A stretch of DNA of 64,000 nt from a virus: positions 32,001-96,000 of the IMG/VR virus record IMGVR_UViG_3300028800_000059; one strand, given 5' to 3'. A program made the position numbers and the translations under genes. Positions 1-64,000 of this stretch are shown piece after piece (positions within the stretch are counted from its first letter, which is position 1; the number at the start of each line of letters is the position of its first letter). The notes under the pieces are model-generated. The model made no database searches, was not told where the DNA came from, and worked only from the letters and a program-made list of their open reading frames with translations.

Positions 1-205
1 CCGTGTGCTGATAGACGACTTGCTTGGCGGCGTTGCCGTCCCAGACAAGAGCCCACCACTGAGTGCCCCAAATATCAGACATGACCTGCCAGGGGCCACT
101 GGACAACTTTAGAACCGCGCCCTCATATTCAGTCACAAAAGCGCCCTGCTCCTCCTTGGGATATTTCCAGGACTCTTCCTTGTAAACGTATCGAGTGACG
201 GACAT
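1..205 (-). CDS. Hypothetical protein, runs off the window start (MSVTRYVYKEESWKYPKEEQGAF...)
   Basis: ATG at 205 with GAAAGGGA RBS; open to position 1; downstream of the conserved promoter motif at 240-276. Confidence 0.6.
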   Translation of the reverse strand, partial: MSVTRYVYKEESWKYPKEEQGAFVTEYEGAVLKLSSGPWQVMSDIWGTQWWALVWDGNAAKQVVYQHT

Positions 206-239
206 TTTGGCGTCCCTTTCGTTCTTTCGATGCTCATAA

Positions 240-276
240 TCTAGCATAGAACGACGGAAATATAATTGCGTTGTTT
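240..276 (-). promoter_or_regulatory. Conserved phage promoter motif, copy 1 (AAACAACGYAATYATATTTC-N-TCTRTGCTAGA)
   Basis: 29/37 nt identical to 7270-7306; TG-C-TAGATT extended -10 just upstream of a gene start. Confidence 0.65.
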
Positions 277-533
277 TATTAACTTTTGTAATTAAATTAC
301 GCGCTCATTAGAAGGCTTTTGGGTGCGTTCTGGAAAGCGGTATGACTGATTGCCTATGCTCTACTACCAAAACCACCCAGTGACCGTCTAATAGAGCCAG
401 GAAAATCCAGTCTCATTAGAAGGTCGTACAGCGGTCTAGAGACTGTTCTATAGGACTTCATAAGCCGATATACGGCAAAGCCGCCCTGGAGCCCGGAAAA
501 CCATACGTAATTTTATTGCGCGTTTTGCATCAA

Positions 534-571
534 AAATCCCTTTCTATCATTTTACTGATAGAAAGGGATTT
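534..571 (-). terminator. Rho-independent terminator
   Basis: 16-bp perfect inverted repeat AAATCCCTTTCTATCA / TGATAGAAAGGGATTT followed by a T-run on the minus strand. Confidence 0.8.
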
Positions 572-607
572 CATCATCACCTAAAAATTCACATGCTCAA
601 ATATTTG

Positions 608-976
608 CTAATGTGATCTGTGATGGTATCCTTCATTGTAATAAGGATCATATCCGCGATTTTGATATTGCCCCTCATTATCATATCCTCTACTGTTATA
701 TCTCCTCTCGGTATGTCGGAAATGACTTCGACTGTCCCTGTCATTGTGCCAATAATTCCATTCAACCGGACTTCTGTCCCGATTGTAACCGTTACAATCC
801 TGATATAGGAAAATGTTTCCTACCGACGTTGTTTCACAATCGACGGTTCTCAGGTAATTAGGATTGAACATGGTATCGCTCACTGGAGCGGCCGAGGCCA
901 ATGGAATGGCTCCTACACAAAGAGCAAGACCAAAAAGGGGCGCCAAAATTAAATTTTTCATTTTAAAAATCCTCAT
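608..976 (-). CDS. Putative exported protein with R/Y/N-rich C-terminus
   Basis: Signal-peptide-like N-terminus (MKNLILAPLFGLALCVGAIPLASA); tiles with neighbouring genes. Confidence 0.55.
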   Translation of the reverse strand: MRIFKMKNLILAPLFGLALCVGAIPLASAAPVSDTMFNPNYLRTVDCETTSVGNIFLYQDCNGYNRDRSPVEWNYWHNDRDSRSHFRHTERRYNSRGYDNEGQYQNRGYDPYYNEGYHHRSH

Positions 977-1120
977 AATATTTGGATTTACGTTTTACGT
1001 AATCAATTCACATTCACCAAAAATTCAATGTGATAATGGAAGTGCCATAGGCCCTTGTCCATTCTTTTAATTATACTGTACTTGGGATTTATTGTATGTT
1101 CACTTAAAGACAGAAGGAAT

Positions 1121-1573
1121 TTATATTTGGACGCCAAACTTTGCAAGTTTTGGTCCCCATGCCAAGAAATTTTGGCCGTGCCCCATTGTCTGTCCTGTTA
1201 GATATTCGTAAATATGAACACACTCATGAGCCAAGACTGAAAGGAAGTGTTTATGGCTTTTGAATCGGTGATTGATACTCAGATTGATTACAACAGTTTC
1301 TTGCCCATCTTCATTCAAAACATATCCACCAGTTTCAGCCCAGCACTTGTGCCGGCGGCGGACTTCGATTTTATCTGGCTTTCTCAATTGTCCGCTAAAC
1401 ACTTCCTTGTTGATTATGGCAAACCATTTTTCCACATAGTCAACAGTGGGACGAAAAGGACAATGTTTGGGAGATTCTACGAAATAGGCATCGGCCATCA
1501 TGGCCTTGGCAAGTTTGCTTTTGGCAATAATGGATTTCTTTGGTCTTACGGAGACAGTTACGCCTTTTGCCAT
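1121..1573 (-). CDS. SprT-like zinc metalloprotease domain protein
   Basis: VLAHECVH (HExxH) and HGQNFLAW motifs; GATAAATA late-type promoter upstream. Confidence 0.75.
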   Translation of the reverse strand: MAKGVTVSVRPKKSIIAKSKLAKAMMADAYFVESPKHCPFRPTVDYVEKWFAIINKEVFSGQLRKPDKIEVRRRHKCWAETGGYVLNEDGQETVVINLSINHRFKSHKHFLSVLAHECVHIYEYLTGQTMGHGQNFLAWGPKLAKFGVQI

Positions 1574-1628
1574 ACCAGTTTCCCTCTCTACTCCTATTTA
1601 TCCTTTGAGAGGGCTTTGGAACAAATTT

Positions 1629-2123
1629 CTAATTTTTAGTAGGAGCGTCAGTTCTGGGATCAAAAGGATGGGTCTGAAAATCATTCAATCCATTATATCC
1701 TTGTTTATCGTCCTTTTTGCCAGCGCCCTTCATACCAAAAACAACAATACCGTTTTTAACCTGTTCCTCTGCCTTTTCCAAGGCATCTTCCTCATTTTTA
1801 GTTCTAGGTATAACATAGGTTTGTGGTGGAAATGTATCGGTTGCTTTTTTGGCCGAAAACAAATCATCCACGTTGATTAGCCATAGATAGATTTTATTTC
1901 CTTGAACCATGTGATGAAGGAATTGAAATTTCTCACCAGCCGGCACCCCAACAATAGGCTGGGCTCTGAAATAATCCTCGGCTCGCCAACTGTAAAGCGA
2001 AAACATTAGAACAATTGGAATTAAAATAATTAATACCCAGCGTCGGCTTACTGTGAAAAACGTCAAAAGCCCTAATCCAAAAAGCGAAAAGGCAACCGAA
2101 AGAATAAGGAGTGAATCAAACAT
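1629..2123 (-). CDS. Membrane-anchored protein, third gene of the MotA/ExbB-like cluster
   Basis: Two N-terminal hydrophobic helices; overlaps the upstream gene by 1 nt. Confidence 0.65.
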   Translation of the reverse strand: MFDSLLILSVAFSLFGLGLLTFFTVSRRWVLIILIPIVLMFSLYSWRAEDYFRAQPIVGVPAGEKFQFLHHMVQGNKIYLWLINVDDLFSAKKATDTFPPQTYVIPRTKNEEDALEKAEEQVKNGIVVFGMKGAGKKDDKQGYNGLNDFQTHPFDPRTDAPTKN

Positions 2124-2761
2124 TATTGGGGTGCCCTCCCGCCTTCATGAAACAAGCTTCTGAAAGGTTCGGTCGTTAAATTGACCACATTTTTATCTTG
2201 ATCGAACGTTATTCGAGCCAATGTTTTTTCCTGAGCCATCGTATCAAAATCGACTGTTTGAGTATAGATGATCTTGTAAGTTGGCAGATACGTAATGACG
2301 GTAATTTTTACGCTAACTGGAACCCGTTCATCGCTCTTGGTATAAAATTGTGCATTGAAAATATATTCGCCTGGAATAATTTTATTGATGGTCATGACTT
2401 CGCGGCGATAATCTGTTTTAACCACTTGGCCATTGACTACTTCGGTATCCGTAGCATTTCCTCTATCGTCTCTATCCAAGGACATAAACCCTGCCTGCCG
2501 CTGATAGAAATAACACAGGGCGTTGTTTGGATCGGCTGCCCACAAATCTATATCGTCATTATAACCATCGTTCCATTCCAAAATGACCTGCATTTCGGCC
2601 TGCGGTTTAATGTTTTCGGTTTTATGTGGATTGATTACAATCAACAACATGACGGCCAAGATAAGAACCAGCCGCATGGTCATATTCAGGATCATATCCG
2701 TGAACCCAATATCTTGGCGATATCGAGCCCGCTTGCCTTGCTTGGCAAATTTCCGCGACAT
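2123..2761 (-). CDS. ExbD/MotB-like single-TM protein with YfaP-like periplasmic domain
   Basis: IGFTDMILN TM segment with a conserved Asp; LEWN...DDIDLW...P and PGEYIFNAQFY motifs. Confidence 0.55.
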   Translation of the reverse strand: MSRKFAKQGKRARYRQDIGFTDMILNMTMRLVLILAVMLLIVINPHKTENIKPQAEMQVILEWNDGYNDDIDLWAADPNNALCYFYQRQAGFMSLDRDDRGNATDTEVVNGQVVKTDYRREVMTINKIIPGEYIFNAQFYTKSDERVPVSVKITVITYLPTYKIIYTQTVDFDTMAQEKTLARITFDQDKNVVNLTTEPFRSLFHEGGRAPQ

Positions 2762-2764
2762 GAA

Positions 2765-3250
2765 TTACTCTTCTACTTCGTGGAAATGTTCGACAATGCG
2801 AAGTTGAATTTTCATAATCTGGGAACAGACCAAGCCAGCCAGAGTTGCCCAGAGAGCCGTGGACATACCAATGACAAGAATTGGAACGGTATCTTGAATG
2901 TTTGTGGCATGAGACAGAACGATCTTAAACGCTTCAAGACTGATAATGAATCCAATGACGGTTCCAATCATTCCAAAATTCACGGCACTATCGGCCTTGA
3001 ACCAGAAATTTTCTAGGCGAAGGACCTTTCGTTTCCAGGTACTTATTTTCTCAAAATTGAATACCTGCCAGCACAAAATAGTTTGTGCTACTAGACAAGC
3101 GCCAGTGATAAAGAATGTCAGGAAGGTTGGATCGGCATCTAAAATTTTATCTTGAATGCCGTAATGATAACAAACGGCCACTCCAAACCAGGACAAACAA
3201 TAGATGAACCAGCAAAGAATCGTAGCCTGAAACTTTTTGAAATTATCCAT
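2765..3250 (-). CDS. MotA/TolQ/ExbB proton-channel family protein
   Basis: FGMIGTVIGF and GMSTALWATLAGL helices typical of the family. Confidence 0.75.
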   Translation of the reverse strand: MDNFKKFQATILCWFIYCLSWFGVAVCYHYGIQDKILDADPTFLTFFITGACLVAQTILCWQVFNFEKISTWKRKVLRLENFWFKADSAVNFGMIGTVIGFIISLEAFKIVLSHATNIQDTVPILVIGMSTALWATLAGLVCSQIMKIQLRIVEHFHEVEE

Positions 3251-3680
3251 TTAACACTCCTGGAAAAACTTTGTTTACCATGTCGGTGGTGATACCATAA
3301 ACTTGGCCAATTCGTTTCTCCAGAAGTTCACAAAAGACTTTGCTTTCACTTGGCTCCATTGCTTCAAGCATCTGGATAAGAATTTCGGTCTTGCGTTTTT
3401 CAGTCAATCCAACTGGCGTCCGAGGATTACCTTTTTCGAACAAATAAATTCTTGGAAGTTCCAGATTGATTGAGGTCCAACCCATGCCATTGGTTGAATT
3501 TGGATCGTTTTTATATGGTGGGATTGTTTCCACAGTGTAATGAATATGTGGATGAAATGAGCCCCTAAGAACCAGAGACAGTCCGGGGCAATTTTGATTG
3601 GCAGCTAAGATTTGAAGTTTTTCTTCGGGACTTTCAACAGCACCAATTTCTTTTAGAATCTCACTGATTAATTTTACCAT
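3243..3680 (-). CDS. Conserved T4-like phage hypothetical protein (DUF6433-like)
   Basis: LISEIL...EK...L and IQMLEAM.P.E motifs; CATAAATA upstream. Confidence 0.55.
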   Translation of the reverse strand: MVKLISEILKEIGAVESPEEKLQILAANQNCPGLSLVLRGSFHPHIHYTVETIPPYKNDPNSTNGMGWTSINLELPRIYLFEKGNPRTPVGLTEKRKTEILIQMLEAMEPSESKVFCELLEKRIGQVYGITTDMVNKVFPGVLNG

Positions 3681-3881
3681 CCTAATTCCTTCTATTGTTT
3701 ATTTATGCTTTGCGCTCGTAGGCGTTGATAACAGCCTGGCGAGTGTTTGCCATGTATTTGCCTAAGGATTTCAAAATTTTTGCTCTAGGTGGAACATAAT
3801 GTCCTTCCTCAATTACCAAAGCAACTGAGGCGTAATGAAACTTGTTCAAAAGTTTTTCAAAATCAGATAGGCGCTTGGTCA

Positions 3882-4061
3882 TTACTTTTTCTCCGCCAAG
3901 GCAATGATGAAATTTTCTAGGGCGCGGCGAGCGTTTCGCGCACGATCCGCATAGGTTTCTTTCAATATTTTTGGTGAAACGGCATATGCCGCTCTAAGCG
4001 AAATATTAAATTCGAAGTTATCCAATAGATCATTCATCTGTTCGATTTCAGGCCGGGTCAT
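3882..4061 (-). CDS. Small hypothetical protein (59 aa, below the ORF-track cutoff)
   Basis: Translated by hand: MTRPEIEQMNDLL...ALAEKK; GGAG RBS and sigma70 promoter upstream. Confidence 0.55.
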   Translation of the reverse strand: MTRPEIEQMNDLLDNFEFNISLRAAYAVSPKILKETYADRARNARRALENFIIALAEKK

Positions 4062-4087
4062 GAATTATCTCCATTTCCATTTCATTT

Positions 4088-4116
4088 ATTATACAGCAAA
4101 TCAAAACCCTGTTCAA
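4088..4116 (-). promoter_or_regulatory. Sigma70-type promoter TTGAAC-17-TATAAT
   Basis: Direct match to consensus with 17-nt spacer. Confidence 0.7.
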
Positions 4117-4118
4117 AC

Positions 4119-4559
4119 TTATTCTTCTGGTATTAATTCCACAACATCTTCTTCGGACAACTTGTCATATGTGACATGGTAGGATTCATCGGTGGCATCA
4201 TAAACAAAATGTTCGTCCACAAATCCTTGAAGTTGGTGTTTGATGCCGTAATGGCGCAGCAAGGCACTTTTCAGTGCCGCACAAACGAAATAAAAATCCG
4301 TTTTAAATTGTGTGGATTCTTCGTCTATCGAGACGCCAGCTTGTTGCAGATTATTATAAAGAAGGGTGGTATAATCATCCACCACTTCATTGACAAAAAC
4401 TAACTTGTGGTTTTTCAAGGCCTTCTTGAAGGCTTGAGGACTGGCTGGATGTTCGCGAACGATTTTGTGTTTAGGAAACGGTATGATCTTTGCGCCGCTG
4501 TTTTGTGGCTTTGGATCGTTTGTGTTTGCCGTCGTTGCGGCGGTGTTCTTTTTTGCCAT
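4119..4559 (-). CDS. Conserved T4-like hypothetical protein
   Basis: KIIPFPKHKIVRE motif; strong RBS; tiles with neighbours. Confidence 0.6.
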   Translation of the reverse strand: MAKKNTAATTANTNDPKPQNSGAKIIPFPKHKIVREHPASPQAFKKALKNHKLVFVNEVVDDYTTLLYNNLQQAGVSIDEESTQFKTDFYFVCAALKSALLRHYGIKHQLQGFVDEHFVYDATDESYHVTYDKLSEEDVVELIPEE

Positions 4560-4697
4560 TTAGTTCTTTCTCTAAAAACTGTACGCAAGCTTCCAGATTA
4601 TTTAGAACAAATTCTTGGTCACTTTCCAGGTACTCCTGGAACAAGGGATTGCTGCAACGATAATCACCAGTAACATGATATCGGCGCGGATTAATTT

Positions 4698-4904
4698 TCA
4701 TGTCGAATATCCACAATCTGGACAGTGGGTTCCAGGATCACCCATGCAAGACGTTGCATATTGATTTGGATGATCGCATTCGCGTTGGAGACCTCGGATA
4801 GAGCCTCGAATTGTTTCCACGACGCCCTGCGCCTTGCGAAGTTCGCGTTTGATGACCTCGCTTCGCTGGCGAATATCCGCCTGATATGTTGGGTCGTTAC
4901 TCAT
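4698..4904 (-). CDS. Hypothetical protein with C-terminal zinc ribbon
   Basis: CDH...CPDCG; GGAGG RBS. Confidence 0.55.
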   Translation of the reverse strand: MSNDPTYQADIRQRSEVIKRELRKAQGVVETIRGSIRGLQRECDHPNQYATSCMGDPGTHCPDCGYST

Positions 4905-4917
4905 TATCGTCCTCCAT

Positions 4918-5190
4918 TCATGGGTCCAACAAATTAGCCATTACGAGCAAATTTTTATCTCGTTTACTAGGATCACATTCCATGTAATAACCTCGCATGG
5001 CCATGCCAACGATTTTAGATACATCATATCCACGATCCTTGGCACAATGACAAAGATTAATCATGGCGTGACGAAATATGCCTTCCTTTTCCACTCCTTT
5101 ATATTTGGTACGGATTTGATATTCGGGAGTAGCAAAATAAGACATTTCTTCTACAATTGATACCGCATCTGGATCGATTTTCGATTTCAT
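4918..5190 (-). CDS. Hypothetical protein (start reassigned to MKSKIDP)
   Basis: ATGA overlap with the stop of the upstream gene. Confidence 0.55.
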   Translation of the reverse strand: MKSKIDPDAVSIVEEMSYFATPEYQIRTKYKGVEKEGIFRHAMINLCHCAKDRGYDVSKIVGMAMRGYYMECDPSKRDKNLLVMANLLDP

Positions 5191-6365
5191 TTCACCACCC
5201 TCAAAAGAAGTGTGTCGGCGTTGATTCTTGGCTTTGGGAGGGCTGCCTTCGCGTTGATGCTTTCCATGACCTTTCGCAGCGCAACCTTGCCACCGCTCAC
5301 TACGCCCGGCAGCACCTTCTCCGGCTTGCGAAGTTTCTTGCTGGTCGCCTTCGCCCAATTCTGGATGGTCGTGCCTTTCATCGAAAGCCCACCGGCATCC
5401 ATGGCTTCAAAGACTGCCAGCTTGCGCGTTTTCGTATTGAACGTCCAAAGTTCCAACGCACCCACAATGTTGCTAGGATGAACACTGGTAATTTTGTACG
5501 TATCATCCGAAGCCTTGAACTTGACTTTGCCCGTCAACTGCGCGGCGCTCTTTACTTTCTTGGCGCGGGGCTTGCGTGAAGCCTTCGCCATCATTGCACG
5601 AGCCTCGGCGGCTTCGATAAATTCTTTGAGAAACTGGACGTAGCCCTTCAATGCTTTGGGCTTGGCGAAAGCCTCGGTCAACTGAGCGTCTTTCTTTTTG
5701 GACGCTGCCGTTGCTTCCTTGAGCATGGGCTTGTAAAATTCCGCGATCTTCTTTGCCTGCGGCCCTTTGATTTCCTGTTCGGCCAGCCAATCAGCCGGCT
5801 TGAACTGGAACTTTTTCACATTGAAGTCCACAAGCATCGCCTTATCCAACATTTCCTCGGACCCGGCGAGATATTCGCTTAACTGGGCCGCCATATGATC
5901 CTGAACCGAGAGGCGGGGCACTTCATTATCATCTTTAACAGCCGGCGCCTTGATCGATTTGCCTTCGCTGACCAGACTGTCAAATTTAGTCTGATACCAA
6001 GCCATACTCGTGGCTGGAAGTTTGCCGCCGCGCATCTGAATACGAGACGACCAACCAAACGTGATGAATTTCGATTCATGGACGGCATTGATGACGTCCA
6101 TGATTGCCTTCTTGGTCCCAATCGACTTTAGATATTCGAGAGCGAATTGTTTGGCGACCGGAGCCGCCTGAGACGCTTTTTCGAACATGGCATTGTACCA
6201 ATTATATGCCTTGATTAGTTCGAACGTCCCAAGTTCCTTGCCGTCATAATTGGCTTCGCTGCCAAGTTGCGACTGGAGAAGTTTCTCTGAAACTTTGCGC
6301 CCAGACTTCTTGAATTTCTTTGCCGGGGCTGCCAAAACAGACTTTGGTTTGGTTCTGAATTTCAT
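5187..6365 (-). CDS. Conserved T4-like hypothetical protein, Lys-rich, GC-rich codons
   Basis: AYNWYN and LWTFNTKTRKLAVF motifs recalled from T4-like phage proteins; 392 aa ORF. Confidence 0.7.
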   Translation of the reverse strand: MKFRTKPKSVLAAPAKKFKKSGRKVSEKLLQSQLGSEANYDGKELGTFELIKAYNWYNAMFEKASQAAPVAKQFALEYLKSIGTKKAIMDVINAVHESKFITFGWSSRIQMRGGKLPATSMAWYQTKFDSLVSEGKSIKAPAVKDDNEVPRLSVQDHMAAQLSEYLAGSEEMLDKAMLVDFNVKKFQFKPADWLAEQEIKGPQAKKIAEFYKPMLKEATAASKKKDAQLTEAFAKPKALKGYVQFLKEFIEAAEARAMMAKASRKPRAKKVKSAAQLTGKVKFKASDDTYKITSVHPSNIVGALELWTFNTKTRKLAVFEAMDAGGLSMKGTTIQNWAKATSKKLRKPEKVLPGVVSGGKVALRKVMESINAKAALPKPRINADTLLLRVVK

Positions 6366-6544
6366 TAGTCGATTACCCAGTCTTTTGCAAGCACCGGGTC
6401 CTCCTTGCGAAGTTTACGGACACATTTTTCGTGAGCCAATTCGAAATGAACGTCACTCACATCTTCTGGATTGATAATTAGTCTAAAGCCAACACGGGCT
6501 CTTGGACTGACGGCTCGTTCACAGAAGGGACAAATGACTCGCAT
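6365..6544 (-). CDS. Small hypothetical protein (59 aa; CPFC...HEKC)
   Basis: Hand translation MRVICPFCERAVSP...; TTGGAT-17-TAGACT promoter upstream. Confidence 0.5.
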   Translation of the reverse strand: MRVICPFCERAVSPRARVGFRLIINPEDVSDVHFELAHEKCVRKLRKEDPVLAKDWVID

Positions 6545-6613
6545 GACAAAACACTCCTTTACTCACGCAAAGAAAGTCTATCACAGTTTTGGTAGATATC
6601 CAAGAGAAAAAAT

Positions 6614-6688
6614 TGGTCGGACCACGGGGTGCTGCCCCCCGTCCCCCGGCTTGAAAGGCCAGTATTCTAGCTGGTAAACTATGATCCG
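6614..6688 (-). tRNA. trnE: tRNA-Glu(TTC), non-canonical T-loop GGCAGCA
   Basis: Acceptor CGGATCA/TGGTCCG, anticodon arm CTGGC-CTTTCAA-GCCGG, encoded CCA. Confidence 0.88.
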
Positions 6689-7074
6689 TAATGTTCCTTG
6701 CGATGGCAATTGGAACATAAAACCTCACATTTTGCAACTTCTTTCATCAAACGAGCCCAGCCATACCAAGTTAATTTATGGCCTATATTGAAATCTTTTT
6801 TTCCGTTAATATGATGAAAATCAAGACATGCTGGGTGATTTTCCCCGCATTTTACACAATTTAAAGTGGCTTTAAAGGCTCGCCACCTTTTTATTTTTTC
6901 TTTTTTCCTTAATCGAGTATCTTCAATATATTTAGATTTATTCTGTTGATAATGTGATTGATGATATTCCTTATTGCATTGAATACAATAAGCTTGTCTG
7001 TTTTTAGTAGGATGTATTCTAAAATTTTCTAGTGTTTTTGTCTGTTTACATCGATAACAAGTTTTTGTTTCCAT
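6679..7074 (-). CDS. HNH endonuclease with N-terminal zinc finger (start reassigned to METKTC)
   Basis: CYRC...C.QC, CVKCGENHPACLDFHH, LCSNCHRKEH; CTAAATA 5 nt upstream. Confidence 0.85.
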   Translation of the reverse strand: METKTCYRCKQTKTLENFRIHPTKNRQAYCIQCNKEYHQSHYQQNKSKYIEDTRLRKKEKIKRWRAFKATLNCVKCGENHPACLDFHHINGKKDFNIGHKLTWYGWARLMKEVAKCEVLCSNCHRKEHYGS

Positions 7075-7103
7075 ACACGTATTTAGACTTTCAAAAAAGT
7101 CAA

Positions 7104-7253
7104 GAAGTGAAAACGAGAGAAGGACGCCGAAATTCTCGGGACGGTCTTTTAGAACCACGCTCTCTATTGCGGGTGTCCTTCGCTCTTTCAAACTCGGGGC
7201 GTTTTAAGCCCGCCCCGTAAGGCGTATGAGTATTTTGGGCTCCACTTCACTCC
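7104..7253 (-). ncRNA. Putative multi-stem structured RNA (~150 nt)
   Basis: Closing stem GGAGTGAA/TTCACTTC; helices GGGGCG/CGCCCC, GAAGGAC/GTCCTTC, CCGA/TCGG, GGTT/GACC; promoter immediately upstream. Confidence 0.55.
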
Positions 7254-7269
7254 CTCAACTCACATAAAG

Positions 7270-7306
7270 TCTAGCACAGACCACACGAAATATGATTACG
7301 TTGTTT
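7270..7306 (-). promoter_or_regulatory. Conserved phage promoter motif, copy 2
   Basis: 29/37 nt identical to 240-276. Confidence 0.65.
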
Positions 7307-7326
7307 GTGCCGTTTTAGCAATTAAA

Positions 7327-7524
7327 TTACCCTTTGCAATGATGCTGATCGTGCTTTGATCCATTCACCGGGGTAGGGGCTTCATGATTTCCGCATGGAT
7401 GCCATGATGCAAACGCGCCTTCTGTAGTCGAACAATTATTCGGCCGACCATTATCAGCCGCAATTGCCATTCCAGAAAATCCCATGGCAACAATTAATGC
7501 CATACCTAAAATCAACTTATTCAT
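7327..7524 (-). CDS. Small exported protein
   Basis: Signal peptide MNKLILGMALIVAMGFSGMAIA. Confidence 0.55.
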   Translation of the reverse strand: MNKLILGMALIVAMGFSGMAIAADNGRPNNCSTTEGAFASWHPCGNHEAPTPVNGSKHDQHHCKG

Positions 7525-7614
7525 AACAAATTCCTTTCAAAGAAAAAATTCACATTGGCGAAATTGCCAATTCATCATTATATCACTTTAGAAAGGCAGT
7601 TACGAGAGCTAAAT

Positions 7615-7971
7615 TTAAGCGTCCAAAAGGGTAGTTACGATTGAGTAAAACAAACCATCTTTCAATTGCTGTTCTGCTGGCAAATCTTCGTATGGAACGA
7701 AACATGGATGTTCTTTCTTCTCCACGTCTTTCACGGAACCATATGTCCAACCGTCGGCTTCTTTATCTTTGAGCCAGTTATTGTGGCTCGCATCTGGGCC
7801 TGCGGAGAGATTTTCGGCTAGAAAATTCACCCCTGAGATACAAGAATTTTTCTGCCAATCTGGAGCCGAATCCCAATCGTTCTGAGAAAAATCTCCTAGC
7901 GATTCACAATAGGCTTTGTTGGCTTGATGGGCGATTTTTGCAATATCTTCGATTGTCATTTTAAATATCAC
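7615..7971 (-). CDS. RyR-domain protein
   Basis: HNNW...K...GWTYG..KD..KK.HPC.VPYEDLP motif. Confidence 0.8.
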   Translation of the reverse strand: MIFKMTIEDIAKIAHQANKAYCESLGDFSQNDWDSAPDWQKNSCISGVNFLAENLSAGPDASHNNWLKDKEADGWTYGSVKDVEKKEHPCFVPYEDLPAEQQLKDGLFYSIVTTLLDA

Positions 7972-8059
7972 CTACGCCCTTAATGCCAATAGGCCGGCCG
8001 CCTTCAATAAAGATTGGAATGTAAGCAGGAAAATCTCTAATTCTCATTTTTATTTCTCC

Positions 8060-9004
8060 TTAGTTCAAAGTGTTAGTGTCTTCATTGCGGTTTCTTAGAT
8101 ACAAATCCCACTCGTGTTGAAGGTCTGGTTTGTTGCCAGCAAATTCATAAACACCATAGGAATTTCTCTTCAAATCATTATCGGGATTGAATTGATGTTT
8201 TACGAACATATCCCAACGGTCGATGTATTTTCTATCTGTCTTTCGGCCATGGAAGAAGTGTTCGATGGTGCCCCAAACAAATCCAATGTTTTTGTTAACA
8301 TGACGCAACGCCCGGGCTTCCCAACGCTTCAAGTGAGCCAAATATCCTTGTGTTACTCCACCGGGAACCGAACGGTCAACTTCACCGATCAAGGAAAGTG
8401 CCATATGATGATCTGCCGATCCCATTGCACAAATATCCAAAAGTCCGCCTAACCATTCTAAGGTAACTCGATTGGCTGCCCAACAGAATCCAGTGTGCGG
8501 ATAGGCATATGGTCCGCCGTCATGCTTCCAGAAATTCTTTTGATTAGGAATTACTGGTTGACGATTCCACCACTGATAGCAGAATGATTTATGTGCCTGG
8601 ATATGTTCATCGTTAGGGCCTAGATCGTAGGCATCTGTCCATGGTTGGACAATATCATATTGTTGAAGTGCGTGGACGGTATCCGCCGCCCATGAATTTT
8701 TTCTGAATTCGATATCGGCGTCACTCCAACAAATGTATTTCGCCTCTGGAATTCTTGCAATTCCGATGTTAAGCAAGTTTTCCTTATTCCATGTCTGTGT
8801 CTTGGCACGGACTGGAATATGATTGACGAATTTGTTGGTAGGGATAAGATCATGTGGACGTTCACCATATTGACATTCGACCACTGTCAGATTCACTCCA
8901 GAATCCAACATATGTTCCTCAAATTGTTTATAGAGATTTATTCGGGAGTCCCATCGGACAGGATTTGATATAGCAGTTACAACATGGAGCAATTCTGATT
9001 TCAT
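8060..9004 (-). CDS. GT-A fold glycosyltransferase-like protein
   Basis: WNKENLLNIG, WSDADI (DxD) and EHFFHG motifs. Confidence 0.65.
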   Translation of the reverse strand: MKSELLHVVTAISNPVRWDSRINLYKQFEEHMLDSGVNLTVVECQYGERPHDLIPTNKFVNHIPVRAKTQTWNKENLLNIGIARIPEAKYICWSDADIEFRKNSWAADTVHALQQYDIVQPWTDAYDLGPNDEHIQAHKSFCYQWWNRQPVIPNQKNFWKHDGGPYAYPHTGFCWAANRVTLEWLGGLLDICAMGSADHHMALSLIGEVDRSVPGGVTQGYLAHLKRWEARALRHVNKNIGFVWGTIEHFFHGRKTDRKYIDRWDMFVKHQFNPDNDLKRNSYGVYEFAGNKPDLQHEWDLYLRNRNEDTNTLN

Positions 9005-9023
9005 TTTTTTCCCTTTTCAAATA

Positions 9024-9098
9024 TGGTGCTTCCGTCTGGATTTGAACCAAATCCTTTCGCCTTATGAGGACGCCGTGCTGCCGTTACACCACAGAAGC
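9024..9098 (-). tRNA. tRNA with CAT anticodon (Met or Ile2)
   Basis: Acceptor GCTTCTG/CGGAAGC, loop CT-CAT-AA, T-loop TTCAAAT, CCA. Confidence 0.88.
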
Positions 9099-9126
9099 GG
9101 CACAACCATATTTAGTCGAAGGGAAA

Positions 9127-9582
9127 TCAGAAATCTAGAAATTTTGTGAATAATTTTCCAGCCAGTCCTAGGATGGGATTGAACAACATGACCCAATCCC
9201 AAATCTGTAACAATCTAGTTGCCAATACCACAAAAAATCCATTGATGCCAATTGTTACGACGACCGTAGGAAACCAAAACCCAGCCCTATAATCAGAATC
9301 ATCAGATTCACGTTTATCTTTGGCCCATTCACAATTCCACCATCGTTTCATTCCGATTTTCCAAAAAACAATCAGTCCAACCAGGCCCATCAATCCTAAG
9401 AAAATACTACTAGCAGCGTTCAATCGAAGAACCCACATAAAAGTATCGGCAATATCAGGACCGTATTTTATGGCTGCATCTTTCAAGAAACCACCTAAGT
9501 TTGCCATGGCATCTTGAATAGAATGTGAATTGCTAACCAAGGTACTAAGAATGTCTGTTGGTGTATTTGTTGGATCGGCCAT
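9127..9582 (-). CDS. Membrane protein, hypothetical
   Basis: Two hydrophobic helices; GGAG RBS. Confidence 0.6.
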   Translation of the reverse strand: MADPTNTPTDILSTLVSNSHSIQDAMANLGGFLKDAAIKYGPDIADTFMWVLRLNAASSIFLGLMGLVGLIVFWKIGMKRWWNCEWAKDKRESDDSDYRAGFWFPTVVVTIGINGFFVVLATRLLQIWDWVMLFNPILGLAGKLFTKFLDF

Positions 9583-9906
9583 TTATTGTAACTCCTCAGA
9601 TGAATATTTTTGCAATAAGACACAATTAATTCTGGCAATCATTTCCTTGCCTTTAGTTTTTTTTGGTTTGAATTCTTTGGCTCGCGACCAAATAAATCGT
9701 CTGTCTGTTCCAGATAATGTTGGAATATTGTGGTCTTTCAAACTCATTCGATCCAAGCATAATCCATAGGCACTGTTGGCTATCCATATAGATATTTGTG
9801 CCTTATGATGCTTCAAATTAAATCTGTCACATTCCCATCCTTTCGGATCATCTTCCAAAAGACACACAATCGCTTTGGCTAATTCCGACGGTCTAAAAAA
9901 CATCAT
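9583..9906 (-). CDS. Hypothetical protein
   Basis: Tiles with neighbours; GGAG RBS. Confidence 0.55.
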   Translation of the reverse strand: MMFFRPSELAKAIVCLLEDDPKGWECDRFNLKHHKAQISIWIANSAYGLCLDRMSLKDHNIPTLSGTDRRFIWSRAKEFKPKKTKGKEMIARINCVLLQKYSSEELQ

Positions 9907-9925
9907 TATTCTCCATTAAAAAATC

Positions 9926-9978
9926 TGGGTCGAGGAAGGAATCGAACCTCCCAGCTAGGCCAGTCCAGACTTCGACCC
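9926..9978 (-). ncRNA. tRNA-like minigene lacking the anticodon arm
   Basis: Acceptor GGGTCGA/TCGACCC, D-like hairpin CTGG-ACTGGC-CTAG, T-arm GGGAGG-TTCGATT-CCTTCC; no anticodon arm, no CCA. Confidence 0.6.
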
Positions 9979-9985
9979 GCAAACT

Positions 9986-10081
9986 TTAGCCCTTGTGACG
10001 ATTCTTGCGACGTTCTTTGCGCTTGGTGCTGCCAATCTTGCGGCGACCTTTACGGGGGCGATTCTTATGCGGCCATGCCAA
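9986..10081 (-). CDS. 31-aa highly basic peptide MAWPHKNRPRKGRRKIGSTKRKERRKNRHKG
   Basis: TTG start with GGAG RBS; clean frame to TAA; not in the ORF track. Confidence 0.65.
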   Translation of the reverse strand: MAWPHKNRPRKGRRKIGSTKRKERRKNRHKG

Positions 10082-10098
10082 GATGATTTCTCCAATTA

Positions 10099-10106
10099 TA
10101 TAAATA
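10099..10106 (+). promoter_or_regulatory. T4-type late promoter TATAAATA
   Basis: Exact 8-mer upstream of the plus-strand HNH gene. Confidence 0.7.
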
Positions 10107-10142
10107 CTCTACCCCAATAAGAAACCAAATGAGGAGATTGGT

Positions 10143-10820
10143 ATGATCATAGAAAACAAATATTCAAAGTGGTATTACTCTATCATAAAGAAGGCGGTAA
10201 TACAAGAAAGAAAAAGACTATCGAGAGAATCTGGTAAATACATCTATTATGAAAAACATCATATTTTACCTAAATGTCTTGATGGTAGTAATGAAGCAAT
10301 CAATCTTGTTTTGCTTACTGGTAAGGAACATTTTATTTGTCATTTATTGCTTCCTAAAATGGTGAATAATTTGGGAGAAAAAGCAAAATTGATAAATGCG
10401 TTGATTAAAATGGTTTTCGCAAAATCAAAAGGACAAAAAAGATATACATCCAAATCTTATGAATTAATTCGTAAAATGATTGCAGAAAAAAATAGCATTA
10501 TGTTTAAAGGAAAAAAGAAATCATTACAAATGAGAAAAAGATTATCTAAGACCAGAACGGGAATGAAATTTTCTGAATCGCATCGTAAAAATCTTGGTAT
10601 AGCTAATAGTAAAAGAATAGGAGAAAAAAATCCCTTTTTTGGAAAACATCATACAAAAAAATCAATGGATAAAAGAACTGCTACTAGAAAAAAGAATGGA
10701 TGGCCCGGTAAAGTTAGCACTAAAGGATATAAATGGTATAATGATGGAAATATTGAAAGTATTTCCAAAATTCCTATTTTTGGATGGAAGCCAGGACGTA
10801 TTGGTTGGAAAAAATCTTAA
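10143..10820 (+). CDS. HNH homing endonuclease with NUMOD3-like DNA-binding repeats (antisense)
   Basis: YYEKHHILPKCLDGSN...NLVLLT.KEHFICHLLL; NPFFGKHHT repeat. Confidence 0.85.
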   Translation: MIIENKYSKWYYSIIKKAVIQERKRLSRESGKYIYYEKHHILPKCLDGSNEAINLVLLTGKEHFICHLLLPKMVNNLGEKAKLINALIKMVFAKSKGQKRYTSKSYELIRKMIAEKNSIMFKGKKKSLQMRKRLSKTRTGMKFSESHRKNLGIANSKRIGEKNPFFGKHHTKKSMDKRTATRKKNGWPGKVSTKGYKWYNDGNIESISKIPIFGWKPGRIGWKKS

Positions 10821-11092
10821 AATTCGTCGCCAAATCCACCGGCAACATTTTCTAGATATTCTGCAAGAGCATCATAGCCGCCGATGTATTGAGCATGTTG
10901 ACCATCAGGATTTGTGAAAATCTGTGGTACTAATTTCTTGTCGGTGTATTCTTCAATGATCTTATAAAATTCTCGGACAGAAATATCTCGCCCAATCACA
11001 ACTTCCCTGTAGATATGTCCAAGTCTCTTTAAAAGTTCCTTGGCCTTTTCGCACCAGGAACAATTCGGTTGTGTGTAAATGGTGAATTTCAT
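10817..11092 (-). CDS. Glutaredoxin
   Basis: YTQPNCSWCEKAK, VPQIF, YIGGYD motifs. Confidence 0.9.
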   Translation of the reverse strand: MKFTIYTQPNCSWCEKAKELLKRLGHIYREVVIGRDISVREFYKIIEEYTDKKLVPQIFTNPDGQHAQYIGGYDALAEYLENVAGGFGDEF

Positions 11093-11334
11093 GGTCGTAT
11101 TACCGGGTAAGAACCATATTGAACAAACGCATCGTTACATGCCTGTTTTAATTCTGGCGTAAAATTCGAATTGTATTCATACACGTTGTATTTTTTGCAT
11201 AGATTGTATGTTCTATATAAGGTTTCTAATTTTGGGTCTTTATAGGTTGGTCCCTGGGCAGCGAGAAATAACAAAACAAAAATCTCGACAACAAAAGATA
11301 ATATCAAACCAACAAGAATATGTGATTGTTTCAT
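11089..11334 (-). CDS. Membrane-anchored hypothetical protein
   Basis: N-terminal TM helix; overlaps both neighbours. Confidence 0.55.
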   Translation of the reverse strand: MKQSHILVGLILSFVVEIFVLLFLAAQGPTYKDPKLETLYRTYNLCKKYNVYEYNSNFTPELKQACNDAFVQYGSYPVIRP

Positions 11335-12551
11335 TATTGCAACTCCGTTGTTTCGCCTTTTCGCATCAGATAGGCGTCATTGATACTCTTGACAATTACG
11401 CGATGATGATAACGATTCTTGCGCCCAGAAAGATGTTCGATGGCCGGCTTGATAACAATGCCTTCGCGAATATGAACATTAAATCCAATCTCGGTATTGC
11501 CGGAGGTATACATATCTAACACGATTTTGGAATATGGACCTGTATAAAGAACCGGAACACTAGGCAAATCAAAATATTTCAAATTTCCAAACAACGTCGC
11601 AAAATCCATGAAGGTGCCATTGGCGATTGTTTCGTCCCAACAGTAAATATCAAACACACGAAATTCTGGTTTGTCCAAATCATAATGTAGGTCCTGAATG
11701 CCGCGCCCGGCAATTTCGCCACATACAATGAATGAGCCGCCCATGAAATCACGTAAAAATTCTAATTTTTCCTTATGTTCTTTGAAGGCTCGCGTATAGA
11801 CGTTATCAGTCTTTTCCAGGTCAAACACGTAACCCTTGGCACCTAGACCCTTCGACGCAACGTACCAGCCCTTGTCAGGATGATAGCCAATCTGACAGAA
11901 GGTGCCGTGAAGTTTCTCGGTCATAACAACTTCCTCGCCTTCTTCAAAGGCGTCTGGCCAAGACTTGATATTGTCGATATCGTAATTCAACGTATAGCCA
12001 AAGAAATCGCCGCGAACAACTCCCTGCATAGAACCTGGAATTGGTGGTTCGTATTTCGTGATACCTAGAACTTCGGCAACATCATCGCCTTCTTCGACCA
12101 TCACGTCCTGAGTATATTCACCATTTCTGTCCTTTGTGAAAAAAGGATCACCTTCCAGAACTGACGTGGGCAAAGGAATGTTCTTGATCCAATTTTCTTC
12201 CCAAGACCCACCAGATTCAGAATGTTCCTCGGTGACAACTGGAACCAAGATGCCCTGTGAAACAACGCCACGAAGGCGGATGGCCTTGACGCGATTGTAT
12301 CCAGCGCCAGAAAGCATACCACGATTGGTTGACTCGTCCCAGAAACCCTGGCTTTTCAGAAGCCATTCCGGCACAAGTGAAGCTTCTGGAACATAGGCGA
12401 CAAGATCACCTACTTTATATCGTGGTGAACCATCTTCAAGTTTGCCAGAAATACAGGTCCATCCTCGTACAGTCACGAGAGAAAGCCTGTCGGCATTTGG
12501 ATGATTTTCTACCGCATCGACGCGGACGATTGGAACTTCAAAGTGAGACAT
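11334..12551 (-). CDS. ATP-dependent RNA ligase, DRB0094 family
   Basis: N-terminal OB domain (HPNADRL), motif I EKLHGT, CGEIAG, FRVFDI, REGIVIK, VKSINDAYL. Confidence 0.88.
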   Translation of the reverse strand: MSHFEVPIVRVDAVENHPNADRLSLVTVRGWTCISGKLEDGSPRYKVGDLVAYVPEASLVPEWLLKSQGFWDESTNRGMLSGAGYNRVKAIRLRGVVSQGILVPVVTEEHSESGGSWEENWIKNIPLPTSVLEGDPFFTKDRNGEYTQDVMVEEGDDVAEVLGITKYEPPIPGSMQGVVRGDFFGYTLNYDIDNIKSWPDAFEEGEEVVMTEKLHGTFCQIGYHPDKGWYVASKGLGAKGYVFDLEKTDNVYTRAFKEHKEKLEFLRDFMGGSFIVCGEIAGRGIQDLHYDLDKPEFRVFDIYCWDETIANGTFMDFATLFGNLKYFDLPSVPVLYTGPYSKIVLDMYTSGNTEIGFNVHIREGIVIKPAIEHLSGRKNRYHHRVIVKSINDAYLMRKGETTELQ

Positions 12552-12855
12552 TATATTTTTTCCTACATGTAATATAAATGCTGGACGCTACCAGGCCCGC
12601 AACTAGAGTAAGTATCGTTAATCCTATTGTAGTTAAAACTCCACAGGCATAAAAAGAAGGTGTATCTTCGACTCTAAATTGATTTGGTGTATTCAACAAC
12701 CAAAGCACGAACATTCCAAGATAATAAAATCCCCATACACAATAAGAAATAAAGAATGTTCCTAGTGTCACCATTATACCAGGAATTGCGACATACCAAG
12801 GAAGTTTACCTACAAAACATAATTTCTTCAACATGAATATATCTCCCATTTTCAA
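12538..12855 (-). CDS. Membrane protein, hypothetical
   Basis: Two hydrophobic segments. Confidence 0.55.
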   Translation of the reverse strand: MKMGDIFMLKKLCFVGKLPWYVAIPGIMVTLGTFFISYCVWGFYYLGMFVLWLLNTPNQFRVEDTPSFYACGVLTTIGLTILTLVAGLVASSIYITCRKKYNVSL

Positions 12856-12860
12856 AAAAT

Positions 12861-12935
12861 TGGCTCCAGGCTCAGGTTTCGAACCTGTCTCTCGAAATTC
12901 AGAGTTTCGCGTTCTACCGAATAAACTATCCTGGA
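12861..12935 (-). tRNA. trnQ: tRNA-Gln(CTG)
   Basis: Anticodon arm CGAAA-CTCTGAA-TTTCG, T-loop TTCGAAA, CCA. Confidence 0.9.
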
Positions 12936-12958
12936 ATAAAAATATTTAGACTGTCGGA

Positions 12959-13216
12959 TCAAATCAAATCAGGATCGTTTTCTGGTCCGATTTTCATTCT
13001 GAAACCTGGACCTCCACGAGCCGCCATATCAACAAACATCTTAAATTTGTCGAAGGCGTTTTTTAAACCAAATTCTTTATCCACGCCTTCCATCAACACA
13101 AACTGAAATCCTGCCGGCACGGAATAAAAATATGTCGAATCATCTGGACGAACTCTGGAAAAAAGCGTCCAGGTTCCTAGAGTTTCAATATTTGTGTCGG
13201 TGTTTGTTTCAGTCAT
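12959..13216 (-). CDS. Hypothetical protein
   Basis: AGGAG RBS; tiles between tRNA genes. Confidence 0.55.
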   Translation of the reverse strand: MTETNTDTNIETLGTWTLFSRVRPDDSTYFYSVPAGFQFVLMEGVDKEFGLKNAFDKFKMFVDMAARGGPGFRMKIGPENDPDLI

Positions 13217-13237
13217 TTTTTTCTCCTTGTTAAAAAC

Positions 13238-13327
13238 TGGTGCCTTGAGGAGGACTTGCGCCTCTCGTCTACTACCCCATTTGTTTAATGACAGCGGAGT
13301 TACAGGCCGCCAACGGGAACTCTCGGC
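13238..13327 (-). ncRNA. Atypical tRNA-Tyr(GTA)-like element, D-arm largely missing, long extra region
   Basis: CT-GTA-AC loop in a GCGG/CCGC stem, T-loop CGCAAGT, 3' ACCA; imperfect acceptor stem. Confidence 0.55.
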
Positions 13328-13576
13328 ATTTTAGTGAATCGGAACAACAGAATATGTTGCAGTACCTAACACAAGCAATGTCAATGCAGCACCTAAAATC
13401 ATACCAATAAACACGGCAATCAACACATGTAATTTAGTAAACATTAATTCTGCCTTTTCAAAAAATAGGATGTGAAGTCCACACTCGGCAACAATTTGCC
13501 CAGGTACATAATACAGTTCCTAATAGTATCATAGTCCAGAATAATATCCAAATGATTTTTTTGAACATGATGAATT

Positions 13577-13666
13577 TGGCGGAAAGTTGTGTTCCTGCCA
13601 CACACTCCTTTTTCAGGAGCCATTCGTTTAGCAAACGATGATGGGGCCTCGCCCACTTAACTTTCC
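13577..13666 (-). tRNA. trnS: tRNA-Ser(GCT), non-canonical T-loop GGCAGGA
   Basis: Acceptor GGAAAGT/ACTTTCC, long variable arm, G73, CCA. Confidence 0.85.
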
Positions 13667-13671
13667 AATAA

Positions 13672-13761
13672 TGGCGGGCAGCCGAGGTATCGATCCCCAA
13701 ACCTTTTTCAGATTCCAGCCGCTTTCGAGGCGGTGGCTTGCGCCAGCAAACTTGACTACCC
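13672..13761 (-). tRNA. trnS: tRNA-Ser(CGA)
   Basis: CCGC-CTCGAAA-GCGG anticodon arm, long variable arm, GCCA end. Confidence 0.88.
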
Positions 13762-13770
13762 TTAAAAAAA

Positions 13771-13858
13771 TGGCGGAGTTCGGAGGTCTTGATCCCCAAT
13801 CGATTTCTCGGTCGTTGCGCTTTCCAGGCGAACCTGATCCCTGACCAGTTCAAACTCC
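13771..13858 (-). tRNA. trnS: tRNA-Ser(GGA)
   Basis: CGC-CTGGAAA-GCG anticodon arm, long variable arm, GCCA end. Confidence 0.88.
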
Positions 13859-13875
13859 TAAATTCTATTTTCTAT

Positions 13876-14082
13876 TTAGTACCAAAATCTTCTATATTCC
13901 CAGGCCCAATAATCATGATCCCAACAATCATTTTTAAACCATCTTCTTTCAACCCATTCAAACCAACGACAATCATGATAGCCTAGACGAACAGGATACC
14001 AGGCAAACCATCGATGCCATTCCTGTGAGGCCAGATATTTTTTATATCGCCAATCACTGAATTTATCACAATTGAATCTCAT
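13876..14082 (-). CDS. Trp-rich small phage protein (W..WFAW.PV family)
   Basis: WHRWFAWYPV...WFEWVERR; paralog at 24594-24779. Confidence 0.6.
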   Translation of the reverse strand: MRFNCDKFSDWRYKKYLASQEWHRWFAWYPVRLGYHDCRWFEWVERRWFKNDCWDHDYWAWEYRRFWY

Positions 14083-14248
14083 ACTCCATAATCCTCTGTC
14101 GAATCATGAAATTCCTTCTCGGACATTTCTCGACACGAAATTATCCTCTTGCTGATTTCCTCGTTAATCAACTGACGAATTTGTTCCCAAAGTGCCGGAG
14201 ACATACTTGTTGCATAATCATTAGAAGCTGTCGGTGCGCCACTATCCA

Positions 14249-14824
14249 TTATAATCCCGGCGTCAAAAGTCTGTTGATAATCTTGGCAGCATCTTCCAAA
14301 TTATCTACTCGGTGCGAAGCCTGTCCACGAATAAAGGCGTGGTCATTTGGATTGCCTTCTTTTTCCATGATAATCACAATAGGCTTTTGCAGCAACCAAG
14401 CCCATGAAACTTCCCCACCCATTCCAATTGATCGTGCCTTGGCTCCAAGATAATTCATGACAAGAGCATCGGATTGTTTCACGTCATTGAAGTCCTGGCG
14501 AACAATGCCATCGTCCGTCGTCATAGGATTGTCGTCATAACACTTGGTCGTAATTACCATTCCATTATTCACTTCGCCGTCGTCATATCCGCGCAATGGT
14601 GAATAGGCGTGAATATGTGGCAGAAGCAATTTCTTGAAACCTGGCTGCCACGACCAACGAGCCTGTTCAATTGTCAGGTCTGTAATTATGGTACCTAGAT
14701 AGATTTGTCTAGGTAGATAAGTTTGTCTGACAAAATCACCATATTGGATGCTTCTAAAATCATCATGATCATTAATATGCATTTTAATACACATCTCCAT
14801 TCTCTTGAATTTTTGTGTCTTCAT
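14249..14824 (-). CDS. Nucleoside 2-deoxyribosyltransferase-like protein (start uncertain)
   Basis: IVRQDFNDVKQSDALVMN...SIGMGGEVSWAWLLQKPIVII. Confidence 0.55.
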   Translation of the reverse strand: MKTQKFKRMEMCIKMHINDHDDFRSIQYGDFVRQTYLPRQIYLGTIITDLTIEQARWSWQPGFKKLLLPHIHAYSPLRGYDDGEVNNGMVITTKCYDDNPMTTDDGIVRQDFNDVKQSDALVMNYLGAKARSIGMGGEVSWAWLLQKPIVIIMEKEGNPNDHAFIRGQASHRVDNLEDAAKIINRLLTPGL

Positions 14825-15020
14825 AAGGCGCGGCTACACGGCGATAAAATTCCTGTTTGGCGCCTTCAAGAGCGCCAACAATATCATTGATCGTTTGATA
14901 TTTTAATCCTTTGACTTTCAAATATTCCAGACATTTCATTGTTAGGTGATAATTCAAATCACCTGCCTCACTGGCAAATCCAATAGGAAGTCCTCTTCGT
15001 TCCTCTTTCACATATGGCAT
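14784..15020 (-). CDS. Conserved phage protein (DUF6899-like)
   Basis: MPY....R, GDLNY, IVGALEGAKQEFYRRVAAPYED.KI..NGDVY. Confidence 0.7.
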   Translation of the reverse strand: MPYVKEERRGLPIGFASEAGDLNYHLTMKCLEYLKVKGLKYQTINDIVGALEGAKQEFYRRVAAPYEDTKIQENGDVY

Positions 15021-15023
15021 ATT

Positions 15024-15278
15024 TTAATTCTCCAAAGCTTTTATGTGTGGCATGTCCACTTCTTTAATTTTGTATTGAAATTTACAAACAGTAACGTTTT
15101 GGGATTTAAAATGCCTAATCAAAGCTGAGGCCATTTCACAACCACCATTAACATCGGAAGTATCATATTTGAAAACTACATATTTCTTGGTATGTTTGAA
15201 GAACCAACCTGTCGGTAAAGGTGCAGGTCCTGCACCTTCTATACGACTGACCCAGATTTTGAACTGAAAATATTGCAT
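15024..15278 (-). CDS. Hypothetical protein
   Basis: Directly downstream of a consensus sigma70 promoter. Confidence 0.55.
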   Translation of the reverse strand: MQYFQFKIWVSRIEGAGPAPLPTGWFFKHTKKYVVFKYDTSDVNGGCEMASALIRHFKSQNVTVCKFQYKIKEVDMPHIKALEN

Positions 15279-15287
15279 ATTCCTTCA

Positions 15288-15316
15288 ATTATAAAGAATG
15301 ACGGCGGCAATGTCAA
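15288..15316 (-). promoter_or_regulatory. Perfect sigma70 promoter TTGACA-17-TATAAT
   Basis: Exact consensus, immediately 3' of tRNA-Val(GAC). Confidence 0.85.
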
Positions 15317-15318
15317 GA

Positions 15319-15393
15319 TGGTAGTCCCTGTTGGGATCGAACCAACTACCTCCACCGTGTCGAGGTGGCATTCTACCGGTGAACTAAGGGACT
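15319..15393 (-). tRNA. trnV: tRNA-Val(GAC)
   Basis: CCACC-TCGACAC-GGTGG anticodon arm, T-loop TTCGATC, CCA. Confidence 0.9.
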
Positions 15394-15665
15394 TCGTTTG
15401 CAATCCTCAGAAGTGTTTCGCCATGGCAACGTTTCGGATGACACCAACAAACAAGGTCTTTGCCGGCAAGGTCTTTCTTGGCTTTTTTTATGACGCCTGG
15501 AAAATGTTTAATCCAGTTTTCAAATTGATCGCATACCATATTTCGTTCATTCTCATTTTCCATTTTGAACATATTTCCCCAAAATGTGGTCCGATCAATC
15601 AGAACGGCATCCTTAGGAATATTCTTATCAATTCGTTTGTTATAGAGACGTGGGAACAGAGACAT
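15384..15665 (-). CDS. DUF4326-family protein
   Basis: IDRTTFWGN.F and LAGKDLVCWCHPKRCHGETL. Confidence 0.8.
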   Translation of the reverse strand: MSLFPRLYNKRIDKNIPKDAVLIDRTTFWGNMFKMENENERNMVCDQFENWIKHFPGVIKKAKKDLAGKDLVCWCHPKRCHGETLLRIANEVP

Positions 15666-15872
15666 TTTTCTTTCCTTTATTCCAAGGAATAATTTTCTTT
15701 AATTTCTCTAAGGTTTCGACCGAATACACTCCAGTTTTTCCTTTATTCCAAGGCGTGCGTCCTTTCATTTTTTTAGAATGAGATATCCGTCGGCAAGATC
15801 GTTTGTTTTATGAGACCCAACATAAACCTTGCCATTCTTTACGTTGGTCGTTTTATAGATGATAAAATACAT
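15640..15872 (-). pseudogene. Internally deleted GIY-YIG homing endonuclease remnant
   Basis: MYFIIYKTTNVKNGKVYVGSHKTNDLADGYL then stop; an out-of-frame PWNKGKTGVYS...PWNKGK tail follows; CTAAATA upstream. Confidence 0.75.
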
Positions 15873-15908
15873 GCGAAAATTTCCTGCATGTATTTAGTCA
15901 CCTCTATG

Positions 15909-15980
15909 TACCCAATGACGGTACTTCCCCGCCTTCTCCGCCATGTAAGGGCGGCGTCTTAATTTCTGAACCCATCGGGC
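15909..15980 (-). tRNA. trnV: tRNA-Val(TAC), non-canonical T-loop GGAAGTA, CCA not encoded
   Basis: Acceptor GCCCGAT/ATTGGGT, anticodon arm CCGCC-CTTACAT-GGCGG, T-stem GGCGG/CCGTC. Confidence 0.78.
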
Positions 15981-15991
15981 TTTATTCCAAT

Positions 15992-16066
15992 TGGTAGACC
16001 GTGGGAATTCTGCCATCCCGACTTCCAAATTAAGAGTTTGGCACTCTGCTTCTGAGTTAACGGTCC
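15992..16066 (-). tRNA. trnK: tRNA-Lys(CTT), non-canonical T-loop GGCAGAA
   Basis: Acceptor GGACCGT/ACGGTCT, CCAAA-CTCTTAA-TTTGG, CCA. Confidence 0.88.
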
Positions 16067-16413
16067 TTATTTCTTTTATTTGCGTCACTTCGATATTTTT
16101 TTATTTCCAATTCAATATTGGGATCAAATCGTTTATAATTTTTTGGTATAGTGACCAAACCCGCATGATATTCTATATGACAATTGAAACACAATAAAAC
16201 ACATTTTTTAATTTCTTCGGAAACCCTTTCCCAACTCATGGTATTGGAAGTTCCTAAGGCAAACTTCTTTTGTTTAGGATCAATATGATGAAAAGTTAAT
16301 GCTTCAATGCTTTTATCATATCCACATATTTGACAACAATCGCCCATGGCTCTCACCATTCTTGATTTTTGTCGTTTTCTAAAACTTCTTACCCTACCAG
16401 AATTTATAGACAT
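16057..16413 (-). CDS. HNH endonuclease
   Basis: CQICGYDKSIEALTFHHIDP...KCVLLCFNCHIEYH. Confidence 0.85.
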   Translation of the reverse strand: MSINSGRVRSFRKRQKSRMVRAMGDCCQICGYDKSIEALTFHHIDPKQKKFALGTSNTMSWERVSEEIKKCVLLCFNCHIEYHAGLVTIPKNYKRFDPNIELEIKKYRSDANKRNKDR

Positions 16414-16454
16414 TGCTAAATTAACCTCTAAGGTTATTTAGCAATGTTTAGGCT

Positions 16455-16733
16455 TTATTCCTGCAAAAGCTTGATCTTCTTTTCCTTCTTGGCCTTCTTA
16501 TTGGCCTTGCGAGTCTTTTCATATTTTTCAAAGGCAGCATCAATCATTTTCTGCATTTGCTTTAGAAGTTCTTTCTTGTCGTCGGTGCTGCAATCCGGTT
16601 CACCATTGACCTTATCGAGCACTTTGGCGGCATCGATAAGTTTTTTATAATCCCTCCAATCTGGATAGGTATATTCTTTTAATGGCCAGTGTTCATCGAA
16701 AGGTCTCTGTATCATTGCACTCATTACACACAT
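16455..16733 (-). CDS. Hypothetical protein
   Basis: AAGGGAG RBS; GEPDC motif. Confidence 0.55.
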   Translation of the reverse strand: MCVMSAMIQRPFDEHWPLKEYTYPDWRDYKKLIDAAKVLDKVNGEPDCSTDDKKELLKQMQKMIDAAFEKYEKTRKANKKAKKEKKIKLLQE

Positions 16734-16755
16734 CTATTTTTCTCCCTTAAAAAAT

Positions 16756-16830
16756 TGGTAGGCCGTGAGAATTTCGAAATCTCGACACCGGGGTTAAAAG
16801 TCCCGCGCTCTGCCTCTGAGCTAACGGCCT
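16756..16830 (-). tRNA. trnK: tRNA-Lys(TTT)
   Basis: CGGGA-CTTTTAA-CCCCG, T-loop TTCGAAA, CCA. Confidence 0.92.
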
Positions 16831-16836
16831 ATGTTT

Positions 16837-17652
16837 TTAAATCTCAATCACCATTCCAGGATTAAACTTTAGATTTTCCTGGTAGTGGGCATATCCTCTA
16901 GGGTTACAAATTACCCGCGTTGTATTTATCATATAATCGTAATTATCATGGGTGTGACCATGAAACCACAACTTTACATTTGGACTCATCAAAGACTCTA
17001 AATTCGAAGAATACGCTCCATTTGTAATAAATTCAGTTTTGAATCTTGGATGCGTCGATTGCTTCGAAGGCGACATATGAGTAAACACGATCACTTTAAG
17101 CTGTGCAAATTCCTTGATTTTTTCTTCCAACCAAGCCCGTGAAGTCTTGTGAAGTTCATAGGCATCTTCTGGCTGGAAAGTTTTCCCTGGAACACTCTGC
17201 ATAATCTGGTAGTCATTTAGTTCATATTTGATTTGATGTAATGTGGTTGGATCGCCTTCATTGAAATCAGTCCATAACGTTGCACCAAGAAATACATACT
17301 CAGGAAATTTTCCAATCCATAGATGTTCATTTTCCATGATACGAACATTAGGATAATCCTTTAGAAATTCGCTGATGTTAGGTCTTGCATCGCGAACATT
17401 ATATCCATAGGCTTCATGATTACCAAAACAATACAGGATGTTTTCATATTTCTTGCTGGCGGCATCAAAAAATGCCGCAACATTCTTTTTATGGGCGCGA
17501 GATTCCTTATCGGTACGCGCCTCACTCAAATATTTGGCAACGCAAATATCTCCAGGCAAAAGCAACACGTCGGCATCTGGAAGTCCCTTGATTAATTCAT
17601 CAATTCCACCTGGAAATTCCAAATGTAAATCTGACATTTCTGCAATTCGCAT
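16837..17652 (-). CDS. Calcineurin-like metallophosphoesterase (start reassigned to MRIAEMSDLH)
   Basis: SDLH, GDI, GNHE, THMSP, FHGHTH motifs. Confidence 0.88.
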   Translation of the reverse strand: MRIAEMSDLHLEFPGGIDELIKGLPDADVLLLPGDICVAKYLSEARTDKESRAHKKNVAAFFDAASKKYENILYCFGNHEAYGYNVRDARPNISEFLKDYPNVRIMENEHLWIGKFPEYVFLGATLWTDFNEGDPTTLHQIKYELNDYQIMQSVPGKTFQPEDAYELHKTSRAWLEEKIKEFAQLKVIVFTHMSPSKQSTHPRFKTEFITNGAYSSNLESLMSPNVKLWFHGHTHDNYDYMINTTRVICNPRGYAHYQENLKFNPGMVIEI

Positions 17653-17806
17653 ATCAACTCCTAACTTCATTGTATTCTCATGATTTCTTCCAATTAGCAA
17701 CAAAACAAGACATTTTTTTCAAATCAGGTCCTAATGCAATCGCTGCCAATAAAAATGCCTGATACAGCTTTGTTTCTAGTTCTTTCATTTGTTATCCTTC
17801 AAAAAA

Positions 17807-17881
17807 TGGCGATCTATCCGGGAGTTGAACCCGGCTTTTCCGCTAGACAGGCGGGCGTAATAGCCGATATACCAATAGACC
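17807..17881 (-). tRNA. trnD: tRNA-Asp(GTC)
   Basis: CCGC-CTGTCTA-GCGG, T-loop TTCAACT, GCCA. Confidence 0.9.
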
Positions 17882-17918
17882 ATTCTATCACAAAATCACA
17901 ATCAATCCAAGCAAAAAA

Positions 17919-17993
17919 TGGTGCCGTGGTGTGGTGCTGCCCCACAATCTGGCCCTTACCAAAGGCCCGTTTTACTGTTGATACTACCTCGGC
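17919..17993 (-). tRNA. trnT: tRNA-Thr(GGT), non-canonical T-loop GGCAGCA
   Basis: GGCCT-TTGGTAA-GGGCC, T-stem TGTGG/CCACA, CCA. Confidence 0.86.
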
Positions 17994-17998
17994 AAATT

Positions 17999-18072
17999 TG
18001 GTGCCAGAGCAAGGAATTGAACCCTGATAAGTTGATTACGAATCAACCGTAATGCCTTTATACGACACTGGC
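17999..18072 (-). tRNA. trnT: tRNA-Thr(CGT)
   Basis: GTTGA-TTCGTAA-TCAAC, T-loop TTCAATT, CCA. Confidence 0.9.
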
Positions 18073-18139
18073 AATTATATCTTCCTGGCGTCGAGAGTTT
18101 CCCGCATATGTCCCCGTAGCGACAACACCAGTAGGATTT

Positions 18140-18214
18140 TGGGGTGAATGGAGAATTACGATATCTCGATTAGACCTTCACAGGGTCGCGTGTTTCCTCT
18201 ACACTACATTCACC
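18140..18214 (-). tRNA. trnH: tRNA-His(GTG) with encoded G-1
   Basis: GACC-CTGTGAA-GGTC, 8-bp acceptor G-1:C73, CCA. Confidence 0.9.
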
Positions 18215-18225
18215 ATAATCTCTTT

Positions 18226-18303
18226 TGGTCCCTCTGATTGGACTTGCACCAATCTTTTTAGCCTTATGAGGGCTCGACACACCTATCTCTGTCTCACAGA
18301 GGA
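18226..18303 (-). tRNA. tRNA with CAT anticodon (Met or Ile2), T-loop TGCAAGT
   Basis: AGCC-CTCATAA-GGCT, acceptor TCCTCTG/CAGAGGG, CCA. Confidence 0.82.
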
Positions 18304-18549
18304 TCGCCAACTTTCAATTCCCATTTTATAAATCAATCTATTTTTAATTGCTCTTTTTTGTTTTTTTATGACACTCTTTACATTTCATGGTCTATCCAGC
18401 GTAAAAAATTTGAAACACACCTATTAGATATGTTTCGACAGTGGGGGCTATCATAGTCACTGAATCACCCTGCCAACGGCTTGGCGCCTTCATCCAAAAA
18501 TCTGACGAAGATTTTTGTCCAGCATTGAACAAGTCCCGTCCCTCATAAA

Positions 18550-18625
18550 TGGTGCCGCCTCAACGGATCGAACGTCATTCTCCGCGTCTTCAGCGCGGCG
18601 TGAGAACCATCTTCACCAAAGCGGC
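18550..18625 (-). tRNA. trnF: tRNA-Phe(GAA)
   Basis: CCGCG-CTGAAGA-CGCGG, T-loop TTCGATC, CCA. Confidence 0.9.
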
Positions 18626-18720
18626 ATTATTTTTTCAATAATTTAACAACCTGATAGATTGTAATACAAACTATCAAAACAATTACAGGCACATATTGCA
18701 TAATTTTTCTCCTCTAAAAA

Positions 18721-18802
18721 TGGTGCCCTAGGAGGGACTTGAACCCCCATGCTTTCGCGCTTGCTCCTAAGGCAAGTGTGTCTGCCATTTCACCACCAGG
18801 GC
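18721..18802 (-). tRNA. trnL: tRNA-Leu(TAG)
   Basis: CTTGC-CTTAGGA-GCAAG, variable arm, CCA. Confidence 0.92.
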
Positions 18803-18808
18803 TTATTT

Positions 18809-18895
18809 TGGTGTCTCTGGAGGGAATTGAACCCCCACCCCGATTAAGGGAGCAGATTTTGAGTCTGCCGCGTCTGCCTGTTTCGCCACAAAGAC
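18809..18895 (-). tRNA. trnL: tRNA-Leu(CAA)
   Basis: GCAGA-CTCAAAA-TCTGC, long variable arm, CCA. Confidence 0.92.
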
Positions 18896-18896
18896 C

Positions 18897-19181
18897 TTAT
18901 AGTGTTCCTCTTGATCCAAGACCACAAGGACAATTCGAATTTGAACAATAATACCACATGGCCGCAGCCAGTTTCAATCCACACTTAGGACACTTACCAA
19001 AATCTCTCTCTTTTAGTATATAGTCCTCATCGTTCAAATTTGGGCATCCTTCATCCACCATTCTTTCTTCATAATCACCAGGTCTAGGAAAAAAATGATT
19101 ATAGACTACCTGATGTAAACTTGGAACATCTTCAAAATTTCTATATTGTTTCATTATTTCCTTCCTCTCGGATTTTCCCAA
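18897..19181 (-). CDS. Hypothetical protein with C-terminal Cys-rich zinc ribbon (start uncertain)
   Basis: CPKCG...CSNSNCPCG. Confidence 0.55.
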   Translation of the reverse strand: MGKSERKEIMKQYRNFEDVPSLHQVVYNHFFPRPGDYEERMVDEGCPNLNDEDYILKERDFGKCPKCGLKLAAAMWYYCSNSNCPCGLGSRGTL

Positions 19182-19378
19182 ATATTTTCTGGATTTCTGT
19201 TTCGTAATTTATCGGCAATGAACCAAACCCAAAGAAAAATTACAATCAAGCCTCCTTCGATATGAGTGGATTTATCCCAGAAAAGGAAAAACCCAGCGCC
19301 GAGAGAGAAAAAGATTTTTTCCCATTTGTGCGGTCTCTCCCAAATCCACGTCAACCAATCATCAAAACTATCTTTCAT
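19154..19378 (-). CDS. Small membrane protein
   Basis: Two hydrophobic segments. Confidence 0.5.
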   Translation of the reverse strand: MKDSFDDWLTWIWERPHKWEKIFFSLGAGFFLFWDKSTHIEGGLIVIFLWVWFIADKLRNRNPENIWENPRGRK

Positions 19379-19762
19379 TTATTTTCCCTTATGTGCCTCA
19401 CAACGAGTTCTCCACCAACCTTTTTCTTCGGTATTGGTACCTGGTGAACCACAAATTTCACAAATTTTGCCGCTTAATAATTCGGCCATTCTTATATAGC
19501 CATTCATTTCATCAGTAGAAAAGGAATCTAAATAAAATCTCAAACATCCAAATTTTTCTTTTACTTGAAATGCCGCAGGTTGCTTTGCCTTATTCCATTT
19601 AACATCGTTTTGAATAGCAAAACAAAGGCTATCAATTATATCATACCAACCATCGCCACAACTAAAACCCCAACACATAGCCGTTTGATTCTCTGGCGCA
19701 TGACGATCCTTGAAAATTTCAGGATAGTCGGCACAAAGTTTATCATCAAGTTCTTTTCTCAT
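19379..19762 (-). CDS. Conserved phage hypothetical protein
   Basis: CGDGWYDII and QVKEKFG.LRFY motifs. Confidence 0.7.
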   Translation of the reverse strand: MRKELDDKLCADYPEIFKDRHAPENQTAMCWGFSCGDGWYDIIDSLCFAIQNDVKWNKAKQPAAFQVKEKFGCLRFYLDSFSTDEMNGYIRMAELLSGKICEICGSPGTNTEEKGWWRTRCEAHKGK

Positions 19763-19781
19763 AAATCACTCCTTTAAAAAA

Positions 19782-19855
19782 TGGTGCGCCAGCATGGTTC
19801 TGCCCCACGGTTCCACGGTTATCGGCCGCGTTTCCTGCTATTGGAAGACAAGCGC
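19782..19855 (-). tRNA. trnI: tRNA-Ile(GAT), T-loop GGCAGAA, C at position 33
   Basis: CGCGG-CCGATAA-CCGTG, T-stem CGTGG/CCATG, CCA. Confidence 0.82.
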
Positions 19856-20011
19856 ATTTAATCCTGAAAGAAAATCGTTTTTGGCCTTTACACAAACCGG
19901 ACAATTATTACTCTTATCATGCGGACATTCGATCTTCCGAGCCAAAAATTCTTTTCGTTTGCTCTTGTAATAGTCAAGCGATTGACTAGGAAATGTCTGA
20001 TAACTAAACAT
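19838..20011 (-). CDS. Small hypothetical protein (CPH...CPVC); 3' end overlaps tRNA-Ile
   Basis: GGAG RBS before MFSYQTF. Confidence 0.5.
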   Translation of the reverse strand: MFSYQTFPSQSLDYYKSKRKEFLARKIECPHDKSNNCPVCVKAKNDFLSGLNALVFQ

Positions 20012-20092
20012 ATTTATCTCCTTGGTAACAAAAAACGCAAGACGTTCATTCAAAAACAATCTTGCGTTTTTTCGCCATGCAAGATCGTATTT

Positions 20093-20569
20093 TTACTCGG
20101 CCTTATGATCCTCAATTGTCACAGACTGTAATGTCCATGCTTCATTAACGCCCTTTGGCTTTACGAAAGTCAGTTTCAAAGTTGAATTAACTTCAACCCC
20201 ACCATGCTGAGGCATCCTTGCTAGTTCGGCTTTGGAATCCCAAAGGCTTTTACCAACATGAATGCCATTAACATAGTCATTATAGACATTCAAATAACCG
20301 ACTTTGGTTTCGACTGGGCGAACCAAGGCATATTCATCGTCATTCTTAGTGTATCCCTGGGAACTCAAATCATAATTATTAGATGGATTTCCATCATAAT
20401 CAACCCAGGAAACAAACTCAGGAACTCCAACACGCAACGAATATTGCGGCTTCACATTATAACGAATCATCAGAAGATCGGAATTAGCCGAGCCTCCCAT
20501 TACCTTGGCGTCATAATATCCACCTTTGGTTTCATAAACTTCACCAGTCTTAAATACGCTCTTACTCAT
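20093..20569 (-). CDS. Hypothetical protein
   Basis: 158 aa ORF tiling with neighbours. Confidence 0.6.
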   Translation of the reverse strand: MSKSVFKTGEVYETKGGYYDAKVMGGSANSDLLMIRYNVKPQYSLRVGVPEFVSWVDYDGNPSNNYDLSSQGYTKNDDEYALVRPVETKVGYLNVYNDYVNGIHVGKSLWDSKAELARMPQHGGVEVNSTLKLTFVKPKGVNEAWTLQSVTIEDHKAE

Positions 20570-20572
20570 TGT

Positions 20573-20797
20573 CTATTTTCCTTTCTTTGGTTTCTCTATT
20601 GGTGCGGCCAATAATGCTTCTAGCACATCAATCTTGGACTTTTGATATAGATACGCTCGACAGACATTGATGGTTTCAACATCATAATTTCCGGCATCAT
20701 CGTCAACTACGGTGCGCGCAAAAACATCAGCGCCGGGCATATCGACATACATAGGAATTTCCAAATACATGTTATTAGTTTTTGCTTTGTCGCTCAT
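20573..20797 (-). CDS. Hypothetical protein
   Basis: Tiles with neighbours. Confidence 0.55.
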   Translation of the reverse strand: MSDKAKTNNMYLEIPMYVDMPGADVFARTVVDDDAGNYDVETINVCRAYLYQKSKIDVLEALLAAPIEKPKKGK

Positions 20798-21275
20798 TTG
20801 ATTTTAATCCTTCACTCAAAATAATTGTCGCCCATTCAGAAATTCCAGGATTTGTTCGTTCGCGATTTCCTGCAACGTTCAACGTCACAATGCGATAGTC
20901 CTGAATAAATCTCCGTATCAAAAATATGGCTTCCTGTAGATCATAGGTGCGGCGAATTTTCAGAAATTTTCTATCTTCTTCGCAACAATATCTATGGGTC
21001 AGCTTGCAACCAGGCGATCCCAGATCACCCATAATCAACGTGCCATCAGAAATTTTTACGTTCAATCTAGTTCTTGGTGGATACGTTGGCGATGAATGTG
21101 CCAAGAGTCCATATTCTTTTGCGAACTCTGGATTTGGACCTTCGTCGGTCTTAAATCCCTGTGGCATCCAACCACCAGTTTTCAATCCAAGCACCTTGGC
21201 AACTTTCAGCGCAGTTTGATCCACGCCAGTTTGCCCACCAGATACAACTCTTTTAAGGGGCCAAGGTTTAATCAA
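20775..21275 (-). CDS. SLOG-superfamily (putative molybdenum-carrier family) protein
   Basis: VVSGGQTGVDQTAL, TGGWMPQG, RTRLNV..SDGTL, LNVAGNRE. Confidence 0.82.
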   Translation of the reverse strand: MIKPWPLKRVVSGGQTGVDQTALKVAKVLGLKTGGWMPQGFKTDEGPNPEFAKEYGLLAHSSPTYPPRTRLNVKISDGTLIMGDLGSPGCKLTHRYCCEEDRKFLKIRRTYDLQEAIFLIRRFIQDYRIVTLNVAGNRERTNPGISEWATIILSEGLKSNERQSKN

Positions 21276-21610
21276 AATATCTCCAATACCAACTTTTCAT
21301 ATTTGGGTTGCCTTCTGGCATCAATGAATATCTCGACGCAACCCTACGATATTTTTTGAACCCAATAAACCTAAGCCATTTTGGGGTACGCGCATAAATC
21401 CCATATTTAATTTCATCGTCAGTATATGACTTGAACATTGCTCACCATTCGACAAGCCACTGTGGAAATTGTTTTTTGAAAGTAGAATATTCCCAATAAC
21501 TCAAACCTGGCATGATAGATCGAAAACGTCTAAGATTTGATTTGCCTAAAAAAAATCTTAAATACCAAGGAGTAATTTGCCAATGTCCCGTTATTAAATT
21601 CATTCTTTAA

Positions 21611-21639
21611 AGTGTATCACATGTTCTAGTGGTATTCAA
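21611..21639 (-). promoter_or_regulatory. Sigma70-type promoter TTGAAT-17-TACACT
   Basis: 17-nt spacer with extended -10 TG. Confidence 0.6.
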
Positions 21640-21648
21640 CAATTATTT

Positions 21649-21723
21649 TGGACAACCGGGCGGTATCTGCCTCCGCATTTCGGGATTTGCAGTCCCGCAC
21701 ATTTCTAGGTCTGTCACCGGCTG
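21649..21723 (-). tRNA. trnC: tRNA-Cys(GCA), non-canonical T-loop GGCAGAT
   Basis: CGGGA-CTGCAAA-TCCCG, U73, CCA. Confidence 0.85.
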
Positions 21724-21730
21724 GTAGTAG

Positions 21731-21802
21731 TTGATCCTTGGCGAGGAATCGAACCTCGCGTTCTCCCGTCGGCGCATAGCCCACTAATGCTACAAGGATC
21801 AA
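21731..21802 (-). ncRNA. tRNA-like element with collapsed anticodon arm
   Basis: 10-bp terminal stem TTGATCCTTG/CAAGGATCAA, D-arm GCAT-TAGTGGGCT-ATGC, T-arm CGAGG-TTCGATT-CCTCG; only ~14 nt between the D and T arms. Confidence 0.6.
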
Positions 21803-21803
21803 T

Positions 21804-21879
21804 TGGTGGTCCCAGAAAGATTCGAACTTTCAATAGAGGATTCGTAGTCCTCAGGTTTGTCCAGTTAGCCTATGAGACC
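21804..21879 (-). tRNA. trnR: tRNA-Arg(ACG)
   Basis: GAGGA-CTACGAA-TCCTC, T-loop TTCGAAT, CCA. Confidence 0.9.
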
Positions 21880-21901
21880 GTATATTTTTACCTGCATAAA
21901 T

Positions 21902-21977
21902 TGGTCTTCCCGCGAGGACTCGAACCCCGAACTGTTCATTAGGAGTGAACCGTTATTTCCAGTTTCACTACGAGAAG
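21902..21977 (-). tRNA. trnR: tRNA-Arg(CCT)
   Basis: GTTCA-CTCCTAA-TGAAC, T-loop TTCGAGT, CCA. Confidence 0.9.
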
Positions 21978-21980
21978 GTT

Positions 21981-22055
21981 TGGCGATCCCGGAGAGATTC
22001 GAACTCCCACCGCCGGGTTCGAAGCCCGGAATTCTATCCATTATACTACGAGACC
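21981..22055 (-). tRNA. trnR: tRNA-Arg(TCG)
   Basis: CCGGG-CTTCGAA-CCCGG, T-loop TTCGAAT, CCA. Confidence 0.9.
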
Positions 22056-22060
22056 AAAAA

Positions 22061-22136
22061 TGGCTCCCATCCTACGTACCGCCCGTAGCCAATTCTGATT
22101 AACAGTCAGACCTCGTCGCTTGCTGAGTCGATGGGA
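22061..22136 (-). tRNA. trnN: tRNA-Asn(GTT), non-canonical T-loop GGCGGTA
   Basis: TCTGA-CTGTTAA-TCAGA, T-stem CTACG/CGTAG, GCCA. Confidence 0.85.
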
Positions 22137-22147
22137 ATAATTCTTAA

Positions 22148-22255
22148 TTGCAGGTTGGGCTCGACACCAACTGGCTGCCCCCATCTATACGGTTCTTGTT
22201 TATCAGCCGATTCCCGTAGTCATCGAAGGGTGCGTGTCCATCCACGCCGCTGCAA
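22148..22255 (-). ncRNA. 108-nt tRNA-like RNA with a large insert replacing the anticodon arm
   Basis: Terminal stem TTGCAG/CTGCAA, D-like hairpin GCGTG-GATGGA-CACGC, T-like hairpin GTTGG/CCAAC, internal GGCTG/CAGCC helix. Confidence 0.5.
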
Positions 22256-22270
22256 ACTCTTTAAACCTCT

Positions 22271-22351
22271 TGGTACAGGTGGCAGGATTTGAACCTGCGA
22301 AGACTCCTGATCCCAAATCAGGCGGACTAGACCAGACTATCCCACACCTAT
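22271..22351 (-). tRNA. trnP: tRNA-Pro(TGG)
   Basis: CCTGA-TTTGGGA-TCAGG, T-loop TTCAAAT, CCA. Confidence 0.9.
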
Positions 22352-22377
22352 ACAAAGAGGTCTATGTTTTATTTATA

Positions 22378-22674
22378 TCAATTCTTGAAAATTTTCGTGT
22401 TGCAATCAGGTAAATATGTCTTGGCGAGATACCAAAGGCCACGAGCAATCAACACAAACGCCGACCCAAATAATCCCAAATATCCAAATGCGCCGGCCGC
22501 CAAGCCCTTAAACAATTCACAATATGTCAGGCCTTTGATTAAAGGACCGTAGTTTTTACACCCAACATAACGATCATCAGGAAATTCTAGAATCCAAAAC
22601 CAACGATATAGAAAGGCACCTAACAAACCAGACAGATACCATGAAACAACAAGAATTGCAATATTGATATTCAT
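22378..22674 (-). CDS. Membrane protein, hypothetical
   Basis: Two hydrophobic helices. Confidence 0.55.
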   Translation of the reverse strand: MNINIAILVVSWYLSGLLGAFLYRWFWILEFPDDRYVGCKNYGPLIKGLTYCELFKGLAAGAFGYLGLFGSAFVLIARGLWYLAKTYLPDCNTKIFKN

Positions 22675-22907
22675 TATACCACCTTCATTCTCTTTTTAAG
22701 TTCCTGGCGAATATGTGCCGCACGTTCTTTTGCATCGTTGATATAGGCATTCATCGAATGATCGTTTTTGGAATAAACTGGATTGCGTTTTGCGTTCAAT
22801 TCTTCCAATTCTCTGACAAGTTTATCGGTGTCGATTGCTTCCTTTAGCAAATCTTCCGATGCCATGTTCATAAGATCAAGTGTATCAGAAAAACTGCCCA
22901 TGTTCAA
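22674..22907 (-). CDS. Hypothetical protein
   Basis: Overlaps neighbouring genes at start and stop. Confidence 0.55.
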   Translation of the reverse strand: MNMGSFSDTLDLMNMASEDLLKEAIDTDKLVRELEELNAKRNPVYSKNDHSMNAYINDAKERAAHIRQELKKRMKVV

Positions 22908-23072
22908 ATGATTTTATGGTTCTTGAGGATAATATTTACGGCCCCGGTTTGTCCCAATACCATCAACAAAAATCCAATCAGAACAATTTTCCAATCAGTT
23001 TCAGTGACAAATAATCGAAGTCCCGTTCCAAAGGCACACCAAAGAGCAACAAACCCAAGAAGGGCAACAATT

Positions 23073-23285
23073 TTACTTTTCATCTGCGTTCCTTGTCAAA
23101 AAATTAATCACGTCGGTTGCCGTCATATAACCAAGAGAATTGCTTTCGATGGATTTACCAATTAGATATTCTCGCGGTCCACTGGACATGAATCTCGTAA
23201 TTTCAATTCCCTCAATCCAAATGGTCTGGCCATCCCTCATGACCAATAGATTTGGCAGATATTCTACTTTATTGCGCGTTGACAT
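23073..23285 (-). CDS. Hypothetical protein (start reassigned to MSTRNK)
   Basis: This start minimises overlap with the upstream gene. Confidence 0.45.
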   Translation of the reverse strand: MSTRNKVEYLPNLLVMRDGQTIWIEGIEITRFMSSGPREYLIGKSIESNSLGYMTATDVINFLTRNADEK

Positions 23286-23472
23286 AAGGTTTGACTTCCG
23301 AACAATCGTGCCAAATCCAAGTGTTAAATCCAGTCTGTCCCATCCATTTTCGATAAATTTCATTATAGGAAGTTTCACATGCCTGGGCAGACATATATGG
23401 TAGCGGCAAAGTGACTGCGCTGCCGCCTGAACCAACACCCAAAAACACAATTAAAATCCACGTTGCTATCAT
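23269..23472 (-). CDS. Small membrane-anchored protein
   Basis: N-terminal hydrophobic helix; Y.S.QACE motif. Confidence 0.5.
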   Translation of the reverse strand: MIATWILIVFLGVGSGGSAVTLPLPYMSAQACETSYNEIYRKWMGQTGFNTWIWHDCSEVKPYVNAQ

Positions 23473-23684
23473 TGTGAGTGTCCTCCTAATTGACTAAATT
23501 GAAACTGATAATATTCCGCATCATGTCTGGCCTGTTTGAGGTCTTTTTTTAATTCATCGATTTCTTTTTTGTAGGCAAGAATCGTCTTTTTCAATTGACG
23601 ATTCTGCCATACCAATCCTTCATCGGGAGGAATGGCATCAATCCTTTTTTCCATAGGATCGATGCCAGTTGATCCATCCGACAT
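23469..23684 (-). CDS. Coiled-coil hypothetical protein (start reassigned to MSDGSTG)
   Basis: ATG lies directly after the upstream stop. Confidence 0.5.
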   Translation of the reverse strand: MSDGSTGIDPMEKRIDAIPPDEGLVWQNRQLKKTILAYKKEIDELKKDLKQARHDAEYYQFQFSQLGGHSQ

Positions 23685-23686
23685 AA

Positions 23687-24244
23687 CTACTGTTGAACCT
23701 GATTTGCTGGAGCCTCGTAAGGCAGCGCCAGAATATTTGGTTCCGAATAAACCGGATGTGGCTTCTTGTCCGGACCAATACACATGACCCACGTTCCAGC
23801 CGCCGCTGCCGGCATATTCAATCCATTGGGTTCAGACTGTGGAAGACGAGCCACGCCATAACGCCAGCTATCAGTAGAACCTCCGCCGGATGGCGTCACG
23901 TTGTAATACTGCATACTCTCTGGCGCCGAATATTGAGTAGCATATGGAATTGGATATCCAATTGATTCACAGAGAAACACCAGCTTTCCAGTCATAACAT
24001 TTTCACGATACGACCATGTTGCCAGATCGGCCTGGTCGCGCATTTCGTAAATCGTCTTTAGGAGACGCATTTCACGAAAATGTGTGATATTGGGCATACC
24101 AACTTCCGAGGCAGCTTCGGTCGTAATTCGATTTTGCTGATCACGTTGCAAATCGTTGGCGGTCGGCGTTGGCGTACAAGAATCTGCCGCGCAAAGAATG
24201 AAAGCCATTCCAGCCAGAGCATAACCAAGAGAACGGAATTTCAT
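23687..24244 (-). CDS. Conserved phage lipoprotein-like protein
   Basis: Signal peptide with Cys; CESIGYPIPYATQY and LPQSEPNGL..P...GTWVMC motifs. Confidence 0.7.
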   Translation of the reverse strand: MKFRSLGYALAGMAFILCAADSCTPTPTANDLQRDQQNRITTEAASEVGMPNITHFREMRLLKTIYEMRDQADLATWSYRENVMTGKLVFLCESIGYPIPYATQYSAPESMQYYNVTPSGGGSTDSWRYGVARLPQSEPNGLNMPAAAAGTWVMCIGPDKKPHPVYSEPNILALPYEAPANQVQQ

Positions 24245-24245
24245 G

Positions 24246-24581
24246 TTAGTTCACTCCCTGATCCTGTTTGACTTGCTCATAAAATGCCCGCAAGTCGGGT
24301 GGCATACGAGTTTCATCATAACTAGCGTAGTTGTGAAGGATCAAGGAACCAATCGCTGGCTTATGATCCTTGTCGGCACTAATATATTCTTCCTGCATTC
24401 TTCGAAGGTCCTGCATCATGCCTTCATTATAAGGCGCAGTATTTTCGAAAGTCTTTCGTTGAACATCGGCATATTTTGGCGCGAAATACTGATAGAGGAA
24501 GAAATCATTGCCTTGGAATAACCACGTCATTCCTAGGACAAAAACGATAACTGCTAGAAAGCCTAAAATTCCTTTGAACAT
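24246..24581 (-). CDS. Membrane-anchored partner of the lipoprotein
   Basis: N-terminal TM helix; FAPKY.DVQRKTFENT motif. Confidence 0.65.
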   Translation of the reverse strand: MFKGILGFLAVIVFVLGMTWLFQGNDFFLYQYFAPKYADVQRKTFENTAPYNEGMMQDLRRMQEEYISADKDHKPAIGSLILHNYASYDETRMPPDLRAFYEQVKQDQGVN

Positions 24582-24593
24582 TTTTATCTCCTT

Positions 24594-24779
24594 TTAAAGT
24601 TCTTTACCACTTATTGGTATTTGAGCGCCCCATCGCTTGTAAGTATATGTGAAAGGATCGAAACGGCCATTATACCAACGCTCAGCCCATTCCAGCCAAA
24701 TTCTTTCGCCGGCAAGAGTGGTTACAGGATGCCAAGCAAACCATGGCTGCCAACCAGAATCTTTTTGTTTAAGTATCAT
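24594..24779 (-). CDS. Trp-rich small phage protein (W..WFAW.PV family)
   Basis: WQPWFAWHPV...IWLEWAERW. Confidence 0.6.
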   Translation of the reverse strand: MILKQKDSGWQPWFAWHPVTTLAGERIWLEWAERWYNGRFDPFTYTYKRWGAQIPISGKEL

Positions 24780-25039
24780 TTTTGTTGTGAGTCCTGAATA
24801 ATCAATGTTACTCTTGTCTCAATTAAATCTATATTGGCTTGAAGGCAGTCCGGCATAATCTGTCTTTCTTTAGGCAATTGATTGCATTGATTGACCAAAT
24901 TCTCTAAGTGATTGATTTTATCCCAAAGAATTTCATCAGGGGATTGGATCATATTCCATTTAACTATGCCAAATACCACACATCCTAGAATAACTATGGC
25001 GGCACATAGTCCCAATCCAAACTTGGTATCTGACTCCAT
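24776..25039 (-). CDS. Membrane-anchored hypothetical protein
   Basis: N-terminal TM helix. Confidence 0.55.
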   Translation of the reverse strand: MESDTKFGLGLCAAIVILGCVVFGIVKWNMIQSPDEILWDKINHLENLVNQCNQLPKERQIMPDCLQANIDLIETRVTLIIQDSQQK

Positions 25040-25279
25040 CTACCAAACACCTTGCAGAACAATATTCTTATCTGCCAGAGCCCGGCCAACGTCTTTCAAG
25101 TCAGCCTTGGCACGACCGATTGCGGCCATGCACTGAGTTGGTGAACCTCTCCAGGCTCGTTTGATTTCTGCCATTTCATCTTCGGAACCTTCTGGTGCCC
25201 GGGCAGCATCCCAGAACCCATGTTCCTCGTACCAATTCTTCACGGCATCCCAGCTTGGGTCAACATGCTTAATCATCAT
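25040..25279 (-). CDS. Hypothetical protein
   Basis: AGGAG RBS; promoter at 25305-25333. Confidence 0.55.
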   Translation of the reverse strand: MMIKHVDPSWDAVKNWYEEHGFWDAARAPEGSEDEMAEIKRAWRGSPTQCMAAIGRAKADLKDVGRALADKNIVLQGVW

Positions 25280-25304
25280 AAACTCCTAATGTTTAATGGT
25301 GGTA

Positions 25305-25333
25305 AGTGTATCACACTTCTTCGGTAGGTTCAA
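25305..25333 (-). promoter_or_regulatory. Sigma70-type promoter TTGAAC-17-TACACT
   Basis: 17-nt spacer with extended -10. Confidence 0.6.
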
Positions 25334-25844
25334 CAGCTAATTCCAACAGATGGTGAAATTCATGACCGTTGCGAATTTCTTCACCAATGGCAATTAATTC
25401 GCCATTGAACCCTAGATACCAATCTGCATATTTCAACATCAAACGATTTGGATGGGCAAGCGGGCGAATTTTAAGAAGATATTTCATCGCCTCGCTCGGT
25501 GGCATTCCATGCTGCGCCATGACAGAAAGAGCAATTGCGGTAGACCTGGAAATTCCTGCCTCACAATTAATTAGAAGTGTATGATTTTCGTGATGGAGAA
25601 TGCCATATGTCCATTTAAGGATTTCGTTCACTTGTTCCTGTGTCGGGGAAAATTCGTGTTTATATTCGATATCATGGAACTTACGAATGATAAGACATTC
25701 TTGAATGCGCGGTGGAATAGTAAAAGACGTTCCAGGATATCCAGGAGTAGTCGGATCGAGCATCGAAAGAAGATGTGTCGGATTCACACTGCCTGCCTTT
25801 GCCAATACTTCATCGCGGCCACATACAAAGATTTTACCCTGCAT
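25311..25844 (-). CDS. Cys-dependent protein tyrosine/dual-specificity phosphatase family
   Basis: LLINCEAGISRSTAIA (CxxGxSRS); RP.AHPN..ML. Confidence 0.85.
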   Translation of the reverse strand: MQGKIFVCGRDEVLAKAGSVNPTHLLSMLDPTTPGYPGTSFTIPPRIQECLIIRKFHDIEYKHEFSPTQEQVNEILKWTYGILHHENHTLLINCEAGISRSTAIALSVMAQHGMPPSEAMKYLLKIRPLAHPNRLMLKYADWYLGFNGELIAIGEEIRNGHEFHHLLELAVEPTEEV

Positions 25845-26403
25845 TTTTTAGTGCCTCTTTGAGCGCCTTCAAAAACTTATTGCCTTCTGCGGCGCGTTTG
25901 ATTGCCTTTTCACGATTTTCTGTGTGGATTTTGATATCGTTTTTGGTTCGACGCATTGTTTCTTCCAACCATTCCATTCCACTTAATTTTGTGGGTAGGG
26001 TTGGATGATATTCATATTTTGTAGATTCTTCAATTTGTTGAAGCATGAATTTTCTTAATGCCTCTAATTCCACCGGCACCTTCCAATTCACAACTTTACT
26101 ATTCATATTCTCATATTTTTCAGAAGTGTCGCGGGCATCCAAACAACTTTGTAAATATTCTTTGTATTTTTTCTTGTGGTCTTTTTCGGCTGCCTGTTGA
26201 CAATCGGAAATTGACATGTTTCGACAACGATCCAGCGTCTTTTCGGCTTCGGCAATTTCTTCATCATCCCATGCCGTATCAGCCACGAATTTTTCTGGTA
26301 ATTGATCCATGTCATAGAAAAATGCACATGCCACCTTCGTGGCGTATTGTTTCAATGTTTTGATTCTGCCGTCTTCGATGCCGGCTGTGTATCCTGTTGG
26401 CAT
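25834..26403 (-). CDS. Conserved phage hypothetical protein
   Basis: MPTGYTA.I.DG N-terminus. Confidence 0.65.
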   Translation of the reverse strand: MPTGYTAGIEDGRIKTLKQYATKVACAFFYDMDQLPEKFVADTAWDDEEIAEAEKTLDRCRNMSISDCQQAAEKDHKKKYKEYLQSCLDARDTSEKYENMNSKVVNWKVPVELEALRKFMLQQIEESTKYEYHPTLPTKLSGMEWLEETMRRTKNDIKIHTENREKAIKRAAEGNKFLKALKEALKNAG

Positions 26404-26404
26404 T

Positions 26405-26617
26405 TTATAATCCCTTTTCTATGATGTATTCGATTGCTTTAGATGCAAAAACGTTTTCAGCATGACCACCCGTGATTCCTGCTAGTTTGCAAGAAGTCGC
26501 ATAGGCCCATGCCGGAGTGATTTTGTTTTGTGAATCCTTAAACAGTCTATCGAATAACTGCAAAGCCAGAGTTACCTTTTCATGGCATCGAGGATCGATT
26601 TCGTGTGTCATTACCAA
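26405..26617 (-). CDS. Hypothetical protein
   Basis: Tiles with neighbours. Confidence 0.5.
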   Translation of the reverse strand: MVMTHEIDPRCHEKVTLALQLFDRLFKDSQNKITPAWAYATSCKLAGITGGHAENVFASKAIEYIIEKGL

Positions 26618-26632
26618 ACAGTATATGAGAAA

Positions 26633-27235
26633 TTAAAGAGGAATACAACTGCTATCTTTTAGTTGTGTTTCCCATCCATATCTCGCCAACAAATAGGAAT
26701 CGGCTATATCACTCAAAGGCGATGTATCATAAGGTTTTTTGCCTTCATAAAAGAAGGTCTTTGCAAGATCGATGCCAGTCCATTCTTTGAATTTGATTCC
26801 CATGGCGTCTTTCTTACCACCACCAGAACCAGTTGCCCATTTTTTCAATGTTGTTGGAGGCACGTCTTCCCATACAAATTCGTTTTGATGCATGAGATAT
26901 TTTAGGATTGCCGTATTCTCGGCAATATGAAATACCTTTCCGCGAGAGCCCATCGAATATCCTTCCAGAAATATCTTGGGTCGTGTCTCACGCCAGTTAG
27001 GTCTTTCGGCAATGATGCCCATAAACAAACAAGCCAACTCGATATAACGATCCATTGGTGTTTTCCAATTGGGATATGGATGACCAACAAGCTTCTTGTG
27101 CGCGTATTTGCCTTGGTATTTTTCTTTGTCTGTGACGTAATGAATTGTGGTATTCGCCCAGTCATTCCCACCACTTAATAAGGTGAGTGCCGGACATGTC
27201 ATGCTATAATCAAAAGCCGCAATATATGGTGTCAT
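26633..27235 (-). CDS. RuvC-like Holliday junction resolvase (T4-like phage type)
   Basis: AFDYSMTCP, IFLEGYSMGS, PTTLKKWATG.G...K, DIADSY. Confidence 0.8.
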   Translation of the reverse strand: MTPYIAAFDYSMTCPALTLLSGGNDWANTTIHYVTDKEKYQGKYAHKKLVGHPYPNWKTPMDRYIELACLFMGIIAERPNWRETRPKIFLEGYSMGSRGKVFHIAENTAILKYLMHQNEFVWEDVPPTTLKKWATGSGGGKKDAMGIKFKEWTGIDLAKTFFYEGKKPYDTSPLSDIADSYLLARYGWETQLKDSSCIPL

Positions 27236-27240
27236 GCATA

Positions 27241-27247
27241 TATTTAG
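27241..27247 (-). promoter_or_regulatory. Late promoter variant CTAAATA, 5 nt from the start codon
   Basis: Matches the T4-type TATAAATA core. Confidence 0.5.
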
Positions 27248-29169
27248 CTTCCTAAATCAACAACCTCACAGGCTCCATCCGATGAACTACAGGCAAATTG
27301 CTGAGCCCCAAGCGTCATATCCGTGGCTTCGTAGTTGGCCAGTTTCTCCCAATCTACATTCTTGGGCATCTTACCAAGCCATTCCTTGTATTCTTTCTCG
27401 GTAATTTCTTGATATGGCATTTGCCGATAGGACGAATCAGAATAAGGCAAGAAAGAAATTCCAGAAATAGAATCAAAATTATTCCACACCCAGGCTGCAA
27501 CTTCTACCCATTCTTCTGGCCGAACATTGATAGTTACAGAAGGCTTGTGTTCACACCAATTATCCTGAAAAGCCTTCCAGAGGGTTAGATGATCCAATGC
27601 CGTTAAATTATCTCTAAAGACTCCTGATTTAGGGGCAACAATAGGGAAACTAAAGACCGAAGTGTATTCAGGTTTGTTGACCTCAGGCTCCCATGGGAAA
27701 CCAGCTTCTTTCATGAATTTGCAAAGCGGGTCTTTATTGTCGGCGCGCACTGTTCGAATATAAAAAGGCGAATGGCGAGGATGCATTCCAGATGCTGAGT
27801 CCACCAGTTGGCTTACAGTGCCGGATGGTTTAACACAAGTGATTGCCACTGATTGATTGATGCCTAGGTCCTTGGCCCATTTCTTGTTTATCTTGATGGC
27901 ATGATCTTTGAATTGTTCGAGCCCACCAAAAGCGGTTTCCGTTAAGAAGGAACAATCAAAAATACCCGTGATCGAAACACCAAGAAGTCTTTCTTCTTCA
28001 CAGTTTTCTTTCCATTTACGAGAAAGATATTTGAAATCTGTCAGAGTGGATTGCCAAGTTCCAAAGATCGTAGCTATTTCAATTTTTTCTTTGAGGGTTT
28101 CTGGCGTATCATCTGGACGAGCCACTACTTCGGACAGATTGCAGAATTGCTTGTTACGGAGAATGATTTCAGAACATGGATTGGTTCCAAATTCCTGATT
28201 AGGGTCGCGTCGGCCATTCTTGGCGGCCTGTTTACGCGCAGCAGCCCGCGAGAAAATTCCGCGTTCGCCTGACTTAGAATTATAGAGCGATAGCCATTCT
28301 TTCATAAACACGCCAACATCTGGCTTGTTTTCCACGACATAAGAAATATTAGCCAAGGCTCTTTGTGCATGATTTTCCCACCAGCGACCACTCTTGGCAT
28401 CGCGCATAAGATCATCATTCAAATCTGAAAGACAGATAAGAGCCGACCGGCGAACACCACCAACAACCACAATTTCAGCGATCTTGCAAACAATATCGTG
28501 AACTTCCAGTGTTGTGAGTTTACGGCCAGCAGCATTTTGAAACGTTTTTACAACGAATTTGAAAAGGTCTTCAAGAGGACCTGGACCAGATGCTCGTCCA
28601 CCAAATGTCTTTAGAGGCGCACCAGCGACACGAAGTTTGCTTGTGTCCCACTGTGGAATTTGTCCACCATAAAGCAAATGAATTATTTCTTTGAGACTTC
28701 GCGCCCAGCCTAATTTGGAATCAGCAACAACAATCGTTGTGTCGGTAGTATGAAAATCTTCGGCCACCACAGGAAGTTGATTGACGTATCTAGTTTCTAC
28801 CGAATAACCAACGCCTGTTCCATTCATCAAAATATAGAGAATTTCATCGAAGGCGCGTGGATTATCAATGGCTGTATAGGAACAATTATAGGCACAAACA
28901 TTTTCACGTTCCAATGCCGTTCCTGCGGTCATTAAACAACGCATGGAAGGCATTACCTTCAAAGTCAGGACAGCATCCTCCAGCCATTTTCGGTCGCGTG
29001 GAGATAGATCGTATTTACAATTTTCTTTTAGGTGTGTCTGGAAAAAATCGAAATATCTTTTAACAGTTTCAGGCCATGTTTCGCGTCTATTTTCATCCCA
29101 AAGCCAACGAGCATATCGCGAAGTATAGATAAAATTTTGATATTCTGTAGGAAGATATTGATTATTCAT
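27244..29169 (-). CDS. nrdJ: Class II (adenosylcobalamin-dependent) ribonucleotide reductase, monomeric type
   Basis: YARW, AYNCSY, TNPCSEI, FCNLSEV, TCVKPSGTVSQL, WCEHKPSVT, C-terminal Cys pair. Confidence 0.95.
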   Translation of the reverse strand: MNNQYLPTEYQNFIYTSRYARWLWDENRRETWPETVKRYFDFFQTHLKENCKYDLSPRDRKWLEDAVLTLKVMPSMRCLMTAGTALERENVCAYNCSYTAIDNPRAFDEILYILMNGTGVGYSVETRYVNQLPVVAEDFHTTDTTIVVADSKLGWARSLKEIIHLLYGGQIPQWDTSKLRVAGAPLKTFGGRASGPGPLEDLFKFVVKTFQNAAGRKLTTLEVHDIVCKIAEIVVVGGVRRSALICLSDLNDDLMRDAKSGRWWENHAQRALANISYVVENKPDVGVFMKEWLSLYNSKSGERGIFSRAAARKQAAKNGRRDPNQEFGTNPCSEIILRNKQFCNLSEVVARPDDTPETLKEKIEIATIFGTWQSTLTDFKYLSRKWKENCEEERLLGVSITGIFDCSFLTETAFGGLEQFKDHAIKINKKWAKDLGINQSVAITCVKPSGTVSQLVDSASGMHPRHSPFYIRTVRADNKDPLCKFMKEAGFPWEPEVNKPEYTSVFSFPIVAPKSGVFRDNLTALDHLTLWKAFQDNWCEHKPSVTINVRPEEWVEVAAWVWNNFDSISGISFLPYSDSSYRQMPYQEITEKEYKEWLGKMPKNVDWEKLANYEATDMTLGAQQFACSSSDGACEVVDLGS

Positions 29170-29380
29170 GATTGCCTTTTGTTGTTGTTTTTTTTAGAAA
29201 TGAAGGACTATTAGTCGTGGGAAAAGAAAAGTTTGACCATCAAATTTGGTGTTGTATCCAGAGAATGTTTCCATGAAAGAACATCCAGTTACCAACACCA
29301 ATAAGAGGCCGAGGATAAAATTGCGCCACCCTGTGCCGCATAGACTATTGCGAAAATTAAAATACATATGCAGCCCCAAA

Positions 29381-30406
29381 TCAGAATTTTTTCCATCGGG
29401 AGATTTCAAACTTTGCTTGAATACCTGAATATGTATATTTATCTATTAGGCCTTGTACGAAAGACGGAGAAAGATTTCCGTCCTTGATCATGTCATTGAT
29501 ATCCTTAAATCCTTCCAGTTGCTTCGGCCAAACACAAATATCAAATTTAAGATCAATAGATTTTTCCATGTTATGAACCACTTCACGATTGCGTGGCTCG
29601 TTATCATAGACCAAAACTGTATTAGGAGCGTTCACCCAACGCCTCACGTTATAAAGTGCCGAGTCGGTAGTTGCAATTCCATTTTGCAAAAACATTGCAT
29701 CGAATGGACCTTCGACAACATAAATTCTTTTTGTTAAATCGATTCTGTTCAATCCCCATACCTTAGGATTTTCTTCGTCTAATTTAATCGTGATATATTT
29801 TATGGATTTATCTACCTTTAAGAGAGAACGGCCTTGAAATCCAATCAGTAAATTGTTAGCATCAAAAAACGGGATGATAATCCTGGGTTCTTCATTAGGG
29901 AAAGTCTCCACGTCTTTGCCTGGGACCATGTGGCGCACTGTGTCCTTGAAATCAGAACAAAAGCTAATGTCGGATAAAAAATCTGTAGGAATTTTGCGAT
30001 CCAATATGTAACGAACTGCCCAGTGGTCTTTAGGTAGATCGGAGATTCTATCGCAACCAAATAAGGACCTCGCGGATCGAGGGGCGCTAATTGGAGGGTC
30101 GATCCTAACACTTCGATCTTCCGTTCTTTTGTTATCATGCTCATATTTCTCCATCACGAATTGTTTGTATAGCGTCGGGTCAAGGTGTTTTAGAAACTTA
30201 CCAAAGGTCGTTCCTGTCTCGCAATTATGACAACGAAAAAACAGATTGTTTTCCTTGCGATAGATATAGCCTCGCGCCTTCGAAGTTGATTTTTTTGAGT
30301 CGCCACAATACGGGCACCGACAATTCCATAAGAACTCGGATTTTTGTTTGAATTTGTCTAGTCTGGACGAGACCAGAGACAAGAATTTTTTATCTGTGTA
30401 TATCAT
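29381..30406 (-). CDS. 61: DNA primase (T4 gp61-like)
   Basis: CRCPYCGDS...RCHNC zinc finger; TOPRIM VVEGPFDAMF, YDNEPRN. Confidence 0.95.
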   Translation of the reverse strand: MIYTDKKFLSLVSSRLDKFKQKSEFLWNCRCPYCGDSKKSTSKARGYIYRKENNLFFRCHNCETGTTFGKFLKHLDPTLYKQFVMEKYEHDNKRTEDRSVRIDPPISAPRSARSLFGCDRISDLPKDHWAVRYILDRKIPTDFLSDISFCSDFKDTVRHMVPGKDVETFPNEEPRIIIPFFDANNLLIGFQGRSLLKVDKSIKYITIKLDEENPKVWGLNRIDLTKRIYVVEGPFDAMFLQNGIATTDSALYNVRRWVNAPNTVLVYDNEPRNREVVHNMEKSIDLKFDICVWPKQLEGFKDINDMIKDGNLSPSFVQGLIDKYTYSGIQAKFEISRWKKF

Positions 30407-30419
30407 AGGAAGACCCTGT

Positions 30420-30447
30420 ATTATAGACCTTTACAAGGCGAAGTCAA
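30420..30447 (-). promoter_or_regulatory. Sigma70-type promoter TTGACT-16-TATAAT upstream of primase
   Basis: Near-consensus hexamers. Confidence 0.65.
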
Positions 30448-30455
30448 GAAAGACT

Positions 30456-30881
30456 TTATCGTTTAGGTAGAGGCGGTAAACCTAAAGAGGCTGGCGTTTG
30501 ATTTTGAAAAAATTCAAAAAATTTGACCAAATCAATATGTCCCACAAACCACGAAAATACATAGGCACCACCAATGATCATCCAGTGCCATGTTTTCAGT
30601 TCATCGATAAAGTTACCAATGCTCTTTTTTTGTTTAAGAGTTATTCCATCATAATTGCCGTTGCCGTTTTTCTTTTTGGCAATTTTTAATTCGGTAATAT
30701 CTTCTTCAAGGTATTTGAATTTTTGCTCGTGGAGTTCTATGAGCCGAGTCAATGATTGAGAAACTCCTTCAAGTTTTTCCAAAGTCTGATCGAGTTTATC
30801 CACGACCTTACTTAGAATAATAACGTCCTTTTGGAGGCCGGCAATATTAATTGCGGTCTGAAATTCTTCATTCGACGGCAT
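30456..30881 (-). CDS. Coiled-coil membrane protein in the lysis cassette
   Basis: Heptad coiled coil plus one C-terminal TM helix; coupled to the holin gene. Confidence 0.6.
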   Translation of the reverse strand: MPSNEEFQTAINIAGLQKDVIILSKVVDKLDQTLEKLEGVSQSLTRLIELHEQKFKYLEEDITELKIAKKKNGNGNYDGITLKQKKSIGNFIDELKTWHWMIIGGAYVFSWFVGHIDLVKFFEFFQNQTPASLGLPPLPKR

Positions 30882-31492
30882 TAGTTAGTCGCACTTGGAT
30901 TAGTGAAACCTGGATTGTTTAATTGGTTCCAACGGATGATCATCGAATTAGTCAATGGTTTCTTAGTATCAGCCATTGCCTGGTCATAGGTTCTTTGTGT
31001 ATTAATGGTTTGAATTGTATTTTGAACTTGTGCCAAAAGGTCTGACGAAACAGCATTGCCAACACCTGGTTTTGCGTCAAGTAACATACGAGAACCAAAC
31101 CAGAAGCCAACAATGGCCAAAAGAATGTACCACATGTTGGATGGCATTAACGCAAGAGCGGCCATGTCAGCCGAGAATTTTACTGGATCGGCTACACAAT
31201 ACACAAACAAAGCGATAGTGCCATAAGTGAAAATAGGACGAACCAAACGATTCATTCCATCAACAAAAATATTGAACCATTCTTTCTTTTCGGGCGCGGC
31301 CATTTCGGCAGCATAAGATGCCTGCACGGCTTGTTGTTCGGCCGACATTGCAGTTTCTGTCTGTGCCGCAAGAGCGGCGGATGCTGTGTCGCGCTGAAGT
31401 TTTGATCCCCAAATAGAAGTGATAATAGTATTGATGCCACTTGCCAGAGCGCCAAAACCACCACTAAAGAAGCTTAAAAGAAAGGTCCACAT
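30881..31492 (-). CDS. Holin, 3-TM family
   Basis: RLVRPIFTY, WYILLAIVGFWFGSR; adjacent to the endolysin. Confidence 0.75.
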   Translation of the reverse strand: MWTFLLSFFSGGFGALASGINTIITSIWGSKLQRDTASAALAAQTETAMSAEQQAVQASYAAEMAAPEKKEWFNIFVDGMNRLVRPIFTYGTIALFVYCVADPVKFSADMAALALMPSNMWYILLAIVGFWFGSRMLLDAKPGVGNAVSSDLLAQVQNTIQTINTQRTYDQAMADTKKPLTNSMIIRWNQLNNPGFTNPSATN

Positions 31493-31493
31493 G

Positions 31494-32048
31494 TTAGTTG
31501 CTGGTTACTCCTGGAATTGGCTGTGAAAATGATTCGGCTCGATTAATCCAGCCAATCAAAAATACTTGTTGTGACGGATCATTCGCGACTCGATCCTTAT
31601 AATAACTCACTCGTTCCTCGACAAATGCATTAGTGAAATATGGACCCATGGCAACATAAGCCTTGGTAATTGCCCCTTGCGATTGTGGACCCAGAACACC
31701 ATCCTGATCGATTGGACCAAATCCAGCCTGATTGACTATTTGTTGCATGATCTGAATACTCCAAGCTGGACCATGAAGAATTCCTGTATCAACCGCGATT
31801 GATTGAAGGCCTGTTGGAAGAGAATCAAATCTTGGTTTCAAATAGTAATTTCGATAGTAAATTTCTTCGGCCTGATCCACACTCAAATTTCGAACATCAT
31901 CAATACTGGCTTGCCGACCCATATACGTGGAAAGAGTTCTTTGGGTAATTCCCATGTTAGTGGCACCACCAGCATCGGCCGGCTGATTAGAAAAACCACC
32001 TTCAAGAGAAATTTCTTTTTGCAATAAAACTAATACTGTTGGGTTCAT
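31494..32048 (-). CDS. Endolysin, glycoside hydrolase family 108 with peptidoglycan-binding domain
   Basis: EGGFSNQPADAGGATNMGIT, DGVLGPQS, VFLIGWINR. Confidence 0.92.
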   Translation of the reverse strand: MNPTVLVLLQKEISLEGGFSNQPADAGGATNMGITQRTLSTYMGRQASIDDVRNLSVDQAEEIYYRNYYLKPRFDSLPTGLQSIAVDTGILHGPAWSIQIMQQIVNQAGFGPIDQDGVLGPQSQGAITKAYVAMGPYFTNAFVEERVSYYKDRVANDPSQQVFLIGWINRAESFSQPIPGVTSN

Positions 32049-32299
32049 TTTAATCCTGCCAAATGTTGATGTAACATAGTAACCAATCGGTCATGGGCAT
32101 CATCGGTGGCGCCCATGTGTTTTTTAGACCCGCGATTTTGACCTTCTTCGCGGGCGCTCATAATCAAATGTTCAATGTGATGGTGGATTTCATCAGGAAG
32201 TATGCCGCCATGACTTTTGGCTTTTTGCTTCAAACTAGCCGTACCTTGGCGCGCAAAATCGGAAGATTCCTTTATAAATTTTGAATAGGTCTTACTCAC
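32045..32299 (-). CDS. Putative internal head protein
   Basis: N-terminus MSKTYSKFIKE resembles the T4 capsid-targeting sequence. Confidence 0.6.
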   Translation of the reverse strand: MSKTYSKFIKESSDFARQGTASLKQKAKSHGGILPDEIHHHIEHLIMSAREEGQNRGSKKHMGATDDAHDRLVTMLHQHLAGLK

Positions 32300-33206
32300 C
32301 GCGATCTTTCCTTCCGTATTTTAGATACTGCATTGCGCCAGTATTTTTATCTTTCAAAAGGATTGGCTTGCCTGGATTGGATCGGCCATAGGTCCTAATA
32401 TTGTCACCAATTTCATCGTCTCCTACGTATTTAGTATATTTGTGTTGTGCGCGTTTGGCTAGACGAGCTTTATGGAAGCGTTCGGTGTCTACTAGAAATA
32501 CTCTGTGACCACCAAACATTTCTTCGGATTCATTCACGGCCTTACGGCGAAACATATCTCCAATCACAGGAGAAGTATTTGCTTTTGGATTGACGCCTGG
32601 TTCGCCTTTTGGGCCCACGCCAATTCCAGCGATGGCTCCACCACCAGCAGAATTTGTTGGAGCACCACCACCTTCACCATCTTCTGATATAGGCATCTGT
32701 TTTTTGAGAGAATATATTTTGTGATTTACATCATCATCTACCGTCAATTTGGCATGAATTTCTTTGGCTAAACGAACAGCTAATATATCATAAAGCTTGA
32801 CGCGAGAATTACTTGGGCTCCATCCTTCTCCTGAAGAAAATTTTGCTTTGGATGCAGAAAATACAATATCTAAAATGTTAGGGTGTTGATCCCACCAAGT
32901 TTTTAAAATATGACCTATCGTGGAAAATATCTTTAGACTATCGGAAGTATTTCCTATTGATCCTGTTGTCCATCCACCGTTCAATTTTGCGGCAAAAGCA
33001 AACTCGGCTGATTGAGTATGGGGAACAATAGCAAAAGAAGCCAAATACTCAATTCCTTCTTTATTTTGAAAATGGTATCTATCCCGCGGTTCGGCGACAT
33101 ATGAATATGGATTGTCACCAGTTTCATCCAAAGGACCTTTGAATTGAGCGACACCAGAAACTTCTTTGAGATTGTTTTCTTTGAGGAAACTGTTATAGGA
33201 CTTCAT
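32292..33206 (-). CDS. Putative internal head polyprotein
   Basis: MKSYNSFLKE start; segments separated by ISE and VNE; TATAAATA 5 nt upstream. Confidence 0.65.
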   Translation of the reverse strand: MKSYNSFLKENNLKEVSGVAQFKGPLDETGDNPYSYVAEPRDRYHFQNKEGIEYLASFAIVPHTQSAEFAFAAKLNGGWTTGSIGNTSDSLKIFSTIGHILKTWWDQHPNILDIVFSASKAKFSSGEGWSPSNSRVKLYDILAVRLAKEIHAKLTVDDDVNHKIYSLKKQMPISEDGEGGGAPTNSAGGGAIAGIGVGPKGEPGVNPKANTSPVIGDMFRRKAVNESEEMFGGHRVFLVDTERFHKARLAKRAQHKYTKYVGDDEIGDNIRTYGRSNPGKPILLKDKNTGAMQYLKYGRKDRGE

Positions 33207-33211
33207 AACAG

Positions 33212-33219
33212 TATTTATA
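33212..33219 (-). promoter_or_regulatory. T4-type late promoter TATAAATA
   Basis: Exact 8-mer. Confidence 0.75.
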
Positions 33220-33637
33220 GGGAATTGAGTTTATCGAAGATTCCCTGATCGGTTCCTATATATTGACTTTCGATATGTTTGCCACGAATTTTACCGAGAG
33301 ATTCTGGCATGACATTTAGAAACAACAAGAAGGATTTAAGAGCCGGCCAATCAATCATTTCGTTTTCTTCACCTTCGGATAGTTTGAAGAAACAAATGCG
33401 CGAAGCGGCCCGCCATCCAAAGACGTTTCCAAGGACAATGATATGATTGAGTATCAGCCGTTCCTTGAGATTGCCTGTTAGGCGGGCGCGTTTGAAAAGT
33501 CTCTTGATGTATTTGATCCGAAGAAGGTCTTCCTCGAATTCGGATGTGACGCATCCGTTAGGTCTTGCATAGGCCTTGGCGGCATAAAGGAGAAAGTTAT
33601 CATCAGTTAGATCATCAAACAAATGGGATTCAGACAT
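33215..33637 (-). CDS. Conserved T4-like late protein (DUF7207-like)
   Basis: NFLLYAAK.Y..P.C...EF.EDL.RIKYIKRL...LKERLILNH. Confidence 0.7.
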   Translation of the reverse strand: MSESHLFDDLTDDNFLLYAAKAYARPNGCVTSEFEEDLLRIKYIKRLFKRARLTGNLKERLILNHIIVLGNVFGWRAASRICFFKLSEGEENEMIDWPALKSFLLFLNVMPESLGKIRGKHIESQYIGTDQGIFDKLNSL

Positions 33638-33640
33638 ATT

Positions 33641-34453
33641 TTATGTTTCGGATAACAAATCATCCAGGCTCTTGGCCCAGGCACTTCCTATGCCACACAC
33701 TCGCGTCTGGGCTCCAGGGAATTTCTTATCTAGCGCATTGGCTAGATTTCGGACCTTGGTTTGCATTAAAGGATTTTTTGGATTAGGAAAGGCAACTGAA
33801 ACCAAATTTTTTTCTGGATCATAACGTCCTACGGCAAACCAATTATGGGAATTAAGTTTTTCGGCATGACCTTCTTGCCGTCCATCCGCAACATATTCGG
33901 TATCCAATCTGCCGTTTGGATTCATCAACCAAACCGTAGCTGGCTTTCCTTTTTCATGTCCAATTGATAGATATGGATCATTGGCGAAAGAGAAAGAATA
34001 GGACTCTTCTATAGGTTCTTCGAAGCCTTCTTCATCATAAAATTCATCATCCGAAAGCAAATCATCCAAATCTTCTTGGTCCACTAATTCGCCGTACACA
34101 TCATAATCTCCAATATCATTCATAACCCAACAGAAATATAGGAAAATTGGATCGGGATCGTTTTCATCGTCCATCGCGTTAAATCCGTATTGTGAACAGA
34201 TGAAAATTTTCTCGCCTACTTCTTCATCCATATCAAATACAGCCGGCACACTAATTGCTGCCCATGCCAGACATTTACGAATATATTCTAGGGCTGTATA
34301 AGGAGTAGGAAATGGAGTGTCAGTGGATGCCCAGATGGCACCATTTAATTTTGATCTAACATCCTCGTCGTGGATATCAGGGCTTTTGGCCGAGATATCC
34401 AGGACAGGAATAGAAGCCCAATCTTCTTTGAGCCAATCTTTAAAAAGCTTCAT
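33641..34453 (-). CDS. Putative internal head protein (start reassigned to MKLFKDWLKE)
   Basis: Capsid-targeting-like start; acidic linker ending IEES separates two domains. Confidence 0.6.
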   Translation of the reverse strand: MKLFKDWLKEDWASIPVLDISAKSPDIHDEDVRSKLNGAIWASTDTPFPTPYTALEYIRKCLAWAAISVPAVFDMDEEVGEKIFICSQYGFNAMDDENDPDPIFLYFCWVMNDIGDYDVYGELVDQEDLDDLLSDDEFYDEEGFEEPIEESYSFSFANDPYLSIGHEKGKPATVWLMNPNGRLDTEYVADGRQEGHAEKLNSHNWFAVGRYDPEKNLVSVAFPNPKNPLMQTKVRNLANALDKKFPGAQTRVCGIGSAWAKSLDDLLSET

Positions 34454-34477
34454 AACAAAAATACCAATCTTTCTCAA

Positions 34478-35470
34478 TTACTGAGTGATAATTAGCGCGC
34501 CGGCCCCATTGCTTGTTGCCGTGATGGGTTGGCCAATTGTCAAATTAGCATTTGTTGCGTCAATGGATGCTGTCAACGTCATGCCATTTGCGATGATGGC
34601 TGAGTTGGCTGGTAGAGCCAATAGAACAACTGAGTTTGCATAAGAATTTTCAGTGTTTGCAAGATTGCTAATGAAGATCGTTGTGTTGCTTGACAATGAC
34701 GAGGCGCTGTTGGTGTTGTTGGCACCAGCAGTTACCAGGTTAGCCGATAGATTGACTGAATCGTTTGCCAAACCATTTGCCGTTGGGAACAATCGAGCAA
34801 TAATGTAACTATTTGCAAGATTGGCCAGGATTTGAATTGATAATGTATTGGCAGTGGATGCCAAAACGTTTGCCTGAGTTGCAAGCGATAGAGTAGTTAC
34901 GGTGTTGCTTGTGTTGGCGATAAGAACGGCGGCTACGTTTGCCAATGAATTTCGGACAATAGTTGCTTGGTTGGCTGTGATACCAGCACTGGTCTGGAAT
35001 GTCGTCAATGGAGTTGTTACGTTGGCATTATTTGGTGCTGTGAAATTGAAGAGAACTCGATTGGCTCCAGCCGATAGACCAGCATAGAATGCCTGAATTG
35101 TTGTTAGGTTGATACCATTTACAACAGCCAGAGTAATGTTGGCATTGCCTGGGATCGTGTTGGCCACCAATTGAACATCATAGGTAACCCATAATCCACC
35201 TGTGGCGCCATTTGCCAGAGTTGGAGAAGACCATTCAACAGAGGTTGGAATGGCTGGCGTCATGCTATTGGCAAGACCACCAATTGTTACCAATTCTTCT
35301 TCGTATCCAATAGCCGATCCTACACCAGTCCAGCTTCCGCCGTCCTTGTGTTTGAAAACCCAGCCCCGTTGTGTGGCAAAAGTGTTTGCAAGGTCGCCAT
35401 CTTTGGCTCCAGCGCGGAGATAAGTAGGTTTCTTGACGGTGACGGCGTTATTTGCAGACCATTGTGGCAT
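34478..35470 (-). CDS. Ala-Asn-rich putative virion structural protein
   Basis: MPQWS N-terminus, RGWV...ELVTIGGL; about two dozen AN dipeptides; CATAAATA upstream. Confidence 0.6.
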   Translation of the reverse strand: MPQWSANNAVTVKKPTYLRAGAKDGDLANTFATQRGWVFKHKDGGSWTGVGSAIGYEEELVTIGGLANSMTPAIPTSVEWSSPTLANGATGGLWVTYDVQLVANTIPGNANITLAVVNGINLTTIQAFYAGLSAGANRVLFNFTAPNNANVTTPLTTFQTSAGITANQATIVRNSLANVAAVLIANTSNTVTTLSLATQANVLASTANTLSIQILANLANSYIIARLFPTANGLANDSVNLSANLVTAGANNTNSASSLSSNTTIFISNLANTENSYANSVVLLALPANSAIIANGMTLTASIDATNANLTIGQPITATSNGAGALIITQ

Positions 35471-35506
35471 AGTAGTATTCTCCTAAATTTAAAAGATTTC
35501 TAATTC

Positions 35507-36007
35507 TTATTTATGTTTTCCGAGGCCGAGACTTCTAATCTTGGCAATGGTAGAAACAGCCCCGGTATGTAAAATTCCAATGCCTCCGGCCTCTCTCCAT
35601 TCGTTTATATTTTTCGCAAAATCGTCTATTAGAACATTAGGGCCGCCTGGTGACACGGCATAATGCTTCTTTTCGGATCGAAGAACTAATTTCACTCGAT
35701 TTCTTCTAATACCAAATCTATCGCACCACAGAAGTTTGCCTTTTTTACTGTTCATGGCATCCCAATTTGCATAAGCCGAGAGAACATAAGTATCAAATTG
35801 TTCCAAAAAACTCCAAAGTTTATCGGCACCGGGCATTGGAGGAAGATTTTTCCAAAAATTTTCGTTGTCTAAAATAATAGGACGATATTTGGTTTTATCC
35901 AATCTCCCATCCGGTCCTACTATTTCTGATGTTGGCCGGCCTAATTCCTGAGCAACTCCTTTATTGAAATCTGCTAAAACTCCATCCAAATCGCAATAAA
36001 AAATCAT
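35507..36007 (-). CDS. 5'(3')-deoxyribonucleotidase, HAD superfamily
   Basis: YCDLDGVLADF, VLIDD..KNI.EW..AGGIGILH. Confidence 0.85.
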   Translation of the reverse strand: MIFYCDLDGVLADFNKGVAQELGRPTSEIVGPDGRLDKTKYRPIILDNENFWKNLPPMPGADKLWSFLEQFDTYVLSAYANWDAMNSKKGKLLWCDRFGIRRNRVKLVLRSEKKHYAVSPGGPNVLIDDFAKNINEWREAGGIGILHTGAVSTIAKIRSLGLGKHK

Positions 36008-36010
36008 TCG

Positions 36011-37765
36011 TTAGTTACTTCCTTGTGGATTAGTAATTGGTGAACTTGTAAGGTCTTTTTGAATCTGAGTAGGATTGAAAATCACCTTGTCTTTTTTTGA
36101 GCCTAGAACAAGTTTGTTTCCATCTGAGTCTCGGTTATTCAAATCAGCCTTGGACCCTAGAACTATCTTGGTTGATGCCGAAGGGTCTTTCTTGTCGGGT
36201 TGTTTCTTGTTTCTATCCATGAATGATGGAATTTCTGGCATTTTGCCGCTATCATTAGCTTTTGTGGCGCCGTTGTTATTAGCTTTTCCGGCGTGCTTTG
36301 CCTTTGGATCAATTTCATCATTTCCAGATGTGTCGCCAGGAGCCTTTTTTCCTTTGCCGGCAGCAGGAATATTACCTGCTCCTTTTTTAGAAAGAGGACC
36401 TTTTTTGTTCTTGTCGCGATCTGGCCATGATTCATTCACAGGAGGTTTCTTGGCCCATTCTGGACCTAATTTAGATGGACCATTTGGTTTTGCCCATGGA
36501 TTTTCAACCTTCTTAAAGGCACCTAGAATTTTTTTGATTTTAGCTGCCTTGGCTCTGCCTTCTGGTGTTTCGGATTTGGCGCGAATTGCTGCTAGTTTAT
36601 CGGTTACAGATTCGAAAATTTCTCCGACGCCGTGACAGTAGGCACATTCCTTGCCTTTAATATTTCCTTCGCCTTCACAATCCGGACACATATTTGTTTT
36701 TGGAAATGGATCATGTGGAATCGTGGATGGTGATTTTGGTTTTCTACCAGCAACAAATTGATCATAAGGCAACACTTTAAATTTTGGTTCTGCTTTTGGC
36801 TTTGGATAATGGCGGCCTGTTACGTGATGGACTTCTTTTAATCCCTGTCCACCGCTTGCCAAAGAACTTGGCGCTGGATCGTTTTCAACGGCATCAGAAT
36901 CACCTTCGGCAATTCGTGGCTTGATTTCGCTCTTGGCTGCGCGATAAGCGGCACCGCGACTATCTCCACGACTCATGGCATAAGTTCCGTTCTTATCTAC
37001 TGTCGAAAACGAATGAGTGCCTACTTTATTTTTGCCGACATACTTAATTGTGTTATGAGCCATGTCGTCGGCCTTATCGTTTGTGAAACCAACTTTCTTT
37101 TCTCGTGGAGTTGGATTTGCATCTGATTCTTTTACGTATTTGTCGTCATAATTTTGGCCCATATTGGCCATGTCTTTTTCGTCTTTCTTTTCTTGCTCGG
37201 TAGGTTTATGATTTTTTTGCATTCTCTTGGCACGATGGGCCGCCTTCACAGTATTTACAAATCCTTTAAAGCCTTCCTGGATTTTATCCTGGTCGTCCTC
37301 GCTCATTGGTTCATTAGTGTTTGTTTGTGGATTGCTCAAATCCCCAACATATCCAGTATTTTTCTGAGGTTCTTCCACTATTGTTCGTTCATCCAAGCGC
37401 ACATTCGAGATATGTGTTTCATAGGATTTTGGATGCCCAGTTGGATATTTGTCTGTCTGATGATCGAAATGAACTTTGGTTCCATCGACTTTTGTTACGA
37501 CACCTGGAATTTGTCCACCAAGTTTGGTTCGAATTTTATCTCCAACCTTTGGAATATATTTTCCAGCCGCAACATAGTCGGCATGTTCCGTCAAAGAATG
37601 GCGCTTGGCCATTGCTTCGGCAGAATCTTTGTCTTTGTGTGAATGAACTTTGGTTTCGCCAGAGTGATTGGTCGAAACAAAGCGATGTTGCCCGCCTAGA
37701 TCGCCGGCATATCGGACCGAACCTGAGATATTATATTGTTTCTTTTCCCAGGTGTCTGGGTCCAT
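36011..37765 (-). CDS. Large low-complexity putative head polyprotein with SH3-like and CxxCxGxG zinc-finger modules
   Basis: PKVGDKIR...GVVTKVDG; CPDCEGEG...CAYCHGVG; many I/L/V-x-E sites. Confidence 0.6.
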   Translation of the reverse strand: MDPDTWEKKQYNISGSVRYAGDLGGQHRFVSTNHSGETKVHSHKDKDSAEAMAKRHSLTEHADYVAAGKYIPKVGDKIRTKLGGQIPGVVTKVDGTKVHFDHQTDKYPTGHPKSYETHISNVRLDERTIVEEPQKNTGYVGDLSNPQTNTNEPMSEDDQDKIQEGFKGFVNTVKAAHRAKRMQKNHKPTEQEKKDEKDMANMGQNYDDKYVKESDANPTPREKKVGFTNDKADDMAHNTIKYVGKNKVGTHSFSTVDKNGTYAMSRGDSRGAAYRAAKSEIKPRIAEGDSDAVENDPAPSSLASGGQGLKEVHHVTGRHYPKPKAEPKFKVLPYDQFVAGRKPKSPSTIPHDPFPKTNMCPDCEGEGNIKGKECAYCHGVGEIFESVTDKLAAIRAKSETPEGRAKAAKIKKILGAFKKVENPWAKPNGPSKLGPEWAKKPPVNESWPDRDKNKKGPLSKKGAGNIPAAGKGKKAPGDTSGNDEIDPKAKHAGKANNNGATKANDSGKMPEIPSFMDRNKKQPDKKDPSASTKIVLGSKADLNNRDSDGNKLVLGSKKDKVIFNPTQIQKDLTSSPITNPQGSN

Positions 37766-37797
37766 CTTTGGACCCCAGGCGGCTTCGTCTAGATTAG

Positions 37798-38727
37798 TTA
37801 CTTTTTTTTTAGGTCAAATCCAAGAGCGCCGGCAGCTTCGGCTAATTCAGCCTCGGACATATTCGCAATTTTCTTTGGAGGAAGATTGTCCTTGCCTACA
37901 CCAAACGTTTCGCCTTTGGATGCATCGGCAGTTCCTGCGCCCTGAGTTGCAGTTTCTTTTTCGGTATCTACAACAGACTTGGCAACACCGGAGTCAAAAT
38001 TCTGTCCGCCTTCGGCAGCTTCCTTGTGAAGATTTTTCCACATTGCAGCAGCAGCAACTTTCTTGCCGGCTTCTTTGGAACCATATTCCTTGGCCGCTTT
38101 GTTGGCTACTTTATCGAAATTTCCATGACCAACTTTTTCGCCCTTGTGGGCTTTCTTTTCAACTTCTGATTTTGTTGCCTTAGAAAGACCAGCAGATGGC
38201 TTGGCTTCTGTCAATTCTTCTTCGTTTACCTGACCTGGCGTCTTGACACCGGAAGAACCAGCACCTGCTCCACCACGCCCAAATACTTCGGCCTTGCCGT
38301 TGTGTCCAGCAGCGTCGGAAGTGGTTGGACGTTCCTCTGGCTTTTTCTTGTTGGCACCAAATGGTTCACCATGGGAAGCATCGGCTGTTCCTGGATTTGG
38401 AGACCCAGCCTTTGATTCATCGCCAACTACACTAGCTGCAACTGAGGGATCGAAATTGCGACCACCTTCGGTTGCTTCTGCCATCTTAATGGCATTTTCT
38501 AAGATTGCTTTCTTCCAATTGACGCCGTGACGAGCCTTGAAGCCTGAAACAGATGACTTCAAGCGACCAAGATAAGTTTCGGCCAGTTTATTGCCACCAA
38601 AGGAAGTCTTACCTTCGGCTAGCAAATCAGTCCATTCCTTTTCGGAGGCGATTGCGCCTTCACTTAGGATTTTTTTTGCTATTTCCTGTAGGTCTGGAAA
38701 CGCTGTCAGGTTGTTTGGAGAATGCAT
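37798..38727 (-). CDS. Putative head polyprotein with internal repeat (start reassigned to MHSPNN)
   Basis: AAGGA RBS and GATAAATA upstream; KPSAGLSK...KVAAAAMWKN motif; duplicated EGG.NFD...GTADAS.GE.FG. Confidence 0.6.
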   Translation of the reverse strand: MHSPNNLTAFPDLQEIAKKILSEGAIASEKEWTDLLAEGKTSFGGNKLAETYLGRLKSSVSGFKARHGVNWKKAILENAIKMAEATEGGRNFDPSVAASVVGDESKAGSPNPGTADASHGEPFGANKKKPEERPTTSDAAGHNGKAEVFGRGGAGAGSSGVKTPGQVNEEELTEAKPSAGLSKATKSEVEKKAHKGEKVGHGNFDKVANKAAKEYGSKEAGKKVAAAAMWKNLHKEAAEGGQNFDSGVAKSVVDTEKETATQGAGTADASKGETFGVGKDNLPPKKIANMSEAELAEAAGALGFDLKKK

Positions 38728-40612
38728 CTTGTTTATCCTTGTTTTTGTTTGGAGTTTTCTCAGCAGAGTATTTATCATCCTTGGTCGCCACAAGTTTCGC
38801 TTTCCAATACTTGGCACCAGTGGAAGTCTTTGAAATTCCTGCCGCATCCTCTAATGGACCATCGACAATTTCTATTTGGGATGCTCTGGACAACAGGAAT
38901 TCTTTGTTTTTATCAGCATCATTCGTTGGTTTCTTTTTCTTTTTATCGTCAGTCGGAGCATCATCTTCTTTCATGGCACCAATATAGACGCCTGGTGATC
39001 CTTTGGGAACATCAATCATGAGAATATTCGTGCCACCAAATTCATTGGCAACTTCGTGATCTAACGTAGTTGACAAATAGCCATGAAATACATATTTCTT
39101 ACCGATTTCATATTCACCAGACTTGGTTCCTGTGTAGACACGAAAGGCGATAGGAGTTTCGCATTTGTTGATGGCGCTATCCAATCCACCAATTTTACCA
39201 ACAACCTCTTTGGATTTTTTGTCTTTCATGCCTTTCGTAGATATATCTCCAGAAGCGGCCTTGCTTTGAACAAGATGGTTGTTGATCGAATAATGATCCT
39301 CGGCGGCATAGGATTGAATTGCCTTCAGGTCCTGTGGATCGAGATTTTCACCATAATAAGAAGCCAGAATTCGTGCTGTTGCATCGCTCTTGACCTTTTC
39401 TTTTTTGAGAATGTCTTTTAACGACCCATCCCCTTCGCCAGCCTTGGTTGGAGAATATCCATGTTTCATCAATCGACCAGCCATGGATTTTTCAGATGAT
39501 TTTCCTTTGAATGGAATAAGTTTTTTGTTTTTCTCTACGGCTTTGACTTTGCCATCAAAAGACGACCAACGCCCAAGCCCAGAATATGTCATGCCTTTGG
39601 ACAGAGCCTGTTTTGAAAGATCATCGCCGGCAGGTCTTAGGGCATGAGCAATATCTTCGGTTAATCCTCCGGCGTCCACACTGTCGATTCCGGCCCCTCT
39701 CGATACTTCTTCACCCATAGCTCCGGGTGATCCGGTAACCAAAGCGCCTGCAATTGCCAATCGTCCATCGTTAGATCGAACTCCGGCATTGGGCTGAGTA
39801 TTCGCTTGATTTTCTTGAAAAGGCATGTCAGCCACATAACGTCCGCTCCCTTGTTCTTTATTAGGATCATTTATAGGTGATGTTGTATCTTCGCGGAACT
39901 GAAAGAAAGATTTCTTGGAAACTTCTTCATGTATCATAGCAGCTTTTTGTCGATCAATCCAATTTAATGCTACAGGATTTACCAAAGGCCGATTGACGAA
40001 TTTCATGATCGTTTTAAAAGCACCGAGTAGGTCTTTTTGATGTTGGGTTCTGTCTACGGTGTTGGATGTATCGATTAAATGAAAATTAGGTCCAAACAGG
40101 TATTGATAATTCGTAATGTTCTGATGGGCCTGGATATATTTTTGGGCTCGAATAGTTTCTGGAACCATTCGGCCACCTTTTTGGCCTCGGGAATAATTTC
40201 GTTCCTTGGATGTTTCATCGTCCACATTGACATAGACCATCATCGTGGAATAGCCTAGGCCTTCCAAGGAATTTTTTACTTCGTAGGTATCATCATAATT
40301 AGCCCCGGTTCCATTGAGAATAATTCCAAGGCGCCCGGCGAGTGCCAATTTGGATTTGCTGGCAGTCATGTCCTTGGCGCGATTTCTCATAAGTTGCCGT
40401 AACATCGCCTGGTCGTCCGGCATCGTAAAAGCCATATCATGACTTCTAAGAATGTGTTCAAAGGCAAGGTCCTGATTTATTTCGACCAGACCAAGGCCAG
40501 TAATAGCATTATGAACAACATAGTCTTTACCGCTGCCTGGGCCGCCTGCCATAAACACAGCTTTAAATATACCACGGTCGTGAATTCCCTCTTGTAATAT
40601 ACTTTTGGTCAT
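38660..40612 (-). CDS. Zeta-toxin/AAA_33-like P-loop kinase fused to a VIP2-like ADP-ribosyltransferase domain
   Basis: AGGPGSGK P-loop, R..RGQKGGRMVP; SY....Y.SIN..L, LDSAI, VYTG, GYLSTT, KEFLLSR. Confidence 0.75.
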   Translation of the reverse strand: MTKSILQEGIHDRGIFKAVFMAGGPGSGKDYVVHNAITGLGLVEINQDLAFEHILRSHDMAFTMPDDQAMLRQLMRNRAKDMTASKSKLALAGRLGIILNGTGANYDDTYEVKNSLEGLGYSTMMVYVNVDDETSKERNYSRGQKGGRMVPETIRAQKYIQAHQNITNYQYLFGPNFHLIDTSNTVDRTQHQKDLLGAFKTIMKFVNRPLVNPVALNWIDRQKAAMIHEEVSKKSFFQFREDTTSPINDPNKEQGSGRYVADMPFQENQANTQPNAGVRSNDGRLAIAGALVTGSPGAMGEEVSRGAGIDSVDAGGLTEDIAHALRPAGDDLSKQALSKGMTYSGLGRWSSFDGKVKAVEKNKKLIPFKGKSSEKSMAGRLMKHGYSPTKAGEGDGSLKDILKKEKVKSDATARILASYYGENLDPQDLKAIQSYAAEDHYSINNHLVQSKAASGDISTKGMKDKKSKEVVGKIGGLDSAINKCETPIAFRVYTGTKSGEYEIGKKYVFHGYLSTTLDHEVANEFGGTNILMIDVPKGSPGVYIGAMKEDDAPTDDKKKKKPTNDADKNKEFLLSRASQIEIVDGPLEDAAGISKTSTGAKYWKAKLVATKDDKYSAEKTPNKNKDKQDAFSKQPDSVSRPTGNSKKNPK

Positions 40613-40623
40613 GGTTTCCTTTT

Positions 40624-40662
40624 TATAAATAGGTATGGTCGCGGAATTGCCATTCCCACCAT
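40624..40662 (+). promoter_or_regulatory. Late promoter TATAAATA followed by a nested stem-loop leader
   Basis: TATAAATA at 40624-40631; ATGGT/ACCAT enclosing GGAAT-TGCC-ATTCC. Confidence 0.6.
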
Positions 40663-40688
40663 TCTAGCTTGTAAATCAAGGTCAACAA

Positions 40689-41291
40689 ATGCCAGCACAT
40701 AATATTTATACAATCTATAGAGCGCATTTAACATTAAATCCTACCAAAGGATATGTGGGCTTTGATAAAAATTGGCCAAATCGAAAAAAGAAACACTTAA
40801 ATGCCAAAGATAATTTTTATTTTCATAGAGCCCTTAGAAAATATGGGCCTGATTCTTTTGTTTGGGAAATTCTATACCAGGATGAAGATAAAGATTGGAC
40901 CCTTAATGTCATGGAGGAATATTATATCCGAGAACAAAAGACTCATGTATCTCAAGGAGGATACAATATGACTTGGGGTGGAGAGGCTCCTATGAGTGGA
41001 AGAAATCATTCAGAAAAAACTATAATTAAAATGAAGAAAAAAATTCCTTGGAACAAAGGAAAAACTGGAGTCTACTCAGAGGACATGATTCGAAGAATGA
41101 AAATGTCTATGAAAGGAAAATATTCATGGAAAAAAGGAAAAACGGGAATTTATTTTGAAGAATCTTTAGAAAAAATGCGTTCTATTAAACGAGGAAAACC
41201 AAGTCCCTTTAAAGGAATATGTAGACCCATAAAAGTTATTGAAAAAATGAGAAAGGCGGCATTATTGCCTTATCAATATTGGGGCGCTTAA
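40689..41291 (+). CDS. GIY-YIG homing endonuclease with NUMOD3-like repeats (antisense)
   Basis: YTIY...YVG, R...H, ALRKYG...F.WEIL, E.YYI, GYN.T.GGE, PWNKGK repeats. Confidence 0.88.
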   Translation: MPAHNIYTIYRAHLTLNPTKGYVGFDKNWPNRKKKHLNAKDNFYFHRALRKYGPDSFVWEILYQDEDKDWTLNVMEEYYIREQKTHVSQGGYNMTWGGEAPMSGRNHSEKTIIKMKKKIPWNKGKTGVYSEDMIRRMKMSMKGKYSWKKGKTGIYFEESLEKMRSIKRGKPSPFKGICRPIKVIEKMRKAALLPYQYWGA

Positions 41292-41701
41292 ATAGATTTA
41301 TAAAACACCTTAGGATAGGACTTCATTAAATCAAGTAATTTGAAAATATTAGTTTGAATCATCCACACATCTATTTTGGCGTGAGGATTCATGGACAAGG
41401 CAGCCTGCCAGCGATGATGCCCATCGACCAAATAATGATCGGCCGATACTATACATTTCTTGTTGCTCACAAGCTGAGGCGTAATGGCTCCAACTCGTTT
41501 GTCGTCTACATGTTTTTGAATTGGTTGGATAGAATTAGCCGCAATAGTTTTTTGATCGTAATGAATTCCATTGGATTGCAGATAGGCGAAAAAATCAGGA
41601 AGATCGGAACTTTGGACCTGTGGACATTTGTTTCTAGGAAGTCCTAACCCACCATGAAGCGATTCCACTTTTTCTTGAATAAATGTTTTGAATGATTTCA
41701 T
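41288..41701 (-). CDS. ParB/Srx-like domain protein, putative internal head protein
   Basis: MKSFKTFIQE start; I.P.Q, IVSADHYLVDGHHRW.A. Confidence 0.75.
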   Translation of the reverse strand: MKSFKTFIQEKVESLHGGLGLPRNKCPQVQSSDLPDFFAYLQSNGIHYDQKTIAANSIQPIQKHVDDKRVGAITPQLVSNKKCIVSADHYLVDGHHRWQAALSMNPHAKIDVWMIQTNIFKLLDLMKSYPKVFYKSI

Positions 41702-41703
41702 TG

Positions 41704-43050
41704 TTATCCCTGTTTCATTTCGTAGCCAATAAGTCCGTAGTTTGCCGTCACGTCTTCGATAGCTGATTTATTACCAACGAAACGAATTCGAGCCTTGGCC
41801 GAGGCTGTCAAGTCAATATGGACTTTACCTTTACGCCACTTCAATATATTTAGATTTGCCTGCCAGTAATAAGTCCCAGACAAGATGTTCAAACACTGTT
41901 CGATAGACGTTTTATCCTTGTTCAAAAGCACGGCTGTATATCGCGAAAAGAATGCTGTTACGGACAGAGGAAGCTTTGCTAGGACGGCAGGCTCCACGTT
42001 TTTGAAATCTCGAATTTGTGTCAGGACTTTCACCACGTCATCATTAATATCACCCTTTCGGATGGATGTGAAAACACTCATGGCGTCCTTGATTGCTTTT
42101 GGTCCTGAGCCTTTTGGTATCTTTAGAATTTCACGTAGGCCATAATTGTAGATGATATCCTTGGCTCGTTTGCCTACCTTCAAGTCTGCCTCGGTTACTC
42201 CAATTTCATCGGCAATGGCCAGCAGGTCACGAAACACCGAAGGTTTGAAACGTTCATAGTGTTTCATGCCTTTGGCCATGAGATTTGTGAACAGTGATCC
42301 TTTGGCGCCAATACCAAATTTAGATGATATGGGTAGAAGTTTACCGTCCTCAAATTCAGTCAGAGAATCAATCAATGGAAAATTAGATTGCTGAGGTATG
42401 ATGAATTTCTTGGCGCGGCCACGGACCCTTGGCATTGGATGAATGTGGCGCGATGCTCGGCCAGACAAAAACAGAAGTCCGGGAAGAAGTTCTCCAATGG
42501 CCACGCCGTATCTGTTTATTTCATCAGGAGTTGTTTCGGAGGTCCAAGGAATATTAACATAACCATTTCGGAAAAAAGCCTGAAAGGCTTTCTGGGCCGC
42601 GTCTCTGTTTTTGCCTTCGGCATAGGCCAGACCTTTGAGAATGGATTGTTGAAGCGTCGTATGACTGGTGAATTCCAGAACTGGAACTTCACGATCAATA
42701 TACACAATGTTTTGTTTTTTGCCCAAGGAAGCAAAGGTGATGGCCGTGGCGGTTTCAAGATGTGTCGAAATATCTTTCTGGCTTGGCTTGGCAACGTATC
42801 GTTCGGGAATAAGACCAAGGGCCGGCTTTCTATTTTTTCCTAGAAATCTGACACTGTACCAAGGATTATAGGTTTTCATAGGAAGAACCGAAATATGATG
42901 GCCATCCTTCACGGTATGAATGACGTGTCTTCGATCCATGGACATGATGTTGACACGCTCGTTTGGCTGCGCCTTGACTCTGGTATCTATAATTCCTTTA
43001 TTGGCAAACGTACCCTGCCATTTGCCTATGCCCGCCGATGCTGTTGTCAT
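41704..43050 (-). CDS. Late protein with a possible restriction-endonuclease-like (PD-(D/E)xK variant) domain
   Basis: GELLPG, P...NFPLIDS......L.ISSK.G.G; CTAAATA 5 nt upstream. Confidence 0.5.
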   Translation of the reverse strand: MTTASAGIGKWQGTFANKGIIDTRVKAQPNERVNIMSMDRRHVIHTVKDGHHISVLPMKTYNPWYSVRFLGKNRKPALGLIPERYVAKPSQKDISTHLETATAITFASLGKKQNIVYIDREVPVLEFTSHTTLQQSILKGLAYAEGKNRDAAQKAFQAFFRNGYVNIPWTSETTPDEINRYGVAIGELLPGLLFLSGRASRHIHPMPRVRGRAKKFIIPQQSNFPLIDSLTEFEDGKLLPISSKFGIGAKGSLFTNLMAKGMKHYERFKPSVFRDLLAIADEIGVTEADLKVGKRAKDIIYNYGLREILKIPKGSGPKAIKDAMSVFTSIRKGDINDDVVKVLTQIRDFKNVEPAVLAKLPLSVTAFFSRYTAVLLNKDKTSIEQCLNILSGTYYWQANLNILKWRKGKVHIDLTASAKARIRFVGNKSAIEDVTANYGLIGYEMKQG

Positions 43051-43070
43051 GGAGATATTTAGAAGCAACA

Positions 43071-43098
43071 AAAAACCCCGTCAGTGGACAGGGTTTTT
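43071..43098 (-). terminator. Bidirectional-type intrinsic terminator
   Basis: AAAAACCC...GGGTTTTT hairpin at the boundary of the late cassette. Confidence 0.7.
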
Positions 43099-43125
43099 AT
43101 GCGGAGTAACTATCTATCAGTTATT

Positions 43126-43539
43126 CTATAACGTTTTCCATTTCTTATGTTCATCCGTTGAAAATACGACATTGCGAATACCAAAGGTGGCAATCATTCG
43201 CGAACAGCCAACGCAAGGGCAAGCGTCTCCCCAAATCCACTCCTGGCTCTGGGCGCCTGGCCGTTTCACGCGAACAATATAGAGCGTCATTTTGCGAAGG
43301 TCGCGGGTCGACACCGAATGAAGCGCGTTCTGGATACAATCCGTTTCGGCGTGAAGATCAATCGCGTCTTTGTTCTTGGCAAACTTGGCCTGGAACGGAT
43401 GGCTCTTATTCTGATTATATCCAATCGCAACCACCTTGTGCCCTTTAGTCAGCATGGCGGCAACACGCGCACCACCAACCGGAGGAAGGGCTTCGGCAAT
43501 CTTTTGAAGTGTATCAAGATGGGTAGGAATGACTTTCAT
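43126..43539 (-). CDS. Zinc-dependent cytidine/dCMP deaminase family protein (start reassigned to MKVIPTH)
   Basis: LHAETDCI and ACPCVGC motifs; ATGA overlap with the upstream gene. Confidence 0.85.
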   Translation of the reverse strand: MKVIPTHLDTLQKIAEALPPVGGARVAAMLTKGHKVVAIGYNQNKSHPFQAKFAKNKDAIDLHAETDCIQNALHSVSTRDLRKMTLYIVRVKRPGAQSQEWIWGDACPCVGCSRMIATFGIRNVVFSTDEHKKWKTL

Positions 43540-44231
43540 TTCTGACCACTTATAACATAAATTACCGAACAAACCAACGACATTCCTACAAGAATGTCCA
43601 CGTAATAATGCCCGCCAATTGGAGCAACTGCCAACAAAGTGATTGTCGACCAACCATTGACGGACCAACGAATATACCAAGGCAAAACTGACGCGCCATA
43701 CACAGTAAGAGTTATCACTACCGTATGGTATGATGGGAAAAACACGAGCCCGGCATCAGGACCAATTGCAGGAATACCAAGCAATCCCTCTCGGATCAAC
43801 ATAATTTCTTGATCGACCTTTGGAAATTGATTAATCAATCCAAGAGTATGTTCGGGGCCAAGAGTAGGCAATAGAGCAAAAATCATTAACACTAAAGGTC
43901 CACATATCGCATTAGCAATCAACACTCGCCACATTTGTTCTGGCTTGAATAACGCGAGCGAAACCACGACAAACAATAAAATCAAAAACGTAGAATTATA
44001 AACGGTCTGTAGAACAAACAAAATATTCTGAGAATTCCAGACCTCATTATATATTTCTGTCCAACTTGGACCAATGATTCGATCTATCTTGACCATCATC
44101 AAATCTGCAAACGGCATTCTTGATTTGGCAGCGAAATATTGAACATACGATAAAACACTAAGGGTTGTGGCATACGATAAAACACCACAACCTAAAGTCA
44201 GAAAGACAGTGAAATATTTCTTAGCCAACAT
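43536..44231 (-). CDS. PAP2-superfamily membrane enzyme (AUR1/inositol-phosphoceramide-synthase-like)
   Basis: Multiple TM helices; FFPSYH and GGHYYVD.LVG catalytic motifs. Confidence 0.75.
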   Translation of the reverse strand: MLAKKYFTVFLTLGCGVLSYATTLSVLSYVQYFAAKSRMPFADLMMVKIDRIIGPSWTEIYNEVWNSQNILFVLQTVYNSTFLILLFVVVSLALFKPEQMWRVLIANAICGPLVLMIFALLPTLGPEHTLGLINQFPKVDQEIMLIREGLLGIPAIGPDAGLVFFPSYHTVVITLTVYGASVLPWYIRWSVNGWSTITLLAVAPIGGHYYVDILVGMSLVCSVIYVISGQK

Positions 44232-44365
44232 GGCGAAATCACACGATGGTTAAAATGAATAATCCTAACGCAACCCCAACACCAAAAATCACAAAGGAAA
44301 TAACTAAATTTCCTAGTATATCAAGATTATCGAACAGGCAGAAAAGCCGAAGCCAATAAACGATT

Positions 44366-44569
44366 TTATCTGCCATAATCATCTACTACGCCGCCAACCA
44401 ATTCTTTATAAAGCCGGCGACAATATCCTTCATCGATATTCCCTAATTTATATTTGACATAGGCCAAACACTGTTCCTCGCTGCAAGGATAAAGATTAAG
44501 ATACTGCGAAGTCAGGGCTTCGTTAGTAAAATATTCCATGTCCATCATCCAAGCCTTAACTGCGCCCAT
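44366..44569 (-). CDS. Hypothetical protein (start reassigned to MGAVKAW)
   Basis: GGAG RBS; overlaps the upstream stop. Confidence 0.5.
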   Translation of the reverse strand: MGAVKAWMMDMEYFTNEALTSQYLNLYPCSEEQCLAYVKYKLGNIDEGYCRRLYKELVGGVVDDYGR

Positions 44570-44873
44570 AGGTTTTCTCCATATAATTGTTAAGCAAACC
44601 GTTGATGTTATCCGTACCCGGACCATTGTCGCTATGAACATACCAAGTCAGATTTTTCATCGAACCAGGATGATCCAGATCATAATTCACCAGCCAATCA
44701 GCGCAATCTTTGCCGTCCATTGGCTCGCCAAGATCGTGATCGAAGCTGATAAACTCAGGCATCCCTTTCAAAGTCACAGCCCAGATAAACTCCCAGTAGT
44801 TTCGTGCAACGACCCAGTCCGACCCAACGCCGGGAGGATCGCGCTTATCGTCCAGAAAGAGTTTGTATGCCAT
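44556..44873 (-). CDS. Cyclic-phosphate-processing receiver domain protein
   Basis: LFLDDKRDP, ISFDHDLG, G.DCA.WL, YVHSDN..G. Confidence 0.8.
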   Translation of the reverse strand: MAYKLFLDDKRDPPGVGSDWVVARNYWEFIWAVTLKGMPEFISFDHDLGEPMDGKDCADWLVNYDLDHPGSMKNLTWYVHSDNGPGTDNINGLLNNYMEKTYGRS

Positions 44874-44877
44874 TTTG

Positions 44878-45192
44878 TTACCCAGTTTTATACGGCTCTC
44901 CAAGCTTTACCTTGCCGCTGCCATTCATATGAAGCGGCATGGCGAAACGATCTTCCTTAGGCGCGACACCTCGGTGCCATGGCTGAAAGAAATTGATCAC
45001 TGCCACGACAAAAAGAATCGCCTTCATAGTAAGATAATCCCTCACTGTGAGCATGTTCGATCCACACTTGGGACATTCATGCCCAATCCACATGAAGTAT
45101 GGCGCGGGCTCTAGATTCGGAATCGAATATCCGCAGCCCGGCTTGTCACACTTCAAGCCCTTCACTACATGCTTAATCTGATTACGATACAT
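44878..45192 (-). CDS. Zinc-ribbon hypothetical protein
   Basis: CDKPGC...CPKCG. Confidence 0.6.
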   Translation of the reverse strand: MYRNQIKHVVKGLKCDKPGCGYSIPNLEPAPYFMWIGHECPKCGSNMLTVRDYLTMKAILFVVAVINFFQPWHRGVAPKEDRFAMPLHMNGSGKVKLGEPYKTG

Positions 45193-45358
45193 ATTTCTCT
45201 CCCTTTCTTTCGGCTTCTTCCCAGCCAGCGGCCCAGTCGGACCATTCTGCCCAGTATTTGTTTTTCACATCATAAGGATTGTCCAGCAGATTGACGCCTT
45301 CCTTGAAGGCCTTGTATCCTTCCTGAAAAGCAACACTGCCTGTTTCATTGTAGGACAT
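45182..45358 (-). CDS. 58-aa Rmf/CrpP-fold-like protein (below the ORF-track cutoff)
   Basis: Hand translation: AFQEGYKAFKEG.....NPY......W..W..GWEEA; GGAGG RBS. Confidence 0.6.
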   Translation of the reverse strand: MSYNETGSVAFQEGYKAFKEGVNLLDNPYDVKNKYWAEWSDWAAGWEEAERKGEKYVS

Positions 45359-45361
45359 TTT

Positions 45362-45646
45362 TCATTCCTCCGTTAAAACCATCACGCGACACCCGCGCCA
45401 GAAGAAAACGATTTCGACTCCTTCTTCGTACTTCAACAGAAGGGCCGCGTCTGTCGCAAAGACAGGATGAACCGGCATCTTCCAAAGCAAGAAATTCGTC
45501 GCCAGAGGTCCCAACTGCTCGACCGTCATGGCTTGTGTCACAGATGCACGATGATTTTCCATCCCCTTTGTCACACACTGCCCAGCGGCCGCAACGTTCG
45601 CGACCAGACACAAGGCACAAACAGCGAGGAGAAACATCTTTTTCAT
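45362..45646 (-). CDS. Exported hypothetical protein
   Basis: Signal peptide MKKMFLLAVCALCLVANVAAA. Confidence 0.55.
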   Translation of the reverse strand: MKKMFLLAVCALCLVANVAAAGQCVTKGMENHRASVTQAMTVEQLGPLATNFLLWKMPVHPVFATDAALLLKYEEGVEIVFFWRGCRVMVLTEE

Positions 45647-45732
45647 ATCTATAATATACGCTTTTAGTGATAGGAATACGACAAAAAAGAAGGACTTAAA
45701 ATTGCGTTGTTAGATGTGTCTGGGTAATAAAA

Positions 45733-46887
45733 TTACTCTTGGAAAAATCCCTCTAACGTCGCATATTCGCTTGATTGTCCAATACGATTTTGTGCTATCT
45801 TGAAATATTTGGGTTCGGCTTCGATGCCATGAAAAATCCAACCGCCATTCTTTGCAGCGATGCCCGTTGATCCAGAGCCCATGAAAGGGTCTAGAACAGA
45901 ACCGCCTTTTGGCGTGACCAGAGTTATGAGATAGCGCATTAGGTCTACTGGCTTGACAGTGGGATGGGTATTTTCTTCGCCACGTTCTTTCTTGGAAACT
46001 TTGGATGAATAGAAAAATCTTGCTGCGGAACCATCATCATTATACGATTCAAAATCAGCACGTTTAGCTACAGTCGAATGAGTAAATCCCTTTGTCATTG
46101 GCTGCCCACCAACCACTTTACCAGATTTGCTCTCTGGAAAATTTTCTAACACTTCCTCGGATCCATCATGGATCACATTGGCAGGCCAACGGCCAGAAGG
46201 AATTTCATATCGATGTTCTTTTGTATTACCAAAAATTGATCGACCACCAGAGGTTTTCACATGAGAACGTAAATGTGTGTTTTGGGCAAGTGTGCCATTT
46301 TCAATTGTAACATGAGAAATTCGACATTCATCTATGTTCAATCCACCAGTTCCATGTTTAAGAACATTCCCTGCCACTGTGTTTTCAGAAAGAGGCTTGC
46401 GAGCCAACACAATGGGCTCTACTGCGGGCTTCAACGCGGTACCCCAACCATCACCCACTTTATGACTTTTAGGAAACCCTGTGCCATACAACCACATGAT
46501 TGTGTCGCGTATTTCAAATCCTGCGTCCTCTATTGCACAAGCCATTCTATGAAAAGTTCTAGTTCCACCAAAAGCCAAGACATGTCCGCCTGGTTTTAGA
46601 ACCTGAAAAACTAATTCCCAGGTTTCTTTGCGAAAAGCAATATCCCCACCATCCCAAGTTTGTCCCATGAAGCCTTTAGAAAGCCTCGCGTAGTTATTCG
46701 ATCCTGCCTTGGCAGCCTTGCCAGTTTTGTTGTCGTCATCCTGAGACGTTCCTTTGAAGCGCGAAACAATCGATGTAAGATGATACGGCGGGTCGGTCAC
46801 CACAGAGTCAACCTGGATGCCTTTGGCGATCATGTCCTTCATGACCTTCAAGCAATCGCCTTCATAAAGATTTATCTGATTATCCAT
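45733..46887 (-). CDS. DNA N6-adenine/N4-cytosine methyltransferase, beta class
   Basis: VTDPPY precedes HPTVKP..LM..L and VLDPFMGSGSTG. Confidence 0.92.
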   Translation of the reverse strand: MDNQINLYEGDCLKVMKDMIAKGIQVDSVVTDPPYHLTSIVSRFKGTSQDDDNKTGKAAKAGSNNYARLSKGFMGQTWDGGDIAFRKETWELVFQVLKPGGHVLAFGGTRTFHRMACAIEDAGFEIRDTIMWLYGTGFPKSHKVGDGWGTALKPAVEPIVLARKPLSENTVAGNVLKHGTGGLNIDECRISHVTIENGTLAQNTHLRSHVKTSGGRSIFGNTKEHRYEIPSGRWPANVIHDGSEEVLENFPESKSGKVVGGQPMTKGFTHSTVAKRADFESYNDDGSAARFFYSSKVSKKERGEENTHPTVKPVDLMRYLITLVTPKGGSVLDPFMGSGSTGIAAKNGGWIFHGIEAEPKYFKIAQNRIGQSSEYATLEGFFQE

Positions 46888-47128
46888 TGGACTTATCTTT
46901 TCGGTCAACAAGAAGTTTGACGACCAAATTTTGTTGACCTAAATCTATCATACTACGCAAATTAACATTAAAAGTTTCCAAGGCACCATCAATGGCCTTG
47001 TCCACATACTGATCCATATCTTCCATAATAATTTCTTTGAGATTTTCACGAATTGTATTTACCAATCCTTTGAGCATCGCCTTCTCGGCATCTGCACCAG
47101 TAAAATCTATATTTTTAAGACTCGCCAT
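46880..47128 (-). CDS. Hypothetical protein
   Basis: GGAGG RBS; coupled to the methyltransferase gene. Confidence 0.55.
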   Translation of the reverse strand: MASLKNIDFTGADAEKAMLKGLVNTIRENLKEIIMEDMDQYVDKAIDGALETFNVNLRSMIDLGQQNLVVKLLVDRKDKSNG

Positions 47129-47469
47129 CTTTTTCCTCCATTAGAATATACGTGTGATTTCTGAGATAGAACGGAAACGCCTTTGTTTTAAGTTTGCTAT
47201 CGCAAAATTCTTCATATGACGCAAACCGTTTTGGCTTGCTACCGACCACCTTATCGTTAATTTTATATACGACTAAATTTTTCATAGTTTTTCATAATGA
47301 ACTGTTGGGAACCACTGATGGTGGACCAAGAAAAAAGTAATTCCTGGGACGGATTCCAGTCGGTCGAATATGAATTTAGCATATTCATATTCTTCATCAT
47401 GAAATTCTTTGAATGTGGCCACCTCAAATTTTTTCTTTGCATAAATGTAAATCATTTTTATTTTCCCTT

Positions 47470-47904
47470 CTATGACATAATATCATAACTAAATTCAAGG
47501 CATGGTTCGATCCAAGACTTAAACGTTCTACCATGATCTATTCGATTTGAATATCCCAATTCATCCCACATGCCTAAATATTGCCATTGAAATAAATGGA
47601 CCATTTCATGGGCAACGGTATCTAAAAATTGGGCTTTATCTACAAATTCCTTGGCGAGTTCCATATATGTTTTATGGTCGTCAAACCAATTAACAATACC
47701 AAGAATTGCTGCTTCACCATACACGAATTTCAATTTCGTTTTTTTATCCATATAATAATTTTTTGGATCGGCATATTCTCTATCCACATAACTCAAATCG
47801 TTGATGCACATCCAGGCACTTGGTCGTTCCAATCCATTGTCGAATACCTGTTTGTTGATTTTATTGAAGGCTTTATACAGAGCCATGTTTGTTGGCCTAT
47901 ACAT
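47470..47904 (-). CDS. SprT-like zinc metalloprotease domain protein
   Basis: TVAHEMVHLFQW, HGRTF..W. Confidence 0.75.
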   Translation of the reverse strand: MYRPTNMALYKAFNKINKQVFDNGLERPSAWMCINDLSYVDREYADPKNYYMDKKTKLKFVYGEAAILGIVNWFDDHKTYMELAKEFVDKAQFLDTVAHEMVHLFQWQYLGMWDELGYSNRIDHGRTFKSWIEPCLEFSYDIMS

Positions 47905-47906
47905 TT

Positions 47907-49394
47907 CTAAATCACCTTCAAATCCTTAAATCGATTGAGATTTTTTCCCATCGACGTTTGATCCATGACAATCAAATCTGGAACTTCTTCTTCACCAGGA
48001 AGCGAACCTCCACCAGTTACCACATAACTTCCAGTGAATTGTTGTTGGACCTTGTCTGAAATATCAAACAGCCGCATCTTTGATTTATCAACACCCACTA
48101 AAAATTTCTTATCCTTGGCCACATCACGATAACGATTTTTCAATTGCTTGACCATATACTGTCCAAGTTTTTCTAAATCATCGTTTGTAATAAGCGCAAT
48201 GAAGAAATCTACTGTCATTGGAAGGCCAAAGCTTTCAGATGTACCTTTCATTCCAATATCCGAATCATCAAATCCTTCGCGGTTGGTCTGTGTGGCACTC
48301 CATACTGGAAGATTATGACGCACAGCCAATCCACGCAATTCTTCGGCAATTGATTTGATGTATGTATAACTGTTGACGTTGGCGCCCATTTTCAATCGAG
48401 CCGAACACATGATGTTAAGATAATCCACCACGATTATATCTGGTTTGAATTGCTTCTTTAGAATTAACTCTTTCAACAATGAATCAATATGAATGACGGA
48501 GAATTCGGCCGTTGGATATTCCTTGATGAATATCTTTCCAACTGTTCGATTTTTTACAAGTTCTATGCGATTGTTGAAAACGTTCTTTGGAAGCGTGGCT
48601 AATTGATCCAATGGAACATTCAATAAATTAGCATCAATTCTCTCGGCAATCTTTTCTTCGCTCATTTCACCAGTGATATACAGAACATTCTTTCCTTCGT
48701 TCATCCAACCACAGGTTAGATCGCAAAGAACAAGAGTTTTGCCAACACCAGTACCACCAAGAATGACGTTTAGTGTTTTTGGAACGCAACCACCGTTTGT
48801 AATCTTGTTGAAATACGCAAGGTGAAATGGAATCTTTAATTCCTTGCGCTGATAATATTCCCAACGGTGAACCGCATCCTCGATATAATCATGACCTACA
48901 CGATTATCGAATGTTATAGAAAGAGCATCCGAAAGAAGTCCAGGAATTGATCCTTTGTCTTTCTTGCCTTCACCTCTCAAAATAGTGACAGACTCGCTCA
49001 CGGCATTATAGATTGCCTGATCCTGACAGAATTTTTCGGCACGATTGACAAGCCAAGGAACATCAGTAGGATTATCCTTGGCCTTCTTGATATCGGCCAA
49101 GAGAGCCATAGATTCCTTCACTTCGTTTTCATGTAGATTTTTGGCTTCCTTGATGCCAATGACCAATGCTTCATATGTCGGACGATTGTTGAATTTTGCT
49201 ACGAATTCGCTGATTGCCTTAAAGACAATTTTATCAGCGGCATATTCGAAATATGAATCGCGAAGGAAAGGCATGACTTTCCCTGCAAACTCTTCTGAGT
49301 AAATCAGATTTTTGAGAATGGTCGTTTCTAACCTTGTGCCCAAGGCTAGGATATTTTCAGGCGCATCAAGATTTTGTTGATTCTGATTTTCCAT
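47907..49394 (-). CDS. 41: Replicative DNA helicase (T4 gp41-like)
   Basis: GGTGVGKT, GEMSEEKIAERIDAN, IKEYPT, VDYLNIM, SATQTNREG, SESFGLP. Confidence 0.96.
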   Translation of the reverse strand: MENQNQQNLDAPENILALGTRLETTILKNLIYSEEFAGKVMPFLRDSYFEYAADKIVFKAISEFVAKFNNRPTYEALVIGIKEAKNLHENEVKESMALLADIKKAKDNPTDVPWLVNRAEKFCQDQAIYNAVSESVTILRGEGKKDKGSIPGLLSDALSITFDNRVGHDYIEDAVHRWEYYQRKELKIPFHLAYFNKITNGGCVPKTLNVILGGTGVGKTLVLCDLTCGWMNEGKNVLYITGEMSEEKIAERIDANLLNVPLDQLATLPKNVFNNRIELVKNRTVGKIFIKEYPTAEFSVIHIDSLLKELILKKQFKPDIIVVDYLNIMCSARLKMGANVNSYTYIKSIAEELRGLAVRHNLPVWSATQTNREGFDDSDIGMKGTSESFGLPMTVDFFIALITNDDLEKLGQYMVKQLKNRYRDVAKDKKFLVGVDKSKMRLFDISDKVQQQFTGSYVVTGGGSLPGEEEVPDLIVMDQTSMGKNLNRFKDLKVI

Positions 49395-49782
49395 TTTCCT
49401 CTGGCGTTGTCGGCATCAAACCGGGCTCTAATTCTTGCACGTTTTTAATCAAAATATCCATTACAATATCACCAAGCCAATTTTTGAATTCTTGATTTTC
49501 TTGAAGTTCTTTTTTAGCAATGTTTTTAGATACGTCCTTACGACATAATTTGGTCGTAAGACTATCTGGAATTTTGATTATTTCATACCCATAGGAAACT
49601 TTTGTTTCGCCTGTTTCCTCGTTGATAGGAACTATTTGAATAGAAGTGTATCCATATTCTACACCTTTCCACGGGCCAGTCAATAGCCGAATAAAACTTT
49701 GATGTGTCTGTGGTGTTAATTTAGGATCATCAAATACTGTATAGTCAACTTCGGCAACAGGAAGTTTACGATTTTTCTTCAT
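49366..49782 (-). CDS. gp40-position protein (head vertex assembly chaperone-like)
   Basis: Syntenic between uvsX and gene 41; G.WKGV.Y.Y...F..WLGDI..DIL. Confidence 0.5.
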   Translation of the reverse strand: MKKNRKLPVAEVDYTVFDDPKLTPQTHQSFIRLLTGPWKGVEYGYTSIQIVPINEETGETKVSYGYEIIKIPDSLTTKLCRKDVSKNIAKKELQENQEFKNWLGDIVMDILIKNVQELEPGLMPTTPEENGKSESTKS

Positions 49783-50845
49783 CGCTCGTTTCCTCGGTCA
49801 ACGAAGAATTGCCATATAGAAATTCATCAGGACATTTGGCGTCAATAGCATCCAGAACATCTTTGGTGTAGAACTTTTCCGGATTCTTATTGATTTCAGA
49901 TTCCTTTCCAGAAAATCCATTAGGAAAAGTATACATGGATGATGTGGCCTTTTGAACTACCCCAAATTTCACAGCAAGTTCCAGAAGTCCATAATACTTA
50001 TCCAGGCCTGTGTCGTATCGAAGAAGTGTTGTCACTGTTCTATTTTCCACACTCAAACGACTCTTCTTCAACTTGGCCTTGATAATGACGCCCTTGATTT
50101 CTTCTTGTTCCTTGAACTTCGATTTAGAAAGATAGACTGTGGTCGTGGAAGCATACTTCGATCCAGAACCACCACCTTCGTCCTTTTGATTTCCATAGGC
50201 ACCAATCAATGCATAGACGTGATTGGTCACGATCAATGGAACCTTGGCCTTGCCAAGTTTCAGATTAAGAACACGAAAGGCGCCTTTCAAGAGCGGGGCC
50301 CGCGTCATGTCTCGTTTATCACTCGCCGTCTGAATATCTTCCATTTCTTTCGAGGTCGAAAGATTGCCTAGAGAGTCTAGAACGAAAATAATTGGCTTTC
50401 TGTCTGCAACTTTTTCGGCCAGATACTTATCGAGAATTCTTGTGGATTGCGTTCTAAATTCTTCGACTGTAGAAACAGGAACCATGGCGAAACGTTTCTT
50501 GTTGATGCCACGACTTTCTAACATGCCAGAATGAATGGCACTTTCTGTTTCGAAATAGAACGCATATCCTGTTGGATTAGCCTTGAAAAATTCTCCTACG
50601 ACATTAAGGGCATAGAAGCTTTTGCCTGTCGAAGGATCACCAGCAAGCGTAGTGATTTTATTAGCCGCCACGCCACCATAGATAGAACCAGAAATAAGAG
50701 CGTTGAGGGCGTAAGAACCAGTAGAAATCCAGCCAGACACATCGCCCGTCTCAATTCCCTTTTCGACGGTCGAAGCATATTCATTCTCCAGTGATTTGAT
50801 TGCTGAATTGAAAAAATCATTATCGTCGCTTTTTGTTTTTGCCAT
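49766..50845 (-). CDS. uvsX: RecA-like recombinase UvsX
   Basis: TGSYALNALISG, AGDPSTGKSF, LDSLGNL, DMTRA, TNHVY, GGGSG..YAS. Confidence 0.96.
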   Translation of the reverse strand: MAKTKSDDNDFFNSAIKSLENEYASTVEKGIETGDVSGWISTGSYALNALISGSIYGGVAANKITTLAGDPSTGKSFYALNVVGEFFKANPTGYAFYFETESAIHSGMLESRGINKKRFAMVPVSTVEEFRTQSTRILDKYLAEKVADRKPIIFVLDSLGNLSTSKEMEDIQTASDKRDMTRAPLLKGAFRVLNLKLGKAKVPLIVTNHVYALIGAYGNQKDEGGGSGSKYASTTTVYLSKSKFKEQEEIKGVIIKAKLKKSRLSVENRTVTTLLRYDTGLDKYYGLLELAVKFGVVQKATSSMYTFPNGFSGKESEINKNPEKFYTKDVLDAIDAKCPDEFLYGNSSLTEETSDEEKS

Positions 50846-50885
50846 TTGTTATCCCTATTTTGGTTAGTTTTTAATCCTACACTAT

Positions 50886-53429
50886 CTAATTGAAAAAGTC
50901 AACAAGAGAAGATATATGTTCCACTTGCCATCCCATATTATCAAGAATGTCTTTTACCGGGTCCAGAAACGCCTTTTCAAATTGCGTGTCGTAATCAATA
51001 TATTTCTTCAAATCAAATTCGTCAGGCAACACGTTACCAAACGATATGACATGGGTTTGGAAATGATTGGGTTGTTTGATATACAGATATTTGATTTTTT
51101 CTCCCTCTTTGATTGTTGGATATTTGCCTGTCAGTTTCAATTCATTAAGTTTCGCATTGTATAGAATCGCTCCACGCACATGAATTGGTGTTCCTGACGC
51201 GAACATTTCGTTCTGTGTCTTGCCTCGAAATTTGGCCAATCCATTTATTCCTCGGGGAGAGGCAATTGCTTCGGCAGGAAGTTTATTGAATTCTTTTCGG
51301 AAGGCATCGATGAATTCGATAATTTCATCATTAGTTCCATTAAGCATGATATTGATGGCATCTTTAATCTTACTTCGGCAGACAGCAGGAGTTGATGATT
51401 TAACTGCCTCCAATCCAACGATCTTGATCTTGGGCTTTGCGTTTTTCACACCTTCATTCATATAAACGTTCAAGATATAATGCTTCTTGCCTGTCCAAAT
51501 TCCACGGTCCGCAATAACCTCTCGCTTCATAATCAATCGTTGCTCGTAGGCGTTCAAATAATCTTTTAATTCGTCGCAAACCTTTTCAACGTATGGCGCG
51601 ATTTTCTTTCTGTAGAGAACATTGATCAAATCGATAACTTCCCATTTATCACTAGGAATATTTCCATTATAATAGAATTCAACAATTTTCTCCATGTTGA
51701 TGTAAACCGAGTCGGTATCTGACGCAATCACATAATCAATTCCAGTGGTTTTCAAAGCCGCGTTCAAATATTCGTTTAAATGATTGATAATCCAACGAAT
51801 TGCAAGTTGTCCAGCCGTTGTAATACCAGCAGCAATTCGCACATCAAAAAATCTGAAATATTGATTTCCTGCGGCACCATAAAGAGAATTTGCAATAACT
51901 TTTTTGACTTTCTCCAACATACCATATCGAATAGCCTTGGCTTCTAAAACCTTTCGAACCACAGGATCGGTCGTTGTTTCAAGATCGGCTTTGGCTGCCT
52001 CGGCAATTTTCTTGTATCGATCACGATCATTGAAAACTTTTTCGACAAGCGTTGGAAGAAATCCTTTTTTACTTCTATCGAATGTTTGTCCATTTGGAGT
52101 CAAACATAAATTCTTGTCTTTCAATCCAATAAGAATATCTTGTTGGGCCAATAAAGATTCTACACTAACACCTTTAAATTCCGCAGTTGCCCTTAAAGTC
52201 TCAGGGCTCATGTTAAACATCATGATAAGACTTGGATACAGGGATTTAGCGTCAATCGAAACCACCCAATTAAATAATCCTGTTTGAGTTTCTTTTACAT
52301 AGGCGCCTTCATATTCGTTTTTGAAACTATCTTTCTTTGGTGGAAGAACCATATGTGTTTCGACAAAATGATTGAAGATAATAGTATCCCACATTCGGAC
52401 GGGATAATAGATATCTTCAAAATTTACCTTGGCATCATACGCCAATACAAGAGCCAAATCTATCAGCCCACGTTTCTTATCGATCTTATCCACAAGTGTT
52501 ACGTCCTGGATATTATAATCGATGAATTTTTGATGGTCTTTTTTGTAAAGTTGATGAAGTGATTCGTATTCTGAATAATCAGTTTTCTTTTCGCCTTCTA
52601 ATGTAACTGAGGCGATATGATCCAATGAATATGACTCTTGTGCAAAATCAGGGGCGAATTTCTGGAAAAGTTGCAGTCCATCCAACTGAGCCACCCCTAA
52701 AATTTCGTAGCAATCATACATTTTGCCACGAAACATCGTCTCTCTTTGTTTGACTATTTTCCAAGGAGAAAGTTTATCGGCTTCTTTCTGTCCTAGGACA
52801 TTTGCAATGCGTCGAACCAAATACACAATATCAAATGTGCGAAGATACCATCCAGTAACAATGTCTGGATAATCAGCCGACCATAATTTCAGAAATTTTT
52901 CAAGAAGGTCTTTTTCATCCACACAATGATAGTAACGAAGATTTGGAATGCCAGTATTGTTTGTCCAAGGCCCACATCCAAAAACATGATAAAAATCATT
53001 CAATTTGATTGTAATGGCTGTAACTTCTTCGGTGGCTAATTTCACATTAGGAAATCCGTGTTCCGATGCGACCTCGATATCCAATGATGCAATCAAAAGA
53101 TCGTCGCGTTTGCCATGAATTTCGCCAGGGAAATTATCAGCTATGAATGAATATTCGAAACGTGTCTGACCATAAATTGTAAAGTCAGACACGTCTTTAT
53201 ATGTTTCGATGAATTTACGGGCGTCTTTGATCGTTCCTGGAACAATCGATTCAACAGGTTCGCCTAGATGTGTTGTCCATTTTGGGATTTGAGTTTTTTG
53301 CGTAGGGACAAAAAGAGTCGGACGGAAATCTCGATCCGTCCTATTATATCTCTTTCCATTTTCATCAACACCACGTAAAAGAACCTTATTGCCATAGACG
53401 GCAACAGAAGTATAATATCCTTTGCTCAT
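50886..53429 (-). CDS. 43: Family B DNA polymerase (T4 gp43-like)
   Basis: SLDIEV exonuclease motif, DAKSLYPS, K...NSLYG, SDTDSVY, KKHYILNV. Confidence 0.97.
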   Translation of the reverse strand: MSKGYYTSVAVYGNKVLLRGVDENGKRYNRTDRDFRPTLFVPTQKTQIPKWTTHLGEPVESIVPGTIKDARKFIETYKDVSDFTIYGQTRFEYSFIADNFPGEIHGKRDDLLIASLDIEVASEHGFPNVKLATEEVTAITIKLNDFYHVFGCGPWTNNTGIPNLRYYHCVDEKDLLEKFLKLWSADYPDIVTGWYLRTFDIVYLVRRIANVLGQKEADKLSPWKIVKQRETMFRGKMYDCYEILGVAQLDGLQLFQKFAPDFAQESYSLDHIASVTLEGEKKTDYSEYESLHQLYKKDHQKFIDYNIQDVTLVDKIDKKRGLIDLALVLAYDAKVNFEDIYYPVRMWDTIIFNHFVETHMVLPPKKDSFKNEYEGAYVKETQTGLFNWVVSIDAKSLYPSLIMMFNMSPETLRATAEFKGVSVESLLAQQDILIGLKDKNLCLTPNGQTFDRSKKGFLPTLVEKVFNDRDRYKKIAEAAKADLETTTDPVVRKVLEAKAIRYGMLEKVKKVIANSLYGAAGNQYFRFFDVRIAAGITTAGQLAIRWIINHLNEYLNAALKTTGIDYVIASDTDSVYINMEKIVEFYYNGNIPSDKWEVIDLINVLYRKKIAPYVEKVCDELKDYLNAYEQRLIMKREVIADRGIWTGKKHYILNVYMNEGVKNAKPKIKIVGLEAVKSSTPAVCRSKIKDAINIMLNGTNDEIIEFIDAFRKEFNKLPAEAIASPRGINGLAKFRGKTQNEMFASGTPIHVRGAILYNAKLNELKLTGKYPTIKEGEKIKYLYIKQPNHFQTHVISFGNVLPDEFDLKKYIDYDTQFEKAFLDPVKDILDNMGWQVEHISSLVDFFN

Positions 53430-53438
53430 TAAGGACTA

Positions 53439-53467
53439 ATTATACTGTATTAAGATGGCAGTATCAA
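53439..53467 (-). promoter_or_regulatory. Sigma70-type promoter TTGATA-17-TATAAT for gene 43
   Basis: Near-consensus with 17-nt spacer. Confidence 0.7.
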
Positions 53468-53839
53468 GCCTGGTTTTTTGACGGCAACAATTCCCGTAGT
53501 CACTTGAATATATGCATCAGTCATGCCTTCCACAGGATCGGCTATGAACAAAATATGTTGTTCCTTGATTGTCAGGCCGTCTTTCTTATCAACATATGGA
53601 ACCCAAGGAAGAAACCCAACACCTGCTTTTGCCTGAGGATTTGCTGGTGGTTGAACAATTACGACCAATGGATTATAAATTTTGATGGCACCAGGACCCA
53701 TATCATCAACGCGGCCAATAAGTTCCTCACCAGTCAAAAGCCGTACAAATTTAATTGACGGCTGACTGGTTATAGGCATTGCCACCACATCCCCAATTTT
53801 CTTATCGGCAACGCTTGAAATTGCTTCGGTTGTCATCAT
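53450..53839 (-). CDS. Conserved T4-like Sm-like-fold hypothetical protein (start uncertain)
   Basis: VRLLTGEELIG...NPL...GFLPWVPY; located upstream of gene 43. Confidence 0.65.
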   Translation of the reverse strand: MMTTEAISSVADKKIGDVVAMPITSQPSIKFVRLLTGEELIGRVDDMGPGAIKIYNPLVVIVQPPANPQAKAGVGFLPWVPYVDKKDGLTIKEQHILFIADPVEGMTDAYIQVTTGIVAVKKPGLILPS

Positions 53840-54004
53840 TTTTTTGTCTCCACGGGTTCCAAAACATGATCATACACGCCCAAAGGAACCCATCTTTGTG
53901 GATAGTATGAAGACTTGTCCTTCCAATCTTCGGGATTGGGAGTCAGGGGATCGTCAAGAAGTCCCCATAAAACATATTTTTTGTCGTACTGTCGAAATAC
54001 TAAA

Positions 54005-54826
54005 TCATGTTGCATTAATATATCCTTCGTAATCTAAGATAGTTGGTATGTATTTCCAGCCTTGATTTACAAATTTATCATACCTATTCGATTTAATATC
54101 AGAATACATAGGAATCAAATATTTGTTTTCGATGGCCCACATGGTATATGGATGAATTTTCAATTTTTCTTCATTGAAATCATACCAGGCCCGGCAATGA
54201 GCAAAATCAAATTGTTCTGTGACTTGTTTAGGCTCGCCACAAAACTTAGGATCGATAATAAGTTGATAATGACCATTTTTGTCCATCGGCAATTTTGGAT
54301 AATTCAAATCAATGGCTGCCATAGGATTGATTTCAAAATAATTAGAGACTTTTTCTTTAATGTATTTTTTTGAATTTGTTGAAAACAATGCCGTGAATGC
54401 CTGGGCAATATTTTCATCATAGAAAAATATGTCGGCGTCACTTAATACAGCAGATAGGTCAAGAACATCCCCAGCCAATGTCTCAGGAGTAAACTTTTTT
54501 ATTTTAATGTCTCGTACCAAATCATAAAGTCTAGGAATAATTCCACCAGATATGTATAGTTCATATTTATGTGGATCGGCTATATAATCAGTCAATGAAA
54601 ACCAAACAGTTTTGGATCGTCCTCTATGTGGTGTTATTGCAATAAGGTGGTTATAGAAATAATTATCGGTTTTATCGAGAGCCGCCAAATCAAACACCCA
54701 ACTTTTTTTGAATGCTCGCAATAAACAAGATACTGTTTTCCATTTGAATTGAACATCAGGATCAACACTAATTGCCAACATAGATTGGGTTGGTTTGGTA
54801 GTCATGGCGATATTGATTTTTTTCAT
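54005..54826 (-). CDS. Pol-beta-superfamily nucleotidyltransferase-like phage protein (start reassigned to MKKINI)
   Basis: ISGG...DADIFF and QFDFAHC..WYD....L.I motifs; own promoter. Confidence 0.5.
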   Translation of the reverse strand: MKKINIAMTTKPTQSMLAISVDPDVQFKWKTVSCLLRAFKKSWVFDLAALDKTDNYFYNHLIAITPHRGRSKTVWFSLTDYIADPHKYELYISGGIIPRLYDLVRDIKIKKFTPETLAGDVLDLSAVLSDADIFFYDENIAQAFTALFSTNSKKYIKEKVSNYFEINPMAAIDLNYPKLPMDKNGHYQLIIDPKFCGEPKQVTEQFDFAHCRAWYDFNEEKLKIHPYTMWAIENKYLIPMYSDIKSNRYDKFVNQGWKYIPTILDYEGYINAT

Positions 54827-54835
54827 GTTCCCAAC

Positions 54836-54864
54836 ATTATAAAGGAAAAACTTGGTAGATTCAA
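54836..54864 (-). promoter_or_regulatory. Sigma70-type promoter TTGAAT-17-TATAAT
   Basis: Near-consensus with 17-nt spacer. Confidence 0.7.
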
Positions 54865-55400
54865 TTGAAATAATTATCGTATTCGATTGCGAAATCGGTA
54901 CATATAGCACTTGATTTTGTAATATCACCAGTAGGAATTTTTTTTCCATATGCCGTAGTAAATTCTGTTTTCAGCATTTCTGGTAGCACACAAACCGAAC
55001 CATGAAAAGGAACAACATTCAAATTATTCCAAATAAGACTTGAATTGTCGGATTTGTTTTTTACCAAAACGGCCTGGTCATTCTCATGCCAAAAATAATT
55101 GGCCTTTGTGATTCCAGAATATACAGGACTATTCAAAACTTTGAGTGCTTCTAGATTTTTACAATGAAGCCACAAGGAAGAACGATTAAGAAATTCCTCA
55201 TCCACTACATATGTCGCACAATCATGCCCAAGATACCAAAGTGGTTGTTGCGGTTGATTTTTCTTTACTGATCCTTGAAAACACCAAACATCTACTTCAA
55301 CATCAAAACCTAAAGTCAAAGCTTCCATGATTGTTGATGGATGATTTTCTCCCGATGGATTTGGACCTTTTATGTTTCCTCTGTGTGCGATGATTTTCAT
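54861..55400 (-). CDS. Glycerophosphodiester phosphodiesterase-like protein
   Basis: IIAHRGN..GP....EN, GFDVEVDVW, LGHD, LWLHCKN, ICTDF. Confidence 0.75.
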   Translation of the reverse strand: MKIIAHRGNIKGPNPSGENHPSTIMEALTLGFDVEVDVWCFQGSVKKNQPQQPLWYLGHDCATYVVDEEFLNRSSLWLHCKNLEALKVLNSPVYSGITKANYFWHENDQAVLVKNKSDNSSLIWNNLNVVPFHGSVCVLPEMLKTEFTTAYGKKIPTGDITKSSAICTDFAIEYDNYFN

Positions 55401-56086
55401 TTTTTCACCTGAAACCAAAGCCAATAGGCATGTTCATCGGAACACGGCGTCCGTAGCATCGAATTGTAATCCTTAAACCCCATGTCTATCAAATCAAGTT
55501 TCAAAAAATCTTCGTTTGTAATTGACACGTCTCGTCCCCCATTGGTGCTTGTGGCATGATATTCATTGGCATAATAATCTACCGAATTGTTTCGCCCACC
55601 AAATCCCATCTGAGCGCAAAAAGAACCACCTGGTTTCAACACGCGATAGATTTCTTGCATGATTGATTTGCGAATTTCATGGCAGCAAATATGCTGCAAA
55701 CAGATAACGGAAAACACAACATCATATGTATCGTTTGGAACATCGATTGTTTTGCCGTCGTTGGCAAATAGAAGTCCTTTAGCGACACCACAAGAATCTT
55801 TATATAGTTTAGCTTTCTTGATATTTTCTTCGGCAATATCAATGCCATCGACCCGTTCAAATCGATTGGCGAATCGCACTAGGTTTCTCCCAGGACCACA
55901 TCCATATTCCAGGGCAACTAATCCTTGCGTGTCTATATTCCGAAAAAGAATATCATCGTAATCAGGCCAACTTTCATGAAGATGCCAATTACCTACGACC
56001 GGGTCCTTGTTCTGCAACGACCAACGCGATGCATCGGCCTCATAATATCGTTTTTGCATGTCTAGATAATCTTCTACTCCAACCAT
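55397..56086 (-). CDS. Class I SAM-dependent methyltransferase
   Basis: LEYGCGPGRN, GIDIA, YDVVFSVICLQHI, RVLKPGG. Confidence 0.9.
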   Translation of the reverse strand: MVGVEDYLDMQKRYYEADASRWSLQNKDPVVGNWHLHESWPDYDDILFRNIDTQGLVALEYGCGPGRNLVRFANRFERVDGIDIAEENIKKAKLYKDSCGVAKGLLFANDGKTIDVPNDTYDVVFSVICLQHICCHEIRKSIMQEIYRVLKPGGSFCAQMGFGGRNNSVDYYANEYHATSTNGGRDVSITNEDFLKLDLIDMGFKDYNSMLRTPCSDEHAYWLWFQVKK

Positions 56087-57495
56087 TAGATTTTTCCTTT
56101 ATAATGTTCTAAGAAATAATTTAGGTCCTCTGGTGTTCCAAGACCCCACATTTTTTCAATGTCCTTCGTGCGAATCTTTCCAGTAAATTCATTGAACACA
56201 GGTGCCACATAAAACTCACCATTGGTTCTAATATTTTTCCGAACCATTTGAGCAAAACAAGTTCTATAATGTCCAGCCTTCGACCAGTAGTAAACACCAC
56301 ATGTTGCATGATTTGAAATGACTTTTTTCTCAGCAACTTCTTTGACAAATCCATCATCATCCAAAGCAGCATATGACCATTTGGGATGCATGGATTCAAA
56401 AGTCAGAATACCTCCGCCAATATCTGGCTGAGAGAAGGCATACATACACTCGTTTACATTCCATTCAAGAAATTGATCCGAATTGGCAATCACCAAAGGA
56501 TATTCATTGAATTCATCATTACAAAAAGAATACAATGCAGTATCTACAGTAACAGCAGCACCTTCCGTCACATGATCCAAAGCAACAATTTTACAATTTG
56601 GACGAAGCAATTTCAAAAATGGTGCCATGTTATAACGATCCAGATGTTCTTTTTGGACCACGAAAATATGCCGCGCATTAGGCATATTCAAATTTTCCAC
56701 GACTACTTGAATCATGGGCTTGCCGTGAACTTCAATCAGGGGCTTAGGAAATGTGTAGCCCGCAGCAGCGAAACGAGAACCCATCCCTGCCATAGGAATG
56801 ACCACAGTAAGGCTAGAGTCCAACCAAGGCACATTAGGACGAATTTCAACTTCCGCATTTTCGACCTCTGTCATTTTTTCAAACAACTCCTCCACTGGAA
56901 TTTCACAAACTTTAGTTACGGGAATTAGTATCGCTCCTGATTCTCTAACGGCAATGCGGCCAATATGACTATCTTCTAAAATGATAGTAGTTCTAGGAAC
57001 AGCACCAAAAAAATTCATGCACCGCCAATACATTTCAGGATGTGGTTTGGAATGTTCGACTTTATCATTCGACACATAGAAATCTGTAGTGGTGGCAATT
57101 CCAAGCGACAAAAGAGATTGATACACTGTATTATTTACGGCATTAGATGCCACGGCGATTTTCCAACCCTTAGATCGAATTGTATTAAATAATTCGATCA
57201 ATTTTGGATTCTTCTGAATATTTCTTCGCAACAGAACGTTGGTTATGTCTTGCTTACGTTCGGCTATTTCCTTATGAAAACAGGCCGGAAGATTCTTATT
57301 GATCGTAAGCAATTCAAGTTTTTTTCTGGTGGGCAACCCATCATACGTCGATAGATGTTCCTCGCGTGTAATATACACATTACAAGGCTTCAAGGCTTCA
57401 TTTAAAGCCTCGTAATGGAGTTCCCGCGAATCAATGAGAACACCATCCAAATCGAAAATAACTAATTTAGGATACGTATCTGATTGTTCGGCCAT
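56086..57495 (-). CDS. HAD phosphatase fused to a nucleotidyltransferase (NTP_transferase/GT-A)
   Basis: IFDLDGVL, KPHPEMY, EDSHIG; then VIPMAGMGSRF...PKPLI, NSDQ, GLGTPEDL. Confidence 0.88.
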   Translation of the reverse strand: MAEQSDTYPKLVIFDLDGVLIDSRELHYEALNEALKPCNVYITREEHLSTYDGLPTRKKLELLTINKNLPACFHKEIAERKQDITNVLLRRNIQKNPKLIELFNTIRSKGWKIAVASNAVNNTVYQSLLSLGIATTTDFYVSNDKVEHSKPHPEMYWRCMNFFGAVPRTTIILEDSHIGRIAVRESGAILIPVTKVCEIPVEELFEKMTEVENAEVEIRPNVPWLDSSLTVVIPMAGMGSRFAAAGYTFPKPLIEVHGKPMIQVVVENLNMPNARHIFVVQKEHLDRYNMAPFLKLLRPNCKIVALDHVTEGAAVTVDTALYSFCNDEFNEYPLVIANSDQFLEWNVNECMYAFSQPDIGGGILTFESMHPKWSYAALDDDGFVKEVAEKKVISNHATCGVYYWSKAGHYRTCFAQMVRKNIRTNGEFYVAPVFNEFTGKIRTKDIEKMWGLGTPEDLNYFLEHYKGKI

Positions 57496-58249
57496 AAAAC
57501 TTCGCGACCTCCGTTAGAACCGATTGAGGAATTTCTTCTAGTGCCCATTTGTTTGGACGATTTGCCTTGGCAATTGAATATGGATTGAAATATAGACCAT
57601 GTCTCATTTTAAATGTCGTAGACCATTGCACATCCTCGTCTAATCCCCACGTCAGAGTTTCATCAAAAGGACAGTCCAATAACACTTCGCGTTTAGCGAC
57701 GATATAGCCACCACTAACATACTGGGTTTGTTCCATGCCTCTCACATTATAAGGCAATCCACAAATATATTTTGGATCGCCATTAATATGGCCTAGATGC
57801 CCAAACATATGTGGATTTGTTCGCCAGAAGCGATGCATATAATCAGGATTGACGAGCCAATCAGAATGTCTCTGGCCTTCTTTGTTCACAAGAGGATTAC
57901 AACACACATCCCAATGATATCCGAATTCTTGAAAGCCTTCCAGCCAATCCGGCTCTAACAAATAATAATCATGCAATATACACACATTAGAATAAGTGGC
58001 CTTGGCTGCAATTATATTTTTCTTTTTAGTAATCCAACCAGGTCTTTCGTTTTCATCAAAATTAACATGCAGCCAGTTTGAGCCGAATAAACATTTATGT
58101 CTATTACTAGGATCGCTTCCATTGTCACCAACAAGAATAATTTCACATATATCTCTTGGAACCTGGGAATAAATCGATTCAACTAAGTCAGTGACTCCCT
58201 GCCTGTTTTTCCCGTCAGTTATAATTCCAAAGGTCCAGGAGTTAGACAT
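57467..58249 (-). CDS. GT-A fold glycosyltransferase (family 2-like; start reassigned to MSNSWTF)
   Basis: FGIIT, EIILVG, WITKKKN, ILHDY, EDVQWS. Confidence 0.75.
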   Translation of the reverse strand: MSNSWTFGIITDGKNRQGVTDLVESIYSQVPRDICEIILVGDNGSDPSNRHKCLFGSNWLHVNFDENERPGWITKKKNIIAAKATYSNVCILHDYYLLEPDWLEGFQEFGYHWDVCCNPLVNKEGQRHSDWLVNPDYMHRFWRTNPHMFGHLGHINGDPKYICGLPYNVRGMEQTQYVSGGYIVAKREVLLDCPFDETLTWGLDEDVQWSTTFKMRHGLYFNPYSIAKANRPNKWALEEIPQSVLTEVAKFYGRTIRYVS

Positions 58250-59231
58250 GCTTTGCAGCTTCCTTGACACAGGCCCGCACACTTCGCACCAAAGAGGTTG
58301 GCGCCTCCCATCCAAGTTCTTTCTTCATTCGGCGAACATCAGGAACACGATGTTCAACATCATTTGGAAATGCTGGAAGATGTTTAAATGCCAACTTTGA
58401 ATACGGATCAATAAGACCTTGGTCAATGCCTTCATCATGAATCATGCGAGCTAATTTCTTCATAGATACTTCTTCATCGCGTCCGACATTAAACACTTTG
58501 TTTAAAGTTTTAGGATCATCCGAATATTTTACGATGGCATCGACAACATCATCAATCCATGTGAAACATCTTACTTGTTCTCCATTACCAAAAACAGACA
58601 AAGGATTTTGTTTCTCGATAATAATAGAATTTATGAAATCAGCAAAAACATGAGAAAATCCTTGCGTGGGTTGGGCCTGTTCATATGGTGTAATGATATT
58701 GAAGGGGCGCCATATGGTATATTCCATTTCATAATCTTTATGATATGATTCGACCAATCTTTCGCCTGTATATTTTGAAAGACCATAATCAGTCATAGGA
58801 ACAGGAATTGGAAATATATTTTCAATTACAGATCGATCTAACGACGGACCATGAAAATGGGCATGATCTTTTTCATAGACCATCGAAGAAGAAATATACA
58901 CAAATCTTCCAGGACAAATGGCTGACCAAAGATTAAGAGCATTGATTTGAACTGTCAAGTCATTAGTCAAGATATTTGCGCCATTATTATTAAATCCGGC
59001 TACGCCATACACAGTAGCGGCGCCTTGAATGCATAAATTCCATCCTTCGGCCATAATATCAGCCAATCGATCTGTATCATAAGCCAAATCAATTTTTTCA
59101 TCGATGCCAATTAAATCGGCTCGATCCAAAGAACGCACATAATGTCCTTGGTCACGATATTTTTTGGCTACGGCGCCCATAAGTGATCCAGCGCCACCTA
59201 ATACTAAAACTTTTTTTGTATCATTGCTCAT
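58242..59231 (-). CDS. NAD-dependent nucleotide-sugar epimerase/dehydratase/decarboxylase (ArnA/UXS-like SDR)
   Basis: GGAGSLMG, YISSSMVY, YGLSK, RPFN, GEQVRCFTWIDD. Confidence 0.88.
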   Translation of the reverse strand: MSNDTKKVLVLGGAGSLMGAVAKKYRDQGHYVRSLDRADLIGIDEKIDLAYDTDRLADIMAEGWNLCIQGAATVYGVAGFNNNGANILTNDLTVQINALNLWSAICPGRFVYISSSMVYEKDHAHFHGPSLDRSVIENIFPIPVPMTDYGLSKYTGERLVESYHKDYEMEYTIWRPFNIITPYEQAQPTQGFSHVFADFINSIIIEKQNPLSVFGNGEQVRCFTWIDDVVDAIVKYSDDPKTLNKVFNVGRDEEVSMKKLARMIHDEGIDQGLIDPYSKLAFKHLPAFPNDVEHRVPDVRRMKKELGWEAPTSLVRSVRACVKEAAKHV

Positions 59232-59234
59232 TTT

Positions 59235-60509
59235 TTAATCTAAATCCCTTTTAAAATAAAATCCATCTGGTGTATCAAGATTCCAAAAATTCCAAGCATC
59301 CACTAAAAGAGTTCCTATTGGAACTTGATCTAATAATCTACGCCAATCCTTAAATATGACATGTGGAGTCATAAGAAAAATTATATCACAATCTTTTATT
59401 CCTTCTGGTGGTGCGGAATACAAATATGGGTCCACGCAAACAACTTCAATGCCTTCCATCTGTGCAATCTTTTTCAACTTGAAGGACAGACTATTTCTTG
59501 GATCGTCACAATCAGCCTTGAATGTCATGCCAAGGATGGCTATTTTTTTAGGTGTTTTTCCATCCCAAAATTTAAATTCTTTTTTGGCTTTATCAAAAAG
59601 AAACTGTGGCATTCCTTCGTTGATATTAAATGCTGTTGATATCAATCCATTGAATGGAGAATTTTTTAGAAGAAATTTACCGTCTTTGAAAAGACAGGGA
59701 CCACCGACATTTGGACCTGGTAAAGGTAAATGAGCAAGCCTTGGATAATCTTCCTTGGCCGTTTCAATGACCTTATGCATATCAATTCGATCTTCTTCGG
59801 TAGAAAGTCTATCGGCCAACATATAAAACTCATTCGCCAAGGCAAATTCTACATAACGAGCCATGTTGGTTACAAGTTTGGCACATTCGGCTTCGCGATA
59901 TGTCAGCCATTTTAAATTTGTTACTCCCATAGGGAAGAAAAATTCTTCGGCCAACGGTTTAAATATTTCTCCTCCATCAGCATCTATTCCTATAATCTGT
60001 GGAAGTTTTGTTATTTCTTCATAGGCGCGAGTTTGCAAAACTCTTTCTGGAGCATAAATCAAATATGCACAGGTGTCTGCCTTCCTGAGTTTTTTCAATA
60101 ATATTTCAGAAACGCCAGGAGCAACAGTAGAACGCAAAATAACAAGAACCCTTTTTGCTCGATTGATGTTTGGAATCAATTCTTCATCAAAATATTTGAT
60201 AATATCATCCACTCGCCCATTGCCTTCGGCATCGACAGGAGTGCCCATGGTAATGACGACATAATCACACTCCTTTAAAACACCACTATAATTTCTGAGA
60301 CGGATTGTTCCATTATACAATCCTTTTTCCAAATCAGAATATATTTCGTCTCCATATTCGATAAAAGGAAGTTCACCAGAAACAATCGTGTTCAATGCCT
60401 TTTCGTTTTTATCTATGATGTAAACCACATGCGCCTTGCTGGCAGCAATAGCAAAAGGCAGGCCAACATGGCCTGCCCCACCAACAACCGCAACAGTTTT
60501 ACTAGACAT
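59235..60509 (-). CDS. Nucleotide-sugar 6-dehydrogenase (UDP-glucose/GDP-mannose family)
   Basis: GAGHVGLP, GTP, RSTVAPG, PERV, GGPCLFKD, LGMTFKADCDDPRNS. Confidence 0.92.
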   Translation of the reverse strand: MSSKTVAVVGGAGHVGLPFAIAASKAHVVYIIDKNEKALNTIVSGELPFIEYGDEIYSDLEKGLYNGTIRLRNYSGVLKECDYVVITMGTPVDAEGNGRVDDIIKYFDEELIPNINRAKRVLVILRSTVAPGVSEILLKKLRKADTCAYLIYAPERVLQTRAYEEITKLPQIIGIDADGGEIFKPLAEEFFFPMGVTNLKWLTYREAECAKLVTNMARYVEFALANEFYMLADRLSTEEDRIDMHKVIETAKEDYPRLAHLPLPGPNVGGPCLFKDGKFLLKNSPFNGLISTAFNINEGMPQFLFDKAKKEFKFWDGKTPKKIAILGMTFKADCDDPRNSLSFKLKKIAQMEGIEVVCVDPYLYSAPPEGIKDCDIIFLMTPHVIFKDWRRLLDQVPIGTLLVDAWNFWNLDTPDGFYFKRDLD

Positions 60510-61560
60510 TAATCTGACTCCATGGCGTCAATTCAATCAAAATATCCTCAAGGTCATTACAGGTTGCTTCAATGGTATGATTAGCCATTGCGTATTCATA
60601 AGCTTTTTGCACGTCTCGATTTTCTAAAAGTATATCATAGCCAAGCATTTGGGTCAATTGTTTTTCTGTGTCGTATACTAAACCAAAATCTGCATTGATA
60701 TTGTGCAGGTCTTTAGCACCGGCAATGTTTCGTGCAATCCATGGCGTGTGATTTAGCATGGCTTCTAGAAGAACCAGTCCAAATCCTTCTTCTGTCGAAT
60801 TCATGATATACGCTTTGGCTTCGCACATGGCCGCCATAATCATTTCTTTTGGCAAATCAGTGAACGTCACAACATGTCGATTCCATTCTTCATGGTGTCT
60901 TTCGGAAGGAACAGGTCCAGAATTTGCATCATATCCACAAAGTGCCAAAATAGAATTAGGCCTGTTTGCTTCCCAAAAGGCCTCGGCAAGATTATTCATT
61001 TGTTTATGAGGCCACCAACCACCCACAGAAAGAAACAAATCGCCCGCACGAATTCCCTTTTTGTCCAACATGAAATTACTGAATATGGGTTGGCCTAGAG
61101 TTTCTTTTAAATTTACGCCATGGCGAACTCGGCGCATTCTATTTCTGGTTTGTTTGAAAGTTCCTACTGGGCCATAAGCCTTCAAGAATTTTTGATCTTC
61201 GCTTGTTGAATATCCTAGAAAGCGATGATATTTGAGACCTTGAGCGCATACAAAACTGCTAGATGGTTTGATAATCATATAAAGCACTGGAGATTTAATC
61301 ATGGCGGCGTTGATGTGGGCCATATCCTGAGAGACGCAATCTCCCCCATGAACCACGATTAAATCCCAGTCGGCAACCAATGAATTATGATCATTAGTAA
61401 CGGGAATACCATTATAACTTCCTTTATGTTCATTGGCATAAATGGCGGGCTTATGGCCTCGGCGTAACATTTCTTCGGCCATGTTTTTCACATAGTTTTC
61501 GGACCCACCAGGAAATGGTGGGGCGCGATGGACGACAAAAAGGATTTTTTTACTTTGCAT
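60502..61560 (-). CDS. GT-B glycosyltransferase (family 4-like)
   Basis: PP..GGSE, K.M..L..AF, EGFGLVLLEAM. Confidence 0.88.
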   Translation of the reverse strand: MQSKKILFVVHRAPPFPGGSENYVKNMAEEMLRRGHKPAIYANEHKGSYNGIPVTNDHNSLVADWDLIVVHGGDCVSQDMAHINAAMIKSPVLYMIIKPSSSFVCAQGLKYHRFLGYSTSEDQKFLKAYGPVGTFKQTRNRMRRVRHGVNLKETLGQPIFSNFMLDKKGIRAGDLFLSVGGWWPHKQMNNLAEAFWEANRPNSILALCGYDANSGPVPSERHHEEWNRHVVTFTDLPKEMIMAAMCEAKAYIMNSTEEGFGLVLLEAMLNHTPWIARNIAGAKDLHNINADFGLVYDTEKQLTQMLGYDILLENRDVQKAYEYAMANHTIEATCNDLEDILIELTPWSQINV

Positions 61561-61885
61561 TACGATATAACTCTATTATTTCGCCGTCTTGATTTACTTT
61601 GGCACTTTTCCAACAAGTTCCACATGTAATATATCCATGAAATGCATTTCTATCATCGATATGAAGCTGTCCATTTTTATCATAATTTTTACTAGTGCCC
61701 ATCATAGTTCCGCCACCAAATTTAAATGATAAATGACAATCTGTTCTCGGACAATCCTTTGTAAATCCTTGAATTGTCACCGCGGGCGCATCATCACTTA
61801 CTTGCCAATATGATTCTTTATCTTCTTTGGTCATACTCATATTACATACCTTTCCCACCAATCCAAAAATGTTTCCAAATAACAC
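61550..61885 (-). CDS. Hypothetical protein (true start probably MSMTKED)
   Basis: Fills the gap between two glycosyltransferases; CPR..C and C.TC motifs. Confidence 0.5.
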   Translation of the reverse strand: MLFGNIFGLVGKVCNMSMTKEDKESYWQVSDDAPAVTIQGFTKDCPRTDCHLSFKFGGGTMMGTSKNYDKNGQLHIDDRNAFHGYITCGTCWKSAKVNQDGEIIELYRNAK

Positions 61886-62703
61886 ACATCAGGTTTCAAA
61901 TTATCTTTGAAGGCTGGCTGATTCATAATTTCCAAGCATTTGATTGGATCAGCATAAACCTCGTCCATATAATCAATCATCGCCTCGTCGCTGGAAAAAT
62001 TGAAACGATTGATAAAAGCCGCCTCGTTAAAATCCCTTCCAATCGTTCGCGAACCCCAATAAACAGGGATGCTCGCGGCACAGAAGGCATTCAAAATTTT
62101 CTCGGTAACATAACCAGGATGACTTCCATTTTCATAACAAATCGTGAAAATAGAATCTCGACATAGGTCTGTTTTCCATTTGATGTTGTCTCGCGGCAAA
62201 ACAATACCTGTATTATTTAGATGTGGCCCAGCACAAATTACAAGGTGATCCTTCATTAGTTTTTTGACAAATTCTGTGCGCGGAAAACAATTAGGATTGC
62301 TTTGCACATAGGCCGCGTAATGAAGTCTCTTTTCATTGACAGTTTGATTTGTCTGGAGAATGCTCTCCCAATTTGGATAGACGCCATCGGCAACAAGTGC
62401 CCACATTTCTAAGACATAAAGCGGTAATCTATAATGTCTTGGGGAATTTTCGTGATCGAAACTCAAACTATGGTCATATGAAAAATAATTGGGCCTTACA
62501 TTTTCTCCCGTATAAAAAATCTTTTTAATTTTTAATGGATCAAATTCCATATGATTTTGGCCAAAGTTAGCATCACCAAATATTAAATAATCAGGCATAA
62601 CATCATCCCGAATTATGTTATATCGCTGACCTAAAACATCTGTGAAAAATCTTTTAGCATTATCAAACGTGTTGGCGAACCCAAGTCGAAGAGGTTTATT
62701 CAT
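61837..62703 (-). CDS. Glycosyltransferase family 10 (alpha-1,3-fucosyltransferase-like)
   Basis: FYTGEN.RP, SFD, RLPLY, F.ICYEN....GYVTEKI..AF.A..IPVYWG. Confidence 0.88.
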   Translation of the reverse strand: MNKPLRLGFANTFDNAKRFFTDVLGQRYNIIRDDVMPDYLIFGDANFGQNHMEFDPLKIKKIFYTGENVRPNYFSYDHSLSFDHENSPRHYRLPLYVLEMWALVADGVYPNWESILQTNQTVNEKRLHYAAYVQSNPNCFPRTEFVKKLMKDHLVICAGPHLNNTGIVLPRDNIKWKTDLCRDSIFTICYENGSHPGYVTEKILNAFCAASIPVYWGSRTIGRDFNEAAFINRFNFSSDEAMIDYMDEVYADPIKCLEIMNQPAFKDNLKPDVCYLETFLDWWERYVI

Positions 62704-63194
62704 TTCCCTCTCCTTAAATATTCAGCCCCACGATTCATAATTTCTACATCATCATTAAAATTGCCTATTCCTCTATTACATTTATTGCAAAGCAATCCTC
62801 TAATTTTTCCTGTTTCGTGATTATGATCGACGGATAAATTGCGTTTAAATTTGCTTGCTGGCTTTTTACATATGCCACACTGTTTATTTTGTGTAATTAA
62901 AATTGAATCATATTTTTCTGGTGTGATTCCATATTTTTTTAGGATTGAACGCCGATCAATCATTCTAGCTTTATCAGGATTTTCTTTTCTCCATTTTCTA
63001 GCCTTTGCTTTTTCTTTGAAAGAATTTTTCAAATATTGTTTTTTGCGTCTGATTTTCGCTTTTTCTATGTTTGCCCAATAATATTTTTTACAATAATCCT
63101 TCGTTTTTTCTGGATTATTTGCCCTATATTTTTTTTGATATTCGGCTTTACCTTGTATGGGCACAGATAATATCCTCTGGAACCTGGCCGTCAA
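62700..63194 (-). CDS. Endonuclease VII-like HNH (probable homing endonuclease)
   Basis: KYGIT...Y, Q...CGIC, LSVDHNHETGKIRGLLC..CN.GIG. Confidence 0.88.
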   Translation of the reverse strand: MTARFQRILSVPIQGKAEYQKKYRANNPEKTKDYCKKYYWANIEKAKIRRKKQYLKNSFKEKAKARKWRKENPDKARMIDRRSILKKYGITPEKYDSILITQNKQCGICKKPASKFKRNLSVDHNHETGKIRGLLCNKCNRGIGNFNDDVEIMNRGAEYLRRGK

Positions 63195-63783
63195 GATACA
63201 CGATATTATAATTTGGATTAATTTGTTTCAGGATTTCCATAACCCTTTCTTCTTCCAGCCCATCCCATTCCTGAGACCCAAAGAGTCGTCGGTCGTCAAT
63301 GAAAATAGTATGATTTGGATTTTTTGAAGATAGAATTGCTTCTAATTCTTCGACAAGCGGGGAACCACCATATTTTCCGCCTGGGAGTGGACCACTGGCA
63401 TGTGCATCAAGCCAAAAAGTAACTGTGTCGGTTGGCACTGAATAATTCATTATTTTTTGAATTTCATCAGGACTTTCTCCAAGAATGATATGAACACATC
63501 GTTTATTTTCAAACAATGGTACCACAGCATCATACATTTCTTGGTTAAGTTCTACGGAAAAAATATCATCAAATAATCCAGTAGCCAAGGCAAGTTTAAC
63601 TGTCTCCCCACGATATGTTCCAGTTTCTAAAAACCATCTGCCATTAGAATATTTTTCAAGATATTCACGAGTCAAATGGGTATCAAATTCTGGCACTTCT
63701 GTGGGAACAGCATCAAATGTGCCGCCATCGAAAATGAATTGAGCATCGCCAGAATCGGTATTGATCTTTAATTCTTCGATCAT
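63148..63783 (-). CDS. Class I SAM-dependent methyltransferase-like protein
   Basis: FLETGTYRG, SVEL, FWLDAH.SG, SPL.EEL, IFIDD.R. Confidence 0.72.
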   Translation of the reverse strand: MIEELKINTDSGDAQFIFDGGTFDAVPTEVPEFDTHLTREYLEKYSNGRWFLETGTYRGETVKLALATGLFDDIFSVELNQEMYDAVVPLFENKRCVHIILGESPDEIQKIMNYSVPTDTVTFWLDAHASGPLPGGKYGGSPLVEELEAILSSKNPNHTIFIDDRRLFGSQEWDGLEEERVMEILKQINPNYNIVYLDGQVPEDIICAHTR

Positions 63784-63980
63784 TTTGTTTCCTTTTTAGA
63801 AAATCCATAAGGCCAAAAATATTTAACCATATCATAAAGGGCTTCAAGTTGTATATCAACCGTTTCATTACATCCAGCACATTTAAATTTTTGTGTATTC
63901 ACTGTGTCCATAGATGGAATAACATAAATGGCCCAATTATGTTCATGCGGAGGAAGCAAATAAGGCTCCACTTTTTCCAC
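63780..63980 (-). CDS. Hypothetical protein
   Basis: Overlaps the downstream start; HEHNW...C.GC. Confidence 0.45.
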   Translation of the reverse strand: MEKVEPYLLPPHEHNWAIYVIPSMDTVNTQKFKCAGCNETVDIQLEALYDMVKYFWPYGFSKKETK

Positions 63981-64000
63981 TGGCTTTTTTGGTTCCTTTT

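What the first reader, a model, noticed from the sequence alone, without database searches (positions are those of the whole stretch)
6614..22136. Eight tRNAs share a recoded D-loop/T-loop elbow (G54-G55-C/A56-R-G58 with A18)
Seen in the sequence: tRNA-Glu(TTC) 6614, Ser(GCT) 13577, Val(TAC) 15909, Lys(CTT) 15992, Thr(GGT) 17919, Ile(GAT) 19782, Cys 21649 and Asn 22061 have T-loops GGCAGCA, GGCAGGA, GGAAGTA, GGCAGAA, GGCAGCA, GGCAGAA, GGCAGAT and GGCGGTA instead of TTCRA. In six of them the D-loop G18G19 is AG; the register is ambiguous in Ser(GCT). In Val(TAC), A56 faces U19, a compensatory change of the G19-C56 pair. There is an internal control: Lys(TTT) has D-loop AGAGGCA with TTCGAAA, while Lys(CTT) has AGAAGCA with GGCAGAA. 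Established: G18-Psi55, G19-C56 and T54-A58 form the elbow read by TruB, TrmA, RNase P and the ribosome. Inference: covariation across unrelated isotypes implies selection, not decay. These may be modification-independent tRNAs or tRNAs that elbow-reading host toxins and anti-phage nucleases fail to recognise. I cannot confirm novelty without a search.
Basis: partly seen in the sequence, partly recalled or inferred. Interest (0 to 1): 0.85.

Follow-up and report, generated by a model that had tools for sequence, protein, structure and literature searches.

The report
Phage tRNAs with a tmRNA-type elbow
Eight tRNA genes of this phage, all missed by the ARAGORN tRNA finder, replace the near-universal corner nucleotides of tRNA with a matched alternative set; the same set is normal in alphaproteobacterial tmRNA and common in phage and accessory bacterial tRNAs, and it removes the site cut by a recently described anti-phage nuclease.

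Summary
Confirmed. Eight minus-strand tRNA genes of a 177-kb T4-like phage have G54-G55-(C/A)56-R57-G58 T-loops. Six carry A18-G19, Val has A18-U19 facing A56, and Ser is ambiguous. ARAGORN misses all eight. In about 1,270 tRNAs I collected, A18/G55 and G18/U55 are almost mutually exclusive, 19-56 stays Watson-Crick, and G54 goes with G58 and A60. Selecting on the D-loop alone gave G55 in 88 of 88. The elbow itself is not new: it is the Rfam consensus of alphaproteobacterial tmRNA (28 of 28 sampled), and it resembles riboswitch and rRNA T-loops. Anabaena's trn-operon tRNA-Ile carries it and was reported aminoacylated in vivo. It is rare in housekeeping tRNAs but fills whole accessory arrays beside RtcB and Ro60 genes. 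These are probably working tRNAs (about 0.8). The leading reason for selection is loss of the U54/U55 site that the Schlafen nuclease Cash needs (about 0.45, untested). I found no paper on this tRNA class. This scan has noted the A18/G55 swap 45 times on other DNA.

The parts
6614..6688 (-). tRNA-Glu(TTC), A18-G19 with G54-G55-C56-A57-G58, A60, encoded CCA
   Evidence: the only one of the eight found by Rfam RF00005 (37.4 bits); keeps U11-A24, U13.G22 and a 4-nt variable loop
13577..13666 (-). tRNA-Ser(GCT), long variable arm, G73, G54-G55-C56-A57-G58, U53-A61; D-loop register ambiguous
15906..15980 (-). tRNA-Val(TAC), A18-U19 with G54-G55-A56-A57-G58 (compensatory 19-56 change); no encoded CCA
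15992..16066 (-). tRNA-Lys(CTT), A18-G19 with G54-G55-C56-A57-G58, U53.U61
16756..16830 (-). tRNA-Lys(TTT), canonical elbow; internal control (near-identical D-arm with G18, also U53.U61)
17919..17993 (-). tRNA-Thr(GGT), variant elbow, one acceptor-stem mismatch
18226..18303 (-).
   Evidence: missed by ARAGORN
19782..19855 (-). tRNA-Ile(GAT), variant elbow, C33 instead of U33, U6.U67
21649..21723 (-). tRNA-Cys(GCA), variant elbow with U60, A53.A61, U73
22061..22136 (-). tRNA-Asn(GTT), G73; T-loop identical to the Rfam alpha_tmRNA consensus T-loop

Best explanation
These are working elongator tRNAs with an alternative L-shape lock. A18 intercalates between positions 57 and 58 and contacts the sugar edge of G55, as in riboswitch T-loops, instead of G18 contacting Psi55. 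A G54.G58 pair, supported by A60, replaces U54-A58. The 19-56 Watson-Crick face read by RNase P and the ribosome is kept. The phage transcribes them with its other tRNAs, and the host machinery processes and charges them; an alphaproteobacterial host already handles this elbow in its own tmRNA. The most likely reason they are favoured in phages and stress-induced arrays is that they lack the U54-U55-C56 motif, so T-loop-cutting defence nucleases of the Cash/Schlafen type cannot cleave them there, and part of the tRNA pool survives. Shown here: the sequences, the covariation and the distribution. From papers: charging of one natural example, the riboswitch geometry and Cash specificity. Inferred: the 3D contacts, expression in this phage, the host and nuclease escape. 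Probability that they are functional tRNAs is about 0.8; functional and selected for nuclease escape, about 0.45.
For: Covariation: D-loop-only selection gave G55 in 88/88 distinct tRNAs. Among non-seed viral tRNAs, G55 had AG in 197/217 and GG alone in 0; U55 had GG in 608/647 and AG alone in 1. 19-56 compensation occurs in both classes: G56 with A18-C19 in 19/23, A56 with A18-U19 in 14/20. G54-G55 goes with G58 in 117/119 and with A60 in 111/117; the subclass spans 16 amino-acid classes and 25 anticodons, with stems and CCA as intact as canonical tRNAs. Seven window variants share only 22-49% body identity, so they are not one duplicated gene. Functional precedent: Rfam RF01849 consensus and 28/28 alphaproteobacterial tmRNAs. 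Anabaena trn tRNA-Ile(GAU) has this elbow and was detected and aminoacylated in vivo (PMC8421152 section 21). The only tRNA-Trp found in one small alphaproteobacterial genome is A18/G55. Geometry: YGNRA T-loops with an intercalated A, and an rRNA T-loop with G at positions 1, 2 and 5 (bioRxiv 10.1101/2022.12.26.521914). Nuclease: Cash cuts 5' of U55, and single U54 or U55 mutations abolish cleavage (PMC13462974). Whole G55 arrays sit beside RtcB and Ro60/TROVE tRNA-repair genes.
Against: Sixteen of 25 window tRNAs keep U55, including Lys(TTT) for a heavily used codon, and variant status does not track codon use. Cash also cuts anticodon loops with a UC motif, and another bacterial Schlafen cuts the anticodon arm, so a T-loop change need not protect. 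I did not check which bases the Cash mutants carried. The host and its defences are unknown. The elbow is fixed in housekeeping alpha tmRNA, which does not obviously call for escape. The Anabaena tRNA-Ile migrated aberrantly in acid gels. Several of the eight have extra defects (Ile C33, Val without CCA). The sampled tRNAs are related to each other and enriched for variant-rich loci, so the counts are not independent events.
Confidence: 0.45

Rival explanations
1. Working tRNAs selected for independence from modification: purine-purine contacts give a stable elbow without TruB, TrmA/TrmFO or TrmH, which helps when tRNAs are made quickly during infection or stress.
For: G54 and G55 cannot become m5U54 or Psi55 (established chemistry; PMC7912444). 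Unmodified riboswitch T-loops use this module. The class is concentrated in phage clusters and in arrays of a kind known to be stress-induced.
Against: All five genomes tested (four with G55 arrays, one with a lone A18/G55 tRNA-Trp) still encode TruB. Most G55 tRNAs keep U54-A58. Unmodified canonical T-loops still fold.
Confidence: 0.2
2. A neutral, isosteric alternative reached by compensatory drift in redundant, fast-evolving accessory tRNAs, with no special advantage.
For: Mixed clusters are common. 54-58 varies widely (U-A, A-U, G-G, C-A, A-A). Alpha tmRNA and a lone tRNA-Trp tolerate it. No link to codon use.
Against: Whole arrays of 15-30 unrelated isotypes are essentially 100% G55, and a third of this phage's tRNAs share the same four or five changes. 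Housekeeping tRNAs almost never show it. Intermediates are nearly absent.
Confidence: 0.2
3. Non-translating decoys or sponges: tRNA-shaped RNAs that bind or inhibit defence nucleases or serve Ro60/RtcB repair, and are kept out of the ribosome by the altered elbow. The G55 non-proteinogenic tRNA-Gly of staphylococci is a precedent recalled from memory.
For: Extra defects in Ile, Val, Cys and Thr. Proximity to Ro60 and RtcB in bacterial arrays. A sponge role was proposed for trn tRNAs.
Against: Anticodon, discriminator and CCA are kept across 25 anticodons. In this genome Asn, Cys and Ile(GAT) have no canonical twin. tmRNA with the same elbow acts on ribosomes (established). The phage has no TROVE or RtcB match.
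Confidence: 0.1
4. Decaying pseudogenes or chance cloverleafs.
For: Missed by ARAGORN and mostly by Rfam; scattered mismatches.
Against: Zero cloverleaf hits in shuffled DNA; strict multi-site covariation; intact stems and CCA.
Confidence: 0.05

Closest known systems
Alphaproteobacterial two-piece tmRNA (Rfam RF01849 alpha_tmRNA)
   Same: The T-loop G54-G55-C56-R57-G58-N59-A60 and the D-side AG are the family consensus and occur in 28/28 sampled genomes, with A60 in 26. From memory, this T-loop is a published signature of the family (Keiler 2000; Mao 2009); those papers were not retrievable.
   Different: tmRNA has no anticodon or D-stem and works with SmpB. Here the elbow sits in full cloverleaf tRNAs of eight isotypes. 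The phage's own tmRNA has U54-G55, not G54.
Canonical bacterial and phage elongator tRNA (Rfam RF00005)
   Same: Cloverleaf, anticodon loop, discriminator, CCA (7 of 8), 19-56 Watson-Crick pair, R57, 7-nt T-loop.
   Different: G18, U54, U55, A58 and usually Y60 are replaced by A18, G54, G55, G58 and A60; no substrate for TruB, TrmA or TrmH.
FMN/cobalamin riboswitch T-loops (YGNRA with intercalated A) and the rRNA T-loop with G at positions 1, 2 and 5 (Hansen et al., bioRxiv 10.1101/2022.12.26.521914)
   Same: G at T-loop position 2 contacting an intercalated A; the Val(TAC) pentaloop matches the rRNA sequence.
   Different: These are not tRNAs, and their receptor is not a D-loop.
L-arrays, e.g. 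the Anabaena PCC 7120 trn operon (PMC8421152)
   Same: Accessory tRNA sets. The operon's tRNA-Ile(GAU) has this exact elbow and is charged in vivo. Verrucomicrobial arrays are almost wholly G55.
   Different: The paper does not mention the elbow, and most Anabaena array tRNAs are canonical. Here the genes are dispersed among phage ORFs.
Selected suppressor tRNAs with G54-G58 or G54-A58 (Zagryadskaya, Doyon & Steinberg 2003, PMID 12853610)
   Same: From memory: purine-purine 54-58 pairs mimic the reverse Hoogsteen pair in functional E. coli tRNAs. Only the citation was confirmed.
   Different: Laboratory-selected, not natural; I could not read it to check A18/G55 or A60.
Phage tRNAs that evade anticodon nucleases (van den Berg 2023, PMC10264068; Azam 2024, PMC11555353; cited, not read here)
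   Same: Proposed logic: phage tRNA variants lack a host nuclease site.
   Different: Those changes are in the anticodon arm and are isotype-specific; this one is in the core and shared across isotypes.

Membership tests
Elongator tRNA (RF00005) | Cloverleaf with 7-bp acceptor, 5-bp anticodon and 5-bp T stems | tested here: met
   at most one mismatch per stem, D-stems weaker
Elongator tRNA (RF00005) | Anticodon loop with Y32, U33, R37 | tested here: inconclusive
   met in 7 of 8; Ile has C33
Elongator tRNA (RF00005) | 3' NCCA | tested here: met
   encoded in 7 of 8; Val would need CCA addition
Elongator tRNA (RF00005) | G18/U55, U54-A58, Y60 (canonical elbow) | tested here: not met
   all eight deviate; only Glu passes the Rfam threshold
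Elongator tRNA (RF00005) | Watson-Crick 19-56 pair | tested here: met
   G19-C56 in six, U19-A56 in Val, Ser ambiguous; compensation across the larger set
Elongator tRNA (RF00005) | Expressed, processed, aminoacylated and used on ribosomes | not testable with these tools
Alphaproteobacterial tmRNA (RF01849) | T-loop G54-G55-C56-R57-G58-N59-A60 with D-side AG | tested here: met
   (Val has A56, Cys has U60)
Alphaproteobacterial tmRNA (RF01849) | Alanine identity, no anticodon arm, tag reading frame, permuted gene | tested here: not met
   the eight are cloverleafs with anticodons; no tmRNA hit in the window
YGNRA riboswitch-type T-loop module | G at position 2 with an intercalating A | tested here: inconclusive
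   sequence covariation fits; the 3D contact was not tested
YGNRA riboswitch-type T-loop module | Y-A closing pair at positions 1-5 | tested here: not met
   G.G in the eight; met only by the CAT tRNA at 18226 and by the phage tmRNA
Nuclease-evading phage tRNAs | Lacks the motif a known defence nuclease needs | tested here: met
   no U54 or U55; Cash requirement from PMC13462974
Nuclease-evading phage tRNAs | Demonstrated resistance to cleavage and rescue of infection | not testable with these tools
   needs biochemistry

The most novel reading that the evidence does not exclude
Phages and mobile tRNA arrays carry a hidden, isotype-wide second tRNA design (A18.G55, with G54.G58.A60 in this subclass) that works as a general counter-defence against T-loop-cutting nucleases such as Cash. 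Standard annotation misses many of these genes, so phage tRNA sets are undercounted.
Probability: 0.4. Interest if true: 0.82.

Novelty: new variant of a known kind. Interest (0 to 1): 0.62.

Why it matters
It shows that 'invariant' tRNA core positions have a second natural solution, linking tRNAs to the tmRNA and riboswitch T-loop family. ARAGORN missed 9 G55 tRNA genes in this window alone, so phage tRNA counts and codon-supply arguments are biased. It also gives a direct test for the open question of why phages carry tRNAs: a published nuclease needs exactly the two bases that are replaced. Cultured test cases exist (Anabaena trn tRNA-Ile; Streptomyces phage Jay2Jay tRNA-His). Nuclease-resistant or modification-free tRNA scaffolds would also be useful in genetic-code engineering.

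Tried and rejected
Relaxed ARAGORN thresholds (down to -ps85) still missed all eight and added noise. No close relative of the phage was found: protein-based locus searches gave one distant locus each, and L291 held no tRNAs; blastn hit only single canonical tRNAs or an HNH gene. Switching between orthologues in sister phages therefore could not be traced. Nearest-neighbour isotype assignment from tRNA bodies was weak, and clear only for Asn and Cys. Codon usage does not separate variant from canonical genes. Loss of TruB in carriers was rejected. The phage has no TROVE or RtcB match. A promoter/terminator scan was at chance level. A G54-G55 tRNA pattern in 151 alphaproteobacterial genomes gave only non-tRNA chance hits. 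A His-specific pattern in five small alpha genomes gave only non-tRNA hits in those inspected, so the earlier SAR11 note was not verified. Ten literature searches found no paper describing A18/G55 or G54/G58 natural tRNAs. Keiler 2000, Jacob 2004, Hafez 2013 and Zagryadskaya 2003 were not retrievable, and most subscription papers are not searched.
Full report
Setting. The window is bases 32001-96000 of a 177,318-bp virus record, 98% complete by CheckV. It encodes a family-B DNA polymerase, DnaB helicase, ribonucleotide reductase and RNA ligase by PHROG match. Its polymerase is about 46% identical to those of T4-like cyanophages at best, so no close cultured relative is held. It carries a permuted tmRNA matching the alphaproteobacterial family, which suggests, by inference only, an alphaproteobacterial host. 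About 25 tRNA genes lie on the minus strand between 6.6 and 22.4 kb, among small ORFs that include an RNA ligase and a metallophosphoesterase.

Observation. ARAGORN reports 14 tRNAs and none of the eight; Rfam finds only Glu. I wrote a cloverleaf scanner that ignores T-loop sequence. With a T-arm/CCA scan it recovers all eight and finds nothing in shuffled DNA. All 16 U55 genes keep D-loop GG, whereas 7 of 9 G55 genes lack it (p=7e-5). The two Lys genes share a near-identical D-arm and a U53.U61 mismatch but differ at 18, 54, 55, 57 and 58. Seven of the eight have A60. Seven variants compared share only 22-49% identity outside the elbow and anticodon, so they are not copies of one gene. Blemishes: Val lacks an encoded CCA, Ile has C33, and Thr, Ile and Cys each have a stem mismatch. 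Canonical genes here also have some mismatches.

Covariation elsewhere. Pattern scans of IMG/VR and GTDB gave loci holding 1,268 distinct cloverleafs. Selecting only on an A18-G19 D-arm gave G55 in 88 of 88. Among viral tRNAs not used as seeds, G55 had D-loop AG in 197 of 217 and GG alone in none, while U55 had GG in 608 of 647 and AG alone in one. Position 19-56 compensates in both backgrounds: G56 with A18-C19 in 19/23 and A56 with A18-U19 in 14/20; in U55 tRNAs, U56 with G18-A19 in 14/17 and A56 with G18-U19 in 9/9. Pair 54-58 occurs as U-A, G-G, A-U, C-A and A-A. G54-G55 goes with G58 in 117/119 (62/63 without seeds) and with A60 in 111/117, whereas U54-A58 goes with Y60. The G54-G55 subclass spans 16 amino-acid classes and 25 anticodons, with intact stems. 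These sequences are related and come from variant-enriched loci, so the counts show strictness, not frequency or independent events.

Distribution. In cellular genomes the A18 D-arm pattern was found in 5 of 200 sampled Verrucomicrobiota (besides the centre genome) and 1 of 300 Alphaproteobacteria. In five genomes from other groups, 80 of 81 matching D-arms had G18. Most hits lie in long accessory arrays where essentially every tRNA is G55 (up to 30 of 30), flanked by RtcB, Ro60/TROVE, HNH, sigma-factor and LysR genes. These genomes also hold ordinary high-scoring tRNAs elsewhere (checked for some carriers) and TruB. Rare stand-alone cases exist: the only tRNA-Trp found in genome G507 is A18/G55.

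Functional precedent. The Rfam alpha_tmRNA consensus has the same T-loop as this phage's tRNA-Asn, with AG on the D side. All 28 sampled alphaproteobacterial tmRNAs I could parse have G54-G55-C56-R57-G58, 26 of them with A60. tmRNA is processed by tRNA enzymes, alanylated and passes through ribosomes (established; PMC11915505), so this elbow is compatible with the machinery. The Anabaena trn operon tRNA-Ile(GAU) has the same elbow and is missed by ARAGORN. It was detected and aminoacylated in vivo, although with aberrant acid-gel mobility (PMC8421152); that paper does not discuss the loops. In FMN and cobalamin riboswitches the T-loop is YGNRA, and an almost invariant A intercalates and bonds to the sugar edge of the position-2 G; an rRNA T-loop with G at positions 1, 2 and 5 is also noted. 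That gives a structural model for A18.G55. From memory, G54-G58 was selected in functional suppressor tRNAs (PMID 12853610; citation only). The cultured Streptomyces phage Jay2Jay has a tRNA-His of this class among canonical tRNAs.

Mechanism. The face read by RNase P, L5 and the L1 stalk is the 19-56 pair (PMC4810234), and it is kept. What is lost is U54, U55 and G18. The CRISPR-associated Schlafen Cash cuts 5' of U55 in a UUC motif, and single U54 or U55 mutations abolish cleavage (PMC13462974); related Schlafens are tied to many defence systems. Escape from such enzymes would explain why whole arrays of unrelated isotypes change together and why they sit beside tRNA-repair genes. Against this: two-thirds of this phage's tRNAs keep U55, Cash also cuts some anticodon loops, RorSlfn5 cuts the anticodon arm, and the host's defences are unknown. 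I put functional tRNA at about 0.8, with nuclease escape 0.45, modification independence 0.2, neutral alternative 0.2, decoy 0.1 and decay 0.05.

Novelty. The elbow is known from tmRNA and from riboswitch and rRNA T-loops. Its use as a widespread class of natural elongator tRNAs was not found in ten searches of the open literature, but older subscription papers could not be read. I reached this reading before consulting earlier scan notes; 45 of them report the A18/G55 swap on other genomes, and a few report the G54/G58 subclass. Those notes are not independent support. Verdict: a real, new variant of a known kind; interest 0.62.

Noticed in passing
window 9926-9982 (-) and 21735-21797 (-): Two tRNA-like RNAs of about 60-65 nt, each with an acceptor-like stem, one hairpin and a canonical T-arm, but no proper anticodon arm or CCA. 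Could be mini tRNA mimics or Y-RNA-like; no Rfam hit.
   Followed up: partly
window 13238-13328 (-): CCA-ended RNA with a C54-G55-C56-A57-A58 T-loop and a GUA-centred hairpin but no normal D-arm and a bulged acceptor. No other tRNA-Tyr was found in the genome.
   Followed up: partly
window 22146-22255 (-): A folded element of about 110 nt between tRNA-Asn and tRNA-Pro, with acceptor-like ends and a T-arm-like hairpin; unidentified.
   Followed up: partly
window 13672-13761, 13771-13858, 18140-18213 (-): Ser(CGA), Ser(GGA) and His have A54 with U55 and D-loop GG; the two Ser genes have A54.A58 as in eukaryotic initiator tRNA and are missed by default ARAGORN. These also lack U54.
   Followed up: partly
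window 15992-16066, 16756-16830, 18140-18213 (-): Both Lys tRNAs and His have U53.U61 instead of the conserved G53-C61.
   Followed up: no
genome C1:17305-17749 and 25876-25949 (-), outside the window (L309): The permuted alpha-type tmRNA and a CAT tRNA also have G55 (U54-G55-C56-A57-A58) with D-side AG; the tmRNA tag frame is unusually long.
   Followed up: yes
L301:10260-18663 (G001:C10), L303, L305, L306: Verrucomicrobial all-G55 tRNA arrays are embedded with RtcB, Ro60/TROVE, HNH, sigma-70-like and LysR genes; one has a Fic-domain gene inside the array.
   Followed up: partly
L292 (G150:C14) and L308 (G507:C1:550048-550120): Stand-alone chromosomal tRNA-Phe and tRNA-Trp with A18/G55; by pattern search they appear to be the only ones for these amino acids in their assemblies.
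   Followed up: partly
L172 (NC_003273, trn operon): ARAGORN misses the operon's tRNA-Ile(GAU), which has the G54 elbow; the operon's tRNA-Glu(CTC) also appears to have G55 with D-loop AG.
   Followed up: partly
window 10143-10820 (+): A 225-aa ORF on the opposite strand inside the tRNA region that looks by eye like an HNH/NUMOD homing endonuclease; no Pfam hit at E<=0.001.
   Followed up: partly

Follow-up and report, generated by a model that had tools for sequence, protein, structure and literature searches.

What does a phage promoter transcribe when no credible protein gene stands behind it? The question arises in the window, by which we mean the whole 64,000-nucleotide stretch analysed here (positions 32001-96000 of an IMG/VR phage record, 177 kb in length). 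In it, a conserved promoter is followed by an ORF-poor stretch, which we call RNA X, and then by a gene for an HNH homing endonuclease. A sequence-only reading of this DNA had proposed an unannotated non-coding RNA at this site, a ribozyme or riboregulator possibly partnered with the HNH protein.

The phage and the locus

The source phage is T4-like. The window encodes a T4-type DNA polymerase, a ribonucleotide reductase and a DnaB-like helicase, and a homologue of gp55, the T4 late sigma factor, was found in the genome (E 8e-13). The minus strand carries most genes, all tRNAs and every feature of the locus collected in Table 1.

The nearest IMG/VR matches to the DNA polymerase are at most about 50% identical. 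Homologues of two neighbouring proteins, the 392-aa protein and a glycosyltransferase, are ~33% and ~55% identical, respectively, and the loci that carry them share none of the other neighbouring genes. In practice, the phage appears to be without a close relative in any collection searched. Two public DNA runs match small parts of the phage, neither of them covering RNA X, and no RNA run containing the RNA X stretch is listed among the public sequencing runs. One contig of 258 nt, from a rhizosphere metagenome run of 2019, matches window positions 6494-6751 without a difference, which indicates that this phage, or a near-identical one, is present at low depth in the rhizosphere of that run.

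Table 1. Features of the RNA X locus, in the order in which the minus strand is read (window coordinates; R2 is a covariance model of the phage's own tRNAs, see text)
Feature	Position	Strand	Remarks
65-aa ORF	7524-7327	minus
Promoter	7305-7268	minus
19-nt upstream promoter box, AACAACGTAATCATATTTC	7287..7305	minus	covers the -35 region; three genome copies
Extended -10 element, TGCTAGACT	7268..7276	minus	10-nt gap after the box
ORF-poor stretch, RNA X	about 7259-7102	minus
Multibranched fold of RNA X	7102..7255	minus	predicted; MFE -51.6 kcal/mol, z -1.9
Closing helix	7255-7246/7111-7102	minus	mean pair probability 0.86
SD-like AGGGAG	7250..7255	minus	also the 5′ side of the closing helix; aligned to the true SD in the P2 leader
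13-codon GTG mini-ORF	7204..7245	minus	frame translation; TAA stop in the loop of the GC hairpin
GC hairpin, CGGGGCG / 9-nt loop / CGCCCCG	7217-7211/7201-7195	minus	probability 0.98; z -2.9
Branched domain, 10-bp stem GAG+GAAGGAC/GUCCUUC+CUC	7185-7175/7125-7115	minus	probability 0.97-1.0; z -2.2
Two or three inner hairpins of the branched domain	within 7174-7127	minus	probability 0.41-0.95
AU-rich hairpin, GACUUU-UUUG-AAAGUC	7086..7101	minus	pairs 7101-7096/7091-7086; probability 0.94
CTAAATA late-promoter motif	7080..7086	minus	5 nt 5′ of the HNH ATG
HNH homing-endonuclease gene	6679..7074	minus	131 aa; GC 32%; 461 homologues
tRNA-Glu(UUC)	6614..6688	minus	unusual GGCAGCA T-loop; RF00005 37.4 bits; R2 72 bits
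Second promoter (P2) with SD	6586-6545	minus
59-aa ORF	6544-6365	minus
392-aa ORF	6365-5187	minus

A promoter with two sisters

The conserved promoter that the sequence-only reading had placed at 7270-7306 on the minus strand is real. It is one of three near-identical copies in the genome, the others lying at window 275-238 (minus) and at genome 113044-113080 (plus). The 19-nt box is matched at 19/19, 19/19 and 18/19 positions, and each copy stands 9-10 nt before an extended -10, which gives the consensus AACAACG(Y)AAT(Y)ATATTTC, 9-10 nt, then TG(Y)TA(V)A(Y)T. Elsewhere in IMG/VR, the only matches to the 19-mer box are unrelated coding sequences. The box is conserved where a sigma-70 promoter would have its -35 hexamer; it looks like a site for a phage or host factor and hints at a transcription factor dedicated to this promoter class. 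Transcription is predicted to start near 7261-7259.

At the two sister promoters, a Shine-Dalgarno (SD) sequence and an ATG-started ORF follow within about 30 nt, the ORFs having 174 and 60 aa. P2, further downstream, is a partial copy; it shares the -10, of which TGNTAGACT recurs at 6583-6575 (minus), and the leader including the SD, and it is devoid of the box.

Open frames between the promoter and the HNH gene

It had been claimed that no SD-led ORF follows the promoter of RNA X. This proved inexact, as the SD-like AGGGAG at 7255-7250 and the 13-codon GTG frame starting at 7245 are both present, with 4 nt between them. In the MFE fold, the AGGGAG pairs with 7107-7102. A further open frame of 47 aa in the region has neither a start nor a homologue, and a 62-aa ORF on the plus strand has zero homologues among 1.84 billion representatives. 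As a pseudogene test, the region was compared in six frames with about 240 fetched loci using tblastn, and the result was empty.

From a TTG at 7191 onwards, an open frame leads into the HNH gene. Translation of this 170-aa frame through the region had been named as a finding that would speak against an RNA. The frame is not conserved: the HNH homologues aligned (n=30) all begin M-(E)-T-K-x-C at ATG 7074, and the longer homologues have no common N-terminal extension, so the 170-aa frame is not a gene. The HNH start is accordingly ATG 7074, giving 131 aa, and not 7071. If the promoter fires, it would transcribe about 170-185 nt without a credible protein gene.

These frames raise the possibility that the stretch has no function at all. 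It could be a remnant, consisting of the promoter and SD of a protein gene that was truncated or has decayed, possibly during invasion by the HNH gene, with helices that arose by chance in a GC-rich spacer. We consider this a serious contender, albeit on the unlikely side. In its favor, the AGGGAG and GTG are followed by just 13 codons, and the sister promoters drive ORFs; on the other side, no protein-level similarity was found in any frame. The median gap between ORFs is ~39 nt, so that ~250 nt of junk would be unusual, with the caveat that this median comes from a crude greedy ORF map that is too noisy to rank the RNA X gap.

Predicted fold and base composition

The helices listed in the sequence-only reading are all in the sequence, and most are predicted in the thermodynamic ensemble (Table 1). 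The helices P3 and P4 are robust in the ensemble and persist when the context is changed; the closing helix vanishes when 40 further downstream bases are included in the fold. A proposed GAGCC/GGCUU pseudoknot fared less well. It has 5 pairs including a G-U, is expected at about chance level by our estimate and competes with a predicted local helix.

Measured against dinucleotide shuffles, the 186-nt segment has a z of -1.8, and the sub-elements reach -1.9 to -2.9 with boundaries that were chosen post hoc. As background, we folded 244 windows of 160 nt, mostly coding, for which the mean z is -0.5 and 12.7% fall at z < -1.8. The stability of the RNA X fold is inside the range of the phage's own coding DNA. 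Since RNA X lies within this background, and since T4 RNA D, a genuine stable RNA, has a z of only -0.8, thermodynamics neither proves nor excludes a functional fold. An unremarkable z is what a functionless remnant would give; against such a remnant stand helices of 7 and 10 pairs that are perfect or nearly so and have probabilities >= 0.97.

The GC content of RNA X is 52-56%, as compared with a genome value of 41.6%. This puts it at the 94th percentile among windows of 150 nt, and in this respect RNA X resembles the tRNAs more closely than average DNA. A GC content so far above the genome mean, as in tRNAs, is a further point against a decayed protein gene.

No terminator was found after RNA X, and the GC hairpin has no trailing U-run. 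The latter bears on a leader-peptide device, in which translation of the 13-codon GTG frame would remodel the fold and so set HNH/tRNA read-through or stability. The alignment of its SD-like motif with the true SD of P2, and the position of its stop exactly in the hairpin loop, are attractive features. The close spacing to a GTG start, the lack of a U-run behind the hairpin and the absence of any run of regulatory codons in the peptide make such a device quite improbable in our judgement.

Searches for relatives of RNA X

With Rfam 15, there were zero matches at the gathering threshold in 7085-7306, and zero at E <= 10 in a 1.4-kb search. The proposal of a ribozyme or riboregulator thus found nothing in Rfam to lean on, even at this permissive threshold. 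Searches with blastn and nhmmer against the about 240 fetched loci found no relative of RNA X, and an exact 27-nt RNA X pattern was not found in IMG/VR.

We also built a single-sequence covariance model of RNA X, R1. In the phage's own genome, RNA X itself was the sole match. Nothing was found with R1 at 81 loci of HNH homologues, and nothing significant at five glycosyltransferase loci. Six complete phage records likewise gave nothing significant; five of them come from relatives, and the sixth has no match to the DNA polymerase of this phage and is not counted as one. That RNA X is an orphan in all searches is again compatible with a functionless remnant.

The absence of RNA X at the 81 HNH loci, together with the ordinary tRNA genes that flank the HNH gene in other phages, also speaks against the proposed partnership with the HNH protein. 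The known precedent is HEARO, the IscB omega RNA (RF02033), likewise a structured RNA beside an HNH-containing ORF. IscB-type proteins combine RuvC and HNH domains and are several hundred aa long. Here, unlike in HEARO/IscB, there is no Rfam match, and the 131-aa protein has neither RuvC nor the other IscB domains. The sole argument for a ribozyme, or for an RNA that guides or partners the HNH protein, is adjacency to the HNH gene. With no ribozyme, HEARO or intron match in Rfam at E <= 10, no RuvC domain, the RNA at 0/81 homologue loci and flanks made of ordinary tRNAs, we regard such an RNA as very improbable.

A group I intron carrying an HNH ORF was considered and rejected: there is no RF00028 match at E <= 10, the tRNA-Glu is complete and no split gene flanks the locus.

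An HNH family at the edges of tRNA genes

If the HNH protein does not explain RNA X, it does explain much of the neighbourhood. Its homologues number 461, and the best of them is 48% identical. Across 30 of them, C6, C9, C30, C33, C73, C76, D85-F-H-H88, N122-C-H124 and H128 are invariant; the alignment holds two CxxC pairs and the HNH motif only, and a RuvC domain was not seen in it. Pfam gave zero matches to the protein at E <= 0.01.

tRNAs are present at 26/80 HNH loci. The closest full-length homologues in IMG/VR mostly lie between same-strand tRNAs in phage tRNA clusters, where the upstream tRNA usually ends 22-60 nt from the HNH gene and the downstream tRNA follows immediately. The HNH ORF often ends inside that downstream tRNA, by 10 nt here and at loci L171, L178 and L181/182, by 7 nt at L165 and by 15 nt at L204. 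As this overlap recurs in unrelated phage contigs, it is a trait of the HNH family and not an accident of one genome. L165, the closest homologue on a viral contig, also precedes a tRNA-Glu(ttc). Taken at the level of sequence and gene order, the HNH proteins appear to be a free-standing homing-endonuclease family with a specialisation for tRNA-gene 5′ edges.

Two consequences follow for RNA X. Since the HNH homologues usually have a tRNA upstream, RNA X stands in the place that such an RNA gene takes. Moreover, the GC content of the HNH gene (32%) is below that of the genome (41.6%) and of its RNA neighbours (52-61%), so the gene looks like an insertion into GC-richer RNA-gene DNA. This fits a mobile insertion that arrived recently by horizontal transfer. 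RNA X is missing at the 81 loci of HNH relatives, and the HNH gene explains the neighbourhood without needing it.

tRNAs of the phage

The tRNA region of the phage closes with tRNA-Glu, whose initial 10 nt are shared with the tail of the HNH gene. The phage has tRNAs with GGCAGMA-type T-loops, which are largely missed by Rfam and ARAGORN. We therefore built a covariance model, R2, from seven odd-T-loop tRNAs of the phage and ran it with filters off. Within the first 24 kb, no tRNA escapes R2, and the held-out Ser(GCT) is recovered as well.

A tRNA in the slot upstream of HNH homologues, a branched domain that is cloverleaf-like in outline and a phage with odd tRNAs that standard tools miss might together suggest that RNA X represents one or two tRNA genes that have decayed or become highly aberrant. 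However, R2, run with filters off, finds nothing in 7085-7306 at E <= 10, RF00005 at E <= 10 and ARAGORN at relaxed thresholds report 0 tRNA genes in RNA X, local alignment of RNA X to 15 phage tRNAs stays at chance level, and there is no CCA end. We find such a relic hardly credible.

R2 gave two additional matches on the minus strand, at 18226-18303 (21.2 bits) and 13771-13858 (13.0 bits), that are missing from the output of ARAGORN and Rfam; these could be additional tRNA genes of an aberrant kind.

A CTAAATA motif adjoins tRNA-Met and tRNA-Gln, at 9115-9098 and 12949-12935 (minus). Late transcripts of these two tRNAs would have leaders of about 2-5 nt.

A late promoter and a probable leaderless HNH transcript

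The sequence-only reading had also described a GACTTT/AAAGTC hairpin, followed by a separate late promoter for the HNH gene. Both were borne out, the promoter being the CTAAATA at 7086-7080. In many HNH relatives, (C/A)TAAATA is found directly upstream, and a hairpin often accompanies it. At L165, hairpin, ATAAATA, 5 nt and ATG succeed one another as they do here, which assigns the hairpin at 7101-7086 to the HNH cassette and not to RNA X.

CTAAATA is the late-promoter consensus of the T4-like phage Aeh1, where it begins at -12 (PMC1524935). In our phage, the motif is strongly biased towards one strand, with minus:plus counts of 13:2 in the window and 25:5 in the genome, and of 30:6 in the genome for ATAAATA. 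The marks of a T4-type late promoter are found together: a TATAAATA-like motif at -12 to -6, a bias to the coding strand and a gp55 homologue. With CTAAATA at -12 and 5 nt to the ATG, a late HNH transcript would start at the A of the ATG.

The same spacing is seen elsewhere. Seven genes on the minus strand have (C/A)TAAATA exactly 5 nt before the ATG (motifs at window 7086, 27247, 33218 and 43062 and at genome 1257, 117148 and 142748), with SD-less ORFs of 78-448 aa. The late mRNAs of these seven genes would be leaderless, provided that the motif acts as a T4-type late promoter at -12 to -6.

RNA X as a possible leader of a tRNA-Glu unit

The reading that we tentatively prefer, while giving it somewhat less than an even chance, takes RNA X for a GC-rich orphan that belongs to the tRNA-Glu unit, either as its 5′ leader or as a small RNA transcribed along with it. 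It is favored because the promoter has two near-identical sisters that drive ORFs, because this region has no supported ORF, and because the HNH family sits in tRNA clusters and RNA X takes the position of their upstream RNA gene. The GC contrast between RNA X and the HNH gene, the late promoters of the HNH relatives, the seven genes with the 5-nt spacing and the robust helices P3 and P4 count in its favor as well.

In this scheme, the original unit would have run from the phage-specific promoter through RNA X to tRNA-Glu. The HNH cassette, made up of the hairpin, CTAAATA and an ORF extending 10 nt into the tRNA, would have been inserted later, between leader and tRNA-Glu. The leader would most likely act in cis on promoter-proximal transcripts, with its 5′-proximal helices protecting or organising the precursor and masking a vestigial Shine-Dalgarno; the SD-less HNH start would be silent until the leaderless transcript appears late in infection. 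We infer here that the stretch is transcribed, in which order the events took place and that the fold has a cis function.

Several observations weigh against a leader. The SD-like motif and GTG could mean a past or present protein or peptide gene. A leader of ~160 nt is long vs the 2-5 nt for tRNA-Met and tRNA-Gln. RNA X has no homologue, its z lies in the coding background and its closing helix depends on context. The structured leaders of stable-RNA operons and the stabilising stem-loops at RNA 5′ termini offer a parallel, as they too are promoter-proximal, ORF-poor and structured and stand ahead of a stable RNA gene; in RNA X, a helix starts within a few nt of where the 5′ end is predicted. 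In RNA X, unlike in those leaders, no boxA-like or other known motif was recognised, and any function is deduced from position and predicted structure.

Comparison with known phage systems

RNAs of comparable position are known from T4. Its rnaC (139 nt) and rnaD (119 nt) are, like RNA X, ORF-free RNAs in the tRNA region, and they lie next to tRNA-Arg, which adjoins the homing-endonuclease gene segB, just as RNA X lies near an HNH gene. The roles of T4 RNA C and RNA D are unknown (PMC3014915). Unlike both of them, RNA X has its own promoter directly upstream. T4 rnaC also has a canonical T-arm-like hairpin, with a z of -4.6, and RNA X has no such hairpin.

In position, size and raised GC content, RNA X would pass for a counterpart of RNA C and RNA D, that is, a processed, stable small RNA acting in trans. 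Against this, R1 scored <= 7 bits in the T4 tRNA region, with no notable match on rnaC or rnaD, there is no sequence similarity to either, and the folds are different. The element resembling a T-arm and a terminator are both missing, and complementarity of RNA X to the rest of the genome is at chance level only. We rate a counterpart of this kind as improbable.

A bolder proposal stands somewhat higher in our estimation, though we still think it unlikely: RNA X may be a functional stable RNA of a new, single-member class, with its own activator-type promoter in the tRNA region, built from the GC hairpin and the branched domain and having a role in tRNA biology or host takeover, of the sort suspected for T4 RNA C and RNA D. 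If RNA X is functional, it joins a small set of phage tRNA-region RNAs like T4 RNA C and RNA D, in a phage that also carries rewired tRNAs.

The firmer gain is in the context, namely an HNH family at the 5′ edges of tRNAs that has its own late promoter and, apparently, a leaderless mRNA. Given this habit of the family and the late promoter, RNA X need not be explained through the nuclease, whether or not it is the leader of the tRNA-Glu unit.

T4-type homing-endonuclease genes are silent on long early transcripts and are expressed from a late promoter (PMC2988022). Like I-TevI, segB and Aeh1 mobE, the HNH gene is embedded in a longer early or middle transcript, and a late promoter of its own adjoins a hairpin, so that expression would be expected only late. 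Unlike them, it has no SD to sequester, and its late promoter is placed for a leaderless mRNA. Hairpin regulation of the I-TevI, segB or mobE type was rejected for this gene, as there is no SD and the hairpin covers neither an SD nor the start. The hairpin at 7101-7086 ends 11 nt before the ATG, which is only partly paired in folds of the long transcript.

A second HNH gene of the phage, at 16413-16057, shows the classical I-TevI/segB arrangement. Its CTAAATA lies in the 5′ arm of a hairpin (16444-16411, minus), the 3′ arm reaches the ATG and the loop contains an SD-like AGAGG.
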